Shown here: positions 1 through 64,000 of the stretch, piece by piece | Layout: each line of letters opens with the position of its first letter | Position numbering within the stretch: position 1 is the first letter of the stretch | Virus record (IMG/VR): IMGVR_UViG_3300033273_000658 | Coordinates: 32,001 to 96,000 of that record | DNA from: a virus | Reading direction: 5' to 3' (one strand) | Length of the DNA stretch: 64,000 bases | Notes under the pieces: generated by a model | Seen by the model: only the letters and a program-made list of their open reading frames with translations | What the model was told of the DNA's origin: nothing | The model's database searches: none | Program-made: the position numbers and the translations under genes

Positions 1-1
1 G

Positions 2-229
2 GTCCGTGGAAAGTTTGGTGGAAACGTACCGATTCCTGGGGAGAATGTGAGCTTAAACGCGTCGGACTTGCTAAGTCAGGCTAAGGAAGAGCAACAAGCA
101 TTAAGAGATGAATTGAAGACAATACTTGACGAATTAACGTATCCAAAGCTTCTTGAGTCGGATAAAGGGATGGTTGATAATGCAAAAGCTATTGTTGCCG
201 AGTCTCCATTGAAGATTTTTGTAGGGTAA
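2..229 (+). CDS. Neck protein, T4 gp13-like (C-terminal part; 5' end lies outside the window)
   Basis: Frame is open from base 2 (VRGKFGGNVPIPGENVSLNASDLLSQAKEE), which resembles the gp13 C-terminal KFgg..PG..LN motif. It sits upstream of gp14/gp15/sheath-like genes. Confidence 0.6.
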   Translation, partial: VRGKFGGNVPIPGENVSLNASDLLSQAKEEQQALRDELKTILDELTYPKLLESDKGMVDNAKAIVAESPLKIFVG

Positions 230-233
230 ATAA

Positions 234-728
234 ATGTCAGAAGATAATAAATGGAAAAAACCCTCAGCCCCTCCTCCTCCAATGTTCTTTGGAGAGAAAG
301 AGCGTGATCTTGTAAAACAAGTGAATGATGAGATTATCGAAAGAGTTATTGGCCAACAAGTTCTTTACTTTCCGATTGACATTGAGACAACAAATTATCA
401 TCCTCTATATGGCGAAGCAATTGAGAAAACGTTCCTGCCTCCAATTAGAGTTCATGCTTTGGTTGAGTTTCAAGGCATTGAATCGTCTTTCATGGAAAAC
501 GTTGCAATTGACAAAGCAACAAAAATAAAAATAAACTTCCACAAAAGACGTTTAACAGAAGATCAAGATTTGTTTGTTAAAGATGGAGACTTTGTTAAGT
601 ATGGTGATGTGTTCTATGAAATTGTAAAACTAATGGAACCAAAATTATTATTTGGACAAGTTGAACATAGATTCGAAATACAAGCAGAATGCATAAGAGC
701 AAGAGACGGAGTATTCAATGCCCAATAA
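234..728 (+). CDS. Neck/head-closure protein, T4 gp14-like
   Basis: HPLYGE and GDFVKYGDVFYEI motifs; synteny. Confidence 0.55.
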   Translation: MSEDNKWKKPSAPPPPMFFGEKERDLVKQVNDEIIERVIGQQVLYFPIDIETTNYHPLYGEAIEKTFLPPIRVHALVEFQGIESSFMENVAIDKATKIKINFHKRRLTEDQDLFVKDGDFVKYGDVFYEIVKLMEPKLLFGQVEHRFEIQAECIRARDGVFNAQ

Positions 729-1551
729 AGTACAAACACTAGAGCCATCAACAATTGAAACAATAGATCTCGGTATCTACAAATACGTAGATGAAGTATT
801 GGACTTGCATACCAACACAAATTCTGGCTATAAAAAGGTACCATCTATTTGGCTGGGATCTGAGAGAACATTTCAAGTAAAAAACGATAAAGACATCAGA
901 GATTCCGTTGGCAAACTTAAATTACCACTTATAACTGTTAATCGTGATTCTATTGCAAAAGATCCGTCTTTTAAAGGCTCCTTCCAGGCTCATGTTTTTG
1001 AGCAGGGTGATTATAAAGGTGGAGCTATAACAAGAGTTAGACGTATTCAACAAAAGAAAACAAGAAATTTTAAAAACGCTGATGTGGCTAGAGATTCAAA
1101 AAATGCAAATGACACCGGTAAATTTGATAGTAGCAAAGTTGTATACGAGTTCTTAACAAGCCCTATACCAACCTATGTCACTGTAATGTATACAATAACC
1201 TTGAGAACTGAGTATCAACAACAAATGAACGATTTAATGACACCTTTCATAACAAGAACCGGTCAATTGAATTCTTTTATCTTTGAACAAGACGGACATA
1301 AGTATGAGGCTTTTATCGAATCAAACCTTGCAGAAAACAAAAATACAACATCTCTTAATGAAGATGAGAGAATGTTTGAGACAAAAATAGTCATAAAAGT
1401 TCTTGGTTATTTAATTGGAGATGGAGATAATAGAGATAAACCACAAATAACAGTTAGAGAGAATGTTGTTGAAGTGAAGATCTCTAGAGAGCGTGTAATC
1501 GTTGGCGACAAGACTCCATGGAAAAAGAAAGACAAAGACTATCGAGAATAG
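718..1551 (+). CDS. Tail terminator/sheath stabiliser, T4 gp15-like
   Basis: VPSIW..SER, KLKLPLITVNR and PTYVTVMYTITL motifs; lies directly before the sheath gene. Confidence 0.55.
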   Translation: MPNKVQTLEPSTIETIDLGIYKYVDEVLDLHTNTNSGYKKVPSIWLGSERTFQVKNDKDIRDSVGKLKLPLITVNRDSIAKDPSFKGSFQAHVFEQGDYKGGAITRVRRIQQKKTRNFKNADVARDSKNANDTGKFDSSKVVYEFLTSPIPTYVTVMYTITLRTEYQQQMNDLMTPFITRTGQLNSFIFEQDGHKYEAFIESNLAENKNTTSLNEDERMFETKIVIKVLGYLIGDGDNRDKPQITVRENVVEVKISRERVIVGDKTPWKKKDKDYRE

Positions 1552-1571
1552 TTCGTTTGGTAATAAACTAC

Positions 1572-1580
1572 ACTATTTAT
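1572..1580 (+). promoter_or_regulatory. Putative late promoter ACTATTTAT. The (A/T)CTAnTTA motif recurs at 4446, 6647, 26926, 28664, 32991, 33901, 42837, 43195, 47141 and 49145.
   Basis: Motif recurs just upstream of the RBS or start of structural and lysis-type genes and has no -35 box. Confidence 0.6.
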
Positions 1581-1610
1581 AAAGAATAATAGTTTTAAGG
1601 AGAATTTTTA

Positions 1611-4445
1611 ATGCCTAGTAAATTTGATTTTGTATCACCTGACATCCTTCTGCGTGAAGTTGACATGAGTGAACTACCACCAGATCCACCCAATGAAGGT
1701 GCTCTGATTATAGGTCAAGCCGTAAAAGGTCCGGCTATGAAGCCAATTAAGATAAATAACATTTCTGATCTTGAATCAGTATTTGGTTCACCATACCAAG
1801 GATCTCCAAAGGGAGACATCTACAGAAATGGTAATACTGCAAATCCAACTTACGGTATGTTTGCTGCACAAGCTTGGCTTGCTTCGAATACATCACCTGT
1901 AACATTTGTAAGATTGGCTGGTGAAGAAACTGGTTCTGGCTATACCGTTGCTAAGGCCGGATGGAATCTTGGTGGCGTTTCAGCTTCACTTAATGACCAA
2001 GCGGATGTGAAATTGGCTTATGGTCTCTGGATGGTTCCAAGTTCTAGTGGAGATGCTAGTGGAACTCTAGCTGCTATTTTCTATACAAATGGTGCAGCAA
2101 TGACGCTCTCCGGAACAATTGCTGGAACATCTACTGCAACTTCCTCACTCGGAACAATGATTGAATCTGTGGGTGCAGATGGTGGGTTTATTGTTGATGT
2201 TGATGACGGTACCTCCGTAGAGCAACTTAAATTTAACATGATACCAGGTGCCTCTTCTTTCATTAGAAAAGCTTGCAACACAGATCCGCACAAAGTTATT
2301 TCAGGACAAAAAGCTGAAACCAAAAAATACTTCCTAGGTGAATCTTTTGAGACAGAAATCAGTGATTTAGTTCTTGATACTTCTTCTTCTGCTGGTGACG
2401 TATACGGTATGCTACTGCCTTTAGCTAAAGAAGATACCCCAGCAAGTAGCTGGCTTGATCACACTCGTGCTGTAACTGCTGCTAGGACAGGGTGGTTCAT
2501 TGCTAATGATCCAACACCAACTGTTAACACTAGCTCTTTTGATGCAGCTAACATGAAAAAGCTTTTTAGACTTCATTCTTTAATTGAAGGAGAAGATTTT
2601 CAAAAACAATATTGTACAAGAATCATAATTCAATCTCTTGGTACTACAACAAAACCTTACACTACTTTCACAGTTCAAGTTTTCGACATGCATGCTAAAA
2701 CATATGTTGAGCAGTTTTCTTGTGACTTGAATCCAAATAGCGAAGACTACATAGCTAAAAAGATTGGAGACCAGCAAGTAACTTGGAACTCTACAAAACA
2801 AAAGTTTATCACTAGTGGAGAATTCCCAAATAACTCTAGCTACATTAGAGTAGAAATGTCCGGTGAAGATTATGCGGATGATGCTATTCCATTTGGATTT
2901 TATGGACCTTCTCGTCCAAAATCATGGGCTGTGGCTGGTCATGCTACAACATCATCAATTCCTGCCGCTTTGCAAGAAGGTGCTGATGCAACTTATGTTG
3001 CGAAAGGTGATGATGGTTACGTTTACGGTGGACACGATGGGCCTGGTTGGGCTGATTATCGTGTAACTGCGACGGCTTCATTTACTTGGCCAACATTGCA
3101 GTTGACAGACAATAATTCTAGCTCAACTTTCAGAAAACATAGCTTCTTTGGATTTAGAAGCTTTGCAAATGATAGTTCTTTTAGTGGTGTTAGTTCTGTA
3201 TACGGTCATGACTCTGTTGATTATGTTGACCTTTTGCGAGCTCTTCCAGATAGTCAAGAAATAGATGCAACTGGTGATTACACTGAAACTGCATTTATCT
3301 TTACACTAGATGACTTGCGTAAAGATGCTAATGAAGATAATAAATACTATTATGAATCCGGCTCACACGCTGCAGGTAATTCATACACCGGTACAAATGG
3401 AGTATCCTCTTTAATTGAAACTGAGGGTGTTAATAAGATTATTGCTCCTTTCATGGGCGGATTTGATGGTGTTGACATCACTTATGTTGATCCTTTCTCA
3501 TCAGATCGCGTTTTAGGTGCCGGCGGAACTAAAAATGATCACTATGCTGTTGCGGCAGTAGATAAGGCTCTTGATTTTATCTCAGATTCTGAACTAGTTC
3601 AATACGATGTTGTGGCTATGCCGGGAATCACCAAGACTTCATTGGTGGATACTCTTGCTGGTAACACAGAAGAACGCGGAGATGCCCTAGCTATTCTTGA
3701 CATTGAGTCTGGCTTCCAAAGCGAACTTGAATACGACTCTTCAAATAATGGATCGGTTTCAACTGTAATTACGAATACTAAGAATCACAATTTCAATACA
3801 AGCTATTGTGCAACTTATTATCCAGAAATTAAAGTTAGAGTAGCGAATGGCTCAACTATCACAATGCCGTCTTCTGTAGCTGGTATTGGAGCTATCGCAC
3901 AATCTGAGGCTGCTTCTGGTGCACCATGGTTTGCTCCTGCGGGATTCAATCGTGGTGGAATTGGAACACTTGGCGGACCTCTTGGGCCAAAAGTCATGAG
4001 AGCCGCTGAAACTCTTTCAAAATCTGAGAGAGACAGCCTGTACTCTGCAAACATCAATCCAATTGCAAACTTCCCAGGTGAAGGACCAGTTGTATTCGGA
4101 CAAAAAACTCTTCAACAGACAGCATCTGCTTTGGATAGAATCAATGTTCGTCGCTTGATGATTTATCTTAAGAAAAATGTTGGTCAAGTTGCTCGCACAA
4201 TCTTGTTTGATAACAATGTTCAAGCCACATGGAATCGTTTCAAAGCAGGAGCAAATCCAATTTTGGCAGATGCAAAAGCTAGATTCGGTCTTGCAGATTA
4301 CAAATTGGTTCTTGATGAGACAACAACAACACCTGATTTGGTTGACAGAAACATCATGTATGCCAAGGTATTTATTAAGCCAGCATATGCAATTGAATTC
4401 ATTGCAATCGATTTCAACATCACACGCTCCGGAATTGAGTTCTAA
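1611..4445 (+). CDS. Contractile tail sheath protein (gp18-like)
   Basis: N-terminal FVSPDILLREVD; C-terminal PWFAPAGFNRG, GQKTLQ..SALDRINVRRL and FIKPAYAIEFIAIDF. Confidence 0.95.
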   Translation: MPSKFDFVSPDILLREVDMSELPPDPPNEGALIIGQAVKGPAMKPIKINNISDLESVFGSPYQGSPKGDIYRNGNTANPTYGMFAAQAWLASNTSPVTFVRLAGEETGSGYTVAKAGWNLGGVSASLNDQADVKLAYGLWMVPSSSGDASGTLAAIFYTNGAAMTLSGTIAGTSTATSSLGTMIESVGADGGFIVDVDDGTSVEQLKFNMIPGASSFIRKACNTDPHKVISGQKAETKKYFLGESFETEISDLVLDTSSSAGDVYGMLLPLAKEDTPASSWLDHTRAVTAARTGWFIANDPTPTVNTSSFDAANMKKLFRLHSLIEGEDFQKQYCTRIIIQSLGTTTKPYTTFTVQVFDMHAKTYVEQFSCDLNPNSEDYIAKKIGDQQVTWNSTKQKFITSGEFPNNSSYIRVEMSGEDYADDAIPFGFYGPSRPKSWAVAGHATTSSIPAALQEGADATYVAKGDDGYVYGGHDGPGWADYRVTATASFTWPTLQLTDNNSSSTFRKHSFFGFRSFANDSSFSGVSSVYGHDSVDYVDLLRALPDSQEIDATGDYTETAFIFTLDDLRKDANEDNKYYYESGSHAAGNSYTGTNGVSSLIETEGVNKIIAPFMGGFDGVDITYVDPFSSDRVLGAGGTKNDHYAVAAVDKALDFISDSELVQYDVVAMPGITKTSLVDTLAGNTEERGDALAILDIESGFQSELEYDSSNNGSVSTVITNTKNHNFNTSYCATYYPEIKVRVANGSTITMPSSVAGIGAIAQSEAASGAPWFAPAGFNRGGIGTLGGPLGPKVMRAAETLSKSERDSLYSANINPIANFPGEGPVVFGQKTLQQTASALDRINVRRLMIYLKKNVGQVARTILFDNNVQATWNRFKAGANPILADAKARFGLADYKLVLDETTTTPDLVDRNIMYAKVFIKPAYAIEFIAIDFNITRSGIEF

Positions 4446-4479
4446 ACTATTTACTGTATACTAATAGGAGATTTATACA

Positions 4480-5025
4480 ATGGCATTTTGGTCAACAAAC
4501 GATGTAGAACCTAAAAGAAATTTTAGATTTCAAGTTCAAATAACAGGACTTTCTGATTTGGGAGCTCCCACCGATATTCTTTGGTGGGCCAAAACCGTGA
4601 CGACTCCTTCATTTGATGTTTCAGAAGTAGAACATAATTACTTGGATAACAAGTTTTATTTTCCTGGTCGTGTATCATGGAATGAAGTTAGCTTAACTTT
4701 AGTTGATCCAATTTCTGTAGATGCTGTCCAGTTGACTAATAAGCTTCTAGAAAAATCTGGCTATGTTGTTAAAGCAAATGAGTTCAGTCTAGAAACAATG
4801 TCCAAAGTGAAAGCTACTGCTACTGCTATAAAAGGGATGAAAATAACAATTATGGATGCAGAAGGATTTCCCATTGAAGAATGGACTCTAAACAATGTCT
4901 TTATAAAATCAGCAAAATATGGTGATTTGGATTATAGTAATGACGATTTAAGGACTGTGGAGATGACTGTCCGTTACGATTGGGCAACATGCGAAAATAA
5001 CGATACTCAATTTGAACCACAATAG
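4480..5025 (+). CDS. Tail tube protein 1 (gp19-like)
   Basis: EPKRNFRF, FPGRVSWNEVSLT, EEWTL and YGDLDYS...RYDWA. Confidence 0.9.
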   Translation: MAFWSTNDVEPKRNFRFQVQITGLSDLGAPTDILWWAKTVTTPSFDVSEVEHNYLDNKFYFPGRVSWNEVSLTLVDPISVDAVQLTNKLLEKSGYVVKANEFSLETMSKVKATATAIKGMKITIMDAEGFPIEEWTLNNVFIKSAKYGDLDYSNDDLRTVEMTVRYDWATCENNDTQFEPQ

Positions 5026-5033
5026 GAGCATAA

Positions 5034-5579
5034 ATGGCTTTCTGGTCAACAAATACAATTGAACCTTTAAGAAAATTTAGGTTCCAAGTGACACTCGGAG
5101 AAGTGCTTTACCATGCAAAAACCGCAGGTAAGCCTTCTTTTGATGTATCACAATCAGAGTATCAATTAATAAACCATAAAATAAAGTATCCGGGAATAGC
5201 TACATGGAACGACATTGAAGTAACAATTGTTGATTCTGTTGACAAAAAGTTTGGTGTTTCTTATTATAATAAACTTTTAGAATCAGGCTACAGTTTCGAA
5301 GGAAACAAAGATGGCATAAAAAAACAACAGTATAATGATGGAGACATTATCATAACACAGATAGATGCGGCTGGAAATCCACACGAAGAGTGGACATTAA
5401 AAAACGCATTTATAAAATCAGTAAAATTTGGAGATCTAGATTATTCTTCAGATGATTTGATGGAAATAACAATTACAATTGCTTATGATAGCGCAGAACT
5501 AGTAGATAAAGCCGGTGAACGAGAAGCCGGATTAAAAAAAGCTAAAGACGTCAATAATGGAACAGGTGACATATTTTAA
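5034..5579 (+). CDS. Tail tube protein 2 (gp19-like paralogue)
   Basis: Same MAFWSTN start plus EEWTL..AFIKSVKFGDLDYS..AYD motifs. Confidence 0.85.
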   Translation: MAFWSTNTIEPLRKFRFQVTLGEVLYHAKTAGKPSFDVSQSEYQLINHKIKYPGIATWNDIEVTIVDSVDKKFGVSYYNKLLESGYSFEGNKDGIKKQQYNDGDIIITQIDAAGNPHEEWTLKNAFIKSVKFGDLDYSSDDLMEITITIAYDSAELVDKAGEREAGLKKAKDVNNGTGDIF

Positions 5580-5592
5580 CAAAGAGGTATAA

Positions 5593-6444
5593 ATGAGCAG
5601 AAATAAAGATAGACTTGGGGGACATACCCCAGAGCCAGCAGAGGCACCACAACAACCGGTAGAAAAAGCTTTTGACCCATTAAGCTTTGTTGCACCAACA
5701 GAATTCGTTGAACTACCATCAAAAGGAAATTATCCGGAGGATCATCCCCTTCACGGCAAAGATGTTCTAGAGATGAGATTCATGACAGCAAAGGAGGAAG
5801 ACATCCTTGCATCCCAGACTCTTCTCAAGAAAGGGTTGGCGATTGAAAGAATGTTGGATTCCCTTATTGTAGATAAGAGCATAAAAGCGATGGATCTTCT
5901 TGTGGGAGATAGAAATGCTTTGATTATTGCTGCTCGTATCTCAGGATACGGAGCAAACTATAAAACCCAAGTTGCTTGTCCATCATGCGGATCCAGATCA
6001 CATTTTGATTTTGATCTTACACAACAAAAAATTCATGAGTCACAAGAAAGCGAAGAACTTAATCTTAAGAAACTTCCAAACGGAAACTTTACAACAAAAA
6101 TGCCGTATTCAAAGTTTAACATTGAATTCAAATTGCTTGATGGAAAAGACGAAAGAATGTTGACAAAATTAACAACAGACAAAAAGAAAAGAAAAATGCC
6201 GGAGACAATGTTGACCGACCAATTTAAACAGATGATTGTATCAATTGAAGGACACAGCGATCGCTCAATTATAGGAAAATACGTTGATAACATGCCAACT
6301 TTAGACTCTACACAGCTCAAAGCGTGTTACAGGGTAGCCTCACCCGATGTAAAAGTTTCAAGCGATTTTGAGTGCAATTCTTGTGGATTTACGCAAGAAA
6401 TGGAGGTTCCGTTTAATACGGACTTTTTTTGGCCTAACCGATAA
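5593..6444 (+). CDS. Baseplate hub assembly/tail assembly chaperone (T4 gp26-like)
   Basis: VELPSKG, MTAKEEDIL, DLLVGDRNALIIAARISGYG, two CxxC motifs and C-terminal FFW. Confidence 0.8.
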   Translation: MSRNKDRLGGHTPEPAEAPQQPVEKAFDPLSFVAPTEFVELPSKGNYPEDHPLHGKDVLEMRFMTAKEEDILASQTLLKKGLAIERMLDSLIVDKSIKAMDLLVGDRNALIIAARISGYGANYKTQVACPSCGSRSHFDFDLTQQKIHESQESEELNLKKLPNGNFTTKMPYSKFNIEFKLLDGKDERMLTKLTTDKKKRKMPETMLTDQFKQMIVSIEGHSDRSIIGKYVDNMPTLDSTQLKACYRVASPDVKVSSDFECNSCGFTQEMEVPFNTDFFWPNR

Positions 6445-6619
6445 ATACTCCGAGGCTTTATACGAACAAATCTTTCTTATGAAGCATTTTGGAGGTTGGT
6501 CTTTCACAGAGATTTATAATCTTCCAATCGGACTTAGAAATTGGTTTTGCGAGAGAATGAGAAAGCAATTCGAAGATGAAAAGAAAGAAATGGAAAAAGC
6601 CTCAAAGAAAAGAAGATGA
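6422..6619 (+). CDS. Frameshift extension of the tail assembly chaperone (gpE'/G-T type)
   Basis: Overlapping +1 frame entered at the T7 run 6424-6430 encodes FFGLTDKY...GGWSFTEIYNLPIGLRNWF; no good independent RBS. Confidence 0.6.
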   Translation, partial: TFFGLTDKYSEALYEQIFLMKHFGGWSFTEIYNLPIGLRNWFCERMRKQFEDEKKEMEKASKKRR

Positions 6620-6640
6620 TGCCCTAACGGGCATTTTTTT
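6619..6640 (+). terminator. Rho-independent terminator
   Basis: ATGCCC-TAAC-GGGCAT followed by a T run. Confidence 0.75.
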
Positions 6641-6672
6641 ATGTAAACTATTTATGTTAAGGAGAACTTATA

Positions 6673-7032
6673 ATGCAAAAATTCGATCTAAACAAAGAGA
6701 AAGGTACTTTGAACGAGTCAATCAGCAGAAGCATAGCTAGCTGGACAAAGACACTTCTTAAATACATGTATGGGAAAGATGCACATCTTGTCGTTAATCT
6801 CAATGAAGAAGATGAAGAAGTTAATACTACGAGATTTGTTATCAAAGGCGAATTTAAAGACGTTAAATCATACGCAAAAGCTGTTGTTGCGATGAAAGAA
6901 TTTTTGGATGCTTATTTAGAGTTCGGAGATCCTCACCCACAAACAGCGAAGAAAAGAACAGAACTTAGAACACACGTTGCAAATTTCGAAAATACAACCG
7001 GTTTGACTTGGCCATTTAAAGACGAGGATTAA
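6673..7032 (+). CDS. Hypothetical virion-module protein
   Basis: 119 aa ORF with AGGAG RBS and late motif at 6647. Confidence 0.7.
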   Translation: MQKFDLNKEKGTLNESISRSIASWTKTLLKYMYGKDAHLVVNLNEEDEEVNTTRFVIKGEFKDVKSYAKAVVAMKEFLDAYLEFGDPHPQTAKKRTELRTHVANFENTTGLTWPFKDED

Positions 7033-7036
7033 ATGA

Positions 7037-9151
7037 ATGACAGATCAAGAAAAAATTGAGCAGTTAGAGAAAAAAGTTAAAGAATTGGAAAAGAAAGTCA
7101 AGACAGAAAAAGAAATAAGTAAGGCCGATAGAGTCGCTTTGGACAAACAAGAACTTGAAATCTTAATTTCTCAAAATAAAGTTTTGGGAGAAAAGAATAA
7201 CAAAATACAAAACGAAATAAAACTAAGAACACTTCTGGAACAACAAGCAGACGCAGCTTATCAATCTGAACAGGATCTTAGAGATCTTAGAGACGAAAAA
7301 GCAGCTGCTGTGAATCAAATGCTGAGTGACGAAAAGGAGGCAGAATTAGCCAGACTAGAAAGACTTGCCGCTGAAAAGGCAGCAAATGCAACTTTATTAG
7401 CTCAATTAAGACAAAATACTGCCGGTGTAGAAGAATATACAGAAGCACAAAAAAAGGCAAGAAAAGTATTTGATGATGGCTTTACAAGCATAGGTGAGAA
7501 GCTATTTCTAATCGATTCAGGAGCAAATGCATTTGTTAAGAAATTAACCGAGTTTGGTAAACTTGGAAAAGATAACGTTGATGTACTTGGTCAAAGCTTT
7601 GCTGATACTTTCAATGCAAAAACTCTTGCAATTGGTTTGCTAGCAAATGTAATTGAGAAGACTTTAGAGTTTTCCAGTGCTGTTGACAAGGCTTCTGCTG
7701 CATTTGCAGCAAATACGGGGGCTGGTAGAATTATGACAGCAGAGATTTCCGCTGTTGGTGGTTCATTCAGAAACCTTGGTATTGGAGCAGAAGATGCAGG
7801 AAAGGCAGCAGAAAGTTTGTTTAATGGTTTCACAGGGTTTATGCAACTATCTGGTACAGCGAGAAAAGATTTAATGAAAACTGTTGCTTCTTTGGAGAAA
7901 TTTGGTATCTCCGGAGAAAACGCATCCCAGGCATTGCAACTAATGACACACAACTTTGGAGAGTCCACTAGTGAAGCATCTAGAATGACAAAACAATTAG
8001 CCATAGCTGGTACAAAGATTGGAATCTCTGCTTCAAAGATGATGGATGGATTTGTTCAGGCCTCAAAATCTCTTGCTGTGTATGGTAAAGATTCAATTAA
8101 AGTGTTTACGGATCTTGCCGCACAAGCAAAAGCCGCAGGTGTTGAGGCTGCAACTTTGTTGGGTATAGCAGAAAAATTTGACACATTCTCAAGTGCCGCA
8201 GATGCTGCTGGTAAACTCAACTCTATCTTAGGTACGCAAATGTCGGCGGTTGAACTTTTAACAATGAAAGAGAACGAAAGAGTTGAAACATTAATACGTT
8301 CAATACAAGCACAAGGAAGAAATTTCAAGGACATGGATAGATTCTCTCAAAAAGCAATTGCAAATGCCGCTGGTATCACAGACATGGCTGAGGCGCAAAG
8401 AATTTTTAGTATGTCTGTGAATGATTACAGAAAAGGATTGAGAGAAAATGCTTCTCAAGAGGAATTTAATCAAAGACTGAAAGATGCTATGGATATTTTT
8501 AAAAAACTTGAGATGGCTGCTCAAAATTTTGCGATTCAGTTTTCTCCTGTTATTGACATGGTTGCTAGCGCTGTTCAAACATTCTTAGATTTCAGTCAAA
8601 GTATGAATGGGGTTCCTGTTATGATTCTTGGCATTGCTGCTGCTATTGGAGTATTACTTGTTTTAGCCCCGGCTATAATCAGTTTCTTCACAGTTGCCTT
8701 GCCTGCAATGTTTGCCGGGCTTACTGCCGGTGCTCCAATTCTTGGTACAATTGGAGCAATTATAGGTGGAGTTTTAGTTTATGCTTTGGCTTCTTTGGTA
8801 GCTACTATAGCAATGTTGAATTTAGAAAAACTTCAATCTTTAGCTACAATTTTTGGTGGATTAAGTCAAATGGGACAAGTCTCTGTTGCTGTTGATGCAA
8901 TTGACGATTTTACAGATTCCTTAGATGATAAATCGGCGACACTAAAACCAATCTTGGGTGATCTTGCTTTGATTGCAACAGGAAAAACAACGCAGAGTGT
9001 TACAACAAATACTGTTGGCTATAGTTTGAATACCTTTGCAGCAAAATTTGAAAACACATTTAAGCCCAATGTAACTGTCAAGATTGGAAATAAAGAAATA
9101 GAATCATTTATTGTTGATACAACAAACAAAGCAAACGTAAACCCTAATTGA
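7037..9151 (+). CDS. Tape measure-like protein
   Basis: Ala/Gly-rich helical coiled coil with hydrophobic C-terminal segments; follows the chaperone genes. Confidence 0.75.
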   Translation: MTDQEKIEQLEKKVKELEKKVKTEKEISKADRVALDKQELEILISQNKVLGEKNNKIQNEIKLRTLLEQQADAAYQSEQDLRDLRDEKAAAVNQMLSDEKEAELARLERLAAEKAANATLLAQLRQNTAGVEEYTEAQKKARKVFDDGFTSIGEKLFLIDSGANAFVKKLTEFGKLGKDNVDVLGQSFADTFNAKTLAIGLLANVIEKTLEFSSAVDKASAAFAANTGAGRIMTAEISAVGGSFRNLGIGAEDAGKAAESLFNGFTGFMQLSGTARKDLMKTVASLEKFGISGENASQALQLMTHNFGESTSEASRMTKQLAIAGTKIGISASKMMDGFVQASKSLAVYGKDSIKVFTDLAAQAKAAGVEAATLLGIAEKFDTFSSAADAAGKLNSILGTQMSAVELLTMKENERVETLIRSIQAQGRNFKDMDRFSQKAIANAAGITDMAEAQRIFSMSVNDYRKGLRENASQEEFNQRLKDAMDIFKKLEMAAQNFAIQFSPVIDMVASAVQTFLDFSQSMNGVPVMILGIAAAIGVLLVLAPAIISFFTVALPAMFAGLTAGAPILGTIGAIIGGVLVYALASLVATIAMLNLEKLQSLATIFGGLSQMGQVSVAVDAIDDFTDSLDDKSATLKPILGDLALIATGKTTQSVTTNTVGYSLNTFAAKFENTFKPNVTVKIGNKEIESFIVDTTNKANVNPN

Positions 9152-9161
9152 GGAGAATAAA

Positions 9162-9758
9162 ATGGCAGCACCAAAAATCAATATTTCCGACGTAACTTCT
9201 GTTAATCAATATGTTAGTAACACAGGAGCTATACTCACAATAAAAAGTGTTGTGTCTAAAAAACGACCAGCAGTAAAATTTGCTGCTTTTTTAACAGATT
9301 TTTCTCAAACATTTGATGCAACATGGAACACAGAAGAGGTTTTTGGAAGAATGGATCCCATCGCAACTTATCAGGGCACAAAAAGAACAATGTCATTAGG
9401 GTTCGATGTTCCAGCTGGATCTTTAGAGCGCGCAAAAAATAACCTAGATCAGACAGAGGGTCTTGTCAAAATGGTTTACCCTGTCTATAGTAACATTGGG
9501 GGCAATAAAATTCTTTCCAAACCTCCTTTGGTTAGAATAAAATTTGCAAATCTAATAACAGGTATTAAAGACCCCGCAGCATTAGGGTGGATTAGTGGCT
9601 TAAATTGGAGTCCTGATTTAGAAATGGGGATGTTTACTGAAAAACAGAAATTTTACCCAAAAACAATAAAAATTTCATTTAATTTTAATGTTCTTCATGA
9701 AACAACATTAGACCAAAGCGCTATGAAAGAACTAACCTCATGGCCATTCGGAGTATAA
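9162..9758 (+). CDS. Baseplate tail-tube initiator-like protein
   Basis: W..EEVFGRMDPIATYQGTKRT and PPLVRIKFANLI; position after the tape measure. Confidence 0.55.
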   Translation: MAAPKINISDVTSVNQYVSNTGAILTIKSVVSKKRPAVKFAAFLTDFSQTFDATWNTEEVFGRMDPIATYQGTKRTMSLGFDVPAGSLERAKNNLDQTEGLVKMVYPVYSNIGGNKILSKPPLVRIKFANLITGIKDPAALGWISGLNWSPDLEMGMFTEKQKFYPKTIKISFNFNVLHETTLDQSAMKELTSWPFGV

Positions 9759-9759
9759 A

Positions 9760-10092
9760 ATGTCAAGATACATAGATAGATCAAAAGCAGTTAATGATAA
9801 AGAACAATATGATAAATTGTTTGAAAAAAGAGGTGTGAAAAAAGTCATACAATATAGATCACCTTTTGCTAACTTCACAACAGAAGAAGAAAAAGCAAAA
9901 ATTGATTGTCACCAAATTGTTTGGAAATACGGAATGTCTTATGAATCCTTGGCATCCGAGTATTATGGTGATTTTAGACAGTGGTGGGTAATTGCAAGTT
10001 TCAATAATAAACCAACAGAGAGCCATGTTCAATTGGGCGATACAATAAAAATTCCAAAAGACATTTCTGAGGCTCTTGAGGTGGTGTCGTAA
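9760..10092 (+). CDS. Baseplate wedge/LysM-like protein (gp53-like)
   Basis: LASEYYGD..WWVIA.FN...GDTIKIP. Confidence 0.7.
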   Translation: MSRYIDRSKAVNDKEQYDKLFEKRGVKKVIQYRSPFANFTTEEEKAKIDCHQIVWKYGMSYESLASEYYGDFRQWWVIASFNNKPTESHVQLGDTIKIPKDISEALEVVS

Positions 10093-13000
10093 TGGCTAAA
10101 AAATCTGCAAGAAAAAACATTAGTTTTCTAGAAAATCTAACCATAGATGAGTACGATAGTTTAGGTCTATATGTCGTCAATAAAGGCATACCTAAAGAAG
10201 ATATAACGCCAGAAATTTATTTAGACCAACATACAAATGATGCAGGAAAATCGGAGATAGGGCTTTATCATCCGGATGACATTCGGTATATAAATGAAAA
10301 TTATCCAGATTTACCAAAAGAATTTCTCTGGACCATTAGACCTAATCTATCGGACAATAGCTACTTCCAACGAGGTCTATTTGTAGATTTGTTTGATGCT
10401 CTTCGTGAAGGAAGTGAACTGGATCTCAGTAGTGAGTTCATAAAACTATTTTTAAAGTACTATAGTAAAAAAGAAAATAGAGAATGGCTGTTTCAAAAAT
10501 ACATGCCGATGCAAACATTTTCAGGTGCTGATAGCAAACAAGTAGAAATAAATAATACTTTAGCTAAACTCATAGAAAAACATGAAGATGACATTTTTGA
10601 ACTAGTTGCTTTTGATAAATACAAATTTGAAGAGTTCGACAAACAAGTGGTTGTTTTATTGAATGAACATCTATCTAAATCCTTTCCTGTACATGGTCTA
10701 GAGTATGCTTACAAATCAAAAAGCGGTTATCGCTGGACAGGAGAAGGGATTATTGATCAAGTTGGCGCAACTGTTTTACCAGAAGAAAAGGTACACAAAG
10801 TTGAATCTTCTCTATTTTTTAATAAAGTTAATGATTATAGAAAACCTTTTGATTTTATTAAAGGCGAAGAGGGAACAAATGACGCAAAATTTATTGAAGG
10901 AAGTAGATTTTCAGATTTTAAAATTTCAAACCAAGTATCTGATACAACTGCTTGGTTTGACAAAGGGCCACAAGTACATGTAAAGTTTGCTTATAATAAT
11001 TTTTTAGTGAAATTTTTAAATGTTTTAGAATTACAGAAATCTGGGGAAATATCATACAATGATGAAGCAGTTGAAGTATTATTCCATAATAGTTTAGCTG
11101 ATTATTTAAATTCTCCAATAAAATTTTCAATCGGTAGTGATTTAGCTGGAACATCGCAAGAGTTTTCTTTAATGCTCGGTAATTATGTTGCAAAAAAGTT
11201 TTTAGATGATTTTAGATTTGCTGCTTGGAAAAAAGCAGTTAAAATTTTTAGTGAATTATCTGAAGATGAAATAAGTAAACTTACAGCTGATGATGAAAAA
11301 AAATTAGCTCAAGAATCTTTTGAGGCCGGGGAACGAGCTGCTCTAAAATCTGATGTTTTGGATAGAGACCCGAATACAGCTAGTGAAGATGAACTGTCAC
11401 AAGCAGAAATTGAAGAACGACAAAAGTTTTTTAAACAATGCGCATTAATGACAAGATTAGATGAATTCAGTAATGAATACGAACAAGCAGTTATTGAAAG
11501 AGCTGAAAAAATTAACCCAGGAAACTTTGCTTATAATGGAGATCGTTTTTATTTAGTAAAAGATGGTGACGGAGAGCAAAACGGTATTGTTTCTAAATTA
11601 CTTTTACCAAAGGCCTCTCAAATAGAAGAGTTTCTAGAAATTGAACCTTCTGCTCATGCCTATCTTGTACCAAAACTAAGGTTTTACAAAGTATCTCAAA
11701 AAGGAAGTACTGTTGTTGAAGAAGAATTTAAATTTCGCAATTTTACTTCGAACAATAGAGTCTCTAAACTTTTAAATGAACAATACGATAAAGGCGGTGA
11801 TTATGGTATAAGAGAGTTTTCTTTTTCTTTTGAAGGAACGACACCGGCAACAGCTAAAAACGACATACAAGCTAGTCTTTCTCTTTATTTTCAAACGTTT
11901 GATGATTTTGTCGACAAACAGCCGGAAAATAATTCTCCGTTTGTTGACATGCTTCTATTATCAGGTGGTACCAACAAAAAGGGGTCTGGTAAAGAAAGTA
12001 GGTTTCAATTTCAACCTGACTATTATAGGATGAGAGTTGATGTTGGATGGCTTATACCAGATAAAGACCACAAAGATTTAAAAAAGATAATAGGTAACAA
12101 TAGATTCTTACAACTAAAAACAGCGCTGCAAAAAACAAATAAAAGCTTTTACTTAAACATGATTGATCACACAATTGATTTTAGAGATGATGGGTCTGTG
12201 CAAATAGATGTTGAGTATAGAGCCTACATAGAATCATCTTTAAAAGGAACGGTTTTGGATGCATTAGCCAATAGAGAAACCAAGGCTTCTCGCAAAAAAA
12301 CACAAGATGATTATCTAACTATTTTAAATTCTAAAAGATGTACTGTGGGTGAATTAAATAAAATCAAAAGACAATTGTTACAAATCGAAGATCTCCTAAA
12401 AAAACAAGCGTATCAATCTATTATGAATCGCTTGATTAAAAATGGTTTTTTGTTTTTTAAAAAACTAAAAATAACCAGCGATGCAGAGAACTTTCAGAGA
12501 AATGGATTCTTTTCCGGAAAAGTTAAATTTGCATCAGATTCAGAAGAACCAAATGAGGAGAAAAAACTAAAAGAAGCAGCATCTGGAAAAACATTTGATC
12601 TAGATGACAATTTCTTCAATGAAAAGTTATCAAATGACGAAGATTATTTGTTTGTAAACTATTTTTACCTTGGGGATTTACTGTATGTTATCCTAGACTC
12701 TCTTTATGATGATAATGATAACTATCTTGAAGGCAACGAAAATTTTAAATTTATTTTGGGTTCTTTGCAATATGAAGATCTTTTTGATACAGCAACTACC
12801 TTCAAAACAATCAATATAGCATCTATACCAATCTCAGCTGAATTGTTTTTTGAATGGTTTACTGAAAATGTAATAAAACCAGAGAGAAATAGTTATCCGA
12901 TTATGTATTTTATAAGAGATTTATGTAAATATTTAATTGGGCAAATTTTATCTGAATCTTGCTTTAAAAGATCTTTAGATAAAAGATTGCAATTCAAAAC

Positions 13001-14015
13001 AACAAACTTTGTAGGAATTGGAGATCAATTAGAATCAATGGTGGATCTAGGAAAACCAATAATAGATTTAGAAACTGAATATAATAATGGAAATGTTCCA
13101 TTGTTTCAAGATTCTGATAAAAAAGTTCCGATTAGCAATTATACAAATTACATTCTTATTTATGTTGATGCACCAAAGCTTTTCGTGCCAGGTGATACAA
13201 TAAAAAGAGGCATAAAGTCTAATGATGGAGATGTAGGCATCTATCATTATCAAATAGGAAAAGACAGAGGACTTCTCAAAAAATTGAAATTCTCAAAAAC
13301 AGACATGCAATACGTACGAGAAGCAAGATTCTTTAGAAATGGTCGTGATGGTTTAATGCAACTTGCTAATGTATACAATGTAAATTTGGACATGATCGGA
13401 AATACATTGTATTATCCCGGCATGGAAATTTATATAAATCCGCTCGGATTCATGGGAGCAAAAAGCAAACAATTTAATCCTACAATAAAACAAAGTGTAG
13501 CTAATAGACTTGGATTTGGAGGCTATCACCTGGTAACAAATGTAAAATCTACAATAGCACCTGGTAAGTTTAATACTCAAGTAACAGCAATGTTCAATTA
13601 TTCGGGAGATGGAGATCCTTCTTCTGTCATAGTTGGCGGCAAGGACGACATAAAGCCAATCACAAAAGAAGATAAAATAGATGATGCTCATAGGCCCAAA
13701 GCAAATAAAAATTATTGTTCTTCTGCATACAATAAAATTATTAATGTTGCACTTGACATCTCAAACAATAAGCTGCAAAGCTATCCTGGTATAGACATTA
13801 AATCTCTGAATGACAAAGCAAGAGTTACAGGAAACGTAGAAGAAATGAGAGAGCAAAGAGCAATAGAAGCTTCAAGTGCCGAGCTACTAGGCAGCGGATT
13901 TGCAGACACCGGTGTTTCTGATGATGTTAGAGAAATAATCTCAGATGCTGGTGGGTTTAGAGAAGAATCCGCTCTTGAAACGCTTCTAAGACAGGCTGAA
14001 GAGGAAGAAGAATAA
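10092..14015 (+). CDS. Large baseplate hub-like structural protein
   Basis: 1307 aa; the C-terminal MIGNTLYYPGMEIYI...GGYHLVTNVKSTIAPGKFNTQV resembles hub (gp27/GPD-type) C-termini. Confidence 0.55.
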   Translation: MAKKSARKNISFLENLTIDEYDSLGLYVVNKGIPKEDITPEIYLDQHTNDAGKSEIGLYHPDDIRYINENYPDLPKEFLWTIRPNLSDNSYFQRGLFVDLFDALREGSELDLSSEFIKLFLKYYSKKENREWLFQKYMPMQTFSGADSKQVEINNTLAKLIEKHEDDIFELVAFDKYKFEEFDKQVVVLLNEHLSKSFPVHGLEYAYKSKSGYRWTGEGIIDQVGATVLPEEKVHKVESSLFFNKVNDYRKPFDFIKGEEGTNDAKFIEGSRFSDFKISNQVSDTTAWFDKGPQVHVKFAYNNFLVKFLNVLELQKSGEISYNDEAVEVLFHNSLADYLNSPIKFSIGSDLAGTSQEFSLMLGNYVAKKFLDDFRFAAWKKAVKIFSELSEDEISKLTADDEKKLAQESFEAGERAALKSDVLDRDPNTASEDELSQAEIEERQKFFKQCALMTRLDEFSNEYEQAVIERAEKINPGNFAYNGDRFYLVKDGDGEQNGIVSKLLLPKASQIEEFLEIEPSAHAYLVPKLRFYKVSQKGSTVVEEEFKFRNFTSNNRVSKLLNEQYDKGGDYGIREFSFSFEGTTPATAKNDIQASLSLYFQTFDDFVDKQPENNSPFVDMLLLSGGTNKKGSGKESRFQFQPDYYRMRVDVGWLIPDKDHKDLKKIIGNNRFLQLKTALQKTNKSFYLNMIDHTIDFRDDGSVQIDVEYRAYIESSLKGTVLDALANRETKASRKKTQDDYLTILNSKRCTVGELNKIKRQLLQIEDLLKKQAYQSIMNRLIKNGFLFFKKLKITSDAENFQRNGFFSGKVKFASDSEEPNEEKKLKEAASGKTFDLDDNFFNEKLSNDEDYLFVNYFYLGDLLYVILDSLYDDNDNYLEGNENFKFILGSLQYEDLFDTATTFKTINIASIPISAELFFEWFTENVIKPERNSYPIMYFIRDLCKYLIGQILSESCFKRSLDKRLQFKTTNFVGIGDQLESMVDLGKPIIDLETEYNNGNVPLFQDSDKKVPISNYTNYILIYVDAPKLFVPGDTIKRGIKSNDGDVGIYHYQIGKDRGLLKKLKFSKTDMQYVREARFFRNGRDGLMQLANVYNVNLDMIGNTLYYPGMEIYINPLGFMGAKSKQFNPTIKQSVANRLGFGGYHLVTNVKSTIAPGKFNTQVTAMFNYSGDGDPSSVIVGGKDDIKPITKEDKIDDAHRPKANKNYCSSAYNKIINVALDISNNKLQSYPGIDIKSLNDKARVTGNVEEMREQRAIEASSAELLGSGFADTGVSDDVREIISDAGGFREESALETLLRQAEEEEE

Positions 14016-14016
14016 G

Positions 14017-15216
14017 ATGGCAAAATTCAAAGCAAAAAACACAGGTCAATCAGCAGCTTTTCAAGGTTACTATCGTTCTCAATATAGACAACGTGCATTT
14101 CCAGAAAATAATTCGTTGGGTCCTGTTGGTGTTGTTGATTTTTTATTTGCCGAGAGAAATTTGTATGGAAGAGTTGATCAAGATTTGAATGTAGTGATCC
14201 CAAATACAGATACCATCAAAAGATTAACATCCAATAACAACCCAACGGGTGTAATTGCAATGAATTTTGTTGTAGATCAGTTTATTGACCTCAAAAAGGC
14301 ATTCCAAAGAGCATTAAATACAAGAAAAATTAGACAAAATGATCCATACCTCTCAAATCTAGAAGTATCTAGGTCGTATGTCAACCCGAAAGGTCTTTAT
14401 GAATCTTATTTTGCAAAAATTATGAGAAATTTTGAAGATAATTTCTTGGATAAGAGAAAAACAATAAAACCAGAAGATTATTTTTCACAATTTTTGCTTT
14501 ATATACAACAAATCACACCTACTTTCCCATTAACCTTCACAGCTTGGCAAAGAAGCAAGAATTCTTCTATTTTTACAAGTGGTTTAGCATTAGATTTATC
14601 TGGATTAGATGTAGGAAACGATGAACTAAAGGAAACTTTCATAGAAAGCGAAAATTTCCCATACTTTTTGAACGCATGTAATAATTTTGGTTTCTCCGTA
14701 GTTAAGAACTCGCCATGGATAATCGTGGCAGATCTAGGCAGTCCTGCTTCTACAATATACCATGATTTTTACAATTTGTCAAGTGTAAAACAAATATTTT
14801 CTCAACAATTTATAAAAACATCTGATTCTGATGTTGATTACATAAAACAAATGTTATTTAATTCTTATAATAATTTTGTTGATAGATTTAACTATGAAAA
14901 GAATTTTACTTTATGTAATAAAAAATTATTAAAAAATAATTTATATAGAAATAATATTAATATTAATAAATTTAATAATATATATAACAATAAATATTTT
15001 ATAGAATATTATAATAATATAAGATACTTTGAAGAAGAATCTGGCTTCTCTGTATCTGATAGAAACAAATTCACAGAAAATGCAAAAAAGTTAGAAAAAA
15101 CATTTGACATGGACAGAGCTATCGGTTATATTAATGAACAGTACAGAAGTGTTTATAAATCAAAACCTGGTGGATTAAACCATGTACTAAAGAGGGCAGA
15201 AAAAAAGAAGAGATAA
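14017..15216 (+). CDS. Hypothetical protein (end of structural module)
   Basis: 399 aa ORF containing an extremely AT-rich segment. Confidence 0.7.
   Translation: MAKFKAKNTGQSAAFQGYYRSQYRQRAFPENNSLGPVGVVDFLFAERNLYGRVDQDLNVVIPNTDTIKRLTSNNNPTGVIAMNFVVDQFIDLKKAFQRALNTRKIRQNDPYLSNLEVSRSYVNPKGLYESYFAKIMRNFEDNFLDKRKTIKPEDYFSQFLLYIQQITPTFPLTFTAWQRSKNSSIFTSGLALDLSGLDVGNDELKETFIESENFPYFLNACNNFGFSVVKNSPWIIVADLGSPASTIYHDFYNLSSVKQIFSQQFIKTSDSDVDYIKQMLFNSYNNFVDRFNYEKNFTLCNKKLLKNNLYRNNININKFNNIYNNKYFIEYYNNIRYFEEESGFSVSDRNKFTENAKKLEKTFDMDRAIGYINEQYRSVYKSKPGGLNHVLKRAEKKKR
15104..15132 (+). promoter_or_regulatory. Sigma70-type promoter upstream of the polA-like gene
   Basis: TTGACA-N17-TATATT. Confidence 0.6.
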
Positions 15217-15252
15217 GTGTGGCAGTTTATCTCTCTTTTGTATGGAGGATAA

Positions 15253-16428
15253 ATGCTATTTCAAATTTTAGATGATAAACAAGAATGTCTTGGTTTATTT
15301 GCAAATGGAGATTTTTACTATGGTCAAATTAAAAGAGCTTTTGAGAAAACATGGGATTGGTCTCCTCACTTATCAGATGATGATTATGAATATGCTAGGA
15401 TTTGGTGTGGAGGTAAGTCACTTGAAGACGCTTGTCCCGAACATCTCTCAGATCGCTTGGAGATCCACAAAAAGAGAGTTAAGAATTTTGTAAAAGCAGC
15501 TTCGGTTGCTAAAATCAACCTTGACGATGTATGTTTGTTTGACATCATTCCAAAACAAGCATTGATACACTGGTGTCAAGTTAAAAATGAGATCTGTGAT
15601 TATGTGTTTGAAAATTACACAAAACCAGCAAATCATAAATTCATGATAGATCTCAGCAAGATGGTTTATGAAATTTCTAACAATCCCGTTGTTTTGGATC
15701 AAAATAAACTATTTAACTATCAGAAGACCGACTATAAGGCTAAGTCTCTTTGGAACAGTTTTGGAGGGAAAACTTCCAACATTTCATACGAAATTTATGG
15801 CTCTGTAACAGGTCGTCTAACAACAAAATCTGGTTCATTTCCAATCTTAAATCTTAAGAAAGAAATTGCTGACATTGTTGTTCCAAAGAATGATGCATTC
15901 ATTCAATTTGATTTCAATGGAGCAGAGATCAGAACTCTTCTATCTTTGTCCGGAGAAACACAACCCCAGGAAGATATACATGAATTTAACGCAAAAATAC
16001 TTAAATGTTCTCGTGACGAAGCTAAGAAAAAATTCTTCGCATGGTTCTATAATCCCAACAAAAAAAGCGTAGAACTTTCACAACATTACAGAAGAGATGT
16101 TGTATTAGATAGACACTATTCAAACGGTATTGTAAAGACACCGTTTGGTAGAGAGATTGAAGCAGATGACTTTCATTCGTTTAATTATCTGCTTCAATCC
16201 ACGTCTTCTGATAATTGTTTAGCTCAAGCAATAAAAATCAATAAATTTCTATCTGGGAAAAAATCATTTGTACATTCTGTAGTACACGATTCAATAACTA
16301 TTGATTTTCACAAAGATGATAGAGAACTAGTTACTCAGATAAAACAAATTTTTGAAGATACCAGATTAGGCCAATTTAAATCTTCAATGCACATAGGTAA
16401 AAATTATAGAGACATGGAGGAAGTATGA
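15253..16428 (+). CDS. Family A DNA polymerase, stand-alone polymerase domain
   Basis: TGRLTT, motif A DFNGAEIRTL, motif B RDEAKKKFFAWFY, NYLLQS, motif C VHDS; no intact exonuclease domain recognised. Confidence 0.85.
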   Translation: MLFQILDDKQECLGLFANGDFYYGQIKRAFEKTWDWSPHLSDDDYEYARIWCGGKSLEDACPEHLSDRLEIHKKRVKNFVKAASVAKINLDDVCLFDIIPKQALIHWCQVKNEICDYVFENYTKPANHKFMIDLSKMVYEISNNPVVLDQNKLFNYQKTDYKAKSLWNSFGGKTSNISYEIYGSVTGRLTTKSGSFPILNLKKEIADIVVPKNDAFIQFDFNGAEIRTLLSLSGETQPQEDIHEFNAKILKCSRDEAKKKFFAWFYNPNKKSVELSQHYRRDVVLDRHYSNGIVKTPFGREIEADDFHSFNYLLQSTSSDNCLAQAIKINKFLSGKKSFVHSVVHDSITIDFHKDDRELVTQIKQIFEDTRLGQFKSSMHIGKNYRDMEEV

Positions 16429-17231
16429 CAGTTTTAATAGGTTTAGGAAAAGCCGGATGTGAAATTGTTAATAAATTTTCTGACTCCTATAAAAAGATTA
16501 CCATAGATGCTGGTTCGGAACTCCCAGAGTTCAACTCACCAGAGGATTACGACCAAAAACTGACGAACTATTCCCATCTCTTAGATTTTGACGAGGAAGA
16601 GTGTTATTTCTTTGTTTGCGGAGCTGGTAAAGTTTCGGCAGCCTCACTCAGATTGTTAGAGCTTGTACAATCTAAAAAAATAAATCTTGTATACATCTAT
16701 CCGGAAGAGATTATGTTGTCTCCAACACAGAAGAAACTCAACAGAGTTGCTTTTAATGTGTTTCAGCAGTATGCGAGATCAGGTCTTCTTAATTCTATGT
16801 ACATCATGTCGAACGAAGAAATTTGTTCGTTTCTTCCTTATTATTCTTTGGAAGACATGTATGATCACATAAACAATGCAATTGTAAATGTTTTTGAGAG
16901 TGTGATTTTTTACCTTAACCAGAGACCGGTCTTAGGTTCACATCATGAAGCGAAAGAAATTTCCCGCATTAGAACAGTTGAATACGGAGAATTTAAAAAA
17001 AATAAAAAAAACATGTACTTTCCACTTGACAATGTTACCGAGACATGCTACATTAATATAGTAAATGATGAGGACATGAAAAACAATAGAGAGTTGTTGG
17101 ATCTATTAAAGAATAAAATTAAAGAAGATACTGATAACAACATCAATTCTTCTTTTGTAGTATTCAGATCTGACTATGAACACTCTTTTTATTATGCGAT
17201 TCGGTTTACGCATTATTTACAAGAAAATTAA
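16425..17231 (+). CDS. Divergent tubulin/FtsZ-like protein
   Basis: N-terminal IGLGKAGCEIV loop, degenerate signature (CGAGKVSAAS) and INNAIV helix. Confidence 0.55.
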   Translation: MTVLIGLGKAGCEIVNKFSDSYKKITIDAGSELPEFNSPEDYDQKLTNYSHLLDFDEEECYFFVCGAGKVSAASLRLLELVQSKKINLVYIYPEEIMLSPTQKKLNRVAFNVFQQYARSGLLNSMYIMSNEEICSFLPYYSLEDMYDHINNAIVNVFESVIFYLNQRPVLGSHHEAKEISRIRTVEYGEFKKNKKNMYFPLDNVTETCYINIVNDEDMKNNRELLDLLKNKIKEDTDNNINSSFVVFRSDYEHSFYYAIRFTHYLQEN

Positions 17232-17239
17232 AAAAATAC

Positions 17240-17267
17240 TTGACAAGTTCTGAGAACATGTTATATT
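17240..17267 (+). promoter_or_regulatory. Sigma70 promoter with extended -10 (a second promoter lies at 17026-17054)
   Basis: TTGACA-N16-(TG)-TATATT preceded by an A-tract. Confidence 0.7.
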
Positions 17268-17293
17268 ATAAAGGTAAGCAAAAAGGAGAACAA

Positions 17294-17410
17294 ATGATTG
17301 CTTTAATGATGTTATTCTTTGCCTGTGGTGAAGAAAAAGCTGACGATTCTGCTCAACCGGCTGAGGAACAGCAAGAGCAGGTAGAAGATACAGCAGCAAT
17401 TGCTGAATAA
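17294..17410 (+). CDS. 38 aa acidic mini-lipoprotein (not in ORF track)
   Basis: AGGAG RBS; MIALMMLFFAC-GEEKADDSAQPAEEQQEQVEDTAAIAE with lipobox-like FFAC. Confidence 0.7.
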   Translation: MIALMMLFFACGEEKADDSAQPAEEQQEQVEDTAAIAE

Positions 17411-17436
17411 AAAACTGAAAAAAAATAAAAAAATAC

Positions 17437-17465
17437 TTGACAACTTAAACAAAACATGCTATAAT
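17437..17465 (+). promoter_or_regulatory. Consensus sigma70 promoter
   Basis: TTGACA-N17-TATAAT with extended TG and an upstream A-tract. Confidence 0.85.
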
Positions 17466-17571
17466 ATAAAAGTAATTGAGAAGTGAAACTCCAAAACATT
17501 CACAAAGAGGTTAAGACTTGATCCGGTTTAAAAAGTCAAAAAACTAGACATTTCAATTTATAGGAGGAAAC

Positions 17572-17820
17572 ATGTCAAATTCTAACGTAACAATCTTTAA
17601 CGGTACTTTCCAAAAGCAAAATGGTGATCGCCGTACAATGCGATTCATTCGTCGCCAAGATCTTCCAAGCTCTATGGTTAATGAAGGCACAATTCGTACT
17701 ATGGAACAAAAGACTGGCTCTGAAGTCGTTTATGATGTTGATGCTCGTGCATTCCGTCAATTCAACTGGAAAACTGTTGAAGGTGATGTAACACGAACCA
17801 ATACAACCTTTAACTTCTAA
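17572..17820 (+). CDS. WYL_2/DUF2693-like Sm/SH3 beta-barrel protein
   Basis: FQKQNGDRRTMRF...VVYDVDARAFRQFNW pattern. Confidence 0.65.
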   Translation: MSNSNVTIFNGTFQKQNGDRRTMRFIRRQDLPSSMVNEGTIRTMEQKTGSEVVYDVDARAFRQFNWKTVEGDVTRTNTTFNF

Positions 17821-17842
17821 GATCTCCTGTCTTGGATAAAGC

Positions 17843-17966
17843 AACGGTTTTTGAGTTAGGGTTTTCCGTTTAAAAAAACCCTTTCGTTTGGACAACTATT
17901 TCCTGGGCTGAAGGATTAGTTGGCGGTTTTTCGGGTTGCTTTTCCGTTGTTGAAAAAAACTTCCCC
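17843..17966 (+). ncRNA. Two tandem predicted H-type pseudoknots
   Basis: AACGG/CCGTT plus AGGGTTTT/AAAACCCT (17843-17882); a weaker related copy lies at 17921-17966. Confidence 0.45.
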
Positions 17967-17973
17967 TGTTTTC

Positions 17974-18002
17974 TTGACAGTATCAAGATAAAATGTTATT
18001 AT
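17974..18002 (+). promoter_or_regulatory. Sigma70 promoter for the ssb gene
   Basis: TTGACA-N17-TATTAT with TG. Confidence 0.7.
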
Positions 18003-18082
18003 AAAATGGGAGCAAGATTAAAACTCTGCTTACCTTAGTCTGAGAAGACAATAAACATCGCCTAACTAATGGAGAAACTAAC

Positions 18083-18835
18083 ATGGCACTTAATATTGAA
18101 CTAATGAAACAAAAACTTGCAAACTCACAAAACAAGAATGCAGGAAAAACAAATGATACTAAATGGCGACCATCAGAAGGAGACCAAACAATTCGAATCC
18201 TTCCAACCAAAGATGGAGACCCGTTCAAGGAATTCCACTTCCACTACAATGTAGGAAAGAATCCTGGTATCCTTTGTCCTAAAAAGAACTACGGCGAGCA
18301 CTGCCCTATTTGCGACTTTGCCTCCAATCTCTGGCGAGATGGTGTGGATAACAATGACGATCAAACTAAAAATGCTGCAAAGAAGTTATTCGCTCGTAAG
18401 CGTTACTACTCTCCAATCCTTGTCCGTGGTCAAGAGACCTCTGGTGTAAAGGTATGGGCTTACGGTAAGACTGCGTATGAGACACTTCTTGGTTATGTAT
18501 TGGATCCTGATTATGGAGACATTACCTCTGCCGAAACCGGAACTGACATCGTTCTTTCGTACACAGTTCCTGGCACACCCGGTTCTTTCCCAAAGACCCA
18601 ACTTAAACCTCGTCGCCGTCCCTCCGTACTATGTGATGAGGCAATCGCTGACTGTGATGCTCTTCTAGATAGTGTGCCCGACATCGAAGCACAATTTACA
18701 AGACTGTCATCTGAAGATATACAAGCTCTGTTGGACGACTATCTGTCTACGGATTCCTCCTCCGAAATGTCCTCCTCAGAAACTGCTAAGTACGGCAGTT
18801 CCGTAGATAAAAAGATTAGCGACTTTCTAAGTTAG
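18083..18835 (+). CDS. Single-stranded DNA-binding protein, T4 gp32-like
   Basis: IRILP, H..C...CPIC zinc ligands, GVKVWAYGK, DYGDIT...GTDI and acidic/Ser-rich tail. Confidence 0.85.
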   Translation: MALNIELMKQKLANSQNKNAGKTNDTKWRPSEGDQTIRILPTKDGDPFKEFHFHYNVGKNPGILCPKKNYGEHCPICDFASNLWRDGVDNNDDQTKNAAKKLFARKRYYSPILVRGQETSGVKVWAYGKTAYETLLGYVLDPDYGDITSAETGTDIVLSYTVPGTPGSFPKTQLKPRRRPSVLCDEAIADCDALLDSVPDIEAQFTRLSSEDIQALLDDYLSTDSSSEMSSSETAKYGSSVDKKISDFLS

Positions 18836-18843
18836 TGATTGTT

Positions 18844-18883
18844 CGCCTTGCCCCTTGGCGTTGTAAATAAAGGGGTATTTTTT
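18844..18883 (+). ncRNA. Predicted H-type pseudoknot/terminator hairpin
   Basis: CGCC/GGCG plus TGCCCCTT/AAGGGGTA, followed by a T run. Confidence 0.5.
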
Positions 18884-18910
18884 ATGACATTTAAACAACA
18901 GGAGGAAATA

Positions 18911-20065
18911 ATGTCCAATATTGATTTAACTGAATTCTCAAGACTTGAGAGTAGACTGAGCAACGCTCCATTTTCTGTCCACAAAGAGTTTATGAAAATT
19001 CTACGTGATGTATTGAAAGAAGGAAAAAATTCTTCTTTTCTTCAGAATGTAGATGGAACAACAGTTGATTGTAATTCTCACAACTCACAATGCAGAGCAA
19101 TCAACATTGACCCTAAGAACCTAGCAGAAATAAAAAATGATGCTGCAGCGAGAGGGATAGAAAACCCTATTTTCATTTATCAACTTCCATCAAACTCAAA
19201 GTACAAATTTGGATTGATCAATGGCAGACACAGAAACGAAGCTGGAACCAGTCTGCAAATAAATATACCGGCAGTCGTTATCTCTTATTCTGTTTTCACC
19301 AAGATAATTCCGATCATGTCAGAAATCCAAGCGATTTTAAATGACAACAAACCTTCAAAATCTAATAATGAAAATGATCTCAAAAAACACATTAGAACAA
19401 TTGTTGAAAGAGATGGCATAAATTTGGAGAACGATCTTCAATACGAAAGACTCTTAAGAAGGCTAGAATTTTGCCACAAAGGAATCAGTCGTAATGCCAT
19501 TAAGAATAATCTAACCCGGATTAAGAAGGCTATAAAGCAAGAACGATCTGATGTATTTTGTGCAAAAGGAGAAACTTTTAAGAAGTTGTACTCACAAAAC
19601 AACATTGTCACTCTGAATGAAGAGACAAAAGTTGTTTCAACAAGAGGCTCTTCTCTTGATCAAGAATGGCCAAGATCTGTAAGGCTAAAAGCAGAACATC
19701 CTAGAAGAAAACTTACATGGATTTATTCTGATAATAATAACAATGGAGATTCTCAATCCGTAATAGACTGTAGAAAATCCTTCTTCGAAAGACTGCACAA
19801 AACCGTTAAGTGCTTTAGCACGATCTACGGTAAAAACGTATTGCCTTTCGATACCTTGGTCATTGCTCCTCAGATAAAGAGTGAATTCACGTTCTTCTTT
19901 AATGATGAGGAAGTAACTTCGAAAGCTGAAGTTGTGAATGATCAAAAATGTTGGAAAAGAATAACTGCCCAACAAATTTTGCAAGCTTTCGAAGCAAAAA
20001 AATCTTATCGTGAAGAGTTTATCTTTACAAAAAAGATTTCTAAGAAAGATAAGAAAGTTAGCTAA
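18911..20065 (+). CDS. ParB/Srx N-terminal domain protein
   Basis: RGIENPIFI...LINGRHR motif; start moved to the ATG after GGAGG. Confidence 0.6.
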   Translation: MSNIDLTEFSRLESRLSNAPFSVHKEFMKILRDVLKEGKNSSFLQNVDGTTVDCNSHNSQCRAINIDPKNLAEIKNDAAARGIENPIFIYQLPSNSKYKFGLINGRHRNEAGTSLQINIPAVVISYSVFTKIIPIMSEIQAILNDNKPSKSNNENDLKKHIRTIVERDGINLENDLQYERLLRRLEFCHKGISRNAIKNNLTRIKKAIKQERSDVFCAKGETFKKLYSQNNIVTLNEETKVVSTRGSSLDQEWPRSVRLKAEHPRRKLTWIYSDNNNNGDSQSVIDCRKSFFERLHKTVKCFSTIYGKNVLPFDTLVIAPQIKSEFTFFFNDEEVTSKAEVVNDQKCWKRITAQQILQAFEAKKSYREEFIFTKKISKKDKKVS

Positions 20066-20070
20066 AATTA

Positions 20071-20100
20071 AAGCCATGGAGCAGGGCTTAAACTGCTCCA
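20071..20100 (+). ncRNA. Predicted H-type pseudoknot in the recA leader
   Basis: AAGCC-A-TGGAGCAG-GGCTT-AAA-CTGCTCCA with perfect 5 bp and 8 bp stems. Confidence 0.6.
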
Positions 20101-20118
20101 ACTTACAATGGAGAAACA

Positions 20119-21219
20119 ATGACTAAAGCAGGTAAAATTGACCTAAAAGCGATGCAAAAACTTGTTAACAAAAAGACCGGCTTAAACGTTGCTCACAACC
20201 TAAACGAAAATAATCCCACTATTGTGAAAGAGTGGATTCCGACAGGGTCTCGCTGGCTTGATTCTATTACATGTAGAGGAAGACTTGGTGGTATTCCAGT
20301 AGGAAAGATAACAGAGATTGCCGGACTATCTGGTGCCGGTAAATCATTCATGGCTGCTCAAATTGCTGCTAATGCTCAGAAGATGGGAAAGTTTCCTGTA
20401 TACTTTGATGCTGAATCTGCAATTGACCCAGAATTCTTGGAGAATGCCGGAATTGATACTCAAAACCTAATGTATGTTCAGGCAATCTCTGTTGAAAAAG
20501 TATTAGAAACAATTGAGACTCTTATCGATCAATACGAAGACACACAATTCTTGTTTATCTGGGACTCAATTGCTGCAACAAGTTCTGAAAAAGAACTTGA
20601 ATCAGATTTTAATCCTCAATCAACAATGTCCGTTAAGCCAAGAATCTTTGGCAAGGCATTTCCCAAACTAACTATTCCCTTGGCTAATGGACAACACACT
20701 TTGCTTCTGATAAACCAGTTGAAAACCAACATCAATACTCAGAACCCAATGGCTGCACTTATTGAGCCTTACATTGCTCCCGGTGGCAAAGCTATTGAAT
20801 ACTTCTGTTCTATGCGTATTTGGCTTACAAAGCGTAAATCAAAGGCAGCATACTTGCAAGATGATACTGGTCTTCGTATTGGTTCGGAAGTAAAGTGTAA
20901 ACTTCAGAAGTCTCGTTTCGGGACTGAAGGAAGAGAGTGCACATTCAAAATTCTATGGTCTGGTGGCGCTGCTATTCAAGATGAAGAGTCTTGGCTGTTA
21001 GCACTCAAATCCTCTGGAACCAAACGCTTGAAGTTATCAGGTGCATGGTATACTCTTGTTGATAAAGATGGAAAAGAAATGAAATTCCAAGGAAAACAAT
21101 GGAAGGCAAAGCTTCAAGATCCACATTTTAGACAAACAGTTCTAGATATTATGGATGAAGAGATTGTTAAGAAATTTGATTCCGAAGGTAAAAATTTTGG
21201 TGTGAGTGAAGACGACTAG
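20119..21219 (+). CDS. recA: RecA/UvsX recombinase
   Basis: IPTGS, GKITEIAGLSGAGKS, FDAESA, WDSIAA, INQLK and PGGKAIEY. Confidence 0.93.
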   Translation: MTKAGKIDLKAMQKLVNKKTGLNVAHNLNENNPTIVKEWIPTGSRWLDSITCRGRLGGIPVGKITEIAGLSGAGKSFMAAQIAANAQKMGKFPVYFDAESAIDPEFLENAGIDTQNLMYVQAISVEKVLETIETLIDQYEDTQFLFIWDSIAATSSEKELESDFNPQSTMSVKPRIFGKAFPKLTIPLANGQHTLLLINQLKTNINTQNPMAALIEPYIAPGGKAIEYFCSMRIWLTKRKSKAAYLQDDTGLRIGSEVKCKLQKSRFGTEGRECTFKILWSGGAAIQDEESWLLALKSSGTKRLKLSGAWYTLVDKDGKEMKFQGKQWKAKLQDPHFRQTVLDIMDEEIVKKFDSEGKNFGVSEDD

Positions 21220-21242
21220 TTTTGTTTTCATGTTTTTCTCCT

Positions 21243-21278
21243 GGCGGTGGGTTGTGGTTGGCTCACCGCCTTTTTTTT
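21243..21278 (+). terminator. Rho-independent terminator
   Basis: GGCGGTGGGTT...GGCTCACCGCC followed by T8. Confidence 0.85.
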
Positions 21279-21289
21279 ATTGTTTTTAC

Positions 21290-21318
21290 TTGACAAATTG
21301 AGATCAATATGATATAAT
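21290..21318 (+). promoter_or_regulatory. Consensus sigma70 promoter
   Basis: TTGACA-N17-TATAAT. Confidence 0.8.
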
Positions 21319-21337
21319 ATAAAAGGAGGAAGGAAAA

Positions 21338-21490
21338 ATGAATGATAAACTTTGGCTATTAGTTGATAGTGTTCACAAAAAACTATTGAGAGCGAGACTT
21401 TGGGCAACTTCGCTTGATGATTACAAACAAGACATTGAAGATGCGATAAAAGCATTGGAAGAGGCAAAAAGAAAGATGGAGGAAAAATGA
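21338..21490 (+). CDS. 50 aa hypothetical coiled-coil protein (not in ORF track)
   Basis: AGGAGG RBS; MNDKLWLLVDSVHKK...MEEK; ATGA overlap with the next gene. Confidence 0.65.
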   Translation: MNDKLWLLVDSVHKKLLRARLWATSLDDYKQDIEDAIKALEEAKRKMEEK

Positions 21491-21996
21491 GCGAGTGCCC
21501 TTATAAAAAAGATCTTAGTAGGTTTTTAGAGTTGGTTGTAAAACCAATGAAAGAGTTTAATGGATTTCCACCATGTCCATTTGCCGCTAAAGAATTGAAT
21601 CAAGATAAATTAATGATAGATGTTATAAACCCAGAAGAAACTGACATAATTAAAATGATAAAGAAATTAGAAGAATCAAATTATGACAGTGCTCTTCTTA
21701 TACAGAAAACAGAAAATCAGATTTCTGGAGCTGAGACAGGCAGTTATCAAAAGTTTTTGAATAAAATTCTAAAAGAATTCGGATACGAAAATTATAGGTG
21801 TATCTGTATGAATCCCAACGATCCCTTTGAATCAGATGGATACAACATAAGAAGTGAATCGCCGTACTTTTTGATAAACGTTGTAAAGAAAAATTTTTTA
21901 TTTGATGCTAATCGAAAAATGAAGAATACAAAGTACTATGACAAAATGAATGAAGAGTATTTAAATTATTTAAATGTAAAGAGGAGGAAAAAATGA
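21487..21996 (+). CDS. DUF1415-like protein
   Basis: PPCPFA motif and RSESPYFLINV. Confidence 0.5.
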   Translation: MSECPYKKDLSRFLELVVKPMKEFNGFPPCPFAAKELNQDKLMIDVINPEETDIIKMIKKLEESNYDSALLIQKTENQISGAETGSYQKFLNKILKEFGYENYRCICMNPNDPFESDGYNIRSESPYFLINVVKKNFLFDANRKMKNTKYYDKMNEEYLNYLNVKRRKK

Positions 21997-22331
21997 GAGC
22001 ATTATTTGCAATTATATTATTTACAGCAGCCCAGATTTTAGCTTGGTTTCAATCAAACTCTGGTATTATCGGAGAACCATTTAAATCAAATTATGTTTTA
22101 ATAGCTTTGATTTTTGGACCTATTGTATCCCTATTGTTTGCTCACGCAACAATAATGCTTTATGAGTCTATGCCTTTGTGGTCCATCAGGTTTGTAACAT
22201 TTGCGATAGGTTATTTAATTTTCATACCATTGACTTGGTATTTCTTGGGAGAAGAGGTGTTTACCCTTAAGAACATTTTATCGTTCTTGTTGTGTTGTGC
22301 TTTGATCTCAATACAGTTTTTCATGAAATAG
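21993..22331 (+). CDS. Small 4-TM membrane protein (DMT/SMR-like)
   Basis: Four hydrophobic helices and YFLGEE motif. Confidence 0.55.
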   Translation: MRALFAIILFTAAQILAWFQSNSGIIGEPFKSNYVLIALIFGPIVSLLFAHATIMLYESMPLWSIRFVTFAIGYLIFIPLTWYFLGEEVFTLKNILSFLLCCALISIQFFMK

Positions 22332-22339
22332 GAGGAGAA

Positions 22340-23290
22340 ATGAAAAGGGTTATGATTATTGATGGTCTCAACATGTTTTTGAGGTCATACATCAACGTTC
22401 CGTCAATGGATAAGCACGGAGCACCGAACGGAGGAACATACGGCTTCATGAAGTCGCTCCAAAAAATTTGCGGGATGTTCAGTCCAGATCAGGTTATTAT
22501 CTGTTGGGATGGACAAGGAGGCTCGCAAAAGCGCAAGCAAATGAACAGTGACTACAAAGCAGGTAGAGCACCTGTTCGTTTCAATCGGAGACTTATTGAC
22601 TTGTCACCAGAAGAAGCAGACAAGAATAAATACAATCAACAGTACCGTTTGATGGAGTATCTTAACGATCTTCCCATCATTCAAACAATGATTGATTATA
22701 TCGAAGCAGACGATTGTATTTCTTACATTTGTCAACATAAGAAATACGAAGATTGGGAGAAGCTGATAGTCTCCTCAGATAAGGATTTTTTCCAGCTAAT
22801 TTCAAAGAAAACCAAGCTGTATCGTCCGATACAAGACAAGGTGGTAGATTACCCTACCTTGCTTGAAGAACACAAAATTCACCCCAAAAATTTCGCATTA
22901 GCGAGAAGTTTGGTTGGAGATAAATCGGACAATCTTCCGGGTGTTCCGAGAGTCGGTTTGAAGACAGTCGCTGGTAAATTTACATTTCTAAAAGAAGACA
23001 AACAGTATGAAGTTGAAGACATTATGCAGCATTGTGAATCTTTAGATAAAATGCTTAAGGTTCACGAAAACATTTTAGAACATTCTCATCTAGTTGAGAA
23101 GAACTTTGAAATAATGCAACTATATAGTCCACTCATTTCTAATCTACATAAAAAGCAAATAAATTTTTCTTTGGAAGAGTTTGAGCCTGAGATGAATAAA
23201 CTAGAAATCATGAAAAAGCTCGTAGCAGACGGCATTAATGCAGGAAACTTTAATGTTTTGTTTAATGCAATGAAAAAAATAACTTTATAA
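22340..23290 (+). CDS. 5'-3' exonuclease/flap endonuclease (PolA N-terminal, T4 RNase H-like)
   Basis: IIDGLN, WDG, YKAGR, EADD, SSDKDF, GDKSDNLPGVPRVGLKT; start at the ATG after GGAGG. Confidence 0.92.
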   Translation: MKRVMIIDGLNMFLRSYINVPSMDKHGAPNGGTYGFMKSLQKICGMFSPDQVIICWDGQGGSQKRKQMNSDYKAGRAPVRFNRRLIDLSPEEADKNKYNQQYRLMEYLNDLPIIQTMIDYIEADDCISYICQHKKYEDWEKLIVSSDKDFFQLISKKTKLYRPIQDKVVDYPTLLEEHKIHPKNFALARSLVGDKSDNLPGVPRVGLKTVAGKFTFLKEDKQYEVEDIMQHCESLDKMLKVHENILEHSHLVEKNFEIMQLYSPLISNLHKKQINFSLEEFEPEMNKLEIMKKLVADGINAGNFNVLFNAMKKITL

Positions 23291-23300
23291 AAATAAAAAC

Positions 23301-23328
23301 TTGACAGACTTTTAAATTATGTTATAAT
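23301..23328 (+). promoter_or_regulatory. Sigma70 promoter
   Basis: TTGACA-N16-TATAAT with TG. Confidence 0.7.
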
Positions 23329-23349
23329 ACTTATAACATCGGAGGAAAC

Positions 23350-24708
23350 ATGAATAACAAAACGGAAACGTTTCAAAGGTTTGGCAAAGCCTTTCAAGAA
23401 AAATTCTGCCACATTATGCTTTCGGACAGACCATTTTGCGATCAAGTTGCAGAGGTTTTGAACGTGGAGTTTTTGGATTATGAATACCTTCGTGTATTTA
23501 CCCAGATTCTCTTTGAGCATAGAACAAAGTATAAGGTACACCCTTCTTATGAGATCATGGAATCAAGAATCAGGACAGAATGTAACAAGTATACAAAAGC
23601 ACTCAAAGAACAGCTTTTGCAATTCTACGCATCCATTCTTGCCACTGACCGTATTGACAACTCACAGTACATTAAGGATAGTTCAATCGACTTCTGTCGC
23701 AAACAAGTGCTTAAGGGCGCTATGATGAAGTCAGTTAAACTTATTAAGTCATCGTCATTCGATGAAATCCAGTCTGTTATTGAGGAAGCCTTGAAGCTAG
23801 GAACCGACAACAACTTTGGTCATGACTTCATCAAAGACTTTGAGGAACGATATACAATTACATCGCGAGATCCTGTTTCCACAGGTTTTGAACGCATTGA
23901 TGAGATTTGTAAGGGCGGTCTTGGTAAGTCTGAGTTAGGAGTTGTTATTGCACCAACAGGTGCTGGAAAGTCAATGGTATTGGTTCACTTAGGTTCCGAA
24001 GCGCTAAAGCAAGGCAAGACTGTTGTACACTACACATTGGAGTTACAAGATACGGTTGTTGGTAATCGTTATGATTCTTGCATTTCGGGTGTACCTTTGG
24101 GAGATCTCTTTCATAACAAACAGCAGGTTCTTTACAAAATTAAAGACATTCCTGGTCAACTTATTATAAAAGAGTATCCCACAAAGTCTGCATCAACAGA
24201 GACTATCAAGCAACACATCGAACGTCTTAAAAAACGTGGTATTGAGCCTGATATGATCATTGTTGATTATGCTGATCTTCTGCGACCTGTTCGTTCAACT
24301 GCTGAGAAGCGCTTTGATCTTGAGAACACTTATGAAGAGCTGCGAGCAATTGCTCAAATCTATAAGTGCCCTGTTTGGACTGCTTCCCAGACAAACCGTT
24401 CCGGTCTCAATGCAGAAGTTATCACCATGGAAGCTATTTCAGAAGCATTCAATAAGTGTTTCGTTGCAGACTTTATTTGTTCTTTGTCTCGTACTGTTCA
24501 AGACAAGCAAGCTAATAAAGGCCGCATGTTTATTGCAAAGAACAGAAATGGTCCCGATGGCCTTATATTCCCAGCGTTTGTTGACTGGTCGAATGTAAAC
24601 ATGAAGGTTTTAAACCAAGAAAGTGGAGAGTCTATCGCTGATGTTATCAAAGACTCAGATAGAAATACTCTAGACTTTCTTAAAGAAAAATATAAAAAAC
24701 ATAAATGA
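23350..24708 (+). CDS. Replicative DNA helicase (DnaB/gp41-like)
   Basis: APTGAGKS, TLEL, IIVDYADL, TASQTNR and KNRNGPDG. Confidence 0.92.
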   Translation: MNNKTETFQRFGKAFQEKFCHIMLSDRPFCDQVAEVLNVEFLDYEYLRVFTQILFEHRTKYKVHPSYEIMESRIRTECNKYTKALKEQLLQFYASILATDRIDNSQYIKDSSIDFCRKQVLKGAMMKSVKLIKSSSFDEIQSVIEEALKLGTDNNFGHDFIKDFEERYTITSRDPVSTGFERIDEICKGGLGKSELGVVIAPTGAGKSMVLVHLGSEALKQGKTVVHYTLELQDTVVGNRYDSCISGVPLGDLFHNKQQVLYKIKDIPGQLIIKEYPTKSASTETIKQHIERLKKRGIEPDMIIVDYADLLRPVRSTAEKRFDLENTYEELRAIAQIYKCPVWTASQTNRSGLNAEVITMEAISEAFNKCFVADFICSLSRTVQDKQANKGRMFIAKNRNGPDGLIFPAFVDWSNVNMKVLNQESGESIADVIKDSDRNTLDFLKEKYKKHK

Positions 24709-24717
24709 GGATTTAAA

Positions 24718-26691
24718 ATGTTAAAATTAAAAGATGTAAATGTAAGAAAGTTTCGACTTTCTGAGCAGTTTATTGCTCAATATAAAGAAGCCGAGGTTCC
24801 TTGGGGACCTGTCGGCTATGTTACGTTTAAGCGTACATATGCTCGTCGTTTGAGCGAGTTTGAAGAAGGTGCTGAAGGAACTGAAGAATGGTGGCAAACA
24901 TGTCGCCGTGTTATCGAAGGAATGTTTGATATTCAGAAACGTCACGCTTTCATGATCGGAATTGAATGGAATGATGCTAAAGCTCAGAAAACAGCTAAAG
25001 AAGCGTATGATCGCCTGTTCAATCTTAAGTGGACACCACCCGGTCGTGGTCTTTGGATGATGGGCACCAAGTTTATCATGGAGAGAACAGGCGCAGGTCT
25101 TTTCAACTGTGCTTTCCGCTCTACACGAGACATTGCTAATAAAGGTGGATATCTCTTTGCTTGGATGATGGATGCTCTCATGGTTGGCATCGGTGTCGGC
25201 TTTGATACACTTGGAGCTAAAACTTTTTCTGTAAAAGAACCACAGTGGACAAATGATACACTACTTATTGAGGATTCTCGTGAAGGTTGGGTTAATAGTG
25301 TTCATATCCTATTGGATGGTTACATACTTGGTAAAAAAGTTCCCAACTTTGATTACTCCGCTATTCGTGGAAAAGGTGAACCAATCCGTGGTTTTGGTGG
25401 AACATCTTCCGGTCCTGATCCACTCATTGAATTGCACAATAATTTGAGAGAACTTCTCGGTCCAAAAGTAGGAGAGTTAATTGAGTCTGTTGATATTGTT
25501 GACATTGAGAACCTTATTGGTCGTTGTGTCGTTGCTGGTAATGTACGCCGTTCTGCTGCACTTGCAATCGGTGGGTATGATGATAAAGATTATCTTACGA
25601 TGAAGAATGATCAAGAGAAGCTTTATCACCATCGTTGGGGATCTAACAACTCCTTTGAAGCAAAGGTTGGTATGGACTACACTTGGCATGCTGCTCAATC
25701 TGCAATCAATGGAGAACCTGGTTATATTTGGTTGGATAATGCCCGTAATTACGGACGTATGAAGGACGGAAAGCGTTCTGATGACCTTAAGGTGATGGGG
25801 TTCAACCCTTGCGTGGAACAACAGCTTGAAGACGCAGAACTTTGTTGTTTGGTGGAAACATTCCCTGCCAAGCACGATACATACGAAGACTATGTCAAGA
25901 CTCTTGAAATTGCTTATATGTATGGAAAGACTGTAACTCTTATCAACACTCATTGGCCTGAGACAAATGCTATCATGCTAAAGAATCGCCGTATTGGTCT
26001 TTCTCAATCTGGTGTTATCCAAGCGTTCAACAAGTTTGGAAGACGCACAATGATTAACTGGTGTGATGATGCTTATAAGCATGTTGAAGAACTTGATACA
26101 AAATACTCAGACTGGCTCTGTGTTCCACGCTCTGTCCGTATGACTTCTATCAAGCCATCAGGCACAGTGTCTCTTCTTAACGGTTCAACACCGGGTATTC
26201 ACTATCCAGAGGATGAGTACTACATCCGCCGTATACGTTTTGCTGAGACCTCTGACATTCTTCCAACACTTGAAAAAGCTGGTTATAAGATTGAAAAAGA
26301 TTCTTACTCTCCAAACACTATGTGTGTTGAGTTTCCTGTTCATGAGCCGTTCTTTAAGAAAGGAAAGCGAGAGATTACAATGTGGGAGCAACTTGAGATT
26401 GCTGCGCAGTATCAATATTATTGGGCTGACAACTCTGTTTCTATCACCGTGACTTTCCAAGAGCACGAAGCAGAAGAGATCAAGGATGCACTTGAAATGT
26501 ATGAAGCGAGACTAAAAGCTGTTTCGTTCCTTAAATATCAAGAGACCGGATACAAACAAGCACCTTATGAGCCAATCACTAAAGAAGAATATGAGAAGAT
26601 GATTGTAGGCATCACTCCTGTTCAAAAGATTGAGACATCCGAAAGTGGTGTAGGATCCAAGTTCTGTTCAAACGACACATGCGAATTATAG
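24718..26691 (+). CDS. nrdJ: Class II (B12-dependent) ribonucleoside-triphosphate reductase
   Basis: PPGRGLW, FNCAF, GNVRRSA, NPCVEQ, IKPSGTVSLL and C-terminal CSNDTC. Confidence 0.92.
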   Translation: MLKLKDVNVRKFRLSEQFIAQYKEAEVPWGPVGYVTFKRTYARRLSEFEEGAEGTEEWWQTCRRVIEGMFDIQKRHAFMIGIEWNDAKAQKTAKEAYDRLFNLKWTPPGRGLWMMGTKFIMERTGAGLFNCAFRSTRDIANKGGYLFAWMMDALMVGIGVGFDTLGAKTFSVKEPQWTNDTLLIEDSREGWVNSVHILLDGYILGKKVPNFDYSAIRGKGEPIRGFGGTSSGPDPLIELHNNLRELLGPKVGELIESVDIVDIENLIGRCVVAGNVRRSAALAIGGYDDKDYLTMKNDQEKLYHHRWGSNNSFEAKVGMDYTWHAAQSAINGEPGYIWLDNARNYGRMKDGKRSDDLKVMGFNPCVEQQLEDAELCCLVETFPAKHDTYEDYVKTLEIAYMYGKTVTLINTHWPETNAIMLKNRRIGLSQSGVIQAFNKFGRRTMINWCDDAYKHVEELDTKYSDWLCVPRSVRMTSIKPSGTVSLLNGSTPGIHYPEDEYYIRRIRFAETSDILPTLEKAGYKIEKDSYSPNTMCVEFPVHEPFFKKGKREITMWEQLEIAAQYQYYWADNSVSITVTFQEHEAEEIKDALEMYEARLKAVSFLKYQETGYKQAPYEPITKEEYEKMIVGITPVQKIETSESGVGSKFCSNDTCEL

Positions 26692-26699
26692 GAGGCAAA

Positions 26700-26966
26700 A
26701 TGAAACCATTTAACAGACACATACTTATCAAACTAGTTGAGAAGAAACAAGAAAAGAAAGAATCCTTGATTGTTCTTCCAACTGATTATAAAAAACCAGA
26801 GTCGCCACATCAACTTGGTGTGGTGTTGGAGACGGCAGAGGATTGTTCCCTGCCGGTCTCTGCAGGAGATACCGTTGTTTTTGAGAAAAGAATGATAAAT
26901 AAGATACAAATAGATGAAGAAACCTACTATTTAGTGTTAGAAAATTACATTTATGGGAGAATTTAA
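26700..26966 (+). CDS. groES: Co-chaperonin GroES-like protein
   Basis: MKPFNRHILIK, IVLP, VSAGDTVVF and ENYIYG; GroEL is also in the window. Confidence 0.75.
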   Translation: MKPFNRHILIKLVEKKQEKKESLIVLPTDYKKPESPHQLGVVLETAEDCSLPVSAGDTVVFEKRMINKIQIDEETYYLVLENYIYGRI

Positions 26967-27767
26967 ATGAAACTTACAGCTGAAAAATTAAAATCTTTGA
27001 TTAAAGAAGTCAAGTCTGAAAAAAATAGTGATTCCATGCTTCTTAGTTCACCAAACGATAAAAAAATAATTGTGCAAGAGGGCAAGCACAGCTTTTCTCT
27101 TCAGAGGCTCAACGAAACCACAATGACTGCGATACAAGGTAAATACATGGAGAATGGGTTTGTTGTTTTAACTTCAGACCGCAGTTGTCATGCAGAGCTT
27201 GGTATACCTTATGGAGAACCCTGTCCGGAAAAAGAAGAATACTTTTTCCAACAAAATAACATTGAAAATCGTGAAGTTTTAAAAAAATGGGTTAGATCCA
27301 AAGGCTATGGTTATACACCAGTTTATGGAGGGTTCAAAGAAGATGTTAAAGATGAAGAAGGAAATGTTGTCGGTAAAGTAGATTCACCAGAACCAGAACA
27401 TGCACTTTTGATAATGGCAAGAAATGAAAAAGATTCTACAAACCATTTATCTCTTAAAGATTTTGCAAAAGAAATTTGCGAAGTTTTTAATCAAGATGCT
27501 TTTTTCTACAAGCCGCCAAATTCTGAGGATAAAAATGCATACTTCATTGATAAAGACGGTAAACCATCTCAAACATTTTCGAACTTTGTGTTCGGAGATT
27601 TGCAACAAGACTATTTCACACAGCTAGCTAAAGGAAGAGAAAAATTACAACCAGAAAAAAGATTTTCTGCTATTCCAGAGGCTTTGTATGTTCCCAAACC
27701 ACCACTGTCAGCTGTCGAAGCTAGAGAAAGACGAGGAGAGATTTTCATAACTGTGAGGGGTAAATGA
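26967..27767 (+). CDS. Putative virion internal protein with MKLT..KLK.LIKE leader
   Basis: Leader shared with the 33934 gene; late motif at 26926. Confidence 0.55.
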   Translation: MKLTAEKLKSLIKEVKSEKNSDSMLLSSPNDKKIIVQEGKHSFSLQRLNETTMTAIQGKYMENGFVVLTSDRSCHAELGIPYGEPCPEKEEYFFQQNNIENREVLKKWVRSKGYGYTPVYGGFKEDVKDEEGNVVGKVDSPEPEHALLIMARNEKDSTNHLSLKDFAKEICEVFNQDAFFYKPPNSEDKNAYFIDKDGKPSQTFSNFVFGDLQQDYFTQLAKGREKLQPEKRFSAIPEALYVPKPPLSAVEARERRGEIFITVRGK

Positions 27768-28510
27768 TCAACTATGAAAAATCAATTGATCTCTATGGAG
27801 ATAACATCGGTAGGGTGGACTATGTTTCTCATATGGGTAGCGACCTTACCGTTGTTAATAGTGCTCGTGTCTCTTTTGGTACTACAAAATCAGAACTGGA
27901 TAAACGAGATAGGAAGCTTATCCGCTACCTTATTTCCCACAAGCACACTTCTACTTTGGAGCATTGTGTTGTTACCTATAAATTTACTGTCCCTTTATTC
28001 ATTCGTTCTCAACATCACCGTCACAGAACGTGGAGTTATAACGAAATTAGTAGACGATACACAGACAAAGAACTTCGGTTTTATTGTCCACGAGAATTTA
28101 GAACACAACACAAATCAAACAGACAAGCCTCAAACGTAGAAGAACTTATTGACCCCTTCCTGTGGCATGATGGAGAGTCTCAAATTATTCCTGCTTTCCA
28201 TCCACAGGCTTCTGAGGTATACCGAGAGCACTGCCAAAGTTCTTTGAACCTATTTCATGAACTAGTTAATAAAGGAGTGTGTAGAGAACAAGCAAGAGGC
28301 GTTTTACCACAAACACTTTACACAGAATATTATGGAACTTGCAATCTCAATAACCTTCTTAAATTTGTTTCTCTTCGTTTACATGATGGTGCACAATATG
28401 AAATACAAAAAGTCGCAGAAGCATGCTTGGAAATCGCCACCGACCTTTTCCCTGTCACAGTCAAAGCGTACAGAAATGCAACTGGTCACAGCGAAGTACA
28501 GCAAGGGTGA
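27764..28510 (+). CDS. thyX: Flavin-dependent thymidylate synthase
   Basis: NSARVSF, RHRTWSYNEISRRY, REQARGVLP and AQYEI. Confidence 0.95.
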   Translation: MINYEKSIDLYGDNIGRVDYVSHMGSDLTVVNSARVSFGTTKSELDKRDRKLIRYLISHKHTSTLEHCVVTYKFTVPLFIRSQHHRHRTWSYNEISRRYTDKELRFYCPREFRTQHKSNRQASNVEELIDPFLWHDGESQIIPAFHPQASEVYREHCQSSLNLFHELVNKGVCREQARGVLPQTLYTEYYGTCNLNNLLKFVSLRLHDGAQYEIQKVAEACLEIATDLFPVTVKAYRNATGHSEVQQG

Positions 28511-28736
28511 TTTAGTAAATTTAAATACATTCGGTCTCATACTGAGATCAACAGGAAATCAAGCGAGGATCGGCATTGTTATGTCGCATCCTCGTAACTA
28601 TTATAAGGCTAACGCAGATCAAGAACTAATCTATTGGGTATATGACGTAGTAGTTGGAAACGAACTAATTATAGACGTACCTCAAGAATTTTTGATAAGG
28701 ATTAATAAAGATGAAAATGAAGAAGATCTTGACTGA
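28476..28736 (+). CDS. SH3/KOW-like 'KGDLV' family protein (start uncertain)
   Basis: YSKGDLVNL...IGIVM...YDVVV. Confidence 0.55.
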   Translation: MQLVTAKYSKGDLVNLNTFGLILRSTGNQARIGIVMSHPRNYYKANADQELIYWVYDVVVGNELIIDVPQEFLIRINKDENEEDLD

Positions 28737-29808
28737 GTGGCGCAAGTTTATTAAAGAAGGCGTTTCAAACGAAGATATAAGAAACAAAGAAATACAAAGA
28801 ATTAATAATTCTAGAATACCAGATAAAGAAGCACAAAAACAAATTGCTTCTATCTACCTGCCAATGTCTTTGATGGGTCATATCCCAAGAGGAGCAAAAG
28901 AGTTTTATGAAAATAAAAGAACATCGGCTAGAGATTTATTAATGATGCTTGATGTCCTAGGAGATGATGTTCATGAACACGAACTACTAAACCGACAAAC
29001 AACAGACTCAGAGTATTTTACAATTGAAACTGTTGGAGGGTTAGCTAAAGGAAGTGCAATAGAGAAGATAAGACTTAGAAGCAAAGTGACAGAAGCATCA
29101 GAAGGTATTTTTGACAGTACACAAGATCTTAAAAAAAGAATATTCACAGCAGAAGATATGATAAGTCAAAAAGATTTTGATTTTTCGAAACTTTCTGGTG
29201 AGTTTGAGCTTGGCCCGTCTAAAGGAGGCTATCACAAAGGGCCTGATAGTGGCAATGCCGGCATTCAGATCCCAAAAGATAAAATGTCTCCTGCCGAGAT
29301 AGCCGAATGGGAAAAAATGATGGATGAGTTTTCGAAACATCATGCGGTTGAGTTATATTGGAACGGCCCAAAAGATAGAGAATTTTATTTAATGCTTCAA
29401 CGTACTCATCAAGAACGAAAAAAGTTTTATGAATACATGTACAAACTTTGGTATGAAAAAACAGGTCCCGAAAACTACTTCACTAATTTATTTTATGATG
29501 CAACATTCGATGAAGGTTACGAGGAAGCGCTTCAACACCTTATTGATAGTATGACTGTTGTAGATGAAAGGCCAGATCAGCAAAAAGCTCTTGATGCGAC
29601 AGCTGAAATAGTGTTGAGTCTTAAAGAAGAATTTGATAATTTAATTGCAGGGACTTCATTACTCACAGGCAAAGATCTGGAAATACACCTAGAAACTATA
29701 GAAATCGTTAAAGAAAAAATGAAAAAAGCCAGAAAGGATTTCCGTGTAGCTCAAAGAAAATTAAGAGATTACCAGAGGGAATTAAGAAGAACTCAGAGTT
29801 CTAAATGA
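28711..29808 (+). CDS. Putative virion internal protein with MKKILTEWRKF leader
   Basis: 365 aa ORF; late motif at 28664. Confidence 0.55.
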   Translation: MKMKKILTEWRKFIKEGVSNEDIRNKEIQRINNSRIPDKEAQKQIASIYLPMSLMGHIPRGAKEFYENKRTSARDLLMMLDVLGDDVHEHELLNRQTTDSEYFTIETVGGLAKGSAIEKIRLRSKVTEASEGIFDSTQDLKKRIFTAEDMISQKDFDFSKLSGEFELGPSKGGYHKGPDSGNAGIQIPKDKMSPAEIAEWEKMMDEFSKHHAVELYWNGPKDREFYLMLQRTHQERKKFYEYMYKLWYEKTGPENYFTNLFYDATFDEGYEEALQHLIDSMTVVDERPDQQKALDATAEIVLSLKEEFDNLIAGTSLLTGKDLEIHLETIEIVKEKMKKARKDFRVAQRKLRDYQRELRRTQSSK

Positions 29809-30650
29809 ATCTAATATTGCCGAAGATAATAACAGGTGGCTCTCTTGAATCCTTGTTCTATGCTTACATCCATGAGACACCGATAGTTCTTACACAACCC
29901 TATGTTCCATTCGAACTTGATATGGTTGAAGATAATTCTTTCTTTGAGCTGCTCGGATATACAGCAGAAATGCCGTTAACCAAAGTTCAAGTGTGGGATC
30001 GACTTGTATTTGTACTCTCAATGGCCGGTCTCGTTATGATGCCCAACAACGTGAGAAATGTCCGAGAAGAAGGGAATAAAATTATCTTCTCATTAAATGA
30101 CAATTCTCGCTTCATTATAGCCTATGAGAGAAAGGTGTCTTTTGATAAACACCTAGATGGCGAAGTTGATGTTTACGATTGGTTCGACATCAGATCAGGA
30201 GCAAAAACAGAATTACAGGAGATAAATGATTCAGAAGATGACCTCGTTCATAAAGTTGTTTTTTATGATTCACGAAGAAAGGGAACAGGAGGTAAAGGCT
30301 TCAAAGACCTTGTCGCTGTATCTCGCATGCAAACGTCGGAGCTACACGAATATGAAAATAGTGAGGGTTACGTCCGCCTTAAAACAATCAAGATGATGAA
30401 AGATCAAGGCATGAGAGGAAGACCGAATGGCTATAACAAGAAAGGCAAACAACAATTTTATGCTCTCAAAATAGAGCACATGCATCGTGAGATTATAAAA
30501 AGATACGAACCAAAATTCACCATGCAAGAAGCAATAAATCAAATAAGAGAAGAGAAGGAGATATGGAAACTTACGAAAAAACTATTACATCAAAAGCAAA
30601 TTTCCATCTTGCGGGAATCGTCCCGGTTGCCGGTGGACATACTAGTTTAA
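29805..30650 (+). CDS. Hypothetical protein with degenerate Rossmann-like N-terminus
   Basis: KIITGGSLESLFYAY; translationally coupled. Confidence 0.6.
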   Translation: MNLILPKIITGGSLESLFYAYIHETPIVLTQPYVPFELDMVEDNSFFELLGYTAEMPLTKVQVWDRLVFVLSMAGLVMMPNNVRNVREEGNKIIFSLNDNSRFIIAYERKVSFDKHLDGEVDVYDWFDIRSGAKTELQEINDSEDDLVHKVVFYDSRRKGTGGKGFKDLVAVSRMQTSELHEYENSEGYVRLKTIKMMKDQGMRGRPNGYNKKGKQQFYALKIEHMHREIIKRYEPKFTMQEAINQIREEKEIWKLTKKLLHQKQISILRESSRLPVDILV

Positions 30651-31447
30651 AGTTTCCGTTTCCTGATGTGATGCTCCCAATAGCGAACGACTATACGTTA
30701 TTAGATGCTGCTATTGTTGAATGTGCCTATGCTGGTTGCGATACAATCTGGATTGTCTGTAATGATGACACAGCTCCACTGCTACGTCACAGGATTGGAG
30801 ATTACATAGAAGATCCTTCTTATTATTATTTTAATACATCGGTTAATAAATACGACAGAAAACGTATCCCTATCTTTTGGGTACCTCAGCATCCCAAGGA
30901 TAGAGATAAGCGAGACTGCCTTTCTTGGAGCGTAATCTATGGAGCACTCAGCAGTTTCATGATTTCATCAAAAATCTCTAAATGGATCATACCGGACAAA
31001 TACTATGTTAGTTTTCCGTACGGTCTTATCAATCCTAGAGATCTTATGGAAAGTAGAAAGTTTATAAGTTCCAAAGATAATTTCTATGTGATGCATAATA
31101 ATCAGACAGTTCAAGACAACCTATACAGTTCTTTTACATTTGGTAAGGATGAATTTGTCAAATACCGAAGAAATGTTCGCAAAGGAACTGGACGATGGAA
31201 AGGTTCTTATGGCAACATGGAAGAGTTGCCACTAGAAGAGCGTTGGTCTGCTAGATTTTTTGAACCAAAAGATGTCTTCACGGACTTAGACATTGAAGAT
31301 TCTAACGTTTTATCAACAGAGAACTATCATAACATAGCCAGTTGGGAAGAGTACCATAAGTACATGAACTCATCATACTCCAGAGAGATTATTAAGCCAC
31401 CTGGGGATTTATTCTCTTATAAAGAATTCAACGGTGTTGCAACCTAA
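30563..31447 (+). CDS. Sugar-phosphate nucleotidyltransferase-like protein
   Basis: GIVPVAG...PDVMLPIA...AIVECAYAGCDTIWIV (RmlA/GlmU-type N-terminus). Confidence 0.6.
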   Translation: METYEKTITSKANFHLAGIVPVAGGHTSLKFPFPDVMLPIANDYTLLDAAIVECAYAGCDTIWIVCNDDTAPLLRHRIGDYIEDPSYYYFNTSVNKYDRKRIPIFWVPQHPKDRDKRDCLSWSVIYGALSSFMISSKISKWIIPDKYYVSFPYGLINPRDLMESRKFISSKDNFYVMHNNQTVQDNLYSSFTFGKDEFVKYRRNVRKGTGRWKGSYGNMEELPLEERWSARFFEPKDVFTDLDIEDSNVLSTENYHNIASWEEYHKYMNSSYSREIIKPPGDLFSYKEFNGVAT

Positions 31448-32036
31448 TTATCACATGTCAATACAACAAAAGAAATATAAAAGACTTAGGAAAGAATTGC
31501 AGTTTGTTCAAAGCGAACTTGAGTATGTAGAAGAGGTTTTGAGTGAGTGGCACTTGATTTTTGAAGAATACCACAGAGACTATTGCAAAAGGAAAGGAAT
31601 TGATCTAAATCAATTAAATAAAAAATCTAGTAAAAAAATTGACCAGCTAATACCTGAACCAGTAAAAAAAGATACCGGTTTAATTGTGTATGATAATAAA
31701 AAAGATAAAGATGTTTTTAAAAAACTGTTTAAACAAATTGCTAGGAAATTGCATCCTGATCTGGGTGGAGACGAAAAAAAGTTTCAAGAAGCTACATCTG
31801 CTATGGAAGAAAAAAACTTTGAAAAAATTCTTGACATCTGTGATGAGCATGGTATATTAATAGAGATCAACAAAGAAATGTTGGAACTTTTGGAACAACA
31901 AATTTCAGAAACAAAAGAAAAAATAAGTAAAGAAAAATCTACTTATTCTTGGAGTCTTTATTCATGCACAAATGACAAATGTAAAGATAAAGTAATTCAA
32001 AAATTTCTTAAGCACCTGTTCAACTACGAGGAATAA
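31434..32036 (+). CDS. J-domain-containing protein
   Basis: KKLFKQIARKLHPDLGGDEKKFQEA (HPD motif). Confidence 0.7.
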   Translation: MLQPNYHMSIQQKKYKRLRKELQFVQSELEYVEEVLSEWHLIFEEYHRDYCKRKGIDLNQLNKKSSKKIDQLIPEPVKKDTGLIVYDNKKDKDVFKKLFKQIARKLHPDLGGDEKKFQEATSAMEEKNFEKILDICDEHGILIEINKEMLELLEQQISETKEKISKEKSTYSWSLYSCTNDKCKDKVIQKFLKHLFNYEE

Positions 32037-32037
32037 A

Positions 32038-33036
32038 ATGTTCAACCCCAATCATAAATTAATACAAAAAATAAAAGAGAAAGGAGGGTTTATTAACTCT
32101 CATGCCCATTTTGATCGGGCTTATACCGTGACTGAAGATAATATGGAAAAGGTGGTTAATTACCACCTTTTTGATAAATGGCAGTTCGTTGATAAGTTCA
32201 AGAAGAATGCCGAAGTCTCAATTTATATTCACAACATGATGGCAGCAATAAATCAACAAATCAAGTATGGAGTTGTTGGTGCTTTGACATTTGTTGACAT
32301 TGATAGTGTATGTGGTTTTAAAGCAGTAGAAGCAGCTCAGATAGTAAAAAAAGAAGCGAAAGCCAAAGGTTTTGAGCTTAAAATTTGTTCCCAAGCGTTG
32401 AAAGGTGTCTTGGCACCTAAAGAAAATAAATTACTTAAAAAAGCCTTAGATTTGGGGTATTTGGATGCTATTGGTGGTCTTCCAAGAGCAGATGAAGGAA
32501 AAGCACAAGCACACTTAGATCAAATTCTTTTTTTAGGCAAAGAATATGGAAAGAGAGTTCATGTACACGTTGATCAACTTAATGATTCTCTAGAAAAAGA
32601 AACCGAAATGCTTGCTTTGAGAACAATGCATTGGGGCATGGAAGGTAGAGTGACCGCTGTTCACGGTATTTCTATTGCAGCACATCCAAAAGAATACAGA
32701 GAGCGTGTTTATGGTTTGGCTCGTGATGCGGCCCTTTCTTTTGTCTCATGCCCAACAGCTTGGATTGACTCTCGCAGAAAAGAGTGGTTAACTCCAACAC
32801 ATAACTCCATCACACCTGTTGAAGAAATGATAAAACATGGCCTGACAGTTGCTATTGGCTCAGATAACATCCAAGATGTTTATAAACCATTCTCAGATGG
32901 AAACATGTACACAGAGCTTAAATTTTTGCTTGAATGTTTGCATTTGTACGACATTGATACCCTTGTTGACATCGCAACCAAAAACGGGAGACTAGTTATT
33001 GGTATGGAGGATAATAATGAAGGAGCCAAAATTTAA
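32038..33036 (+). CDS. Cytosine deaminase-like amidohydrolase
   Basis: HAHFDRA, HVHVDQ, VTAVHG and GSDNIQD. Confidence 0.8.
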   Translation: MFNPNHKLIQKIKEKGGFINSHAHFDRAYTVTEDNMEKVVNYHLFDKWQFVDKFKKNAEVSIYIHNMMAAINQQIKYGVVGALTFVDIDSVCGFKAVEAAQIVKKEAKAKGFELKICSQALKGVLAPKENKLLKKALDLGYLDAIGGLPRADEGKAQAHLDQILFLGKEYGKRVHVHVDQLNDSLEKETEMLALRTMHWGMEGRVTAVHGISIAAHPKEYRERVYGLARDAALSFVSCPTAWIDSRRKEWLTPTHNSITPVEEMIKHGLTVAIGSDNIQDVYKPFSDGNMYTELKFLLECLHLYDIDTLVDIATKNGRLVIGMEDNNEGAKI

Positions 33037-33280
33037 AGTTGGAGACCTTGTATTCTATCAAGCATCTGAAATAAATAAGTATGCTAATGGCGAGAGACAG
33101 ATGGGAATAGTACTTAAAGTTACCCCGGAAGTTTCACCACTGTTTGAGGATCTACCTGATGCCCATATGTGGGCGTATGAGTTTAAAGTTAAATGGATTG
33201 AAACAGGATACACTTCAACGCTTCACGGATTTAATTTAAAAAAAATTGAAATTCCACTTGACAAAGAAGAAGAAACATGA
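33017..33280 (+). CDS. SH3/KOW-like 'KVGDLV' family protein
   Basis: FKVGDLVFY...MGIVLKV...FKVKW; start after GGAGG. Confidence 0.65.
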   Translation: MKEPKFKVGDLVFYQASEINKYANGERQMGIVLKVTPEVSPLFEDLPDAHMWAYEFKVKWIETGYTSTLHGFNLKKIEIPLDKEEET

Positions 33281-33286
33281 TATACT
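33258..33286 (+). promoter_or_regulatory. Sigma70 promoter (probably also drives the tmRNA)
   Basis: TTGACA-N17-TATACT. Confidence 0.7.
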
Positions 33287-33303
33287 ATAATAGAGGAGGA
33301 AAC

Positions 33304-33498
33304 ATGGTAGGAAGATTAGTAAAATGGATTCACGATGAGATGCCAACAAATCTTTGTGTAATAATTGATGATTTAGGGTACAAAGAAGATCATATAGTTT
33401 TATCCGAAGAAGAAGAAAATGAAATGCTTTTTCTTTGTTATGACTTTGTAACAAACGAACAATTTTATGCTTTGGAGAATGAACTCCAGTTTATTTAG
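33304..33498 (+). CDS. Small SH3-like hypothetical protein (MVGRLVKW)
   Basis: GGAGG RBS; its stop codon overlaps the first G of the tmRNA. Confidence 0.6.
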   Translation: MVGRLVKWIHDEMPTNLCVIIDDLGYKEDHIVLSEEEENEMLFLCYDFVTNEQFYALENELQFI

Positions 33499-33883
33499 GG
33501 GGCGCAATGGTTTCGACAGGGTAGACATGAAGGACAAGTGCAAGTAGGTAAGAACGACCTTAACAGTTTAAAAAAATTATAATTGCCAATAATAACAATT
33601 ATTTCGAAGTAGCTCAAGCAGCTTAATCGGGTGGTTTCTTTATACCATCAGTCCAAATAAAGATAGTCAGATGGGTGAGACGATAAAGTTATAAGGGAGT
33701 CTAGCGGACTTTGCCGTACCTAAAATGGTTACCCTGTTGGTAGCAGGTGGAACTCTAAGGCTACACAAGAGTTGGTTGGAAAAAAGGTAGCTACTTTGTT
33801 TGTTTAGAGAAACAAAATAAACTTGTGAACGACTTTAATTTATGATGCGCTGGACAGCAGTTCAATTCTGCTCGCCTCCACCA
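33498..33883 (+). ncRNA. ssrA: tmRNA, one-piece; tag (A)ANNNNYFEVAQAA* at 33585-33626
   Basis: 5' GGGGGCG..GGTTTCGAC; 3' T-arm AGCAG-TTCAATT-CTGCT then CGCCTCC-ACCA; G3:U70 alanine identity; resume codon GCC after ATAATT; tag ends in AA. Confidence 0.96.
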
Positions 33884-33933
33884 CTTTTTATTTTAAAATA
33901 ACTATTTATTGTAAATTTTATGGAGATTTAAAA

Positions 33934-34308
33934 ATGAAACTAACAACCCAAAAACTTAAGCAACTCATTAAAGAAGAGCTGAGCAACATAAAAGAATCAG
34001 AGGTTTATGAATTCCCAGATGTTAGTGGCTCAGCGCTGAACCCTGATAACATTGCAAAATACAGAGACTCGATTAAGCACCGCAAACCTCTTAGTGAAGA
34101 ACACATAGCTGACTTTCAACAATTTAAACAAATGTTGAAAACCCTTATAAAAGATAAATACGGTAGAAATCAAAATGAAATACACCACTATACACAAATC
34201 CAGAAATTTATTGCAGGCGTAGAGATGCAACTTGACTATCTTTTCTATGACCTTAAAAAGATAATGGAAAATCCATTGGATTATGAACATCTTGATGATG
34301 AAGGTTAA
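33934..34308 (+). CDS. Putative virion internal protein with MKLTTQKLKQLIKEEL leader
   Basis: Late motif at 33901; leader shared with the 26967 gene. Confidence 0.6.
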   Translation: MKLTTQKLKQLIKEELSNIKESEVYEFPDVSGSALNPDNIAKYRDSIKHRKPLSEEHIADFQQFKQMLKTLIKDKYGRNQNEIHHYTQIQKFIAGVEMQLDYLFYDLKKIMENPLDYEHLDDEG

Positions 34309-34318
34309 CTAAAAATAT

Positions 34319-34347
34319 TTGACAAACTCCTGAGAACATGTTATACT
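34319..34347 (+). promoter_or_regulatory. Sigma70 promoter
   Basis: TTGACA-N17-TATACT. Confidence 0.75.
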
Positions 34348-34369
34348 ATAATATAACTTAGGAGAAAAT

Positions 34370-34831
34370 ATGAATAGATTAGTACCTCCATCAATATGGA
34401 GTAATAAAACAGTTTTAGTGTCCGGTGGGTTTGATCCCATTCATGCCGGACATGTTGCTATGATAAGAGATGCAGCAAAGCACGGAGATGTGATTGTTGT
34501 TGCGAACTCTGACGAATGGCTTATGCGAAAGAAAGGGTTTGTGTTTATGCCCTTTGAAGAACGCCGAGACATTCTTAAGGAGATTAAAGGTGTCATCATT
34601 GTAGCAGCTGTCGATGACTCAGACGGAACGGTTTGTGATGCCCTTCGAAAAATTCGCCCAGACTATTTTGCTAATGGCGGAGACAGAGGAAAGAACAACA
34701 CACCGGAACAAGATGTCTGTGAAGAACTTGGCATCGAAATGCTTTGGGGAGTCGGTGGAGATTACAAACGAAACTCTTCATCTGACCTTGCAAAGAACTT
34801 GGTAGAAAATTATCCAAAGGAGGAAAAGTGA
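34370..34831 (+). CDS. Cytidylyltransferase-like protein (HxGH family)
   Basis: VSGGFDPIHAGH, NSDEWL.RKKG, FANGGDR and NSSS. Confidence 0.88.
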   Translation: MNRLVPPSIWSNKTVLVSGGFDPIHAGHVAMIRDAAKHGDVIVVANSDEWLMRKKGFVFMPFEERRDILKEIKGVIIVAAVDDSDGTVCDALRKIRPDYFANGGDRGKNNTPEQDVCEELGIEMLWGVGGDYKRNSSSDLAKNLVENYPKEEK

Positions 34832-34925
34832 ACGAACAATGGATTTTTTATTTAGATGCTCTCATCCCAATGGTAGGGTTAGTGTGTTTTTATTATTGCT
34901 TACATAATATAGAATAGGAGAACAA

Positions 34926-35174
34926 ATGAAAGAATATTTGATTTGGTATCGACTTCCCGGAGATACCATTGATAGAGTCCGTGGAACCGCTCGCAACTGG
35001 CAAAGAGCCGAAAGAATGGCTGAGAATCTTCATCTTCGTTTAACAAGCAATGATATTGATGTTGAAGCTGTTGGTGTCAAAAGTGGCTTCCATGGAGAGC
35101 TATATGAAGATGAAACACTACATATGAGATGGAATGTTATACCACCAGAACCAGAGCAACAGGAGGAACAATGA
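34926..35174 (+). CDS. Hypothetical protein
   Basis: AGGAG RBS; 82 aa. Confidence 0.6.
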   Translation: MKEYLIWYRLPGDTIDRVRGTARNWQRAERMAENLHLRLTSNDIDVEAVGVKSGFHGELYEDETLHMRWNVIPPEPEQQEEQ

Positions 35175-36088
35175 GATTTGCTTTATTAACAACACTTTTA
35201 TCATGCGGCGGAGACATTCTTATCTCCGCAAACTATGATGAAAAAACAAACGATACAAATAATGCTATCGTTGTTGAGGACACTGTATCCCCAAGTCCAA
35301 CAACGGACACCCCAAGCGAGCCATCAAGTAGCCCCACAAGTGAACCAGAGACTCAAATGACCGAACTATCCGTTGGTCTTGCAACAATTCATTTCCGACA
35401 GATTTCATGTCCAGCATGTGTTGGGGCTTATGGAGAGTTTGATATTTCAGCAGAACTAAAGATGCATCAACCAACATCCGGAGACTACTTTCAATACATG
35501 ACTCCCGTTGGTACATGTACAACTAATTTAATTGAGACCTATGTGAGCTCACAACCAGTTCAAGCGACACAACCCGCTATGTTTAACAACATTAGTCTCA
35601 ATCCATCAGGACAAGGACAGTGGACAAATAACTACCTCTACGAGTATCAAATAGAGAGACAAACACCTCACACAATTGTTACTGAAAACGGCACGATAAT
35701 CGATGCGTTTACGACCGTAGAGGGCTTTGATGACATTCAGCCCTACACCTTATTGTGGGTTGATCCTTCCTACGCTTTTGACGCTGTAATCTCCAAGAAT
35801 GGCACAACTTTTACATGGTATCCTGTGTTACCTCTTGATTACTTTGAGGTTCTTATTGCGGTCTATTCACCCGATGGTTCTCAACTTCTTGGAGCAGTTA
35901 GTTGCATGGAGACAGACACAGGTTACATGTGGGTTCCCGGAAACTATTTCCAAACATTTCCAACTTGGTCTCTTGCTGCCGTTCATCTTATCCGACACAG
36001 GATTGGAAGACAGATAGCACCAGAGTTTAATGGCTACATTGATTCTCACATGATTTGGGAAGTTGTTGGAACTGGACACATAGAATAG
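35171..36088 (+). CDS. Predicted lipoprotein with Pro/Ser/Thr linker
   Basis: MRFALLTTLLS-C lipobox after AGGAGG; PSPTTDTPSEPSSSPTSEP linker. Confidence 0.7.
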   Translation: MRFALLTTLLSCGGDILISANYDEKTNDTNNAIVVEDTVSPSPTTDTPSEPSSSPTSEPETQMTELSVGLATIHFRQISCPACVGAYGEFDISAELKMHQPTSGDYFQYMTPVGTCTTNLIETYVSSQPVQATQPAMFNNISLNPSGQGQWTNNYLYEYQIERQTPHTIVTENGTIIDAFTTVEGFDDIQPYTLLWVDPSYAFDAVISKNGTTFTWYPVLPLDYFEVLIAVYSPDGSQLLGAVSCMETDTGYMWVPGNYFQTFPTWSLAAVHLIRHRIGRQIAPEFNGYIDSHMIWEVVGTGHIE

Positions 36089-36092
36089 GTCT

Positions 36093-36152
36093 AAAGGCAT
36101 CCTACTGAAGAATCAGTGATAAGGGCTCCTCTCGCTAGGGTGCCTTTTTTTT
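36093..36152 (+). terminator. Terminator-like stem with a large structured loop
   Basis: AAAGGCATCCTA/TAGGGTGCCTTT followed by a T run. Confidence 0.6.
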
Positions 36153-36163
36153 ATATAAAACAT

Positions 36164-36192
36164 TTGACAAAGTACCAATACCATGGTATAAT
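36164..36192 (+). promoter_or_regulatory. Consensus sigma70 promoter
   Basis: TTGACA-N17-TATAAT. Confidence 0.8.
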
Positions 36193-36215
36193 ATAAACAT
36201 AATTGAGGAGGAATT

Positions 36216-39200
36216 ATGAAAAACATAAAATTTGTTGGGCTTCACGCTCATTCGGGTGTTGGTTCACCCTTTGATGGATTTGGATATCCACAAGAACACA
36301 TGGACTTTTGCTATGAGAATGGAGGTCGTGCTCTCGCATTGACTGATCATGGTAACATGAACGGTTTTGCTTATCAAATCCTTCATGCTAACAAGATGGC
36401 AAAAGAAGGCAAAGACTTCAAGCCAATCTTTGGTGTTGAAGCTTATTTCATTAATGATGTAGAACAATGGAGAAAAGAATATGAAGAACACAAAGCAGAT
36501 AAGAAAAAAGCAAAAGAACTCTCCGATAAACAATCAGGAGTTAATGTTGAAGAAGAAGGAGCTACTAAGTCAAAAGGTCGCTCAATTAATCGCTCTCGTC
36601 ATTTAGTTCTTCTTGCAATGAACCAAACTGGACTTAACAACATATTTAAATTAGTATCGGAAAGTTACAGTGGGAAATATTTTTATAGAAAGCCTCGCAT
36701 GGATTATAATCTCCTTAGTAAATACAGCGATGGTGTTATTGCTATGTCTGCTTGTCTTGGCGGTGTTTACGCTGGGTGCTATTGGGAGAATGTTGAGGAT
36801 GGCGAAGAGGCAGTTCTTAACTGCATGCGCGAAACCACACGAACGATGGTTGGCATTTTTGGTGATCGTTGGTATGGTGAGTTACAGTGGAATGCTGTAC
36901 CTGAGCAGCATGCTCTAAACAAATACATTATTCAGATGCACAAAGAGTTTGGTATCAAGTTGGTTTCAACAGCTGACTCGCACTATCCTACACCGACCGC
37001 TTGGAAAGACCGTGAGTTGTACAAACGTCTCGGTTGGTTAGGTCGTGGTGCACCTGAATGGTTGGACATGACTCTTCCCGGCTCTGTTCAAGACATGGAC
37101 TATGAACTGTATCCAAAGAATGGAGAGCAGATGTGGGAAGATTTTAAGAAATACTCGGAGGCATACGATTATGATGAACAACTCATCCTTAATAGCATTG
37201 AGGAAAGCCATCGTATCGCTTTCGAACGCATTGAACAGTTTATTCCAGACACTACTGTTCGTCTTCCTGATTTTGTTGTACCTGCTGGTCGTGATGAGGA
37301 TGACTATCTACGTGATTTATCACTTGGTGGGTTAAGTCATTTGCGTAAAGACAAGGGAGATTACATCTCTAGAATAAACCATGAGCTTAAAGTTATTGCT
37401 GATCGTGGTTTCTCAAAGTATTTCTTAACTATGAAAGCTATCTCTGATAAAACAAATGAAGTCCAGTTGGCTGGCCCTGGTCGTGGTTCAGCTGCTGGCT
37501 CATTGGTGGCCTACGCCCTAGGCATCACACAGGTTGATCCTATTGAGTATGGACTTCTGTTCTCTCGTTTCTTGCGCTCCGATGCAACAGACTATCCAGA
37601 CATCGACTATGATGTATCTGATCCTATGGTTCTGAAAGACATGCTTATCGAAGAGTGGGGCGATGATGTTGTTGTTCCTATCTCAAACTGGAATACACTT
37701 CAGCTTCGTTCTCTTCTCAAAGACATCTCCAAGTTCTACGAGATCCCATTCAATGAAGTGAACGCTGTTACAAACGTTATGATGAAAGAAGCCACACCTG
37801 CGGCCAAGCGAAAGCATGGTATCAAGGCTGGTGTATACACTCCTACGTTTGAAGAAACAATTGAGTTTTCTGACACTCTTCGTGCGTTCCTCAATAAGTA
37901 TCCACATGTTGCAGATCATGTTATGGCACTCTATGGATCTTATCGTTCGTGCTCTCGTCATGCTGGTGGTGTGGTTGTCGGAGAACAATTGAATAAGTAC
38001 ATGCCTTTGATTTCATCTAAAGGTGTGCGTCAAACCCCATGGTCTGAAGGTCAGAACGTTCGTCAGCTTGAACCGCTTGGTTTTATTAAGTTTGACATTC
38101 TTGGCCTATCAACGTTGAGAATGATTGAAGATTGTATTCGTCGTGTTCTAATTAACAATGGCACTAAGAATCCAACATTCGCTCAAATTAAATCTTTCTA
38201 CGATCAAAATCTACATCCAGATGTTATTGATCTCAACGACGAGGACGTTTATGAAAACATTTTCCATCAAGGCAAGTGGGCTGGTATTTTCCAGTTTACT
38301 GAGAAAGGTGCTCAATCTTTCGCTGTTCGCGCCCAACCAAAGTCTATCATTGATATTGCGGCTATCACGTCAATCTATCGCCCTGGGCCTTTATCGGCTG
38401 GTGTTGATAAGCAGTATGTCGCTGCTATCAATGATACTCTATCGATTAGTTATCTACATGAACTTGTAGAAGAAGTTACCAAAGAAACTTATGGCTTCTT
38501 GATTTTCCAAGAACAGATTGCTCTTCTTGCTTATAAACTCGGAGAAAATATCTCTATGGATGAAGCTAACCTCCTCCGCAAAGTACTTACTAAGAAGGGT
38601 ACGGGGAAAGGACATGAGATTAAAGAAGCGATCAAAGAAAAGTTTATCACGGGCTGTGAGAAGAAAGACATTAAGAAAGAAGATGCGGAGCAACTCTGGG
38701 CTACTTTTGAATATTTCTCTGGCTATGGTTTTAATAAGTCTCATGCTGTTTCTTATTCCATCATCTCTTTTCAATGCGCTTGGCTATACAATTATTTTCC
38801 TACTGAGTGGATGTGTTCTTTTCTTGATCGTGAACCCGACACTCGCAAAGAGAAAGCAATTAATATTGCAAAGTCTCACGGTTTCTCTATCAGCGACATT
38901 GATATTAATGTTTCTGGTGAAAGCTGGGAAGCTACTGATGCCACTAATCTAGTCGCACCTCTTACAACAATCAAAGGTCTTGGTGACAAAGCTATCGAAG
39001 AGATAGTTGCGAACCGCCCGTTTGAGACTGTTGAAGATTTACTATTCAATGAGAATGTTGTCTATCGTAAACTCAACAAAAAGTCTCTAGATGCTCTTTG
39101 TCGTGGTGGTGCTTTGGATTCACTTATTGATGACAGGTTCACAGGCGCTCAACACTTTTGGGCTGCATGTTGCCAGGATCGCCCGAAAAACCTTAAAAAA

Positions 39201-39641
39201 CTCGCTGAAAACATTGAGGCGTATAAGGAGGCCGGCGACTTCTCAAAAGACGATAGAGTTGAATTTCTTACGGAATTAACGGGTATTTTCCCTATGAATC
39301 TTGTTGCTCCGGAAGAAGTACAACAGTCTCTTGCTAAGTTCTGTGTTCCGCCTATCTCTGAGTTTGATCCTGCACTTGGTGCATGTTGGGGCATACCTCG
39401 CAATGTAAATCTTCGTAAGTCAAAGAATGGTAAGTGGTTTGCGGTTATCGATCTGATTGATTCAAATAGTAAACTTACAAAACTTCGGTATTGGGGTGTA
39501 AATAAAGATACTATTCGTGATGAGATTCTCTTGAACGAAGTTTACATCATCAAGCCACAATACTCTGATGGTTGGGGATTCTCAACAAGAGGTCATGTTG
39601 ATAAAACATGGAAACGTATGACAACAAATAAGGAGGAATAA
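36216..39641 (+). CDS. dnaE: DNA polymerase III alpha subunit (family C)
   Basis: PHP HAHS/TDHG, GRGSAAGSL, PDIDYD, KFDILGL and YGFNKSHA. Confidence 0.95.
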   Translation: MKNIKFVGLHAHSGVGSPFDGFGYPQEHMDFCYENGGRALALTDHGNMNGFAYQILHANKMAKEGKDFKPIFGVEAYFINDVEQWRKEYEEHKADKKKAKELSDKQSGVNVEEEGATKSKGRSINRSRHLVLLAMNQTGLNNIFKLVSESYSGKYFYRKPRMDYNLLSKYSDGVIAMSACLGGVYAGCYWENVEDGEEAVLNCMRETTRTMVGIFGDRWYGELQWNAVPEQHALNKYIIQMHKEFGIKLVSTADSHYPTPTAWKDRELYKRLGWLGRGAPEWLDMTLPGSVQDMDYELYPKNGEQMWEDFKKYSEAYDYDEQLILNSIEESHRIAFERIEQFIPDTTVRLPDFVVPAGRDEDDYLRDLSLGGLSHLRKDKGDYISRINHELKVIADRGFSKYFLTMKAISDKTNEVQLAGPGRGSAAGSLVAYALGITQVDPIEYGLLFSRFLRSDATDYPDIDYDVSDPMVLKDMLIEEWGDDVVVPISNWNTLQLRSLLKDISKFYEIPFNEVNAVTNVMMKEATPAAKRKHGIKAGVYTPTFEETIEFSDTLRAFLNKYPHVADHVMALYGSYRSCSRHAGGVVVGEQLNKYMPLISSKGVRQTPWSEGQNVRQLEPLGFIKFDILGLSTLRMIEDCIRRVLINNGTKNPTFAQIKSFYDQNLHPDVIDLNDEDVYENIFHQGKWAGIFQFTEKGAQSFAVRAQPKSIIDIAAITSIYRPGPLSAGVDKQYVAAINDTLSISYLHELVEEVTKETYGFLIFQEQIALLAYKLGENISMDEANLLRKVLTKKGTGKGHEIKEAIKEKFITGCEKKDIKKEDAEQLWATFEYFSGYGFNKSHAVSYSIISFQCAWLYNYFPTEWMCSFLDREPDTRKEKAINIAKSHGFSISDIDINVSGESWEATDATNLVAPLTTIKGLGDKAIEEIVANRPFETVEDLLFNENVVYRKLNKKSLDALCRGGALDSLIDDRFTGAQHFWAACCQDRPKNLKKLAENIEAYKEAGDFSKDDRVEFLTELTGIFPMNLVAPEEVQQSLAKFCVPPISEFDPALGACWGIPRNVNLRKSKNGKWFAVIDLIDSNSKLTKLRYWGVNKDTIRDEILLNEVYIIKPQYSDGWGFSTRGHVDKTWKRMTTNKEE

Positions 39642-39913
39642 TGAATGAATTAACAAAAGTCATAGACAAAGGCTACCCAACAATGTTGGTCTTTGCCAAA
39701 GTAATAAGAAACATTGGCTACGATCACAACACAGGAGACGAGATAATAGAATATGATCCGAAACTCAAAGCCGGATTTATATTGGAAGAGAGCAAACAGT
39801 TCGAACAATACTATCTTGTCAAGTATTTTGATGGTTCTACATGTTTTCATTGGGGTGTAGATCTTTTTTATAGAAAAGATGAAGAAAAAAACTTGACATA
39901 CTTGAGAAAATAG
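39641..39913 (+). CDS. Hypothetical protein
   Basis: Coupled ORF with AGGAGG RBS. Confidence 0.6.
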   Translation: MNELTKVIDKGYPTMLVFAKVIRNIGYDHNTGDEIIEYDPKLKAGFILEESKQFEQYYLVKYFDGSTCFHWGVDLFYRKDEEKNLTYLRK

Positions 39914-39921
39914 TGTATAAT
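39893..39921 (+). promoter_or_regulatory. Consensus sigma70 promoter
   Basis: TTGACA-N17-TATAAT. Confidence 0.8.
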
Positions 39922-39943
39922 ATAAAAGTAATGAGGAGGAAAC

Positions 39944-40519
39944 ATGACAACTTTACAAACAATTTTAAACAAATGGTATACCGTCAAGGAACTGGCTGAA
40001 TTATTTGGCACGGCTCAACAGCTGAATGGAAAGAAATCTCAATACCATAGCTTACAAAAAATAGGCTTAGGTGAATTGTGGCACAATGGCAGACACAATC
40101 ACATCTGGATACAAGACATGCTGAGTTGTGTGACGAATGGTGCACTATCCATCGGAGGACAAGGTAAGAAAAATCCTGACATGTTTGGCACAATTAACAA
40201 TCAAGAAGTTAGAGTTGAACACAAAGGCTTTGTTAACGAGAACAACATAAGAGTTAGCGCTTCTAAATTTTTTGCTAGCAACGGAGGTATGACAGAGTTG
40301 AAAAAATGCAAATCAGAAAAAGAAAAAATTGATTTGATACTTGGACACTATACAGATGATTACTATGTTCTCACAAAAACAAATGGAGAATCAATGAAAG
40401 CAATCACAAGTATAGACGACATCAAAGTTTTCTTAATTAAAACTTCTGACATGGTGCCAATGCTAAAAGATAGTGATAAAGTTCCTTTGTCTATTTTGGA
40501 TCTGTCGGAGGTAAAATGA
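39944..40519 (+). CDS. Putative PD-(D/E)xK endonuclease
   Basis: PDMFGTINNQEVRVEHKG; coupled to a methyltransferase. Confidence 0.45.
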   Translation: MTTLQTILNKWYTVKELAELFGTAQQLNGKKSQYHSLQKIGLGELWHNGRHNHIWIQDMLSCVTNGALSIGGQGKKNPDMFGTINNQEVRVEHKGFVNENNIRVSASKFFASNGGMTELKKCKSEKEKIDLILGHYTDDYYVLTKTNGESMKAITSIDDIKVFLIKTSDMVPMLKDSDKVPLSILDLSEVK

Positions 40520-41451
40520 GTAACAACGTTAAAGACGGACATAAAAACAAACAATCGTATGCAAACACCAGAACAACAGGTAAAGAGCAGTATTATACTA
40601 ATCCGGATGTAGTTGACATGTGTATGGAAGAAGTTGCCAAACACATTGATCTTTCTGGTCGATTTATTCTAGAACCTTGTGGTGGAACTGGAGAGTTTAT
40701 TGAAGGCTTCAAAAGAGCTGGGATAACTGATGATAGGATAGTATCATACGACATTGAACCTAAACATCCAAAAGTTGTTTTGGGTAATTATCTGGAAACA
40801 GACATCGGTTTTAAAAATTATGTTTCAATTACAAACCCTCCATTCGGTAGAATGTCTACATTAGCCAAAAAATTTTTTAATCATGCGGCTGATCATAGTG
40901 ATTACATTTGTTATCTTATACCAAAATCTTGGAGAAAGTGGTCCACTAAAAACTCTTTAGATAGTCGATTTCATTTAATCTCAGACATTGAATTACCAAG
41001 AAATTGCTTTTACCTTCCGGAAGGCAAAGACACAAAGAAAGATGTACTTAACACAGTATTTCAGATTTGGGAAAAAAGAGACACTATTAGAAAAAAGATC
41101 ACCATACCAGACAATGGGTTAGTAAAAAAAATAAAACCAACAACAAAAACCGTCAAAGACAAAAACAACAAAGATGTTCAAAGGCCTGACCATGTTACTG
41201 GCGCAAATTTTGAAATGATTGTATTTGGGCATTCCTGTGGCAAGTTCAAAGATTTAGATCCTGCAAAAAAATACGATGCCAAAACAACAACAATGTATTT
41301 TAAAATAGATCGACAAGATGTCATTGACGCAATAAAACAGATTGACTTTTCAAAACATTATAATAATGTATCATACGTTCAAGCTTTATCTCTTCAAGAA
41401 ATAAACTATGAGCTGAATGAGTATTTTAAATTAAACAATTTCAAATTTTAG
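40516..41451 (+). CDS. N6-adenine DNA methyltransferase
   Basis: QYYT, LEPCGGTGEF, YDIEP and TNPPFG. Confidence 0.85.
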   Translation: MSNNVKDGHKNKQSYANTRTTGKEQYYTNPDVVDMCMEEVAKHIDLSGRFILEPCGGTGEFIEGFKRAGITDDRIVSYDIEPKHPKVVLGNYLETDIGFKNYVSITNPPFGRMSTLAKKFFNHAADHSDYICYLIPKSWRKWSTKNSLDSRFHLISDIELPRNCFYLPEGKDTKKDVLNTVFQIWEKRDTIRKKITIPDNGLVKKIKPTTKTVKDKNNKDVQRPDHVTGANFEMIVFGHSCGKFKDLDPAKKYDAKTTTMYFKIDRQDVIDAIKQIDFSKHYNNVSYVQALSLQEINYELNEYFKLNNFKF

Positions 41452-41459
41452 GAGAAACT

Positions 41460-41735
41460 ATGCTAGATAAAAAATTACAACAAGAAATTATAAAAAAATT
41501 CAAAGGAAAAGGAGGACCACCAGACACTGAATGCTCTATTATAGATAGTAAGGACATAAAAGAGTTTGTTGACCTTTTTGCCATGGCTTCTCTCGCAGCC
41601 AAGATTGCTGAACGTTGTTGGCCAGCAGTTAAAGAAGCGAGAATCACAAGCACTGGGGACGGTGTTATGTACAAGATTGACCGCAAGTATTTTCGTGGTC
41701 TTGAATATTGTTTCAAAATTTTCAAGGAGGAATAA
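41460..41735 (+). CDS. Hypothetical protein
   Basis: AGGAG RBS; 91 aa. Confidence 0.6.
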   Translation: MLDKKLQQEIIKKFKGKGGPPDTECSIIDSKDIKEFVDLFAMASLAAKIAERCWPAVKEARITSTGDGVMYKIDRKYFRGLEYCFKIFKEE

Positions 41736-41851
41736 TGAATCATTTAATGAACTGTCACGGCGAATGGAACATGTTGTTCGCTTGTGCATCAACAATGCCC
41801 ATACTTGGAGTATGGATTCGTTACAAACTTGGAGGTAAACATGACGAATGA
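41735..41851 (+). CDS. 38 aa hypothetical membrane-associated peptide
   Basis: AGGAGG RBS; MNHLMNCHGEWNMLFACASTMPILGVWIRYKLGGKHDE. Confidence 0.45.
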   Translation: MNHLMNCHGEWNMLFACASTMPILGVWIRYKLGGKHDE

Positions 41852-42146
41852 TATTAAAATTGTGGTAAACAAAGATTACCGAGACACAAAGTCAAAAGAG
41901 GAGCACATCGCTGATTATATCGAAAGTCTTGTTGCTATCGAAGAAGCAATGGAGCCCTACAAAGAGCAGAAGCGAGATCTTAAAAAAGAATACATTGAAA
42001 AACAATGGCTTTCCAAAGAAGACATTTCTCTTTCTGTTCGCGCTCTCCGTCTTCTCAAAGAGGACATTGACATTCCACAATTAATGGACATGTACATCAC
42101 CCTCAGACGCAAGCACGGAGTTCAGAAGGAGGAAGATGATGAATAG
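41841..42146 (+). CDS. GapR/DUF2312 or T4 DsbA-like dsDNA-binding protein
   Basis: IADYIESLVAIEEAMEPYKEQKRDLKKEY...SVRALRLLK helical pattern; start after GGAGG. Confidence 0.5.
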   Translation: MTNDIKIVVNKDYRDTKSKEEHIADYIESLVAIEEAMEPYKEQKRDLKKEYIEKQWLSKEDISLSVRALRLLKEDIDIPQLMDMYITLRRKHGVQKEEDDE

Positions 42147-42441
42147 AGCCCAACGTAGAAAATTGGGTATAAAAGGGAAGAAGCCTGATCTTGAAAAAAA
42201 GATTGGGCTTTTTGATAAATTACCCAAACAGTGTACTAATTGTGATGCACCCTATGATAAGAAAGATAAAAAGATGGCTATGACTTGGTCGGTTGTTGTT
42301 CGCGAACAAGAGAACAAGGTGAATCTTTATTGTCCAACTTGCTGGGATAATGCACACAAAATGCTAGATCAAATGAAAAGAGATTTAGCCGATAGACAAC
42401 AAATTAAAGCTTTAGGAGAAACAAATGAGAATAAGAATTAA
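42136..42441 (+). CDS. Zinc-finger hypothetical protein
   Basis: MNRAQRR start; CTNC...CPTC. Confidence 0.65.
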   Translation: MMNRAQRRKLGIKGKKPDLEKKIGLFDKLPKQCTNCDAPYDKKDKKMAMTWSVVVREQENKVNLYCPTCWDNAHKMLDQMKRDLADRQQIKALGETNENKN

Positions 42442-42841
42442 AAAAGTACACCCAGATGCTGTGATACCAAAATACGCTCACTTCGGTGATGCAGCAGTTG
42501 ATTTAGTCGCAACAAGAAAATGGGAAGATGACCATGGCAATGTTTGCTATGGAACAGGACTGGCTATGGAAATACCCCATCACCATGTCGGCTTGTTATT
42601 TGCTAGATCTTCTGTTTCAAAAACAGATCTTCGTCTTTGTAATGCTGTGGGTGTTATTGATGCTGGATACCGTGGCGAGATTATGTTGAAGTTTGATAAG
42701 AATGGCGAGAAACAATACGAACCAGGAGATAGAGTTGGGCAGCTTATGCTTGTCCCTATTCCATCTATCCAGTTTGTACAAGTAGCGAACCTTCCACAAT
42801 CTGATCGTGGTCTTGGTGGCTTTGGCTCTACCGGCAACTAA
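42425..42841 (+). CDS. dut: Trimeric dUTPase
   Basis: AAVDL, ARSS, GVIDAGYRGEI and RGLGGFGSTG. Confidence 0.95.
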   Translation: MRIRIKKVHPDAVIPKYAHFGDAAVDLVATRKWEDDHGNVCYGTGLAMEIPHHHVGLLFARSSVSKTDLRLCNAVGVIDAGYRGEIMLKFDKNGEKQYEPGDRVGQLMLVPIPSIQFVQVANLPQSDRGLGGFGSTGN

Positions 42842-42848
42842 TTAAGTT

Positions 42849-43175
42849 ATGGATAAGAAAGATAAATCAAAACGAATTGTGTTTGAGAGTACAACAAACA
42901 AGCATGCACAACTTAAGGTTCGGCTGCAATACGATAGTATGACGCAAGCCGAATTCTTTCGTTGCTTGATTGATGGCTATTTAGCCAAAGATGAAAGGCT
43001 TCTAGAATTTCTAGAAGGCTACAGAATAACTAATGGTAAAGATTCAAAGCGAAATGCTAACTATAGAAAAAAAGATAACAAGAAAGCAGAAGACCTATTA
43101 AACAAGTTTGGAATCAAAGATGACGAATTGGAAAACATCTTTGATTTAATCGAAGAAGAATTTCCTGATTTATAG
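42849..43175 (+). CDS. Hypothetical protein, possibly RHH-like
   Basis: KRIVF...HAQLKVRL...TQAEFFRCLIDGY. Confidence 0.55.
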   Translation: MDKKDKSKRIVFESTTNKHAQLKVRLQYDSMTQAEFFRCLIDGYLAKDERLLEFLEGYRITNGKDSKRNANYRKKDNKKAEDLLNKFGIKDDELENIFDLIEEEFPDL

Positions 43176-43235
43176 TGTTTTTTGGTTTTATTGTTCTATT
43201 TATTAAGAATTTATGTTTTAAGGAGATTATAAACA

Positions 43236-43820
43236 ATGAAAAAGAAAATTTTGTCTGAAGCCCAAGTTAAACGCTTCATGGGTCTCGCAGGAATCCAACC
43301 TCTTAATGAAATGTCTACGTACACGGAAGAGGAACATAAGGAAGAAGGAAAATCACGCAATCCAAATCCTACTAGTAGAAATGAAGGTCTTTATGAAGAA
43401 GAAGACGCAATGGAACCCCCAATGCCAGAAGATGAAGAAGGCATGGAAGATGTTGATGCGCAAATTGACGAAGATGTTCTAATGGACGCAGTTAAAAGCT
43501 CACTTGAAGTCCATGATGCACTTAAAAGTATAGCATCTTCTGCTGGACTCCCTGTGGATGGAGAGCCTGAAATGAGCGAAGAGCCCCCAATGCCAGAGCC
43601 CGATGATAAAGAAGATGAAGAGGATCCTGAAATGGGTGACATGGAAGACGAAGACATGGATGATGTTCTTAAAGAAGTTGAGATGGAACTCACAGAAAAA
43701 GAAGAACAAGAAATGCAAGAAGAAATCGTTAACGAAGTCGCTCGTCGTGTTGCAAAGCGCATTGTTGAAGCAAAACGTGCTCATAAGCGTATGAACGAGG
43801 CTCTCGGTCGTAAAAAGTAA
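43236..43820 (+). CDS. Acidic prohead core/scaffold-like protein
   Basis: LSEAQVKRFMGLAGI start, D/E/M/P-rich body and EIVNEVARRVAKRI end; late motif at 43195. Confidence 0.55.
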   Translation: MKKKILSEAQVKRFMGLAGIQPLNEMSTYTEEEHKEEGKSRNPNPTSRNEGLYEEEDAMEPPMPEDEEGMEDVDAQIDEDVLMDAVKSSLEVHDALKSIASSAGLPVDGEPEMSEEPPMPEPDDKEDEEDPEMGDMEDEDMDDVLKEVEMELTEKEEQEMQEEIVNEVARRVAKRIVEAKRAHKRMNEALGRKK

Positions 43821-43827
43821 TTATTTC

Positions 43828-43856
43828 TTGACAGTTACATAAAATTGTGTTATACT
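43828..43856 (+). promoter_or_regulatory. Sigma70 promoter for clpP with AGTTACATAAAATT across the -35 box and spacer
   Basis: TTGACA-N17-TATACT; the 14-mer is identical to the 50.6-50.9 kb repeat. Confidence 0.7.
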
Positions 43857-43861
43857 ATAAA

Positions 43862-43892
43862 GACTGGGGGCGGAAATCCTCGGTCTTTTTTT
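43862..43892 (+). terminator. Rho-independent terminator/attenuator hairpin
   Basis: GACTGGGG/CCTCGGTC followed by T7. Confidence 0.6.
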
Positions 43893-43906
43893 ACTTAGGA
43901 GGTTAC

Positions 43907-44620
43907 ATGAAACACATTATTGAAAGAATCGTAAGGTTCGCAAAAGAAAAGAAAGGAAAAAAGAAATCAAAGGCTGAGGAACCAGCAAAGGAAGTTACAG
44001 AAGAAACCTCCGATAAACAAGAGGAAAAACCAGCTATTGATGTGCAAGCATTATTAAGCGGTATGGCGGATGAAATGGAGAGTAGAACAATGCTTCTCCA
44101 AGGTGAAGTCAATGAAGAGAAAGCAGGAGAAATTATCTCAGGTTTTTTAGCACTAGCAGACCTTAAACCACCCAAAGGAGAACTCAAAGAAGGTGAGATG
44201 CCTTATGACCCAATCACAATGTATGTGTCGACTTATGGTGGTTCAGCAGATGAAATGTTTGCTATCTTTGATATTATGAATCATTGCAAAAAATCATGCC
44301 ATATTGAAACAATTGGGATCGGGAAGGTCATGTCAGCAGGTACCCTTATACTTGCTGCCGGTACGAAAGGAAAGCGAAAAATTTCTAAAAACTGTCGTGT
44401 TATGTTACATCAAGTATCAGCCGGAGCATTCGGTCCCCTATTCAATATGACAACAGAGATTGATGCCATTCAAAAGCTTCAAGATCAATACATTGACGCT
44501 ATGGCTTCTTGTACAAACCTATCAAAAAGGAAGTTGAAATCACTACTTAATGAGAGGGTTAATGTTTATTTGACAGCCGAAGAAGCAGTTGAATATGGAT
44601 TAGCTGACATTATTATTTAG
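43907..44620 (+). CDS. clpP: ClpP-family protease
   Basis: YVSTYGGS, GKVMSAG, RVMLHQ and YLTAEEAVEYGLAD; start after AGGAGG. Confidence 0.88.
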   Translation: MKHIIERIVRFAKEKKGKKKSKAEEPAKEVTEETSDKQEEKPAIDVQALLSGMADEMESRTMLLQGEVNEEKAGEIISGFLALADLKPPKGELKEGEMPYDPITMYVSTYGGSADEMFAIFDIMNHCKKSCHIETIGIGKVMSAGTLILAAGTKGKRKISKNCRVMLHQVSAGAFGPLFNMTTEIDAIQKLQDQYIDAMASCTNLSKRKLKSLLNERVNVYLTAEEAVEYGLADIII

Positions 44621-44630
44621 AGGTTATAAA

Positions 44631-45518
44631 ATGCAAGACAAGATATTTTACAATGAATCATCCGCACAATCTTTGGGCTGGGAACCTTCCTGGCTCGGAG
44701 CAAAAGGATTTGATGATGCTTTGATTAGAAAGATTCGTACTTTCCAACGAGAGAATGGACTCAAACCCGATGGTCTTCTTGGGCCTGGAACATATCGTAG
44801 ACTTTTGGCTCATCGTGAGGCCCAAGAAGAATATAATAATCATGTTGAGATCCAACCTGGGGAGAAAGCAATTCTCTACAAGGGCAAGAAGTTTCCAATC
44901 AAATGGGATAAGGTTGTCCTCCCATCAGATCCAGGCGGCATGGAACACGATAACGGTTATCAGCACATGAAACGCAAGCGCCAAGTATCCATGTTTGTGG
45001 CTCATTGGGATGTCTGTCTTAATTCAAAAACATGTTTTAAGGTTCTGAACAAGACAAGCCGTCAAGCTTCAATACACTTTGCTATTGATAATGACGGAAC
45101 TATCTATCAGTTCCTTGACATGAATCATATTGCTTGGCATGCTTCCAAGCGTATGGTAAACAAGAAGTCTGTTGGTGTGGAGATCTCCAATGCTTATTAT
45201 CCCAAGTATCAAAACTGGTATAAGAAGAATGGTTTTGGAGAGAGACCAATGATAACAGACGCAACTGTTCATGGAAAGAAGATGGAACCATTTATGGATT
45301 TCTATCCTGTGCAGAAAGAAGCATTGAAAGCACTCATGGAAGCTGTGCACAATGCCCTTGGTATTCCTTTGGAAGCACCCGAAGGAGACACCGTTGTTAA
45401 AGATGTTGCATCAGCAAAGTATAAAGGTTTTGTACACCACTACAATGTGGTTAAGAACAAGATTGATTGTGCTGGTCTAAACTTAAATAAATTAATAAAA
45501 GAAATAAAAAACACTTGA
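44631..45518 (+). CDS. Endolysin: peptidoglycan-binding domain plus N-acetylmuramoyl-L-alanine amidase
   Basis: FQRENGLKPDGLLGPGT; SIHFAIDNDGTIYQ, AWHA, SVGVEI and HH...KIDC. Confidence 0.85.
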   Translation: MQDKIFYNESSAQSLGWEPSWLGAKGFDDALIRKIRTFQRENGLKPDGLLGPGTYRRLLAHREAQEEYNNHVEIQPGEKAILYKGKKFPIKWDKVVLPSDPGGMEHDNGYQHMKRKRQVSMFVAHWDVCLNSKTCFKVLNKTSRQASIHFAIDNDGTIYQFLDMNHIAWHASKRMVNKKSVGVEISNAYYPKYQNWYKKNGFGERPMITDATVHGKKMEPFMDFYPVQKEALKALMEAVHNALGIPLEAPEGDTVVKDVASAKYKGFVHHYNVVKNKIDCAGLNLNKLIKEIKNT

Positions 45519-45564
45519 CAACTACCAAAACCGTGTTATATTATTGTATAAGCTTGGAGGCTAA

Positions 45565-47139
45565 ATGTCAAAACAATATAGTAACGGGTCTTCTCTTAAC
45601 GAGAAGATCCTTAAAGGTATGAACGTTCTTGCAGACAATGTGGGAACAACCCTTGGTCCAAAAGGACGCAATGTTATTCTTTATGATAAGAAACAAAACA
45701 TCCCTGTGATCACAAAAGATGGTGTAACCATCGCAAAGTTTGTGGAACTTGAAGACCCATTTGAAAACGTCGGTGTTCAAATCCTAAAACAAGCAGCAGA
45801 ACAATCTGCAAACAAAGCTGGTGATGGAACCACAACCACCACCGTCTTGACTAGAGGAATCATCAACAAGGCTCAGAAGTATCTGACCTCTGGTGTTTCT
45901 CCTATTGAACTCAAACGTGGTATGGACAAAGCATGTGAAGTTATCTGTGAGAAACTTGCAGAACATGCGAGACCTATCCAAACAGAAGAAGACATCTTTC
46001 ACATCGCAACTATTTCTGCTAACAACGACAAGTCTATTGGAACATTAATCTCCAAGGCTATCGATGCAGCAGGTAAAGATGGGACAGTTCTTGTTGAAGA
46101 AGCTCGCTCTGTTAATACATCACTTGATCTCATCGAAGGATTTCGTTTCGATAGTGGCTACATTTCGCCCACATTTATCACGAACGAACGCGCTGGTACG
46201 GTAGACTACGATAGTCCTCTTCTGCTCGTTACAGATGAAAAAGTTGAGACAATAGAACAAATTTTACCTACTCTAGAACTGGCTGCGAGAGAGTCTCGTC
46301 CTCTCATTATTGTTGCTGGTGAAATGGAAGGTCAAGCGTTGGCTGCTGTGATTGCAAATGCTGTCCGTGGCACAATGAAAGTTGCTGCTGTCAAGGCTCC
46401 GAGATACGGAGAAGAAAGACGTAACATCCTCAAAGACCTTTGTGCCTCTGTTGGTGCGACTTTCGTTACAAGAGAAAACGGATTGACCCTGAAAGAAGTT
46501 AAACTAACACACTTCGGTCAATCAAAAAGAATTACAGTATCAAAAGCTTGGACAACAATCGTAGGAGGTAAAGGTGATGAAGAAGAAATTGAAAAGCGTA
46601 TTGAGGCTGTTAAGGCCCTCATTGCTGAAGAAGAGGATCTCCGAGTCTGTGAGCGTCATCAAGAGCGAATCACTAGATTGGCATCCGGAGTGGCCGTTAT
46701 AAAGGTTGGTGCTGCAACTGAGGTTGAAATGATTGAGAAGAAGCATCGTATTGATGATGCTTTGGAAGCTGTTCGTTCGGCACAAGAAGAAGGTATCGTT
46801 CCTGGTGGCGGTGTTTCATTGCTTAAGTCTGTATCTGATATCCAGATTCAAGCAGATAATGATGAGCAAGCCTTGGGTGCCAAGATTGTTGTTGAAGCAG
46901 TTGAAGAACCTATCCGTCAAATGGCAAAGAATGCTGGTCTGTCACCTGACCTTGTTGTTCAGCAAGTTCGTGAGACAACTAGTTTCAATCATGGTATGAA
47001 TTTCTTGACCGGAGACATAGTTAACCTACTAGATTCAGGTGTTATTGACCCAGTTAAAGTTACAAAGTGCGCGTTGCAAAATGCAGTCTCTGTATCATCA
47101 ACTATTATCACAACTAGCCACGCGATTGTGAACTCCTGA
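45565..47139 (+). CDS. groEL: Chaperonin GroEL
   Basis: TLGPKGRNV, TKDGVT, GDGTTT, GIVPGGG and IDPVKV; promoter at 45515-45542. Confidence 0.96.
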   Translation: MSKQYSNGSSLNEKILKGMNVLADNVGTTLGPKGRNVILYDKKQNIPVITKDGVTIAKFVELEDPFENVGVQILKQAAEQSANKAGDGTTTTTVLTRGIINKAQKYLTSGVSPIELKRGMDKACEVICEKLAEHARPIQTEEDIFHIATISANNDKSIGTLISKAIDAAGKDGTVLVEEARSVNTSLDLIEGFRFDSGYISPTFITNERAGTVDYDSPLLLVTDEKVETIEQILPTLELAARESRPLIIVAGEMEGQALAAVIANAVRGTMKVAAVKAPRYGEERRNILKDLCASVGATFVTRENGLTLKEVKLTHFGQSKRITVSKAWTTIVGGKGDEEEIEKRIEAVKALIAEEEDLRVCERHQERITRLASGVAVIKVGAATEVEMIEKKHRIDDALEAVRSAQEEGIVPGGGVSLLKSVSDIQIQADNDEQALGAKIVVEAVEEPIRQMAKNAGLSPDLVVQQVRETTSFNHGMNFLTGDIVNLLDSGVIDPVKVTKCALQNAVSVSSTIITTSHAIVNS

Positions 47140-47166
47140 AACTAGTTACTAGTGGAGGAATTTACT

Positions 47167-47433
47167 ATGACAAACAGTGACATAACACACTTGACCCAAG
47201 CTATTATGGAGCTGAAAGGTCAGATCGAAAGAATGTCTGAGCGCCAAGAAGAAATGGTTGAAGACGTTAAGAAAATTAAAGAGGCGGTATACAACCCAGA
47301 TGAAGGTTTGTATGCTCGCCTTAGAGCATTAGAACAGTGGCAAGAGAATCAATCAAAGATACAATGGTTTGTGTTGACGAGTATTTTTGGTCTTATCATG
47401 ACAACTGTATATAAAATGATAATTGTTACTTGA
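47167..47433 (+). CDS. Holin-like/XhlA-like membrane protein
   Basis: Coiled coil plus a single C-terminal TM helix; late motif at 47141. Confidence 0.45.
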   Translation: MTNSDITHLTQAIMELKGQIERMSERQEEMVEDVKKIKEAVYNPDEGLYARLRALEQWQENQSKIQWFVLTSIFGLIMTTVYKMIIVT

Positions 47434-47458
47434 CAAATGCTCTGAAACATGTTATAAT
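47430..47458 (+). promoter_or_regulatory. Consensus sigma70 promoter
   Basis: TTGACA-N17-TATAAT. Confidence 0.8.
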
Positions 47459-47478
47459 TAAATATACTTGGAGGTATT

Positions 47479-47766
47479 ATGAGAGTAAGAATAAGTTATT
47501 CGGTAGAACTAGAAGATGTACCGGGTGAATGTGCACGTATGCTTCATGATTCTTTGGAGCACGTTGAAGAAGTACGCGAAGAAATTGTTGAGCTGGTCAA
47601 ACAACTTGATGATGATAAAGGGCAGGCATGGCTTGTCAAAGATAAAATTGATAGAACTAGACAAAAACTAGCAAAGCTTGATGCTGTCCTATCAGATAAT
47701 GACATGATCTTGGAAGGTTATTTCAAAGCCAAAGAGCCGGAGGTTGAAGATGCTAGCGAAGGGTGA
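47479..47766 (+). CDS. Hypothetical coiled-coil protein
   Basis: MRVRISYSVELEDVP; GGAGG RBS. Confidence 0.7.
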   Translation: MRVRISYSVELEDVPGECARMLHDSLEHVEEVREEIVELVKQLDDDKGQAWLVKDKIDRTRQKLAKLDAVLSDNDMILEGYFKAKEPEVEDASEG

Positions 47767-47962
47767 TCTCGTACGGGTTCCGGCTAACAGTTGTTTGACA
47801 CAAACTCAGTCGGAGCTTCACTTGATTGATAGATACACGTATCTTGAAAAACCAACACTTGGTATTTTTATTAAGTATGTTGGTAGACAGGCACTGTTGT
47901 TTATTAATGAGAACTACTGGAGAGTAGATACAAAAGATGTTAGATATGTAGGAGCAGCATAA
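47750..47962 (+). CDS. SH3/KOW-like 'KGDLV' family protein
   Basis: MLAKGDLVRV...LGIFIK. Confidence 0.6.
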   Translation: MLAKGDLVRVPANSCLTQTQSELHLIDRYTYLEKPTLGIFIKYVGRQALLFINENYWRVDTKDVRYVGAA

Positions 47963-48255
47963 TGAGCACATTAGTAGAATTAATTGAGATTAAAAAAGAT
48001 ACAAAAGGAAATTACATGTTGAACACCATCTATGTAAATCCGAATCAAATTGTATTCATGCAAGAGAATCGACAAATCAAACAACAACTACAAGAAGGAA
48101 AGATAAGTCTTGGACTAAATCAGAACTTCACACAGTTTACAGACATTAGAATGAACTTCTCTTCTTATGTTTCTAATGTCACAGTGGTTGGAGATCCCGG
48201 TTTGATTGAGACAAAGATACACAAACAAAGTTTTAAACAGTTGCTGAGAGACTAG
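47962..48255 (+). CDS. FlbD-like small protein
   Basis: LVEL...IYVNPNQIVFMQE pattern. Confidence 0.45.
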   Translation: MSTLVELIEIKKDTKGNYMLNTIYVNPNQIVFMQENRQIKQQLQEGKISLGLNQNFTQFTDIRMNFSSYVSNVTVVGDPGLIETKIHKQSFKQLLRD

Positions 48256-48308
48256 TTCTGTCTAAAACAATTATTTTTCAACTAAAATAATTATAAAACG
48301 GAGGTAAA

Positions 48309-48572
48309 ATGAAAAAATACATAGTTTATGGAAGATCAAGCTGTCCTTATTGTATTAAGGTAGTGAACAAGTTATTGAGAGGTGGTAAGACATTTTATGT
48401 TGAACTGCACGATAGCACACCAGAAAAATTAGAAGAGGTTAAGAAAAGATTTAACCACCCAACAATTCCTGTTGTTACTTTTATAGACGACACAGAGATT
48501 CTTATCGGTGGTTGCGACGATACGATTGACCATCTTAAAAAAGAGAAGTCGAATGACGCTAGTGAGACATAA
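48309..48572 (+). CDS. Glutaredoxin
   Basis: CPYC, TIP and IGGCDD. Confidence 0.9.
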   Translation: MKKYIVYGRSSCPYCIKVVNKLLRGGKTFYVELHDSTPEKLEEVKKRFNHPTIPVVTFIDDTEILIGGCDDTIDHLKKEKSNDASET

Positions 48573-48765
48573 GCAACAAAAGTTCTTTGAGATTCTAGGT
48601 TTTGGAATTGTATTAGAAGACCACGGATACAAAGTCTTAGTAAGGTGGATTAATCCAAAGTCTCATAAACATACTCAACACATAATGACAAAGAACGCAC
48701 TACTCTTTCTTGACCCAAACGAGAAAGATTGTATTAAAGAACCGGAGATAATATGGAAAAATTAG
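48553..48765 (+). CDS. Small SH3-like protein, paralogue of 54263
   Basis: LVRHK...GFGIVLED...VLVRW. Confidence 0.55.
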   Translation: MTLVRHKQQKFFEILGFGIVLEDHGYKVLVRWINPKSHKHTQHIMTKNALLFLDPNEKDCIKEPEIIWKN

Positions 48766-49118
48766 ATGATTTTACAACAATGAAGCCGTGGGGACACGAG
48801 ATTCGTTTTGCACAGAATGATAAATACCTTGGAAAGATCCTTTATATCAAAAAAGGCCACAGGCTTTCAAGACAGTATCATGAGCTAAAAGACGAGACAA
48901 TTTTCGTTCAACATGGCACCCTTATACTAGAGCTAGGTTCACCTGACGTAGGCAGTTTTGAGCGCAAAATTCTTGGATACGGGGAAAGATTTCGTATACT
49001 TCCGGGAGTGATCCATCGTTTTTGTGCCCCTGATGATGCGCCGGTTACACTTATTGAAGTTTCAACACCTGAGATTAATGATGTTGTAAGGCTTGAAGAC
49101 GATTATAAAAGAGCATAG
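48753..49118 (+). CDS. Cupin (mannose-6-phosphate isomerase type II-like)
   Basis: KPWG, LSRQYH..KDET, HRF, EVSTP and VVRLEDDY. Confidence 0.85.
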   Translation: MEKLDDFTTMKPWGHEIRFAQNDKYLGKILYIKKGHRLSRQYHELKDETIFVQHGTLILELGSPDVGSFERKILGYGERFRILPGVIHRFCAPDDAPVTLIEVSTPEINDVVRLEDDYKRA

Positions 49119-49174
49119 TTAGTCTCCGTTTGCTCACCCTTCTCTCTATTTACTGTAGGGGGGAGGGTTTTTTT

Positions 49175-49882
49175 ATGTTATTGAGTTTAATTTTGGCTTG
49201 TACTTTAGGGTACAATTATGACAATGAAGGGGTGTCGTTATCGTTTGAACAGACAGCAGCAACTCATTATTTTTATTATGATAAGGCAGTAGAATCTTCC
49301 GTTAGAATTTTATCTTATTCCGGAGAAGAAGAGACTGGACATGCATCTGGCAACTACTTTAAATTGGGACAACACAGATTTATTATTACAGCAGCTCATG
49401 TTGTCACGGATGGAGACGATCTTTATGTTGAAGACTACAAAGATAAAGTGGAACTTGAGATTGTTGGTATTGATGTAGGAAACGATATTGCATTTGCTAT
49501 ACCAAAAAAGAATTTAAAAAGCGCAAAGCCCGTAAACTATAGAACAAATAAAAAACTAAACATTATAGGAGATACGATGGTATACGCAGGGTACCCTGCT
49601 GACTTAAATAAATCTGTATTTCATGGAACAGTTTCTACAGAAGCTAGATATTCTTTTATAATGCAATCTTTTGCTTTACCAGGAGCTTCTGGTTCTGTTG
49701 TTTTTGATAACAAAGGTTTGGCTGTTGGAGTGCTAAGTGCAATCAAGGTGGGGTACTCCGGAATCAGCCCATGGCCTCAGCTACATGGTTCCCTTGTTTA
49801 TGTTAATCGATTGAATTTTTATGACAAATACATGCTAGAGGAGTTGTTGGTGAAGTGGAAAAAATTAAAGTCGGAACTCTGA
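49175..49882 (+). CDS. Trypsin-like serine protease with signal/lipoprotein N-terminus
   Basis: ITAAHV, NDIA and PGASGS; MLLSLILAC. Confidence 0.85.
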   Translation: MLLSLILACTLGYNYDNEGVSLSFEQTAATHYFYYDKAVESSVRILSYSGEEETGHASGNYFKLGQHRFIITAAHVVTDGDDLYVEDYKDKVELEIVGIDVGNDIAFAIPKKNLKSAKPVNYRTNKKLNIIGDTMVYAGYPADLNKSVFHGTVSTEARYSFIMQSFALPGASGSVVFDNKGLAVGVLSAIKVGYSGISPWPQLHGSLVYVNRLNFYDKYMLEELLVKWKKLKSEL

Positions 49883-50067
49883 TAGAAGACATGGGAAAGA
49901 TGGGAATCATTACTAAAGTCATTACTAGTGGAACACTTAAAACAGATAACGAATTGATTAAGTGGAGAAACAATTATGAAATCTTTTATTCTGATGGAAC
50001 GATAGCAATACTTGGTGAAGCTACACTTCACAGACTTATAGAAAAGGGAGATGTTAAGATCTTATGA
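49855..50067 (+). CDS. SH3/KOW-like family protein
   Basis: IKVGTLIED.GKMGIITKV...YEIFYSDG. Confidence 0.6.
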   Translation: MEKIKVGTLIEDMGKMGIITKVITSGTLKTDNELIKWRNNYEIFYSDGTIAILGEATLHRLIEKGDVKIL

Positions 50068-50077
50068 CCTACTACTA

Positions 50078-50104
50078 CCCTACTACCCCCCTACCCCCCT
50101 CCCC
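50078..50104 (-). other. G-quadruplex-forming motif G4-A-G6-TA-G6-TAGTA-G3
   Basis: + strand reads CCC TACTA CCCCCC TA CCCCCC T CCCC; intergenic in an AT-rich genome. Confidence 0.7.
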
Positions 50105-50141
50105 TACGGGGATGGTACGGGTGTATCCGGGGGTATCATGA

Positions 50142-50405
50142 ATGGATTCAATGGATGTAAAATTGCCAACTGAAAAACAAGACTTAATTAGATTATACAT
50201 TTATGTTAACCAAAGAATAAATGAGATCTGGAAAGAGTATGTTGTACACACCAATCTTAAATACGTTTCTGCAACAACAAAGATCTTTGCAATTATTTTT
50301 TGTGAAATGGATTTCTATGAATCTGTTCTAGCTAGAATAAGAGTTCATCTTTCCGAAGATGACATGCAAGAAATGAGAAAGCACGATGCAATTTGGGACT
50401 GGTGA
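50142..50405 (+). CDS. Hypothetical protein
   Basis: 87 aa ORF. Confidence 0.5.
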   Translation: MDSMDVKLPTEKQDLIRLYIYVNQRINEIWKEYVVHTNLKYVSATTKIFAIIFCEMDFYESVLARIRVHLSEDDMQEMRKHDAIWDW

Positions 50406-50580
50406 GCTTGTGTATTTTGAAGACCTTGATGGTCAAATTTACCTGTCTGTTATTCTTGCTGATGGGGTTTCTGGATACGGTGGAGATACGAGAATAATTT
50501 ATGTTATCTACTCAATCGCAAATCGATCCACTTGGTTGGCTTATGAGTCTGAGCTGACTCTAGCCAAAAACTTTACATAA
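50386..50580 (+). CDS. SH3/KOW-like family protein
   Basis: FGTGELVYF...WLAYESEL. Confidence 0.55.
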   Translation: MQFGTGELVYFEDLDGQIYLSVILADGVSGYGGDTRIIYVIYSIANRSTWLAYESELTLAKNFT

Positions 50581-50982
50581 CTTTTTTTATCTAAGTTACA
50601 TAAAATTTTAACAAACTTCATAAAACATGTCAAACTTTTTATGTAACTTTCTTAAAATTGTCTCTTGCAAGAATCATGCCAAAAATGTTTTACATAACTC
50701 AGACACTGAAATCGTGGCTGCAACTACCTTTAAGGTTGTTTTTGGATCATTGCAAGAACCATGCCAAACTTTTTTTACATAACTTTGAACCATTTTAAGC
50801 AAGTTACATAAAATTTTAACAAACTTCATAAAATGACTTGCAAGAATCGTGCCAATTTTTATTTACATAACTCAGGCATCGAAAACAGCTCTACGAGCTT
50901 CCAAAGGCCAGATCGCTTAACTTTACTATGAAGTTACATAAAATTTTAACAAACTTCATAAACTTTAACAAACTTCATAAAA
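50561..50982. repeat. Composite non-coding repeat region
   Basis: Repeat A (AAGTTACATAAAATTTTAACAAACTTCATAAA) at 50593, 50801 and 50931; repeat B (TTGCAAGAAYCRTGCCAA-N8-TACATAACT) at 50665, 50750 and 50838; eight TTACATAA boxes, one inverted at 50639. Confidence 0.92.
50665..50855 (-). promoter_or_regulatory. Three tandem sigma-54 (-24/-12) promoter consensus sites
   Basis: Minus strand reads TTGGCATGATTCTTGCAA, TTGGCATGGTTCTTGCAA and TTGGCACGATTCTTGCAA, each with GG-N10-GC spacing. Confidence 0.7.
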
Positions 50983-51057
50983 AAAGTGAAGAAAAAGTTT
51001 GACAAGGTTATTTTGCTGGGTTAATGAATATTCTGCAACACAAAACATGGAGACAAC

Positions 51058-51216
51058 ATGAAAGTTGGTGACTTGGTAAAGAATAAATACAACAACAAAG
51101 TTGGGATAATAATCTCACATAGTGGACGGCCACACCGTATACTTGGTGTAATGTACAGTGTGTGGATAGATGGACTTGATGTGCTATTACACGAATCAGA
51201 CTTGGAGGTATTATGA
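51058..51216 (+). CDS. Microprotein cassette 1 (52 aa, MKVGDLV...LEVL)
   Basis: Translated by hand; GGAG RBS. Confidence 0.8.
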   Translation: MKVGDLVKNKYNNKVGIIISHSGRPHRILGVMYSVWIDGLDVLLHESDLEVL

Positions 51217-51368
51217 TAGGTAGACTTGTGCGTTGCAAATATACAAATGAAATAGGAATAGTGTTGCGTAGGGAAATAACACGCAGAGGAAACTTTCGCT
51301 ACCATGTGTTTATTGGTGGCCATACAGAAAGTTTTCTTCCACATTTCTTGGAGGTGATAGATGAATAA
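51213..51368 (+). CDS. Microprotein cassette 2 (51 aa, MIGRLV...LEVIDE)
   Basis: ATGA overlap and GGAGG RBS. Confidence 0.8.
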   Translation: MIGRLVRCKYTNEIGIVLRREITRRGNFRYHVFIGGHTESFLPHFLEVIDE

Positions 51369-51531
51369 AGGTGACTTGGTACGGATAAGACATAACGAAC
51401 ATCAAGGGCTATTCATCCTCATGGAAAAATGTTCGGCTGGTAGCCAGTTCGTGAGACTATATTCTTTGAAATACAACCGCGTATGTTTTGATATGATACG
51501 CTCATTAGAGGTGATAAATGCAGAAAGGTGA
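51361..51531 (+). CDS. Microprotein cassette 3 (56 aa, MNKGDLV...LEVINAER)
   Basis: Junction repeat. Confidence 0.8.
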   Translation: MNKGDLVRIRHNEHQGLFILMEKCSAGSQFVRLYSLKYNRVCFDMIRSLEVINAER

Positions 51532-51667
51532 TTTAGTTAGATGTATATACACTGATGAACTATTGGTCATAACTTCGGAAGAAGTTGACGGCTATTTTGA
51601 TGTGTATGCAGTTGGAAATGGAAACATGTGGCTTATGCCCAAAGAACATTTAGAGGTGATAAAATGA
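51518..51667 (+). CDS. Microprotein cassette 4 (49 aa, MQKGDLV...LEVIK)
   Basis: Junction repeat. Confidence 0.8.
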   Translation: MQKGDLVRCIYTDELLVITSEEVDGYFDVYAVGNGNMWLMPKEHLEVIK

Positions 51668-51849
51668 AAGTAGGTGATTTAAGAGTATTTAAGCCTTGTA
51701 GTTTCTATGCAAACAACATGTTTGTTGTCACACAAGTAGACGATATGGACTGCTCAATAACAATAAGAATAATAAAGACAGGAGAAGTGGAATGTTGGGA
51801 TCGAATAATACTTCTTCACGACAGTAAATCCGTATCGGTCAAAAAATAA
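51664..51849 (+). CDS. Microprotein cassette 5 (61 aa, MKVGDLR)
   Basis: Junction repeat. Confidence 0.8.
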   Translation: MKVGDLRVFKPCSFYANNMFVVTQVDDMDCSITIRIIKTGEVECWDRIILLHDSKSVSVKK

Positions 51850-51916
51850 ACTTTTTTCTTGACAAAATAATTGCAACACATTAAGCTATAATTGCCAATC
51901 AAAACATGGAGACAAA
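51850..51916 (+). promoter_or_regulatory. Repeated early-promoter cassette. The -35 boxes lie at 51859, 53166, 55598, 57071, 58320, 59771 and 60465, with variants at 50999, 54417, 60841 and 62768.
   Basis: TTTTTTC-TTGACA-AAATAATT..AA.CCTA-TAAG(G/C)T-ATAAA...C/A-rich leader-(C/T)GGAG with a 17 nt spacer. Confidence 0.85.
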
Positions 51917-52660
51917 ATGAACATAGAAAAAACAAAAGAGATTCTGCTAGGAAGAATAAACAAACTGACAGAAGAAGAAAGAGAGTGGATGTACGAAAAC
52001 AATAGAGCATGGTATAACAAATACCTTTTTGATAGTCCGTACCAAAAAGAAGAATACTCCAACTTACAATGGGAAGCTATGTGGCTATGGTCATCCTTTG
52101 GCCAAGACTACCTTCGCAATAAGTCTTTGGCAAAGAAATTTCTATCTTCGGAGAAGAAGATGAATCAAGTCATGGATATGATGCAAGACCGCAAGAAGTG
52201 GTATAATACTCGTGTCGATGAAATAAAGCAGCTACATGCGACTGGTAAGCTCACACAAGAGATTATGGCTTTCTTCATAAGCATGTTTCGCAAAGAAAAC
52301 TTCAATGTCTTTGAGAGCTATGTTAAAGACCCAATCTTTGACACTGGTGCAATTGTGCAGTTTCGCTCCAACATTGGTGTAGACGCAGTTCTTCAAGAAC
52401 ATAAGTATAGTGGTGGCACACAGTATTACGGAGCGAATCATAGTACAATGCGAGAACTTAAGCAAAAGACCATGATGGTGCTGGGTGAAAGTCCACCGTT
52501 GGGCGGCAAGATTTATGCTAGTGCCTATTCTCATAAAGAGAAACAAGGTGGTTCACGCTTGTATCGTGTTCTTCCTATCGGAGACACAAAAGTGTATATT
52601 GTTGTGGAGAAGTTCCTTAAGAAGTGTAGAACAAAGGCAGTGAAAGATGCAAAGAAGTGA
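51917..52660 (+). CDS. Hypothetical protein with C-terminal SH3-like domain
   Basis: 247 aa; FDTGAIVQF...YRVLPIG...EKFLKK. Confidence 0.7.
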   Translation: MNIEKTKEILLGRINKLTEEEREWMYENNRAWYNKYLFDSPYQKEEYSNLQWEAMWLWSSFGQDYLRNKSLAKKFLSSEKKMNQVMDMMQDRKKWYNTRVDEIKQLHATGKLTQEIMAFFISMFRKENFNVFESYVKDPIFDTGAIVQFRSNIGVDAVLQEHKYSGGTQYYGANHSTMRELKQKTMMVLGESPPLGGKIYASAYSHKEKQGGSRLYRVLPIGDTKVYIVVEKFLKKCRTKAVKDAKK

Positions 52661-52841
52661 TTTCAAGAAAGGCGATCTGTTCAGATACAATAAAGGTATG
52701 TCTATCCATGATGACGTTCATGGGCTTATAGGCATTGTGCTTGCTCCAATCAATCAGTTTGGACAATACAAAGTGCAAGTAGCGCACAAAACATTGTGGG
52801 TTCCTTTTTGTTCCTTGGAGGTGTTAGATGAAGAAAGGTGA
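52647..52841 (+). CDS. Microprotein cassette 6 (64 aa, FKKGDLF...LEVL)
   Basis: Family motifs. Confidence 0.75.
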   Translation: MQRSDFKKGDLFRYNKGMSIHDDVHGLIGIVLAPINQFGQYKVQVAHKTLWVPFCSLEVLDEER

Positions 52842-52992
52842 TGTGGTAATACCAGTCAGTAAAGATTTAGATAAGACACCTATGATCTACATGGGAATAG
52901 GTTTGTGGACTGGGTGGATACGCGTGTATTGTCCAGCAGATGGACAGATAATACAGGTTAGAAAAACATTCGTACAAAAGGTGGAAGTATGA
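52828..52992 (+). CDS. Microprotein cassette 7 (54 aa, MKKGDVV)
   Basis: Junction repeat. Confidence 0.75.
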   Translation: MKKGDVVIPVSKDLDKTPMIYMGIGLWTGWIRVYCPADGQIIQVRKTFVQKVEV

Positions 52993-53156
52993 AAGTAGGT
53001 GATCTGGTACAGATGAAAGACACACGCTACCACAAAGAGATAGGTGTGGTCATAAAAACTTTTTTCCATGGCGATTGGCGAATAGAGGTTCATTGGGCTG
53101 ATGGTCGTGTGTTGTGGGAATCAAAGCTGGACTTAATACCTGTTGAAAAAACTTAG
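52989..53156 (+). CDS. Microprotein cassette 8 (55 aa, MKVGDLV...EVHWADG)
   Basis: ATGA overlap; family motifs. Confidence 0.8.
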   Translation: MKVGDLVQMKDTRYHKEIGVVIKTFFHGDWRIEVHWADGRVLWESKLDLIPVEKT

Positions 53157-53224
53157 AATTTTTTCTTGACAAGATTTGCTCAATCAGATAAGGTATAAAT
53201 ATAACATCAAAACATGGAGGCAAC

Positions 53225-53578
53225 ATGGCTTACATCAAACCAAAAATGAATGTGTTCTTCGCCAATGGTGGCAAGGCAATAACGGCAGTCATAGACAAGA
53301 TTGCATTTCGCAAGTACATGACAAAACCATACAAAGATCCAAAGACAGGTGAAACCAAACGTAGACAGAAGTCTATGCCGTTCGCAGTGTGTCGTGTGAT
53401 TCTATCTCTTGATCCATCGGTGAATGTGAATGAGACATTCCTTATCGCTGGTTATCAGCTTGAAAATGTAGTTATCAAGAATGAGAAGATGCTCACATTC
53501 AAAAGCGACTACGTTGCAGAGTATGCAAAAGACTATGGTAACGAATGGGTTAGGAGAATAATCAATGAAGATAGGTGA
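53225..53578 (+). CDS. Hypothetical basic protein
   Basis: 117 aa; follows a promoter cassette. Confidence 0.7.
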   Translation: MAYIKPKMNVFFANGGKAITAVIDKIAFRKYMTKPYKDPKTGETKRRQKSMPFAVCRVILSLDPSVNVNETFLIAGYQLENVVIKNEKMLTFKSDYVAEYAKDYGNEWVRRIINEDR

Positions 53579-53741
53579 TTTAGTAAAATGTATAGAAACA
53601 GACTACGGAATAGGTATAATCACAATGAAAAGACCTTTTGGTGGTTTTATAGTGTGTTTTCCAAACTCAAAGTTAAAACATAGCGACAAGTGTATTGGTT
53701 TATCAAGAGGAAACTTGGAGGTGATCAATGAAAAAAGGTAG
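53565..53741 (+). CDS. Microprotein cassette 9 (58 aa, MKIGDLV...LEVINEKR)
   Basis: Junction repeat. Confidence 0.8.
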   Translation: MKIGDLVKCIETDYGIGIITMKRPFGGFIVCFPNSKLKHSDKCIGLSRGNLEVINEKR

Positions 53742-53895
53742 TTTAGTGAGAATAAAACATTCAGCAGATATGAAACTCATAGGCACATTCGGTATTGTTT
53801 TGGGAGATTTGCAACATGGTCATATCATGATAAAGCGTTTTGTGGATGGTCGTAGAGATACCTATCATCAATCTAGATTGGAGCTGATAGCATGA
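53728..53895 (+). CDS. Microprotein cassette 10 (55 aa, MKKGSLV...LELIA)
   Basis: Junction repeat. Confidence 0.8.
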   Translation: MKKGSLVRIKHSADMKLIGTFGIVLGDLQHGHIMIKRFVDGRRDTYHQSRLELIA

Positions 53896-54077
53896 AGATA
53901 GGTGATTTAGTTAGGGTAAACAGTGTTTTCTCTTGGGAACATCAAAAATACTTAGGCAAGATAGGTGTATTGAGGCGCAAAGCAGTAGGTACGGATAGTG
54001 TTTGGCTTGTGTACATAGATGGAAAAACATTATTATTAAGAGATGATAGATTAGAGGTGATAAATGAAAGTAGGTGA
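53892..54077 (+). CDS. Microprotein cassette 11 (61 aa)
   Basis: MKIGDLV...LEVINESR. Confidence 0.8.
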   Translation: MKIGDLVRVNSVFSWEHQKYLGKIGVLRRKAVGTDSVWLVYIDGKTLLLRDDRLEVINESR

Positions 54078-54288
54078 TTTAGTAAAGGTGTCCAACAAAG
54101 GGTTCACAGCGATAGGGTTCATCAAAAATATTATGAAAAGCCAGATGGGTGAATTTTTCATGGTACATTACCTTACCACCAATGGAGTCCCAAACTTTCG
54201 TGGATACACCAATGGTGGGCTGTGGTCAAAGAAGTATCTGCAATTATTAAAGGAGGTGGAAGATGAAAAAGATATTAGCAAGACATAG
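54064..54288 (+). CDS. Microprotein cassette 12 (74 aa)
   Basis: MKVGDLVKVSNKG; similar to the 57457 cassette. Confidence 0.8.
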   Translation: MKVGDLVKVSNKGFTAIGFIKNIMKSQMGEFFMVHYLTTNGVPNFRGYTNGGLWSKKYLQLLKEVEDEKDISKT

Positions 54289-54451
54289 AGACAAGGAAGT
54301 TTTCAATAAGATCGGCTTTGGAATAGTCACTGAGGATCTTGACGAGACAAAGTGCAAAGTGAAATGGCTGAAAAGCCAGTATGAAACTCTACAACTGAAA
54401 AATTACATCTTTTTGCTTGACGAACAGGCAGAGAACGGCTATATTGAATAG
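54263..54451 (+). CDS. Microprotein cassette 13 (62 aa), paralogue of 48553
   Basis: LARHR...GFGIVTED...KVKW. Confidence 0.7.
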   Translation: MKKILARHRDKEVFNKIGFGIVTEDLDETKCKVKWLKSQYETLQLKNYIFLLDEQAENGYIE

Positions 54452-54468
54452 ACACAACAGGAGACAAC

Positions 54469-54624
54469 ATGTTAGATACAATAGAGAAATGTTATTATGT
54501 GAGCAGTGATAGACTGCATGAGAGTAAACCAATGACTATGTTTCAAGCTTTACGGTTTGCAGATAGTTTAGAGAGACAAGGACACAAGAACGTGTTCTTT
54601 TACAAGGGGCAGTTAGCGATATGA
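54469..54624 (+). CDS. 51 aa hypothetical protein (MLDTIEKCYYV)
   Basis: Promoter at 54417 and AGGAG RBS. Confidence 0.65.
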   Translation: MLDTIEKCYYVSSDRLHESKPMTMFQALRFADSLERQGHKNVFFYKGQLAI

Positions 54625-54800
54625 AGATAGGTGACTTGGTAAAACTGGAATACAAAGGCGTAGATCTTGATGAGAAAGATAGATTGAAGATTGGTATTGT
54701 GGTCAACAATACCATCACAACTTTACAACTGGCCAAGGTTCTTTGGAGTAATGGCGATCAAACATGGTGTTTATGCGAGCAGTTAGAGGTGATAGCATGA
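54621..54800 (+). CDS. Microprotein cassette 14 (59 aa, MKIGDLV...LEVIA)
   Basis: Junction repeat. Confidence 0.8.
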   Translation: MKIGDLVKLEYKGVDLDEKDRLKIGIVVNNTITTLQLAKVLWSNGDQTWCLCEQLEVIA

Positions 54801-54976
54801 AAATAAAAGTAGGAAGTTTAGTACAGATACAAAACTTTGCAAAGTACAGTGGAATGATTGGGATTGTCATATACGTTTGTAGACGAGCAGGTTTTGTCGA
54901 TAGTTACGCAGTAAAGATCCCGAACACCACATACGAGTTAGGTGTGGCGAGAGAACAACTCAAGGCGTTAGCATGA
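54797..54976 (+). CDS. Microprotein cassette 15 (59 aa, MKIKVGSLV)
   Basis: Junction repeat. Confidence 0.8.
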   Translation: MKIKVGSLVQIQNFAKYSGMIGIVIYVCRRAGFVDSYAVKIPNTTYELGVAREQLKALA

Positions 54977-55128
54977 AAGTAGGTGATTTGGTTAAACACA
55001 TGGGGCATGGTCGCATTGGTGTTATTCTTAGAGATCTAGTTCCCAATGCTAGGGTTAAAAGGTATCTTGTTCATTGGGGTGACTATCAGTCATCACAAGT
55101 AGTATGGGCTTTGGAGGTGATAGCATGA
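54973..55128 (+). CDS. Microprotein cassette 16 (51 aa, MKVGDLV...LEVIA)
   Basis: Junction repeat. Confidence 0.8.
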   Translation: MKVGDLVKHMGHGRIGVILRDLVPNARVKRYLVHWGDYQSSQVVWALEVIA

Positions 55129-55304
55129 AGAAAGGTGATTTAGTAACGGAGAAGTGGCGCATGTGGCGAAACATAGGTATCGTCAAGAGAGTAGGCAAAG
55201 ACGGATATACAAAGGTTAAATGGATCTTGAAAGCAGATCCAGTAGCTGACGATCAGTTTACCAGTGTGTTCGTTGTAATAGGAGAGATCAATGAAAGTAG
55301 GTGA
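55125..55304 (+). CDS. Microprotein cassette 17 (59 aa, MKKGDLV)
   Basis: Junction repeat. Confidence 0.8.
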   Translation: MKKGDLVTEKWRMWRNIGIVKRVGKDGYTKVKWILKADPVADDQFTSVFVVIGEINESR

Positions 55305-55446
55305 TTTGGCAGAATATTATTTACGTCCAAAAAGCTGGGGCATTATTGTAGGGATAGATACCTTTGAGTATGAGATGTTTTGGATGGATGGAAGCCGTGG
55401 ATGGATCTCAAAACGATCAATGGTCAAGAAAAGAGGTGATCAATGA
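55291..55446 (+). CDS. Microprotein cassette 18 (51 aa, MKVGDLAE)
   Basis: Junction repeat; close duplicate of the next cassette. Confidence 0.8.
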   Translation: MKVGDLAEYYLRPKSWGIIVGIDTFEYEMFWMDGSRGWISKRSMVKKRGDQ

Positions 55447-55589
55447 AAGTAGGTGATTTAGCAGAACACCACATCAACTCTTGGTGTTGGGGTATTATTG
55501 TGGCGATGGATACCTTTGAGTATGAGGTGTTTTGGATGGACGGAGAACGCTCTTGGGTAAGAAAAGAAATCATGGTCAAAAAATTATAG
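55443..55589 (+). CDS. Microprotein cassette 19 (48 aa, MKVGDLAE)
   Basis: Shares WGIIV..DTFEYE.FWMDG with cassette 18. Confidence 0.8.
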   Translation: MKVGDLAEHHINSWCWGIIVAMDTFEYEVFWMDGERSWVRKEIMVKKL

Positions 55590-55655
55590 CTTTTTTCTTG
55601 ACAAAATAATTCCAATCCTATAAGGTATAAACATAACATCAAAACAGGAGACGAC

Positions 55656-56576
55656 ATGAAACTAGGTTACGCATGTATCAACAAAGGACTATCTGAACAG
55701 TCCATCAAAAACCGTATCACAACCAACCGTACATTTCGCAAGGCTACCTTTGAAGAGAAAGGTTTACCTCATGCGTCTGCTATCTTCTTACAGAACAGTA
55801 AAGACTTGCTTAAGATCCTCCAATGGAACGAGCAACACAACATCAAGTTCTTTCGCTTGTCCTCGCAGATTGTATCGTGGGCTACGGAGTATCAGCTCAC
55901 TGACTTGCCAGACTACGATCAGATTGAAGAAGTTCTTTTTGAGTGTGGTCTATTCATCGAAGAGCATGGTATGCGTGTCACATCACATCCCGATCACTTT
56001 GTCAAACTTGCGTCACCCAATGAGGATGTTGTTCGCAATTCTATTCGTGACTTGGAGATTCATGGTGAGATCTTTGATCTATTGTGCCTACCTCGTACCC
56101 ACTATGCCAAACTGAACATTCATGTTGGCGCGTCCTATGGTGACAAACCCAAGGCTATTGACAACTTTTGTCGTAACGTAGATAGACTATCCGATGCAGT
56201 ACGCTCTCGTTTGACCGTAGAGAATGATGATCGTGCCTCCTTGTACTCTACCCTAGACCTCATGGAAGTTTACAAGCGTGTCGGTACTCCCATCGTACAT
56301 GACCTACACCACCATGGGTTCTGCACTGGTGGTCTATCCAACCCCGATGCTCTTACACTTGCAGTGTCTACATGGGGCGATACTACCCCCGTGGTACACT
56401 ACTCCCAATCCCGTGCCATAGAACACAATGACACGTCCATCAAGGCACATGCACACTCAGACTCATACTGGACACCAGTGGATACATACGGACATGATGT
56501 GGATGTGATGCTTGAATGCAAGCACAAAGAGCTAGGTTTATTCAAGATGCGAGAACTATTAGGAAAAACTATTTAA
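55656..56576 (+). CDS. uvsE: UV damage endonuclease (UvsE/UVDE)
   Basis: LGYACIN, FFRLSS, SHPDHF, NIHVG, ENDD, DLHHH, HAHSD and MLECKHKE. Confidence 0.93.
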   Translation: MKLGYACINKGLSEQSIKNRITTNRTFRKATFEEKGLPHASAIFLQNSKDLLKILQWNEQHNIKFFRLSSQIVSWATEYQLTDLPDYDQIEEVLFECGLFIEEHGMRVTSHPDHFVKLASPNEDVVRNSIRDLEIHGEIFDLLCLPRTHYAKLNIHVGASYGDKPKAIDNFCRNVDRLSDAVRSRLTVENDDRASLYSTLDLMEVYKRVGTPIVHDLHHHGFCTGGLSNPDALTLAVSTWGDTTPVVHYSQSRAIEHNDTSIKAHAHSDSYWTPVDTYGHDVDVMLECKHKELGLFKMRELLGKTI

Positions 56577-56590
56577 CAAAGGAGACAACC

Positions 56591-56839
56591 ATGAAAACAG
56601 AAAGAGAACAAGCAATACAAAACCTTATGAAAATAATGCCTGACCATACTGACAGTGCGTTTATAGTTAAACAAGAGGGTGATGATAGTGGCTCGTACCT
56701 ATGTGTGTATGTAGAGCGCACAGAGACAGGTGCAGAGGTATGCAAGACCATCCCAACACCGTTTGAGGGATGGAGAGTGGTGCATGTGTGGTGTCCAGAT
56801 GGGTTCATCAAGCACATACTGGAGAGAACGAGAGAATGA
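56591..56839 (+). CDS. Hypothetical protein (82 aa)
   Basis: AAGGAG RBS. Confidence 0.65.
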   Translation: MKTEREQAIQNLMKIMPDHTDSAFIVKQEGDDSGSYLCVYVERTETGAEVCKTIPTPFEGWRVVHVWCPDGFIKHILERTRE

Positions 56840-57045
56840 AAATAGGCGATCTTGTTGTGTTATCGGCCAAAGGTGCGAAGTTAAAGCACAACCACAATTA
56901 TTATCGTGGCTTTGGAATTATTTTAGAGGTTTACCCAGCGAAAGGATACTATGACTTCGGTATACAGTGGTTTTGCGAGGGTAGATCCACACACAACAAG
57001 AGAGTTTGGTTTAAGAGATACGAGATAAAGAAATTAAAACCTTGA
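56836..57045 (+). CDS. Microprotein cassette 20 (69 aa, MKIGDLV)
   Basis: ATGA overlap; family motifs. Confidence 0.8.
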   Translation: MKIGDLVVLSAKGAKLKHNHNYYRGFGIILEVYPAKGYYDFGIQWFCEGRSTHNKRVWFKRYEIKKLKP

Positions 57046-57129
57046 TTATGAAAAAACTTCAATTTTTTTCTTGACAAAATAATTGTAACCCTATAAGCTA
57101 TAAACACCACACCGAACAACGGAGAAAAA

Positions 57130-57327
57130 ATGATTGGAAAACTAGTAAAACGAAAAGAAAAAAAACACCACAAGTTTTGGGGAGTAGGTATAGTTTTAGA
57201 TTACAGATCCACAGGAAGATTTTACCCCAGTACAGAACTGAAAGTGCATTGGGTTTCCTGTGAAATCGGTTCACAGATTTCTAGCATTGACATTGGGCTT
57301 GTGGAGTTTTTAGATGAAAGCAGGTAG
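57130..57327 (+). CDS. Microprotein cassette 21 (65 aa, MIGKLV)
   Basis: GIVLD...KVHW; follows a promoter cassette. Confidence 0.75.
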   Translation: MIGKLVKRKEKKHHKFWGVGIVLDYRSTGRFYPSTELKVHWVSCEIGSQISSIDIGLVEFLDESR

Positions 57328-57460
57328 TGTAGTAGAAAATACTTTTGGAGACATTGGTATCGTCATTCGACAGATAGGTGTCGCAGATAGGTGGCTCATT
57401 CAATGGGCTAGTGGAGAAGTTTACGGTATCAATGGATACCAACTAGAGGTGATAGCATGA
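57314..57460 (+). CDS. Microprotein cassette 22 (48 aa, MKAGSVV...LEVIA)
   Basis: Junction repeat. Confidence 0.8.
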   Translation: MKAGSVVENTFGDIGIVIRQIGVADRWLIQWASGEVYGINGYQLEVIA

Positions 57461-57651
57461 AGATAGGTGATTTAGTAAAAGTGACACACAAAGGTAATCG
57501 TACGATTGGATACATCAAAAAGTTTGGACGTTATGGGAAGAGTTATGTTATGGTCGTGTACTTGACTGGCTCTCATGTAGGCAAAGAGCGGTTCTTCTCA
57601 GAAAAAGAAGTCCTACCAATCAATCAACTCATTGGAGAGGAAAGAGCATGA
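57457..57651 (+). CDS. Microprotein cassette 23 (64 aa)
   Basis: MKIGDLVKVTHKG. Confidence 0.8.
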   Translation: MKIGDLVKVTHKGNRTIGYIKKFGRYGKSYVMVVYLTGSHVGKERFFSEKEVLPINQLIGEERA

Positions 57652-57827
57652 AGATAGGTGATTTAGTTATAGTAAAAGATGTTTTGGGCTACAACACGTA
57701 CATGCAGAACCTTGCCGGTCACATTGGTGTAATTGTCAAGGAAAGGTACAATGAGCATTGGGTGAAAGTCCACATACTAGGAAAAACAAAAAGGATCAGC
57801 ATATATGATTTGAAGGTGATAAAGTGA
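57648..57827 (+). CDS. Microprotein cassette 24 (59 aa, MKIGDLV...LKVIK)
   Basis: Junction repeat. Confidence 0.8.
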   Translation: MKIGDLVIVKDVLGYNTYMQNLAGHIGVIVKERYNEHWVKVHILGKTKRISIYDLKVIK

Positions 57828-58000
57828 AGATAGGAACACTATGCGAAGTGGTTGCAATAGCAAGTCATTTTCCATCACAGTTTGGTGATTTAGTGGTCAT
57901 AACAGGATACACACATGGTGTATACATCACTGGAACAAACTTGAAAACAGGCAAAACACATCATTACAACCCAACAGAACTCAAAGAGGTGAAACAATGA
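57824..58000 (+). CDS. Microprotein cassette 25 (58 aa, GTG start, MKIGTLC...LKEVKQ)
   Basis: GTGA overlap after AAGGTGAT. Confidence 0.7.
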   Translation: MKIGTLCEVVAIASHFPSQFGDLVVITGYTHGVYITGTNLKTGKTHHYNPTELKEVKQ

Positions 58001-58296
58001 ACGTATACGAAGTTACAAAAACAAGACCATGGGATGGTAGAGAAACAATAAGTATTCACATGACACGAAAAGGTGCTTTGCAAGTGGCTTGCATAGAGGG
58101 TTTGGATGCACTTTTGGGCTGTTTTCATGAAGATGATGAGGATTTAGCATGGGCAGAAAAGAGTCTTGAAACACTTGAAAACCCAGATCATACGCTCAAA
58201 ATAAAAGAACTGGAAACTATGTTCGATAAATGCGAAGAACTTCTTTGGAGCATAGAAATGGAGGTAGAGGTGCATGAATACGCACTCAAACCATAA
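57997..58296 (+). CDS. Acidic hypothetical protein
   Basis: 99 aa; coupled. Confidence 0.7.
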   Translation: MNVYEVTKTRPWDGRETISIHMTRKGALQVACIEGLDALLGCFHEDDEDLAWAEKSLETLENPDHTLKIKELETMFDKCEELLWSIEMEVEVHEYALKP

Positions 58297-58379
58297 AAAA
58301 ATTATTTTCAACTTTTTTCTTGACAAAACAATTCCAACCCTATAAGGTATAAAGACCAACCCAAACAAACGGAGACAAC

Positions 58380-59309
58380 ATGAACATTCATGAAAACAAG
58401 AACAGCTCAAACAGAAGTAAAGCAACATGTGGCTACTGCCGAGAAGAGGGGCACAACCAATACCAATGTCCACACGTCAAAGGTGATTGGGAGAACTTCC
58501 TATCAAGACTGGAAATTCCCAAAGACAAAGATGGTAACATCATCAGACGTGGCTATAATTACGCTGTATGGAGTTATAGTGGCAACTTCGATCCTCTCAC
58601 TATGGACATAGCCAATAATGCTCTTGCCTCATGGTTTCGTAACTGCAAGAAAGCATACCTCGTCCAGAAAGAACGTGGGTTCAATCTTGAACACAAAACC
58701 AAGCGCAAAGCAGTAAATAGAACATGTGGCTTTTGTGGTGGCAAAGATCATACAAGGCGCAACTGTACCAAGATGGAACAGTTTCTCAAAGACTGCTACA
58801 AAGCCAATGAGAACTGGCGAATGGCTGCCTACAAAGATCTTGTGTTGGATGGTGGCTTATCTGTTGGGGCTTGTATCAAGGTCTCTTATGAAACAGGCAA
58901 CTGGAGTAATAGAGAGACTAAAATGAGCACCGGTATCATCACCAAGATAAATTGGAACACTGTAAATGTGTTCTCCGGTATGAACAAACGTCACAACGAT
59001 GCTCATTCTCCGATAGAGGTTTCTGTACTGGTAGATGGTGAAACAAGACGACTTGATAATCTTGCTGACAAGTTCAACACTGTCGGAGAGAATGGTAGAA
59101 TACATTCCTTTTGGAATGGTGCCCCAGCATGTTCACTGCATACAGTTATCACCAACTCCCCTACTCCCCTACCCCAAGAGTGGATTACTTCCTACAAGGA
59201 ATCCTTTGGAACTCTTGTCAAGAAGAGAACTTATGAGCAACTACAAAACGGCTTGAAGTCCGATTGGCGACCTGCTAACCTTGTAGCTCACATTGACGCA
59301 TGGAAATAA
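58380..59309 (+). CDS. Protein with two CCHC zinc knuckles
   Basis: CGYCREEGHNQYQC and CGFCGGKDHTRRNC. Confidence 0.75.
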   Translation: MNIHENKNSSNRSKATCGYCREEGHNQYQCPHVKGDWENFLSRLEIPKDKDGNIIRRGYNYAVWSYSGNFDPLTMDIANNALASWFRNCKKAYLVQKERGFNLEHKTKRKAVNRTCGFCGGKDHTRRNCTKMEQFLKDCYKANENWRMAAYKDLVLDGGLSVGACIKVSYETGNWSNRETKMSTGIITKINWNTVNVFSGMNKRHNDAHSPIEVSVLVDGETRRLDNLADKFNTVGENGRIHSFWNGAPACSLHTVITNSPTPLPQEWITSYKESFGTLVKKRTYEQLQNGLKSDWRPANLVAHIDAWK

Positions 59310-59310
59310 C

Positions 59311-59493
59311 ATGCGTTATTCTCCCCTACATACAGGTGATCTCATACACATGTATGGATTGGAGAGCATGATAGGTGTGGTTGTGCGTGAAAGGCGCGAG
59401 GGTGTGTATGATATACACATCTTCCAAGACAATCGCACATTCACATTCCCTAGGGGTATGCTAGAAAAACTTAAAACAACGGAGATAACATGA
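59311..59493 (+). CDS. SH3/KOW-like microprotein (HTGDLI...IGVVV...MLEKL)
   Basis: Family motifs. Confidence 0.6.
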   Translation: MRYSPLHTGDLIHMYGLESMIGVVVRERREGVYDIHIFQDNRTFTFPRGMLEKLKTTEIT

Positions 59494-59744
59494 AATATTA
59501 TTTACTAACCATAACAATCTATGATGGAGATCATGAGTATTGGGATAAAGCCATCGTCTTTATGAAAGATACATCAGATGAACACAAAGTGTTAAAAGCT
59601 TGGTCTGGTCATGATGATCTTGTTTATGATGAAGATCTCAGGGTGTACATGTCACCATATACCTATCGTGGCTATCGACTATATCATGCACAAGAGATAG
59701 AAGAAAACGACCTCCCAATACTACGCAAGTACCATATTGGGTAA
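59490..59744 (+). CDS. Hypothetical protein
   Basis: 84 aa; CGGAG RBS. Confidence 0.7.
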   Translation: MKYYLLTITIYDGDHEYWDKAIVFMKDTSDEHKVLKAWSGHDDLVYDEDLRVYMSPYTYRGYRLYHAQEIEENDLPILRKYHIG

Positions 59745-59830
59745 ACGGACAAAAAATTTCAACTTTTTTCTTGACAAAATAATTCCAATCCTATAAGCTA
59801 TAAACACTAACCCAAACAAACGGAGTGACC

Positions 59831-60334
59831 ATGAACGCACTAACCAAAAGACAAAACGAAGTCTACAACGACATAATAGATTTTATCATTCACAATCATA
59901 GATCCCCTAGTTATCGTGAGCTAGGTGATAGACTTGGAATTAAAAGCACAAATGGTGTCTTTGACCATGTAAAGGTTCTTAAACAGAAAGGCCTTTTAAG
60001 AAATGAAACAAAGATAACACCTGTTTCTATGCCTAAAAAACAAACAACTAGTGTTTCTCCGTCATGTATTGGGTTAAACAAGACTCAAAAACTACTATTA
60101 TTCACAAGATTATTGACAAAGATAGGTTCAATGCCAAAAGATGAAATCTTATCTAAGTATGGAATCTGCGAAAGAACTTGGAGACGTTGGAAAAAAGATA
60201 TGCATGGAGCCGGTATTGCTGTTTATACATGGCGATGTAAAAAAACAAAGACCTCCTTGGTGGGTACACCCCATGCCTATGTCCAAGCTATGATTGATGA
60301 AATGAATGAAAAATTAAACAAAAGGAGTAAATAA
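59831..60334 (+). CDS. LexA DNA-binding domain fused to a second HTH, lacking the S24 peptidase
   Basis: LTKRQ.EV...SPSYRELGDRLGIKSTNGVFDHVKVLKQKGLL; C-terminal KYGICERTWRRWKKDM. Confidence 0.8.
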   Translation: MNALTKRQNEVYNDIIDFIIHNHRSPSYRELGDRLGIKSTNGVFDHVKVLKQKGLLRNETKITPVSMPKKQTTSVSPSCIGLNKTQKLLLFTRLLTKIGSMPKDEILSKYGICERTWRRWKKDMHGAGIAVYTWRCKKTKTSLVGTPHAYVQAMIDEMNEKLNKRSK

Positions 60335-60468
60335 TGATTCACCACAACGCATTTTATATGTTCCTCATAAATACAGGAATAGTGCTATTGTCAGCTTATT
60401 TCTTGGATAGATGGGCAACCTACACCCAAAGAAAGCCAATTTCCAAAAAAAATAAAAAAAATACTTGA
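60334..60468 (+). CDS. 44 aa single-TM peptide
   Basis: AGGAG RBS, TAATG coupling, hydrophobic helix and basic tail. Confidence 0.5.
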   Translation: MIHHNAFYMFLINTGIVLLSAYFLDRWATYTQRKPISKKNKKNT

Positions 60469-60492
60469 CAAAATAATTTCAACCCTATAAGG

Positions 60493-60906
60493 TATAAACA
60501 TCTTCACAACGAAGAACTTTCAACAACAACGGAGACAACATGTCATTTACCGACCAACAACTAAAACAACTAGGCACGTATGAGATACAAAATCTATCAG
60601 ATGAAGAACTCAAAGAACTTACTGTTTCACAATTGGAAATCATCAAAGATACTTTACAAGATGAACGAGACGAACTTGCAAACGAATACAATACTGGCGA
60701 CCCTCTTTGCTATCCCCCTGACTGGTATGATTACCACGTATATCCTCTTGATAGTGCAATCTCAAAGATCGAAGATCTCATGAAAGACGATGAAAATTCC
60801 GATGAAGATTCATGGTATTAAAAAAACTTTAACTTTTTTCTTGACAAAGCTTTTCAACCTAATTATTATATAAACATCTTCACAGCGAAGAACTTTCAAC
60901 AACAAC
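60493..60906 (+). repeat. 38 nt duplicated leader with TCTTC-ACARC-GAAGA hairpin (60493-60530 and 60869-60906)
   Basis: One mismatch, located in the loop. Confidence 0.85.
60540..60821 (+). CDS. Highly acidic small early protein
   Basis: About 25 D/E against 6 K/R in 93 aa; has its own promoter. Confidence 0.7.
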   Translation: MSFTDQQLKQLGTYEIQNLSDEELKELTVSQLEIIKDTLQDERDELANEYNTGDPLCYPPDWYDYHVYPLDSAISKIEDLMKDDENSDEDSWY

Positions 60907-60926
60907 AAAACTAACGGAGGCCTCCC

Positions 60927-61988
60927 ATGGCTATTGACTTCAAAACATTCTCTAACGTAATCAACCCTATCCTTAACGCAAAGTTCCCTGTCCTCGTTCG
61001 TGGTCGGCACGGTATCGGTAAATCTACCATCGTTTACCAAAAAGCCAAAGAACTCGGTCTGCCTGTCGTAGAGCGTAGAGCATCCCAAATGACTGAGGGG
61101 GACTTGCTTGGCTTGCCAAAGCAATCAGACAATGATGTAACTGAGTGGTGTCCACCAAAGTGGTTCAAGACTGCTTGTGATACCCCTGTTGTCCTCTTCC
61201 TTGATGAAGTAGACCGTGCAACACTTGAAGTCCGTCAAGGTATCTTTGAACTATGCGATAGCCGTAAGATTGCCGGTCGCAGTCTTCATCCCGACACCCT
61301 TATCTTTGCTTGTGTCAATGGCGGAGAACATGGTTCTCAATACCAAGTAGGTGAGATGGATCCCGCAGAACTTGACCGCTACACTGTCTTTGACGTAGAA
61401 CCTACGGTAGAAGATTGGCTTAACTGGGCAAAGGGTAATGTTGCCCAAGAAATCTGGGATTTCATCAATCAGAACCACAATCATCTTGAACACAATGATG
61501 ACTACGAGCCTAACAAGGTTTACCCATCAAGACGTTCTTGGGAACGACTATCCACGACTTTGTCTGGAATGGGCGATCAGATTGAGGGTTCATCTGTAAC
61601 CTACCATATCGCTTGCTCTTTCATTGGCTTTGAGGGTGCAGTGGCATTCAAAGACTTCCTTGACAAATACGATCGTCAAGTCACCATCGAAGATCTTCTA
61701 GATGATGGTAAGTTTGACAAGATCAAAGGTTGGAAAATCAACGATCACAATGCCATGGTCGAAAAGATGAAAGCAAAGAACATCTTTGCAGACCGTCTAT
61801 CCGACACACGTCTTGATAACCTTGCAAAGTACTTCTTGCAACTTCCATCCGAGATTGTCATGGTTCTATGGCAGTCCATGGCTCAGACCGATGAGTCTAC
61901 CTACAACATCGCTAAACTTTGGGCAATCGAAGTGGATGGTACATCTATTCAAGACTATGTTGTCGGTATCCTCAACGCAGGAAACTAA
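60927..61988 (+). CDS. MoxR-like AAA+ ATPase
   Basis: GRHGIGKS, LFLDEVDRA, DPAELDRY and PSRRSW. Confidence 0.88.
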   Translation: MAIDFKTFSNVINPILNAKFPVLVRGRHGIGKSTIVYQKAKELGLPVVERRASQMTEGDLLGLPKQSDNDVTEWCPPKWFKTACDTPVVLFLDEVDRATLEVRQGIFELCDSRKIAGRSLHPDTLIFACVNGGEHGSQYQVGEMDPAELDRYTVFDVEPTVEDWLNWAKGNVAQEIWDFINQNHNHLEHNDDYEPNKVYPSRRSWERLSTTLSGMGDQIEGSSVTYHIACSFIGFEGAVAFKDFLDKYDRQVTIEDLLDDGKFDKIKGWKINDHNAMVEKMKAKNIFADRLSDTRLDNLAKYFLQLPSEIVMVLWQSMAQTDESTYNIAKLWAIEVDGTSIQDYVVGILNAGN

Positions 61989-61994
61989 GCCACA

Positions 61995-62028
61995 AAGGCT
62001 TTGGCTCCTTGTGCCTTGAAACAAGGAG
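61995..62028 (+). ncRNA. Predicted H-type pseudoknot
   Basis: AAGGC/GCCTT plus CTCCTTGT/ACAAGGAG. Confidence 0.5.
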
Positions 62029-62056
62029 ACTATAATCCCTTTCTATGGAGATACCC

Positions 62057-62395
62057 ATGAGAATACACAAAGGTACATTCAAGATACGAGAACATGATGA
62101 TGGTGAACGAAAGTGGTCTTATTACGATGGATCGTATGGCAACGACTTCCCTTTCTATGTTCATCGTAAAGAGAACGAAAAGTGGTGGACTTTATCTCAC
62201 ATGTCTACTGGCTACATGATAAAGAAGAACCTATCACTGAAAGAGGCAAGGCGATTGTGCAAGGCTCTCAAAGAGTGGCCTTTGTTCCTAATGCCTACTG
62301 CTGAGACTTTGAACCATCAAAAGTCTTTACTACCAACCTACAAACAACAACTACTTAACAACATTGTACACAATGCAGGAGAAACCAATGAGTAA
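62057..62395 (+). CDS. Hypothetical protein
   Basis: WTLSHMSTGY; start after GGAG. Confidence 0.65.
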   Translation: MRIHKGTFKIREHDDGERKWSYYDGSYGNDFPFYVHRKENEKWWTLSHMSTGYMIKKNLSLKEARRLCKALKEWPLFLMPTAETLNHQKSLLPTYKQQLLNNIVHNAGETNE

Positions 62396-62594
62396 TAACG
62401 AGATCAACATTACACTGAACATATCAGACGAACTACTATCCAAGCTAATCATGGCTATGCAACCACAAAGCAACTCCATGGGAATACCCTTGCAAGCTCT
62501 CATGGGTATGGCTATGCCACCACAAGCACTTCCCAAGGCAGAAAAGCCCAAGAAGAAAGCACCTATGGGTTTCAAAACAGGGAGCGCAGAATGA
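62388..62594 (+). CDS. Small Met/Pro-rich protein ending KKKAPMGF
   Basis: AGGAG RBS. Confidence 0.6.
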   Translation: MSNNEINITLNISDELLSKLIMAMQPQSNSMGIPLQALMGMAMPPQALPKAEKPKKKAPMGFKTGSAE

Positions 62595-62833
62595 GCAGAC
62601 CAAAATTGCAGTATAGCAACATAACGTACTACGCAATACAAAGGCAAAAGCTGGAGTTTCCACCAGAACTTGAAGAGTTATCTGAACCTTTGGAAGTCAA
62701 GTCATTGGCTCAAAAGATAGAGGAAGCGCACACAAACCTAGATAGAATAGAATTTTCAAAAAAAAACTTGACAATTCCTATCGAACAGAATAATAGTAAA
62801 TTATCACCCCAACAAGGAGATTCCAATGAGTGA
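62591..62833 (+). CDS. Hypothetical protein
   Basis: ATGA-coupled, 80 aa. Confidence 0.5.
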   Translation: MSRPKLQYSNITYYAIQRQKLEFPPELEELSEPLEVKSLAQKIEEAHTNLDRIEFSKKNLTIPIEQNNSKLSPQQGDSNE

Positions 62834-64000
62834 TAACGAAACAACAGAAAAGTTTGACTTGAACATGCACACTTTCCGTTTGCTACAACAAGAACCGTTC
62901 TTCGCAAGTCTTTCAAGACGTATTCACAAAGCACCATCCAAGCACATTCCAACTGCTGGTGTCCGTATCAATCCACAGTCAGCACAGTTTGAGATGCTTT
63001 ACAATCCAGAGTTCATGGCAAGTCTTACAGACAAGCAAAAGCTTGGTGTTCTAATGCACGAGTTTTACCACATCATCTTTGAGCACGTCACCACACGACT
63101 TCCAGCAGAGGGTATGTCTATGAAGTGGAACGTTGCAACAGACCTTGCAATCAACAGTCACATCATGGACATGTTGCCGGAGGGTGGATGTATCCCATCA
63201 AAGGTTGGCACTCCGTTTGAGAACTATCCTGTCGGTCTATCTGCTGAGGCTTATCTAAAGATAATCGAAGAAGATGAGCAGTTCAAGAAAGACGATGGTC
63301 AAGGCCAAGGTGACGGTCAAGGTGGTCAAGGTGACGGAGATCCATCACAAGGGCAAGGCCAAGGTTCATCGCTGGGCGATCATGTTCTTGACGATCATAG
63401 TGGCTGGGGCGATGTAGATGAAGAGACAAAGGCTATGGCCAAAGAGCGTTTGAAAGACGCTATGGAGAAAGCCGCAAAGGATGCGTCAAGCGGTCAAGGC
63501 TGGGGTTCTGTATCGGCAGACGTTCGTAAGCAGATCATGGACGCTATCACACCGAAGATTGACTGGCGCAAGGTTCTTCGATACTTCATCAAGACCTCAC
63601 AGCGTAGCAACAAGCGATCAACCGTTCGCAGATTGAACCGTAGGTTCCCTTACATTCATGCTGGCCGAAAGGTTACACGTCAAGCCAAGATTGCTATCAG
63701 CATTGACCAATCGGGTTCTGTTTCAGACACCATGCTTGCCTCATTCTTCGCAGAACTCAATAGCCTATCAAGCCTTGCCGAGTTTACCGTTGTGCCTTTC
63801 GATACCGAAGTAGATGAGAGCCTTGTCTACACATGGAAGAAAGGTGAGCGCAAGACATGGGAGCGTGTCAAGTGTGGTGGCACATGCTTTGACGCTCCGA
63901 CACGATACGTCAATGAGAACGGTTTCGATGGTCACATCATCTTGACTGACATGGAGGCTCCAAAGCCGATAGCCAGCAAGTGCCAACGCATGTGGATGAC
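62826..64000 (+). CDS. DUF2201-type HExxH metallopeptidase plus VWA domain protein (runs off the window end; not in ORF track)
   Basis: MSDNE...EPFFASL...IPTAGV...YNPEF...LMHEFYH...WNVATDLAIN, GQG linker, IDQSGS, FDTEV and GGT.F. Confidence 0.85.
   Translation, partial: MSDNETTEKFDLNMHTFRLLQQEPFFASLSRRIHKAPSKHIPTAGVRINPQSAQFEMLYNPEFMASLTDKQKLGVLMHEFYHIIFEHVTTRLPAEGMSMKWNVATDLAINSHIMDMLPEGGCIPSKVGTPFENYPVGLSAEAYLKIIEEDEQFKKDDGQGQGDGQGGQGDGDPSQGQGQGSSLGDHVLDDHSGWGDVDEETKAMAKERLKDAMEKAAKDASSGQGWGSVSADVRKQIMDAITPKIDWRKVLRYFIKTSQRSNKRSTVRRLNRRFPYIHAGRKVTRQAKIAISIDQSGSVSDTMLASFFAELNSLSSLAEFTVVPFDTEVDESLVYTWKKGERKTWERVKCGGTCFDAPTRYVNENGFDGHIILTDMEAPKPIASKCQRMWM

Follow-up and report, generated by a model that had tools for sequence, protein, structure and literature searches.

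The 64,000-nt stretch analysed here, referred to as the window, comes from an uncultured marine phage of 141 kb; all features described lie on its plus strand and are given by window position. The gene order is promoter, WYL_2-like gene, two candidate pseudoknotted terminators, promoter, gp32, a further candidate pseudoknotted terminator, an optional cargo gene, recA and an ordinary strong terminator. The first promoter (17437-17465), of sigma-70 type with a perfect TTGACA-17-TATAAT, precedes a small WYL_2/Sm-like gene of 82 aa (17572-17820). The WYL_2-like name given to this gene in a preliminary description of the sequence has a Pfam match behind it (E=6.4e-05), which at 23.6 bits stays below the curated cut-off of 26.7. 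The second sigma-70-type promoter (17974-18002; TTGACA-17-TATTAT, a perfect consensus in its L001 equivalent) stands before the gene of a gp32-like single-strand-DNA-binding protein (18083-18835), a name well supported by Pfam (PF08804, E=1.5e-17). Between the two, a conserved 5' leader (18010-18082) consists of hairpin H1, the motif CCUUAG, hairpin H2 and an A-rich tract up to the Shine-Dalgarno (SD) sequence. This leader is context and lies outside the claimed pseudoknot family.

The 384-aa ORF downstream of gp32 (18911-20065), previously labelled ParB-like, belongs to no Pfam family and gives a marginal PHROG match to a group of unknown function. It is an inserted cargo gene, absent from 80 gp32 relatives and with one homologue, 39% identical, in L159. 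The gp32-recA gap is a hot spot for insertions; its length varies between 56 nt and 2 kb, and it carries unrelated cargo including a tRNA-Thr. The RecA/UvsX-like recombinase gene follows (20119-21219; PF00154, E=1.8e-36) and the gp32-recA unit is closed by a terminator with a 12-bp stem, a tetraloop and T8 (21243-21278), which has no pseudoknot potential. In L001, perfect promoters are found only before gp32 and past the strong terminator of recA; the 64-nt gp32-recA gap has no sigma-70-type promoter there, phage-specific promoter types being possible.

Four elements of the topology S1-L1-S2-S1'-L3-S2' had been reported in the window, and their sequences and coordinates are correct as written. 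Two of them, sites 1 and 2, are found inside the replication/recombination gene block. Site 2 (18844-18883) starts 8 nt after the gp32 stop codon and comprises S1 CGCC (18844-47, 4 bp), L1 T, S2 TGCCCCTT (18849-56, with one G.U), S1' GGCG (18857-60), a 9-nt L3 and S2' (18870-77). In the RNA, L1 is U, S2 UGCCCCUU, L3 UUGUAAAUA and S2' AAGGGGUA, followed by U6. An 8-bp stem with a T6 tail is the make-up of an intrinsic terminator. Some metatranscriptome contigs end at 18872-18881, positions that are ends of contigs and not of raw reads, and one 543-nt contig, a weak indication, spans gp32 and the element into recA.

The order S1-L1-S2-S1'-L3-S2'-U-run is kept 3' of gp32 in 63 parsed relatives, with 31 distinct S1 duplexes. 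Among 33 non-redundant representatives the S1 stacking energy averages -8.93 kcal/mol, compared with -3.9±0.57 when upstream sequences are shuffled or partners permuted and -3.2±0.45 when loops are shuffled. None of 2000 controls matches the observed mean, a count that does not read as a probability since the relatives share phylogeny, and the observed values are slightly favoured by a parser that picked S2 and S1 jointly. E1 is -7 or lower in 26 of the 33 representatives (controls: mean 3-6, maximum 14). Close lineages display compensatory switches, from GGTC/GACC to AAGTC/GACTT and from AGTGT/ACACT to AGTATT/GATACT. The median geometry is an S1 of 5 bp, an L1 of 2 nt (1-2 nt in 37/63, range 0-5), an S2 of 7 bp (6-7 bp in 33/63; 8 bp in the window copies if a terminal U-A and a G.U are included), no L2 (absent in 42/63 and at all four window sites) and an A-rich L3 (56% A, 4% C). 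The 8 nt that follow the element are 73% T. At sites 2 and 3 of the window, a 1-nt L1 across an 8-bp S2 is at the steric limit; where L1 is 0, as in some relatives, the outer S2 pairs must therefore open. Helix extensions of G.U type far outnumber those of A.C type in both S1 (25 vs 4) and S2 (29 vs 4), thus indicating that the structure forms in the sense-strand RNA. By a rough estimate, folding into the pseudoknot rather than only the S2 hairpin gains approximately 3-5 kcal/mol.

Site 1 (17843-17890) begins 22 nt after the stop codon of the WYL_2-like gene. It is composed of S1 AACGG (17843-47), a 10-nt L1, S2 AGGGTTTT (17858-65), S1' CCGTT (17866-70), L3 TAAA and S2' AAAACCCT (17875-82), which in the RNA gives a U-rich L1, S2 AGGGUUUU, S1' CCGUU, L3 UAAA and S2' AAAACCCU. 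Its tail in the window is weak and U-rich (TTCGTTT); its relatives possess U-runs, as in intrinsic terminators. S1 covaries in the 3' element of the WYL gene, with a score of 0.326 on an unfitted MAFFT alignment versus 0.151±0.019 for 500 shuffles, none of which reaches it, and at most 0.197 for slid controls; the pair types CG, UA, AU, GU and UG all occur. Of 27 sequences, 26 keep the three U-A pairs at the junction unchanged. L1 opens with an invariant U-run parallel to these pairs, a layout predicted from the sequences to be the arrangement required for U.A-U base triples. The covariance model R1, built on site 1, scores the element at 49.4 bits. It also finds, at 17922-17972 (22 bits, E=0.16), the weaker copy that had been placed near 17921. 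This is a decayed tandem copy of site 1, GGCGG-U5-...UUUU-CCGUU-...A7-CUUCCCC-U-run, whose S2 is broken by U.U mismatches; L018 and L025 are among the relatives in which the second copy is intact.

Sites 3 and 4 are a different, non-terminating class of conserved hairpins, in which a short, unproven S1 may form. Site 3 (20071-20100), 5 nt after the stop codon of the cargo ORF, contains S1 AAGCC (20071-75), L1 A, S2 TGGAGCAG (20077-84), S1' GGCTT (20085-89), AAA and S2' CTGCTCCA (20093-100). In the RNA, S2 UGGAGCAG mimics an SD, S1' is GGCUU and S2' CUGCUCCA is an anti-SD, the 3' part of which is complementary to the recA SD region UGGAG (20109-20113). Site 4 (61995-62028), 6 nt after the stop codon of an AAA-ATPase gene, earlier named MoxR and supported as an AAA_5 ATPase, contains S1 AAGGC (61995-99), L1 TTTGG, S2 CTCCTTGT (62005-12), S1' GCCTT (62013-17), GAA and S2' ACAAGGAG (62021-28). 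Neither site has a U-run in the window; both lie 10-20 nt before the next gene's ribosome-binding site, and in each the stem pairs an SD-like with an anti-SD-like strand. Both motifs are single-copy. Site 3 is conserved in sequence and occurs nowhere but between gp32 and recA. S1 shows no covariation among the relatives of either site, just a core of 3-4 bp being retained. The fourth S1 pair of site 3 is uncompensated in four relatives. At site 4 the core GGC/GCC is kept, the outer S1 pairs are lost without compensation in half of 10 sequences, and a UGG/CUA extension of S2 is possible that clashes with S1.

The decisive evidence on whether these elements form one family is comparative: as read from the related sequences, S1 covaries at sites 1 and 2 and not at sites 3 and 4. 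The preliminary description of four H-type pseudoknots holds in this respect for the first two sites, which are conserved and covary, and not for the other two. Its measurements are accurate, with an S2 of 8 bp at all four sites and starts 22, 8, 5 and 6 nt past the stop codons of sites 1 to 4, and so is its view of an uncharacterised RNA motif: Rfam gives nothing at the gathering threshold except tmRNA, and noise only at E<=5 over 17400-20200. It overlooked that sites 1 and 2 are intrinsic terminators with U-runs. The stems said to be fully covarying among the four sites do not covary, because the sites are not homologous copies of each other. Nor is the family dispersed, four of the five elements lying within 2.3 kb around gp32 and R1 detecting only the WYL-gp32 junction, with a tandem pair in the 141-kb genome and a single copy in each complete relative. 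Within the genome, an S1 of at least 5 bp occurs in 12 of 339 plus-strand hairpins and in 7 of 335 on the other strand, a weak excess. A clean GC-rich 5-bp S1 at the first base of the loop is found in 3 of 54 intergenic hairpins for about 0.3 expected, a rough and post hoc figure. Large-loop terminators elsewhere in the clade have S1 pairing at the shuffled rate (9/63). The pairing is specific to the two loci flanking gp32, which corrects the idea of a genome-wide regulon, and nothing points to an antitoxin-RNA mimic. The other two roles that had been suggested, nuclease block and protein-binding element, may apply.

We favour, with moderate confidence, the explanation that sites 1 and 2 are leaky Rho-independent terminators built as compact H-type pseudoknots, which cap the mRNAs and meter read-through into recA. 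It builds on a demonstrated topology, its conservation and covariation, its specificity for the sense strand and for this locus, and the operon layout. The GC-rich terminator hairpin, S2, would carry an unusually wide loop whose first 3-7 bases (S1') pair with S1 a few nt upstream of the hairpin, the remainder of the loop, L3, being rich in A, which fits a strand placed in the S1 minor groove. Such a clamp could give the plentiful mRNAs of gp32 and WYL a stable, exonuclease-resistant 3' end. The element would terminate partly and also set the level of read-through into recA, which, lacking its own promoter, would be supplied in this way. No T4 message is more stable than that of gene 32 (PMC3014915), which makes a 3' cap that stabilises the gp32 message plausible by analogy. 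As a counterpoint, 3' capping of general use would be expected at other highly expressed genes, yet no enrichment is seen. Intrinsic terminators usually pass for simple hairpins; in this abundant clade of marine phages, extensive compensatory change backs a pseudoknotted one, its terminator hairpin being one stem of the pseudoknot. Its specificity to the genes around the single-strand-DNA-binding protein (SSB) leads to a testable model of how a phage may stabilise and ration its SSB and recombinase messages.

An unlikely reading is that the pseudoknots are protein operators that bind or nucleate the gp32-like SSB or the Sm/WYL_2-like protein and repress recA or the cargo on read-through transcripts. 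The mechanism is documented in T4, where gp32 binding is nucleated at a pseudoknot and spreads cooperatively along an A/U-rich tract to cover the ribosome-binding site (PMC535899, PMC3014915), and the geometry here fits CPK1, the type whose defining example is the T2/T6 gene 32 pseudoknot (PMC11262651). The restriction of the pairing to the two terminators flanking gp32, not shared by other terminators of the clade, also speaks for an operator, as does the A/U-rich linker of about 10 nt that precedes the recA SD in cargo-less relatives. This linker is, however, far shorter than the unstructured T4 tract of more than 40 nt, and the site-1 elements are upstream of the gp32 promoter. The structured 5' leader of gp32, with its A-rich tract to the SD, would be a more natural operator. 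The stem sequences moreover vary freely, and any recognition would therefore be by shape alone.

It is very unlikely that the gp32 3' element is an attenuator sensing translation, with the clamp and efficient termination arising only when the gp32 mRNA is untranslated and recA read-through coupled to gp32 translation and autorepression. A ribosome terminating at the stop codon of gp32 has the 5' strand of S1 inside its footprint, since the stop-to-S1 spacer has a median of 8 nt and measures 3-12 nt in 48 of 63 relatives; recA would depend on read-through, and the U-tracts are often interrupted and hence weak terminators. Against it are the 21-30 nt spacers of one clade and the short spacers to be expected anyway in compact phage genomes. 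A regulated attenuator more broadly, in which the S1 clamp would need a ribosome-free 5' strand or free SSB would bind, so that RecA/UvsX-like output tracks gp32 translation and hence the ssDNA load, is quite improbable in our judgement. If true, it would be a new coupling of SSB autoregulation to recombinase supply through a terminator pseudoknot.

Plain hairpins in vivo are as unlikely as the translation-sensing attenuator; the S1 complementarity would then be a by-product, produced at sites 3 and 4 by chance and sequence conservation. The lack of a genome-wide S1 excess, the uncompensated pairs of sites 3 and 4 and the competing extension at site 4 agree with it. The controls come nowhere near the covariation at sites 1 and 2, however, and sites 3 and 4 keep a 3-bp S1 core invariant beside a variable spacer and L1. 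Least probable of all, conserved borders for gene-cassette swaps like the PeSLs described in T4-type phages (PMC2839356), with RNA folding secondary, would account for the cargo of the gp32-recA gap and for the conservation at sites 3 and 4, which starts exactly at S1 behind differing upstream genes. Such joints need sequence identity, whereas the gp32 and WYL terminators change sequence and keep their pairing, a signature of selection on RNA structure, and such borders are compatible with pseudoknot-clamped terminators rather than an alternative to them.

Ordinary intrinsic terminators, of which that at 21243 is a textbook example, have the same GC-rich stem and U-run at gene ends. The loops here are instead 8-20 nt long, not 3-5 nt, and pair upstream in a covarying manner. 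A simple terminator scan missed sites 1 and 2, which flags a class that standard terminator finders miss. Telomerase RNA, the SAM-II and preQ1-II riboswitches and ENE-type elements are triple-helix pseudoknots with U.A-U major-groove triples. The site-1 family, with predicted triples, shares their layout in that its L1 U-run is parallel to the S2' A-run from the junction, its L3 is rich in A and its three U-A pairs are invariant; it differs in having no homology to them and a different biological setting, and we know of no ligand or poly(A) partner for it. PeSLs, the mobile, regulatory promoter-early stem-loop cassettes of T4-type phages (PMC2839356), are likewise small terminator/promoter modules that border exchanged genes in plastic regions, and the gp32-recA gap behaves like one of these regions. 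They are simple, sequence-conserved stem-loops present as many near-identical copies per genome, whereas the elements here number one or two and their stems covary.

The operator of T4 gene 32 is a 5' leader element 67 nt before the start codon, followed by an unstructured tract of more than 40 nt with UUAAA repeats and the ribosome-binding site, to which gp32 binding was demonstrated (PMC535899, PMC3014915). The elements described here, which show no sequence similarity to it, lie either downstream of gp32 or ahead of its promoter, a separate conserved leader holding the operator position, and their S2 is itself the terminator hairpin, followed by a U-run. The CPK1 fold has coaxial stems, no intervening loop and a short L1 crossing the major groove of an S2 of 6-7 bp (PMC11262651). 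The gp32 3' relatives resemble it in their median L1 of 2 nt and usual absence of L2, which would let the stems stack coaxially, and their S2, 7 bp in the median, is inside the CPK1 range in 33 of 63; the site-1 family, with an L1 of 5-12 nt, departs from the 1-2 nt of CPK1. Compensatory change in two stems, as required of CPK1, is found at sites 1 and 2 and is missing in S1 of sites 3 and 4. The likeness to the T2/T4 gene 32 pseudoknot that had been proposed is borne out by the compact H-type geometry of the gp32 3' medians. As in T2, T4 and RB69, a compact H-type pseudoknot adjoins a gp32-family gene in an intercistronic position just past the stop codon of the upstream gene. The link between gene 32 and a pseudoknot reaches well beyond the T-even phages.

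The elements examined here lie in a single virus contig of 141,005 bp (the window being its bases 32001-96000), with a G+C content of about 37.5% and genes on the plus strand. Megablast and tblastn searches of the region found no close relative among isolate phages; the best isolate RecA match is in Microcystis phage Mel-JY01 (35%) and the best ones to the gp32-like single-strand-DNA-binding protein are in Mel-JY01 and Flavobacterium phage immuto (33-35%). Marine relatives of the gp32-like gene number at least 250 in IMG/VR, and 80 of these loci were fetched (69-97% amino-acid identity). Perfect 12/12 consensus sigma-70 promoters at 17437, 21290 and 23301 (TTGACA-17/16-TATAAT, extended TG), together with a sigma-70-type promoter at 17974 (TTGACA-17-TATTAT), mark off short transcription units within the replication module. 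The first precedes the WYL_2-like gene (17572-17820), which is followed by site 1 (17843) and a second copy of this element. The promoter of the gp32 unit at 17974 comes next, then a conserved leader, the gp32-like gene (18083-18835), site 2 (18844), a cargo ORF encoding 384 aa (18911-20065), site 3 (20071), and recA (20119-21219), closed by an ordinary strong terminator at 21243 and followed by the promoter at 21290. Site 4 (61995) lies after an AAA-ATPase gene. A phage-encoded tmRNA is found at 33498-33883 (Rfam RF00023, 101.9 bits; tag peptide ANNNNYFEVAQAA).

The gp32-recA gap (window 18836-20118; loci L001-L080) is an insertion hot spot: many relatives have a gap of 56-72 nt, others one of up to about 2 kb that holds unrelated cargo. 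The 384-aa product of the window cargo ORF belongs to no family and has one homologue (contig L159, 39% identity); it was not found in the other gp32 loci. A tRNA-Thr(UGU) gene is located inside the gap of relatives L002 and L005 and, by sequence, of L004.

The four sequences are exactly as first described, with S1 starting 22, 8, 5 and 6 nt after the stop codons at sites 1 to 4, within the 5-22 nt reported. Their reading as H-type pseudoknots stands for sites 1 and 2, where S1 covaries. These two are, on comparative sequence grounds, real pseudoknot terminators, that is, intrinsic terminators combined with a predicted pseudoknot of the CPK1 type. The hairpin modules at sites 3 and 4 are conserved, but their short S1 is unproven.

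The hairpin 3' of the gp32 stop changes repeatedly in sequence among relatives and keeps its plan: S1, a short L1, S2, S1', an A-rich L3, S2' and then a U-run, S1' starting at the 5' end of the loop or at most two bases inside it. Since MAFFT alignment A1 of these gp32 3' elements put differing S1 types out of register, a structural parser and permutation controls were used. The 63 parsed relatives have 31 distinct S1 duplexes (among them CGCC/GGCG, GGTC/GACC, AAGTC/GACTT, ATTCGT/GCGAAT, ACCG/CGGT, AGGGT/ACCCT, GAGTG/CACTT, AGTGT/ACACT, AGTATT/GATACT, CACC/GGTG, AAGCC/GGCTT and GAGCGCC/GGCGCTT), with a median geometry of 5 bp for S1, 2 nt for L1, 7 bp for S2, 0 for L2 and 9 nt for L3. L3 is 56% A and 4% C, and the 8 nt after S2' are 73% T. 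The mean S1 stacking energy of 33 non-redundant representatives is -8.93 kcal/mol, compared with -3.89±0.55 when the upstream sequence is shuffled, -3.16±0.45 when the loop is shuffled and -3.90±0.58 when partners are permuted among sequences; the observed value was reached in 0/2000 trials of each control, and a cruder earlier scoring gave the same answer. Helix extensions of the G.U type far outnumber those of the A.C type (25 vs 4 in S1, 29 vs 4 in S2), which argues for selection on the sense-strand RNA and not on duplex DNA.

Two further features surround the gp32 stop. In one clade (L034-L056, L074, L076, L080) a conserved GUCCUCCUGUG lies between the stop and S1; part of it is identical to the anti-SD end of 16S rRNA, it is complementary to the next gene's AGGAG, and it may form an SD-sequestering long-range stem around the terminator. 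In the window, gp32 ends with TAG TGA, then TTG (18833-18841), and TAGTGATTG is kept in several subclades even when the terminator sequence downstream differs. In T4, an RNase E site lies near the stop codon of gene 32 (PMC3014915), and a putative processing site in the 18833-18841 region is conceivable.

At site 1, a clearly homologous element is found in the relatives, in single or double copy, of the form NNNGG, U-run, S2 ending UUU(U), CCNNN, ...AAA, S2' starting AAA(A), then U-run. A plain MAFFT alignment of 27 elements has 81% of cells paired in the named pseudoknot, vs 70.5±1.5 in shuffles, and a covariation score of 0.326 vs 0.151±0.019 that none of 500 shuffles reached; slid controls were all lower (maximum 0.197). 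The outer two S1 pairs are of CG, UA, AU, GU and UG types, as in AACGG/CCGTT, TTCGG/CCGAA, GCCGG/CCGGC, TACGG/CCGTA, TAAGG/CCTTA, ATGG/CCAT and TTGG/CCAA. The three junction-adjacent S2 pairs are U-A in 26/27 elements, and L1 always starts with Us. The course of L1 in an H-type fold, from the junction through the S2 major groove and parallel to the A-run of S2', is the geometry of U.A-U triples; we infer from it that the family may form a U.A-U triplex. The weaker copy seen near 17921 proved to be a decayed member (17922-17972) with U.U mismatches in S2, scoring 22 bits with R1, the covariance model of the family. Two tandem elements of the family (GG-U5 ... UUUU-CC ... AAAA) are also present on the minus strand of an unrelated 6-kb viral contig (L195:869-971), 3' of a P22-like portal gene and an ORF of 74 aa; in the second element S1 is 6 bp and S2 8 bp, and there is no U-run.

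The site-3 motif, (A)GCC-N1-4-GGAGYAN-GGC(U/A)U-...-CUGCUC, is confined to the gp32-recA interval of the clade, directly 5' of the recA SD or directly 3' of the gp32 terminator; it stands ahead of the inserted tRNA-Thr in L002, L004 and L005 and in tandem with the gp32 terminator in relative L023. Behind unrelated cargo genes, the first bases of its conserved block are those of the S1 strand, and L1, the linker, is variable; the GCC/GGC core is therefore constrained. Four relatives have an uncompensated A.A or U.U at the fourth S1 pair, and S2 hardly varies; judged by these alignments, site 3 shows conservation, not covariation. S2 pairs an SD mimic, UGGAG, with an anti-SD, CUCCA, whose complementarity to the recA SD 9 nt downstream was confirmed and is conserved, so that the anti-SD could alternatively pair with that SD.

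Site 4 was compared in 10 sequences: eight from metagenome contigs, plus those of L109 and the window. All of them share S1' GCCUU and the GGC core of S1; 8/10 retain the fourth S1 pair and 5/10 the fifth, and none of the changes is compensated. The conserved block starts at (A)GGC, also behind a different upstream gene in L351. Additional UGG/CUA pairing across a bulge could lengthen S2, and L1 would then be too short for S1. A competing hairpin, AAGCC-acaaa-GGCUU (61987-62001), overlaps the S1 strand, but the eight metagenome relatives do not share it. A pseudoknot at site 4 is unproven, and plain hairpins only are the rival reading of both sites 3 and 4.

None of the four sites is a copy of another, therefore their sequence differences are not covariation in the strict sense, and the "fully covarying stems" of the preliminary description do not hold among them. 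Nor is there a dispersed family or regulon. R1 finds only the two tandem site-1 copies in the 141-kb genome and at most one clear copy in each complete 185-190-kb relative, the two clear hits in these both being at the WYL-gp32 junction; outside the clade L195 is the one clear case. Among 259 non-redundant terminator-like hairpins pooled from all loci and the whole genome, large-loop terminators with an S1 score of at least 10 amount to 22/33 after gp32 and 6/9 after WYL. In AAA-ATPase loci and the whole genome they are 9/63, which equals the shuffled expectation of 13.6%. A naive genome-wide pseudoknot scan (S2 at least 7 bp, S1 at least 5 bp) retained 12/339 plus-strand vs 7/335 minus-strand hairpins, no clear excess over the opposite strand, and a GC-rich 5-bp S1 paired from the first loop base occurs in 3 of 54 intergenic hairpins (17858, 20077, 62005); the within-genome case for non-randomness is modest. 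A low-complexity site-1 pattern in IMG/VR gave the fold in 6/116 stretches among the matches listed, 2 of them known relatives. A stricter pattern found 25 out-of-clade contigs, none passing R1, and a site-4 stem scan of viral contigs found nothing beyond one known relative. The motif is indeed uncharacterised in that no Rfam family matches the pseudoknot elements; no feature supporting an antitoxin-RNA mimic was found. The original observation is partly confirmed.

Cargo-free relatives have the start of recA 56-72 nt downstream of gp32, and no sigma-70-type promoter is found between the two genes, the unit being flanked by perfect consensus promoters and ended by a strong tetraloop terminator. 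Judged by this layout, recA would have to be transcribed through the pseudoknot terminator, which would therefore be leaky. Interruptions are frequent in the U-run of this terminator, and one metatranscriptome contig spans gp32 into recA, weakly suggesting read-through; the metatranscriptome runs cover 6-8% of the window's words, as contigs carrying no RNA ends, strand or level, and the lack of contigs over 19008-19945 was taken as uninformative. We prefer the reading in which the wide loop of the terminator is clamped by S1 together with the A-rich L3, and to this clamp a U.A-U triplex may add at site 1; by a rough Dirks-Pierce-type estimate, the pseudoknot is 3-5 kcal/mol more favourable than the S2 hairpin on its own. 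Such a clamp would give a mechanically robust 3' end to the abundant gp32 and WYL messages, and the element would let a set fraction of polymerases pass.

Locus specificity and geometry would also suit a protein operator of the T4 kind (PMC535899, PMC3014915), but gp32 owns a conserved leader that resembles an operator, and site 1 precedes the promoter. A ribosome-sensing attenuator is favoured by the stop-to-S1 spacer, whose median is 8 nt, although one clade has spacers of 21-30 nt. Recombination joints of the PeSL type (PMC2839356) fit the insertion hot spot and not the covariation. A stimulator of stop-codon read-through or -1 frameshifting was rejected given the tandem gp32 stops in the window and many relatives, no slippery heptamer being seen upstream of the gp32 stop, and so was a dimeric DNA-binding protein site, as the arms change but keep pairing, with G.U-type extensions in large excess over A.C-type ones.

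The gp32 leader (18010-18082) is conserved in 66/66 distinct relatives and consists of a covarying 5'-terminal hairpin H1, an invariant CCUUAG, a small hairpin H2 (GUCU/AGAC, covarying to GGG/CCC, GCC/GGC and GAC/GUC) and an A-rich tract leading to the SD; RNAalifold returned no pairs on its alignment because this is gappy. In function it is a likely counterpart of the T4 gene 32 operator. It may also be one of the 12 candidate structured RNAs that a 2023 catalogue places immediately 5' of GP32 genes; according to that catalogue, Rfam lacks a model of the gene 32 pseudoknot (PMC10690425). In the distant isolates Mel-JY01 and immuto the two genes are adjacent, only 8 and 2 nt apart and without a terminator between them, so the gp32-recA synteny is old. 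The pseudoknot terminator is specific to the clade and looks like an addition that would uncouple gp32 and recA protein levels. The mRNA of T4 gene 32 is the most stable T4 message (PMC3014915), and by this parallel the pseudoknot terminator would stabilise the 3' end of the gp32 message.

Follow-up and report, generated by a model that had tools for sequence, protein, structure and literature searches.

The window, that is, the whole stretch of 64,000 nucleotides analyzed here, spans bases 32001-96000 of a 141,005-bp IMG/VR virus record (completeness ~78%, GC content ~37%) in which every long ORF lies on the plus strand. The record is that of a large myovirus, encoding a tail sheath, a DnaB helicase, a PolIII-alpha-type polymerase, a ribonucleotide reductase, GroEL, and ClpP, and it is of marine origin, its related contigs coming from TARA Oceans and other marine samples. 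Searches with blastn and tblastn retrieved no near relative among cultured phages, and neither the composite element described below nor the phage polymerase was found in the 185,579 species genomes searched. The Myxococcus host to which the sequence-only reading had alluded is not applicable to a phage of 37% GC from marine metagenomes; judging from Shine-Dalgarno sites and TTGACA/TATAAT promoters, the host would be one that uses sigma-70 in the canonical way. The genome also carries a standard full-length tmRNA gene (window 33498-33883, plus strand; Rfam RF00023, 101.9 bits) with the predicted tag ANNNNYFEVAQAA, a tmRNA type that is not decisive for the host, and, in a row at window 43847-47139 (plus strand), genes for a ClpP-like protease, an amidase with a peptidoglycan-binding domain, and a full-length GroEL. 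Using GroEL as a marker, we recovered 257 related viral contigs. A LexA-type DNA-binding domain (PF01726, 49 bits) is present in a 169-aa protein (window 59825-60334, plus strand), of which no homologue was found in the phage genomes G001, G003, G005, G008, and G009.

At the locus of interest, an island devoid of genes follows the end of a conserved 64-aa gene (50386-50580, plus strand) and is followed by the first small early gene (51058-51216, plus strand), which has a GGAGA ribosome-binding site 5 nt upstream. Three sigma-54-like cores are carried by the minus strand of this island: core A, TTGGCACGATTCTTGCAA (50855-50838), matches the extended consensus TGGCACG-N4-TTGCW at 12/12 positions, and cores B, TTGGCATGGTTCTTGCAA (50767-50750), and C, TTGGCATGATTCTTGCAA (50682-50665), match it at 11/12. 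These sites are exactly as the sequence-only reading had described them, 85 and 88 bp apart and each with AGTTATGTA 8 nt upstream, and the strand that carries them is indeed gene-free, the long ORFs being all on the plus strand and no credible minus-strand gene following the sites. Each core is preceded by an 11-bp box, AGTTAYGTAAA, hereafter called block C: in composite A, it reads AGTTATGTAAA (50862-50872, minus strand) and lies 6 nt upstream of TTGGCA, and its counterparts in composites B and C occupy 50774-50784 and 50689-50699 (both minus strand). A decayed fourth composite (50556-50582, minus strand), with an intact block C and a degenerate core TTGGCTAGAGTCAGCTC, overlaps the stop codon of the 64-aa gene.

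The best promoter match of this island (island 1) is P_L, a leftward sigma-70-type promoter (50605-50633, minus strand; TTGACA-17-TAAAAT, 11/12, TG-extended), and a block C variant, AGTTACATAAA (50638-50648, minus strand), stands 4 nt upstream of its -35 hexamer. On the other side, the rightward early promoter P_R (50999-51027, plus strand) is made of an A-tract, GTTTGACA, 17 nt, and TAATGA, and faces the first microgene; it was read from the sequence, being below the promoter-scan threshold, and relatives have a stronger TTGACA-17-TATATT/TATAAT at its position. The island finally contains a quasi-palindromic repeat, D1 (AAGTTACATAAAATTTTAACAAACTTCATAAAA), on the plus strand, whose copy 1 (50593-50625) includes the -10 and spacer of P_L, whose copy 2 (50801-50833) adjoins core A leftward, at and beyond the leftward start predicted near 50828, and whose copy 3, with a partial tandem copy (50931-50982), lies between composite A and P_R.

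The cores are not confined to this island. In the window, the degenerate pattern has three matches, cores A to C only, versus 0.30 expected from shuffles. We then carried out the whole-genome scoring that the sequence-only reading had proposed, with TGGCACG-N4-TTGCW as the pattern, GG and GC as obligatory positions, and 300 Markov-2 simulated genomes as background: 14 sites of at least 11/12 were found in the 141-kb record (13 minus, 1 plus; simulated mean 0.55, maximum 5), including six perfect 12/12 sites (simulated mean 0.02). Twelve minus-strand sites are clustered in five gene-free islands, at 82.6, 97.2, 100.5, 102.4, and 104.3 kb of the genome, which span a 22-kb early region. The 13th minus-strand site (genome 1532), located within an ORF, looks like a chance match, and the only plus-strand site (genome 102359) is the head-to-head partner of the site at 102379. 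This pair (genome 102359-102394; 6359-6394 of L154) has a common -12 region, TTGCA-ATAT-TGCAA, and the same overlapping head-to-head geometry is also seen in viral contigs L158, L160, and L218.

All clustered sites have the shape of a composite, which reads on the minus strand AGTTAYGTAAA, 6 nt, TTGGCAY, 5 nt, TTGCA. We collected 53 distinct composites from this genome and from related viral contigs, reached via GroEL and via the motif, and the composite pattern, with its 6-nt gap, matched 17 stretches in viral contigs. The spacing between box and core is identical in 52 of the 53, and three copies, in islands 3 and 4, carry the box variants GTGAAA, GTCAAA, and GACAAT. A search of the relatives for variation at the GG and GC positions or in their spacing, the refuting outcome named by the sequence-only reading, returned none: TTGGCA and TTGC are present in 52/52 distinct copies, and the GG-N10-GC separation is exact in these as in the three sites of the window. 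Across the 52 composites of strict spacing, the core varies at -21 (C in 44, T in 8), -20 (G in 31, A in 21), and -11 (A in 44, C in 5, T in 3), its spacer has one free and two T-rich positions, and the 6-nt linker between box and core is A/T-rich and otherwise free; an A/T-rich patch covers positions -4 to +1 relative to the predicted leftward start.

The half-sites TTGGCA and TTGCAA differ, and this asymmetry is found in all 52 copies, which argues for an oriented recognition rather than for a symmetric dimer; the palindromic operator of a dimeric repressor is disfavored on this ground, two equivalent inverted half-sites being absent. The fixed 6-bp coupling further suggests that the binder of the box interacts with the binder of the core. 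As for the identity of the box, IHF, DnaA, TyrR, Fis, and boxA sites were compared with it by eye and fit poorly. This composite nature with a separable 11-bp box, the divergent siting upstream of an early sigma-70 promoter, and the existence of a genome-wide, clade-specific set were overlooked in the sequence-only reading.

With regard to what binds the core, the composites vary only in the spacer and at -21, -20, and -11, where the sigma-54 consensus admits Y, R, and W, respectively (PMC4591121), which supports an RpoN -24/-12 reading. Compared with the ChIP-verified E. coli pspG site TTGGCATGATTCTTGTA listed in PMC4591121, core C is identical at 16/17 positions, and at the single mismatch it is core C that has the consensus C and is hence closer to consensus. 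The RpoN identity put forward by the sequence-only reading is therefore well supported, by the consensus match as by the tolerated variation; the functions that it proposed for the sites (decoy, source of antisense or primer RNAs, roadblock) are weighed below. On the strength of their sequence, we read these cores as genuine docking sites for the host sigma-54 holoenzyme; the search for an RpoN DNA-binding domain in the phage found none, and its relatives encode no RpoN either.

Alternatively, the whole composite could be bound by a phage protein or complex, its likeness to a sigma-54 site being incidental. Indeed, the copies share descent, so that their invariance is not independent evidence, chance look-alikes can arise when very many windows are scanned, and the fixed-spacing coupling would suit a single multi-domain binder. 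What speaks against such a coincidence is that 12/12 consensus positions are matched, that the degeneracy falls exactly where sigma-54 is tolerant, and that the core recurs with unrelated flanks in many viral contigs. This recurrence was assessed at loci chosen by the perfect site TTGGCACG-N4-TTGCAA versus a reversed-pattern control: among the matches listed, 36 of 116 viral loci have at least two cores and 17 at least three, with a maximum of 16, versus one core in total across the 119 loci of the reversed control, also among the matches listed. The core arrays of these other contigs have different flanks, at 28-63% GC. That one bipartite module keeps its spacing in such diverse settings points to a shared, conserved binder, most simply host sigma-54. 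These loci are not all independent, one array-bearing contig (G013) being from the same broad phage family, and the assignment to sense or antisense is ambiguous for 76 of 96 sites in other contigs. Dense arrays occur in IMG/VR contigs L184, L203, L196, and L171, with up to 16 cores in 6.5 kb.

The distribution of the box bears on the same alternative. In a GroEL tree of the quick kind, the composite-bearing phages form one supported clade (14 rows), and its sister group (G001, L030-L033) has block C alone, as AGTTATGTAAAGTTTTTTG, without the sigma-54 core. The boxes of this sister group are present in 1-4 copies, on the gene-sense strand when read CTTTACATAACT, 24-28 or 100-160 bp apart, and they precede a rightward promoter of the same kind by ~100-130 bp; the L042 group has a box variant, ACTTTACATAATTAA, and neither box nor core was found in the outgroup genomes. 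Since the sister clade has the box only, box array and sigma-54-like core are separable modules, and the quick GroEL tree does not polarize gain versus loss of the core. The box alone, in the same position and orientation, makes a box-binding factor very likely, which is an argument for a phage factor recognizing the whole composite. A phyletic screen for the box binder was performed, which returned 19 ORFs that this phage shares with G001 and that are missing from G003 and G005; no DNA-binding Pfam domain was found among these 19, nor was any DNA-binding candidate found to track core or box, which counts against the phage-factor alternative. Overall, we consider it unlikely that the sigma-54 likeness is incidental. 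The best-conserved ORF of the screen, of the Acb5 family (PF26761), is widespread in marine data; it encodes 109 aa (genome 121104-121433; 16104-16433 of L153, plus strand), is 78-88% identical across relatives, and is a candidate anti-defense gene.

In all five islands, as in the islands of the relatives G008 and G009 and in loci L011-L023, the elements follow the same order on the plus strand. First comes the end of a plus-strand gene, often with a terminator-like hairpin and sometimes with a Fur-like palindrome, TGAGAATCATTCTCA; then come one to three leftward composites and a 50-130 bp spacer, followed by an A-tract, GTTTGACA, a gap of 16-18 nt (15 nt in one island), and a rightward TATAAT-like hexamer, and, last, by small plus-strand genes with a ribosome-binding site. 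The composites of each island thus face away from a rightward sigma-70-type promoter, which they precede by 50-130 bp, and their strand bias is absolute: the 12 clustered sites are minus here, the counts are 10/0 in G008 and 0/7 in G009, and the sites always oppose the genes. Because of this constant order and absolute bias, the composites are, by their siting, the divergent partners of the predicted early sigma-70 promoters.

Several side observations were made in these islands. The perfect 7-1-7 palindrome TGAGAATCATTCTCA, which resembles a Fur box, occurs in islands 3-5 at genome 102334, 102485, and 104213 (6334, 6485, and 8213 of L154), with a variant at genome 100497-100515; it is found at or just downstream of predicted leftward sigma-54 starts and once between composites and P_R. 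In islands of the relatives L011, L013, L015, L017, and G001 (L105, L108, L110, L112), the -35 hexamer of the rightward early promoter is preceded at 20-30 bp by another palindrome, CGGACA-N5-TGTCCG (or TGACC), which island 1 lacks. A hairpin, GAGCCGAAAATTTCGGCTC (genome 104171-104189; 8171-8189 of L154), is terminator-like on both strands, and since it lies ~100 nt to the left of the final sigma-54 site in island 5, a short leftward RNA would be possible there.

The order of the island elements offers the composites in the very position expected of a roadblock, by which closed complexes lying between an operon terminator and the next promoter would stop read-through or shield the early promoter: in several islands, they stand in tandem copies after plus-strand terminator-like hairpins and before P_R. 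We nevertheless find such an insulator quite unlikely, since intrinsic terminators are already there, many other strong promoters of the genome do without the sites, and E. coli genes with bound sigma-54 sites were not down-regulated, the authors judging a roadblock unlikely (PMC4591121). As a matter of fact, about 28 plus-strand sigma-70-type promoters of at least 11/12, ten of them perfect, are found genome-wide, most of them without composites, which accompany this early region only. The ten perfect sequences of the gene strand read TTGACA-16/17-TATAAT, and examples of these promoters lie at genome 727, 49437, 53290, 55301, 68164, 71893, 79430, 119885, and 128018. The opposite strand has about 10 sigma-70-type promoters of at least 11/12, and antisense promoters of this type may be common in the phage.

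It is also extremely unlikely, in our opinion, that the composites are phage-specific promoters read on the plus strand, as TTGCAA-N5-GTGCCAA-N6-TTTACRTAACT toward the genes. Such a reading would match the gene orientation, and TTGCAA resembles a -35 hexamer with an A-tract upstream; however, no copy has a -10 partner for TTGCAA at 16-18 bp, a canonical sigma-70 promoter always intervenes between composites and genes, the sister-clade boxes 24-28 bp apart are too near each other for promoters, and neither a phage sigma factor nor a T7-type RNA polymerase was found. With regard to these last searches, no sigma-70-family factor was found in the phage fragment or its relatives, and the blank for a T7-type RNA polymerase in the phage or its relatives is a weak one, as the PF00940 control matched nowhere.

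P_L bears on possible leftward transcription. It is directed into the 3' end of the conserved 64-aa plus-strand gene (50386-50580), to which leftward transcripts from P_L or from the sigma-54 sites would be antisense. Relatives have at this place TTGACA-17-TATAAT or TATATT, with a palindrome AACAAnTTTGTT in the spacer, and in the sister clade, a leftward promoter of this kind lies leftward of a block C; this conservation in relatives and sister clade makes leftward noncoding transcription from island 1 plausibly an old feature, and it lends indirect support to the cores as leftward promoters. In phage lambda, the leftward host-polymerase promoter p_O, located at the end of a rightward gene, yields the short OOP RNA, antisense to the 3' end of that gene. 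This geometry is matched by the predicted P_L of island 1 and not by the sigma-54 cores. Leftward transcripts of the islands could in principle prime or activate phage DNA replication instead, a role for which A/T-rich and repeat-rich islands with leftward promoters, in a phage encoding a DnaB helicase and a PolIII-alpha-type polymerase, would be suited. We regard this as very unlikely, given that five similar islands lie within 22 kb, that neither an initiator nor an iteron system was identified, and that GC skew does not switch at the island.

Starting from the direct results obtained here, namely the sequence match, its conservation, the box coupling, the architecture, and the clade distribution, we propose, with a rough probability of 0.4, that the cores are host sigma-54 holoenzyme docking sites acting as poised, activator-dependent leftward promoters of noncoding antisense RNA, coupled to a box-binding factor. 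According to this antisense-promoter reading, the islands would be regions of divergent control, in which leftward composites are set against a strong rightward sigma-70 promoter for the next early gene block. Holoenzyme would be parked on the cores as a stable closed complex, a second factor probably binding the 11-bp box, 6 bp away from the core, and leftward firing, with predicted starts near 50828, 50740, and 50655, would be triggered by an activator, which may be the box-binding factor itself or an enhancer-binding protein of the host that acts from solution. The product would be a noncoding RNA antisense to the preceding operon, adding to the output of P_L in island 1. Sigma-54 binding, firing, and the antisense role are what we infer beyond the direct results.

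Against the antisense-promoter reading must be weighed that there is no phage activator and no downstream minus-strand product, and that the overlapping pair 102359/102379 cannot be productive both ways. The sequencing runs listed for this region gave DNA contigs of small share and no RNA run. Indeed, downstream of the cores on the minus strand, we found no coding-like ORF, no Rfam family, no conserved structured RNA, and no conserved sequence between sites. No enhancer-binding protein (PF00158 above cut-off) was found in the record, in its relatives, or in five other array-bearing records; a weak PF00158 match was rejected as an activator, since it is a CobS-like protein of the AAA_5 type, accompanied by a VWA partner, and also occurs in core-less phages. 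These two proteins (window 60927-61988 and 62826-64000, plus strand), which are an AAA_5 ATPase and a DUF2201 metallopeptidase/VWA protein, form a CobS/CobT-like or MoxR-like pair that is conserved throughout the wider phage family, also where sigma-54 cores are missing. Apart from the box, which is unusually close, at -34 to -44, the composites have no recognizable activator site upstream that all of them share, and the palindromes seen in some islands are not common to all.

These absences would be expected if the sites were a nonproductive sink, which is the main rival of the antisense-promoter reading: they would bind sigma-54, alone or as holoenzyme, and never fire, so that at least 13 sites per genome would titrate a scarce sigma-54. 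Replication-driven titration could then damp the sigma-54 regulon or shift the competition between sigma factors, and the box factor may stabilize the capture. Multicopy sites of consensus strength with neither a downstream gene nor an activator gene would suit such a sink, and in E. coli, most such sigma-54 sites are bound yet transcriptionally inactive (PMC4591121). The geometry of other contigs also goes in this direction, some arrays having cores spaced by 26-29 bp or overlapping head-to-head, as one pair does here; such cores are unsuited to productive initiation, and this geometry, on the sequence, fits binding better than initiation. Tandem copies 26-29 bp apart are also too tight for several holoenzymes at once. 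However, a pure sink needs neither the fixed orientation, nor the position upstream of early promoters, nor the 6-bp coupling to the box, and the capture of holoenzyme would cost core polymerase that the phage needs for its roughly 30 sigma-70 promoters. We therefore see the sink as a serious competitor that is nonetheless somewhat doubtful.

Bacterial sigma-54 -24/-12 promoters such as pspG, pspA, and glnAp2 have in common with the phage cores the bipartite element, the GG-N10-GC separation, and the tolerated degeneracy. Unlike them, the phage cores are followed by no gene and lack both an identifiable enhancer site at 80-150 bp upstream and an activator gene; they are also antisense to every gene, arranged in tandem arrays, and abutted on their -24 side by an 11-bp box. 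The intragenic and antisense sigma-54 sites of E. coli (Bonocora et al. 2015, PMC4591121) are consensus-like, as the phage cores are; they are bound by a transcriptionally inactive holoenzyme, many being antisense or far from genes and some being conserved. These E. coli sites are scattered, single, and intragenic, whereas the phage sites are intergenic, arrayed, and fixed relative to early promoters. Among phages, the Pseudomonas phage YuA is reported to use sigma-54-like promoters (Ceyssens 2008, as cited and remapped in PMC10914365). YuA resembles this phage in having no RNA polymerase of its own and in bearing promoter sequences of host sigma-54 type besides sigma-70 ones, but its sigma-54-like region coincides with a mapped start site and so drives transcription (PMC10914365), when the sites analyzed here oppose the genes, are arrayed, and are fused to a box. 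Our literature searches found no description of sigma-54-site arrays on phage DNA. What is known is thus the sigma-54 site as a textbook element, and what is new is its predicted occurrence on phage DNA in arrays that are antisense to all genes, fused to a box, and divergent to early promoters.

Since such arrays recur in other viral contigs, the phenomenon seems to be a general one rather than the quirk of a single genome. We tentatively envision, as a possibility on the unlikely side, a recurrent phage strategy in which host sigma-54 is captured by DNA sites and in which the box binder locks or triggers the complex, thereby letting phages that have neither a sigma-54 gene nor an activator either drain the host pool or turn poised polymerases into a switchable antisense brake on early operons. 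Mapping in E. coli has yielded numerous inactive sites and left open the role of poised sigma-54 complexes; if the phage sites were bound by holoenzyme, they would provide a natural test case for the role of such complexes when poised without an activator. They would also represent a possible route by which a phage, with DNA alone, may read or disable the stress and nutrient regulon of its host.

Follow-up and report, generated by a model that had tools for sequence, protein, structure and literature searches.

The window analyzed here is a stretch of 64,000 nucleotides (positions 32,001 to 96,000 of the IMG/VR virus record IMGVR_UViG_3300033273_000658). Between positions 51058 and 58000, its + strand carries 24 genes of 48-74 aa that belong to a single family. 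A strict search for the N-terminal motif identified 19 ORFs, and a profile built from these, together with their shared architecture, added 5 more. A profile built mostly from metagenomic sequences recovered 21 of the 24 array members at 18 bits or above, and gave 22 matches in the searched stretch when an outlier at 59335 is included. Within runs, successive starts are 143-191 bp apart and neighbouring family genes overlap by either 4 nt (ATGA) or 14 nt. An earlier interpretation made from the letters alone (the sequence-only reading) had described about 25 such genes, head-to-tail with overlapping stop and start codons, in one array. The ORF list and profile showed the family and its shared junction to be real, but not the continuity: the genes form five translationally coupled runs and one single gene, separated by promoter-like elements and by five or six unrelated genes. 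The interrupting non-family genes are a 247-aa ORF, a 117-aa ORF, 54263-54624, UvdE and a 107-aa ORF. Four conserved promoter-like elements split the runs, and a fifth lies just downstream at 58297-58379. The features are as follows.

20119-21219, +, RecA-like recombinase gene (PF00154, 126.8 bits, match at window 20149-20967)
51058-51849, +, run 1, five family genes with overlapping stop/start codons: 51058-51216, 51213-51368, 51361-51531, 51518-51667, 51664-51849 (ORF list, profile matches, junction alignment)
51850-51916, +, promoter-like intergenic element: A-run/T-run, TTGACA, 17 nt, TAAGCT, then GGAGA and ATG (weak hairpin)
51917-52660, +, non-family 247-aa gene, an anchor (orthologues in related loci L001, L002, L003)
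52647-53156, +, run 2, three family genes: 52647-52841, 52828-52992, 52989-53156 (ORF list, profile)
53157-53224, +, promoter-like intergenic element (sequence, motif count)
53225-53578, +, non-family 117-aa gene (ORF list, junction alignment)
53565-54288, +, run 3, four family genes: 53565-53741, 53728-53895, 53892-54077, 54064-54288
54263-54624, +, two small genes: weak family member (54263-54451) and non-family gene (54469-54624)
54621-55589, +, run 4, six family genes: 54621-54800, 54797-54976, 54973-55128, 55125-55304, 55291-55446, 55443-55589 (profile; predicted structure of 54973-55125)
55590-55655, +, promoter-like intergenic element (sequence, motif count)
55656-56576, +, UV-damage endonuclease-like gene (UvdE), non-family (phrog_8420 at E 2e-47)
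56516-56839, +, non-family small gene, anchor A107 (107-aa; coordinates of its longest ORF)
56836-57045, +, single family gene, type t0 (profile, gene-order strings)
57046-57129, +, promoter-like intergenic element (sequence, motif count, folding)
57130-58000, +, run 5, five family genes: 57130-57327, 57314-57460, 57457-57651, 57648-57827, 57824-58000
59293-59493, +, outlying weak family member without the standard junction (E 1.8e-5)

About seven further members had been proposed elsewhere in the window; outliers do exist, but they number about 4-6 and are weak (33032, 48553, 49855, 59293 and 54263). The 247-aa gene had no Pfam or PHROG match. The C-terminus of the 117-aa gene (…INEDR, stop) shares the 14-nt overlap junction with the next cassette.

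The products had been taken for SH3/KOW-like proteins, and here the structural model and the structure search agree. The AlphaFold2 model of the 54973-55125 product (pLDDT 97.1) has five strands, and Foldseek matched it to HspQ, MutS2 KOW, eS4 KOW and UvrD Tudor at TMq 0.74-0.86 and to NusG KOW at 0.58. Against PDB sequences the family profile found Spt5 KOW (E 2.9e-4 to 2e-3) and NusG (0.019-0.033), with only the first 26-50 positions covered. The family proteins are therefore predicted with high confidence to be five-strand KOW/SH3-like beta-barrels. They share this barrel with a range of small domains (NusG/Spt5 KOW, uL24, eS4, MutS2 KOW, UvrD/Mfd Tudor-like and HspQ; TMq up to 0.86), and their N-terminal G-D-x-V … G-I-V pattern resembles the KOW motif; unlike the known domains, family members stand alone as 50-65-aa proteins. 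None of the 24 matched the KOW model PF00467 at E <= 0.1, and at that threshold the family had no Pfam match except scattered chance hits, and no PHROG match either. Its relatives make up at least 945 clusters at 50% identity with E <= 1e-3, from marine metagenomes where a source is named. We are dealing with a previously unnamed family of stand-alone, 50-65-aa KOW/SH3-like proteins, encoded in a hyperplastic and probably early-expressed part of the genome of an uncultured marine myovirus.

Paralogues within the genome are mostly <40% identical. The best pair (66% aa identity), formed by the last two genes of run 4, are the only fairly recent duplicates, and we rejected recent tandem amplification (a genomic accordion) on these grounds. 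Estimates of dN/dS were 0.07-0.53 by cassette type and 0.28 overall, which indicates that orthologues evolve under purifying selection and that the family ORFs are real genes. The label "hypervariable" given to these genes earlier captures the divergence among old paralogues but is misleading for orthologues.

Neighbouring genes are joined by a coding junction composed of the last strand of the upstream gene (LEVI), an extended Shine-Dalgarno sequence, the next start codon and stops in both other frames. A make-up of last strand, Shine-Dalgarno, start and overlapping stop had been proposed previously and was upheld by junction alignment and by codon and stop counts. The L-E-V-I strand of gene n is encoded by TTR GAG GTG ATn. 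The TTG form, GGAGGTGAT, can pair without mismatch over 9 nt with the 16S rRNA 3' end, and GAGGTGAT, with TTA, is the 8-nt form of the match; the comparison relies on general conservation of the 16S 3' end. Gene n+1 starts 1-4 nt past the Shine-Dalgarno motif and 5-8 nt past its GGAGG core. The window contains 35 copies of the heptamer AGGTGAT where 8.8 would be expected; 23 of them lie within the array on the + strand. The first 14 nt of gene n+1 (ATGA…GGTGA) contain stops in the two alternative frames, so translation of any upstream gene ends there whatever its frame. Such stops fall within the first 21 nt in 148 of 179 cassette types, compared with 39 of 138 control ORFs. Among the top short relatives, 88 of 136 end in the out-of-frame tail (I/V/L)(N/S)ExR, so the tandem 14-nt overlap is usual in the family.

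Codon choice in the junction bears on whether Shine-Dalgarno, amino-acid and codon-usage constraints could explain its identity entirely, as the sequence-only reading had allowed. In 18 of 19 genes Gly4 is encoded by GGT, a codon whose genome-wide share is 0.42. Where GGT supplies the upstream stop it was used in 76/76 cassette types; where it does not, in 58/68; and in first-in-run genes, in 28/40 (background 0.36-0.42). This uniformity exceeds what amino-acid sequence and codon usage would impose. Within genomes we saw no homogenisation of junctions (0.619 vs 0.594), and as single-stranded DNA the junction folds with 0 to -0.6 kcal/mol and is no more stable than shuffled sequence. From these comparisons, the family-wide constancy of the junction is due to selection, not gene conversion.

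The promoter-like motif occurs 10 times against 1.6 expected. Five intergenic elements show the promoter traits of PeSLs: a predicted sigma-70-like promoter and an AT-rich upstream tract, then a Shine-Dalgarno and a start codon. Hairpins of the window elements are A/T-only (-0.6 to -4.6 kcal/mol) and for the most part no more stable than those of shuffled sequence; in relatives the elements have a 5-bp GGACA/TGTCC stem adjoining the -35 box. The coding junction is not itself a PeSL because it contains no promoter. Elements and coding junctions both sit at indel boundaries between close relatives.

UvdE served as the anchor for collecting 80 related loci. Because every relative is a metagenomic contig, strain chimeras could account for some of the adjacencies. 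Gene-order strings of 85 related loci, holding 397 cassettes in at least 179 types, show that cassette types recombine combinatorially and that anchor genes mostly retain their order. Type t1, for example, occurs 19 times and is followed by 9 different neighbours and preceded by 7; type t0, present in 23 loci, directly follows A107 in 15 of 21 contiguous cases. Two copies of one type were found in only 7 loci. Among loci with UvdE at least 88% identical there were 15 upstream configurations in 18 loci and 17 downstream in 19. Content and order thus differ among close relatives, whereas their conservation had been named in advance as evidence against shuffling.

Whole cassettes distinguish the window from its closest relative (~87% nt identity), which, for instance, is missing the first two genes of run 3. 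Resolving four of these indels placed every one of them in a junction or at a Shine-Dalgarno/start boundary, with 7-20 nt of shared sequence; two share only 7-10 nt, and the largest deletion falls in a 20-nt identical stretch. Nucleotide identity drops from ~0.87 to 0.37 at position +20 and rises from ~0.27 to >0.9 at the ATG. Of 319 similarity breakpoints, 72% map between -15 and +24 relative to a cassette start, compared with 26% under a uniform null, and the peak spans -20 to +29; the enrichment at junctions on which the shuffling proposal had been staked is therefore present. The non-family genes (the 117-aa, 247-aa and 107-aa anchors) also change position in relatives, as the gene-order strings show, so plasticity is not exclusive to the junction.

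Could chimeric metagenome contigs, joined at the repeated junction, have created this variety? Contigs of the region are short, mostly a few kb, as expected from breaks in repetitive, microdiverse DNA. We nevertheless regard an assembly artefact as highly improbable. Common assemblers finish with k-mers longer than the shared junction (20-33 nt), and variant adjacencies recur across independent projects (L008/L009, L019/L020 and L051/L052) and are shared by L014, L015 and L032, from three different accession series. Events of this kind also separate the window from an 89.7-kb IMG/VR contig.

Another explanation is that these are ordinary tandem paralogues whose junction has no role in recombination: illegitimate or general recombination strikes anywhere within the hyperplastic region, and only whole-gene events that preserve coupling survive. 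It would accommodate the events sharing only 7-10 nt, the shifting anchors and a junction conserved family-wide through selection. Breakpoints that survive would likewise gather at gene boundaries if selection favours intact genes. However, the joints are scarless and restore a single register throughout, breakpoints form a sharp peak, identity profiles change level precisely where the shared motif begins and ends, and the largest resolved deletion lies inside identical sequence. We consider this explanation unlikely; the breakpoint locations suggest homology-guided recombination.

Turnover can be gauged against UvdE. Where UvdE genes are identical the arrays are too (three independent assemblies), and loci at 95-96% UvdE nucleotide identity differ by one or two cassette changes. 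For every 4-5% of nucleotide divergence, turnover thus amounts to roughly one or two events in ten cassettes. Cassettes that loci have in common diverge in step with the backbone (rho 0.54). Judged from these data, shuffling is slow, on an evolutionary timescale, and is population-level modular evolution rather than a programmed switch. This bears directly on a dedicated system, comparable to integrons or phase-variable loci, in which the junction is an evolved recombination site where phage RecA expands, deletes and reorders the library at high frequency. Breakpoints at junctions, combinatorial adjacency and a "frame-proof" start retained even where currently unneeded would suit such a system, as would the RecA-like gene, whose presence had been correctly anticipated and which is a possible catalyst of junction recombination. 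That gene, however, is 30 kb from the array, among replication genes, and the 141-kb record (78% complete) has neither a tyrosine integrase (PF00589) nor a reverse transcriptase (PF00078), the latter absence leading us to reject a diversity-generating retroelement. With the lack of junction hairpins and homogenisation, and the slow turnover of arrays that co-diverge with their backbone, dedicated programmed shuffling seems improbable.

We therefore favour, with a probability of about 0.72, a lineage-specific expansion of ~25 paralogous early genes in five coupled operons, evolving by junction-guided modular shuffling and probably encoding early small binders. Each short operon would stand behind a putative sigma-70-type promoter-like element, with translation probably coupled within the run. 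Junction-to-junction recombination would delete, insert and relocate whole genes without scars, because ~20-33 nt are common to otherwise unalignable genes, and because whole genes move in this way strains carry different combinations from a large pool. The weakest step concerns function: it is probable that these small proteins are expressed early, combine a conserved core with variable loops and bind host proteins or nucleic acids, and the strain-specific repertoire would reflect host-strain diversity.

More tentatively, the junction may be an evolved portable "plug" instead of a by-product, though we lean against this. Each cassette would bring its own start, the next gene's ribosome-binding site, stops in both other frames and sufficient shared sequence for recombining with every other cassette, and a population of marine phages would keep hundreds of KOW-like binders as a combinatorial library, directed for example at host defence or at transcription/translation factors. 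If true, such arrays would be the protein-coding counterpart of integron cassettes, with no site-specific recombinase required.

The resemblance to CRISPR arrays and integrons that had first been noted is one of layout only. A CRISPR array was rejected since the "spacers" are ORFs under purifying selection with a predicted fold, and the repeat itself is coding. Like integron cassettes, the genes are small, co-oriented and promoterless downstream of a promoter, and vary in content and order among relatives; unlike integrons, the phage has no IntI integrase in its 141-kb, 78% complete record and no attC-like hairpins at its junctions, grounds on which we rejected an integron, and its cassettes all belong to one protein family with overlapping coding sequences. 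SPO1 genes 37-60 and the T4 early ORFs are also dense clusters of very small genes with strong early promoters and ribosome-binding sites, variable between relatives. Those host-takeover clusters of large lytic phages hold unrelated genes, whereas the array consists of 25 paralogues joined by a common coding junction. In poxvirus K3L arrays, or "genomic accordions", tandem family copy number changes by recombination and is linked to host-defence antagonism (PMC6115191). In both cases a large dsDNA virus carries one gene family in tandem, but the copies here are ancient and divergent, not recent and near-identical, and are not homogenised.

The closest parallel may be the PeSL-mediated modular shuffling of hyperplastic regions in T4-type phages (Arbiol et al. 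2010, PMC2839356; Comeau et al. 2014, PMC4122927), and we read the array as analogous to it and not as an integron- or CRISPR-like programmed system. In both, short conserved repeats between small non-essential early genes are exchange points for insertion, deletion and replacement among closely related phages, and the array region has PeSL-like composites (AT-rich tract/small hairpin, TTGACA, -10 box, Shine-Dalgarno and start). This phage differs from T4-like phages in its DnaE-type polymerase and in a tail sheath only ~28% identical to that of any isolate. Here the shuffled genes are homologous to one another, and the main exchange point is not a promoter/terminator cassette but a coding junction (C-terminal strand, Shine-Dalgarno, start and N-terminal strand). 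Gain, loss and reordering of whole units at a coding stop/start junction would be a new twist on known phage modular shuffling.

Twenty-four ORFs of a single family, encoding 48-74 aa and all on the + strand, occupy window positions 51058-58000. A strict N-terminal motif identified 19 of the 24 and a profile built from those 19 revealed the remaining members; in the rest of the genome that profile detected just four outliers, all of them weak. A mainly metagenomic profile finds 21 of these 24, or 22 across the searched stretch if the outlier at 59335 is counted. These results confirm, with corrections, the array of related small genes described in the sequence-only reading. Rather than being continuous, as had been proposed there, it consists of five runs and one singleton of these genes (cassettes), split by intergenic elements and by genes outside the family, five or six in number (ORFs of 247, 117 and 107 aa, UvdE and the stretch 54263-54624).

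Features in and around the array (window coordinates)
33498-33883 (+), full-length tmRNA gene (Rfam RF00023, 101.9 bits; tag peptide ANNNNYFEVAQAA)
50560-51058, gene-free 500-bp stretch just upstream of the first cassette
51058-58000 (+), cassette array
53225-53578, 117-aa non-family gene
55656-56576 (+), UvdE, a UV-damage endonuclease-like non-family gene
58297-58379, conserved intergenic element just downstream of the array
59766-59780 and 60836-60850, additional occurrences of promoter-like motif TTTTCTTGACAAAAT

The source record is a single-contig IMG/VR virus of 141,005 bp, estimated to be 78% complete, of which the window is bases 32001-96000. Its phage genes include a contractile tail sheath, DnaB-type helicase, ribonucleotide reductase, DnaE-type polymerase and GroEL, and a RecA-like protein is also encoded. 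Megablast of the phage collection with the window gave no close DNA match among cultured phages, whose closest proteins are only about 28-32% identical. The relatives derive from marine metagenomes, Tara samples included, and the group was recovered at least 468 times in the metagenome collection, the sources with a name being marine. Host identification through the phage GroEL failed, its best match in the genome collection being 53% identical and lying on an 84.5-kb contig of a 'Legionellales' MAG (L088, PBLX01000048.1), which may itself be a mis-binned relative of the phage rather than carry a bacterial gene.

The family has a predicted KOW/SH3-like fold. AlphaFold2, run with a 130-sequence alignment, predicted five strands at a pLDDT of 97.1, and Foldseek matches in the PDB were HspQ (TMq 0.86), the MutS2 and eS4 KOW domains, the UvrD C-terminal Tudor, NusG KOW, PetP and NdhS; all of these have E values of 0.01 or above, as is normal for a fold this small. 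The family profile matched Spt5 and NusG KOW domains at E values of 3e-4 to 0.03. Family members gave no match to the Pfam KOW model and only scattered chance-level matches in Pfam and PHROGs, and a typical member had no tblastn match at E ≤ 0.01 among cultured phages. The best viral matches are uncharacterised proteins of 50-70 aa, and look-ups of the family's clusters gave no name but 'hypothetical protein'; two long apparent members (P0267, P0268) are unrelated proteins and were discarded as database noise. In the protein atlas the close clusters are all unnamed and the nearest named ones are DfrB and DsrB, a proximity that reflects the SH3-like fold and for which we rejected kinship. The family comprises at least 945 clusters (50% identity, E ≤ 1e-3) with no Pfam, PHROG or PDB assignment and no match in cultured phages. 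Among the 136 best short members, 88 have an out-of-frame (N/S)ExR tail at the end, which makes tandem coupling the norm in this family.

Other arrangements of the domain were also observed. Four metagenomic proteins of 106-127 aa (P0007, P0016, P0087 and P0109) contain two family domains fused in frame at a point that looks like a former junction, the loss of the stop giving two-domain proteins. In P0036 (905 aa) and P0039 (727 aa), 4-6 tandem copies of an (F/Y)x(I/V)GDLV… domain are interspersed with a second KOW-like repeat, and the domain also occurs as a covalent repeat.

Comparison with related genomes revealed extensive rearrangement of whole cassettes. In the closest relative, an 89.7-kb IMG/VR contig with about 87% nucleotide identity, seven window cassettes are absent or placed elsewhere, two are replaced, and the relative has one extra cassette. 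The counterpart of window cassette 57130 lies 8 kb downstream there, and a third genome has it before the 247-aa gene, on the upstream side. Of these indels, four could be resolved, three within the junction between cassettes (20, about 9 and 10 shared nt) and the fourth at the SD/start boundary after a promoter-like element (about 7 shared nt). A metagenome scan anchored on UvdE, from which 80 loci were kept of at least 468 relatives, was combined with the window, its three relatives among viral contigs (L001, L003 and the merged closest relative) and two distant metagenome arrays, L005/L006, giving 397 cassettes of 179 types at ≥55% identity, all oriented in the same direction as UvdE. Where UvdE is at least 74% identical, the loci hold 280 cassettes in 211 kb; the more distant clade holds 29 in 282 kb. 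The order of anchor genes is mostly kept and cassette types are freely recombined: across its 19 occurrences type t1 is followed by 9 different types and preceded by 7, and the 10 occurrences of t3 show 7 successors. Even at UvdE identities of at least 88% there were 15 upstream configurations in 18 loci and 17 downstream configurations in 19, so content and order do differ among relatives, as the sequence-only reading had anticipated.

The exchanges are centred on the junction, as had also been proposed. Where the same upstream type is followed by different successors (99 locus pairs), identity stays near 0.87 through successor position +19 and drops to about 0.37 beyond it; where different predecessors precede the same downstream type (52 pairs), it remains at about 0.27 as far as -12 and rises abruptly at the ATG. 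In a typing-independent test based on the ends of blastn HSPs in 30 loci, 72% of 319 breakpoints fell within -15 to +24 of a cassette start, compared with 26% under a uniform null, and the remainder lay mostly at cassette ends next to something other than a listed family member. The cassette-shuffling proposal is thus supported in part: junction-centred gain, loss and reordering is well supported by comparison of relatives, all of them assemblies, and a dedicated or RecA-driven system would be a further, hypothetical step. The non-family genes of the region change position too. The 117-aa gene is joined to the cassette after it by the 14-nt overlap junction (…INEDR, then stop), and its placement in L025, L035, L043, L045, L051 and L052, all related loci, varies from upstream of UvdE to directly after it or far downstream; its apparent mobility resembles that of a cassette.

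Arrays are identical in three contigs that come from different accession series and share the same UvdE nucleotides. One or two cassettes distinguish pairs with 95-96% UvdE identity, and several distinguish pairs near 92%. Divergence of shared cassettes tracks that of UvdE (nucleotide identity, rho 0.54), with the cassettes faster. By these comparisons, the hyperplastic region undergoes slow modular evolution at the population level and is not a programmed switch. The microgenes had been described as hypervariable; interiors of orthologous cassettes have dN/dS values of 0.07-0.53 (0.28 overall), and on this measure cassettes are real genes under purifying selection and are not hypervariable. 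The arrays probably explain assembly breaks at this locus in the phage group.

Within runs, the upstream gene's C-terminal L-E-V-I is encoded by TTR GAG GTG ATn and the downstream start follows 1-4 nt past this motif as ATG AAR RTA GGT GAT TTR GT. The TTG form, GGAGGTGAT, is a perfect 9-nt complement of the 16S 3' end as generally conserved. There are two overlap registers, one a 4-nt ATGA and the other of 14 nt. In the latter, the upstream protein has a C-terminal (I/V)NESR that comes from out-of-frame reading of the MKVGD codons of the next gene, and the TGA within GGTGA is its stop. The first 14 nt of a cassette therefore contain stops in both other frames, and such stops occur at the start of 148 of 179 types versus 39 of 138 control ORFs. 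AGGTGAT is present in 35 copies against 8.8 expected, 23 of them in the array. The same junction nucleotides recur in L005, a distant array of ten tandem genes on a 2-kb contig of 45% GC.

Use of GGT at Gly4, by cassette type across 85 loci
GGT provides the stop of the preceding gene: 76/76
Preceding gene stops at ATGA: 58/68
Cassette first in run: 28/40
GGT background (genome and cassette interiors): 0.36-0.42

The window alone has GGT at Gly4 in 18 of 19 genes, and TTR encodes Leu6 in about 88% of cases, the background being 41-48%. Amino-acid and codon-usage constraints do not fully explain the junction. Gene conversion between junctions would also produce synonymous uniformity, and we rejected it as the source since junctions of different cassette types share no more synonymous identity within a locus (0.619) than between loci (0.594). 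We read the uniformity as family-wide selection on the overlapping stop and initiation, and the graded excess of GGT where it is unneeded would fit past moves of cassettes between contexts.

Four conserved intergenic elements lie between runs and a fifth just downstream of the array. Each has an A-run and T-run, TTGACA, 17 nt, TAAG(G/C)T, and then GGAG and ATG; the promoter-like core motif has 10 copies in the window versus 1.6 expected. The TTTTCTTGACAAAAT copies downstream of the array indicate that the early/hyperplastic region reaches at least 60.9 kb. The gene-free stretch upstream holds several copies of two repeated motifs, an AT-rich unit of ~30 nt and CTTGCAAGAATCATGCCAAA-like units that, read on the minus strand, resemble TGGCA-N-TTGC (sigma-54-type) sites. 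Many runs in relatives close with a gene whose product ends …VKKCP. A 5-bp stem-loop (GGACA-AAAAA-TGTCC) encodes these residues, and the gene's TGA stop sits within TTGAC, the -35 box of the promoter-like element that follows; C-terminus, hairpin and promoter-like element therefore overlap.

Sites of the …VKKCP/stem-loop in two related loci
REL1 (L002/L004): 9895-9965, 11215-11300, 13855-13940
L001: 6310-6400, 7040-7105, 10345-10430

The array lacks a defining feature of each of several known systems. Neither the tyrosine integrase of an integron nor the reverse transcriptase of a diversity-generating retroelement was found in the 78% complete record, and attC-like structure was rejected because junction DNA is predicted to be unstructured; CRISPR and accordion-type recent tandem amplification are likewise each contradicted by a defining feature. 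A literature search for an earlier description of such arrays returned nothing relevant. The large unnamed family can now be described by fold (KOW/SH3-like), lineage and genomic habit, namely coupled tandem arrays in early regions, and the strain-specific early microprotein repertoire is a natural source of candidates for roles in host takeover or counter-defence among uncultured marine phages. A related dispensable small-gene region is the cyanophage 'ORFanage', which is lost spontaneously (PMC4503421). By analogy, the nearest precedent is the shuffling mediated by promoter-early stem-loop (PeSL) cassettes in T4-type phages, where exchange takes place at promoter/stem-loop cassettes that recur between small early ORFs and are able to form mini-circles (PMC2839356, PMC4122927). 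The promoter-like elements here are similar and the stem-loop weak; unlike in PeSL, the dominant exchange point is a coding junction common to one large paralogous family, which also gives ribosome binding, start and termination in both other frames. Shuffling of a phage hyperplastic region would be able to use a coding junction with added roles in translational coupling and in frame termination, and an exchange point of this new kind extends the PeSL idea.
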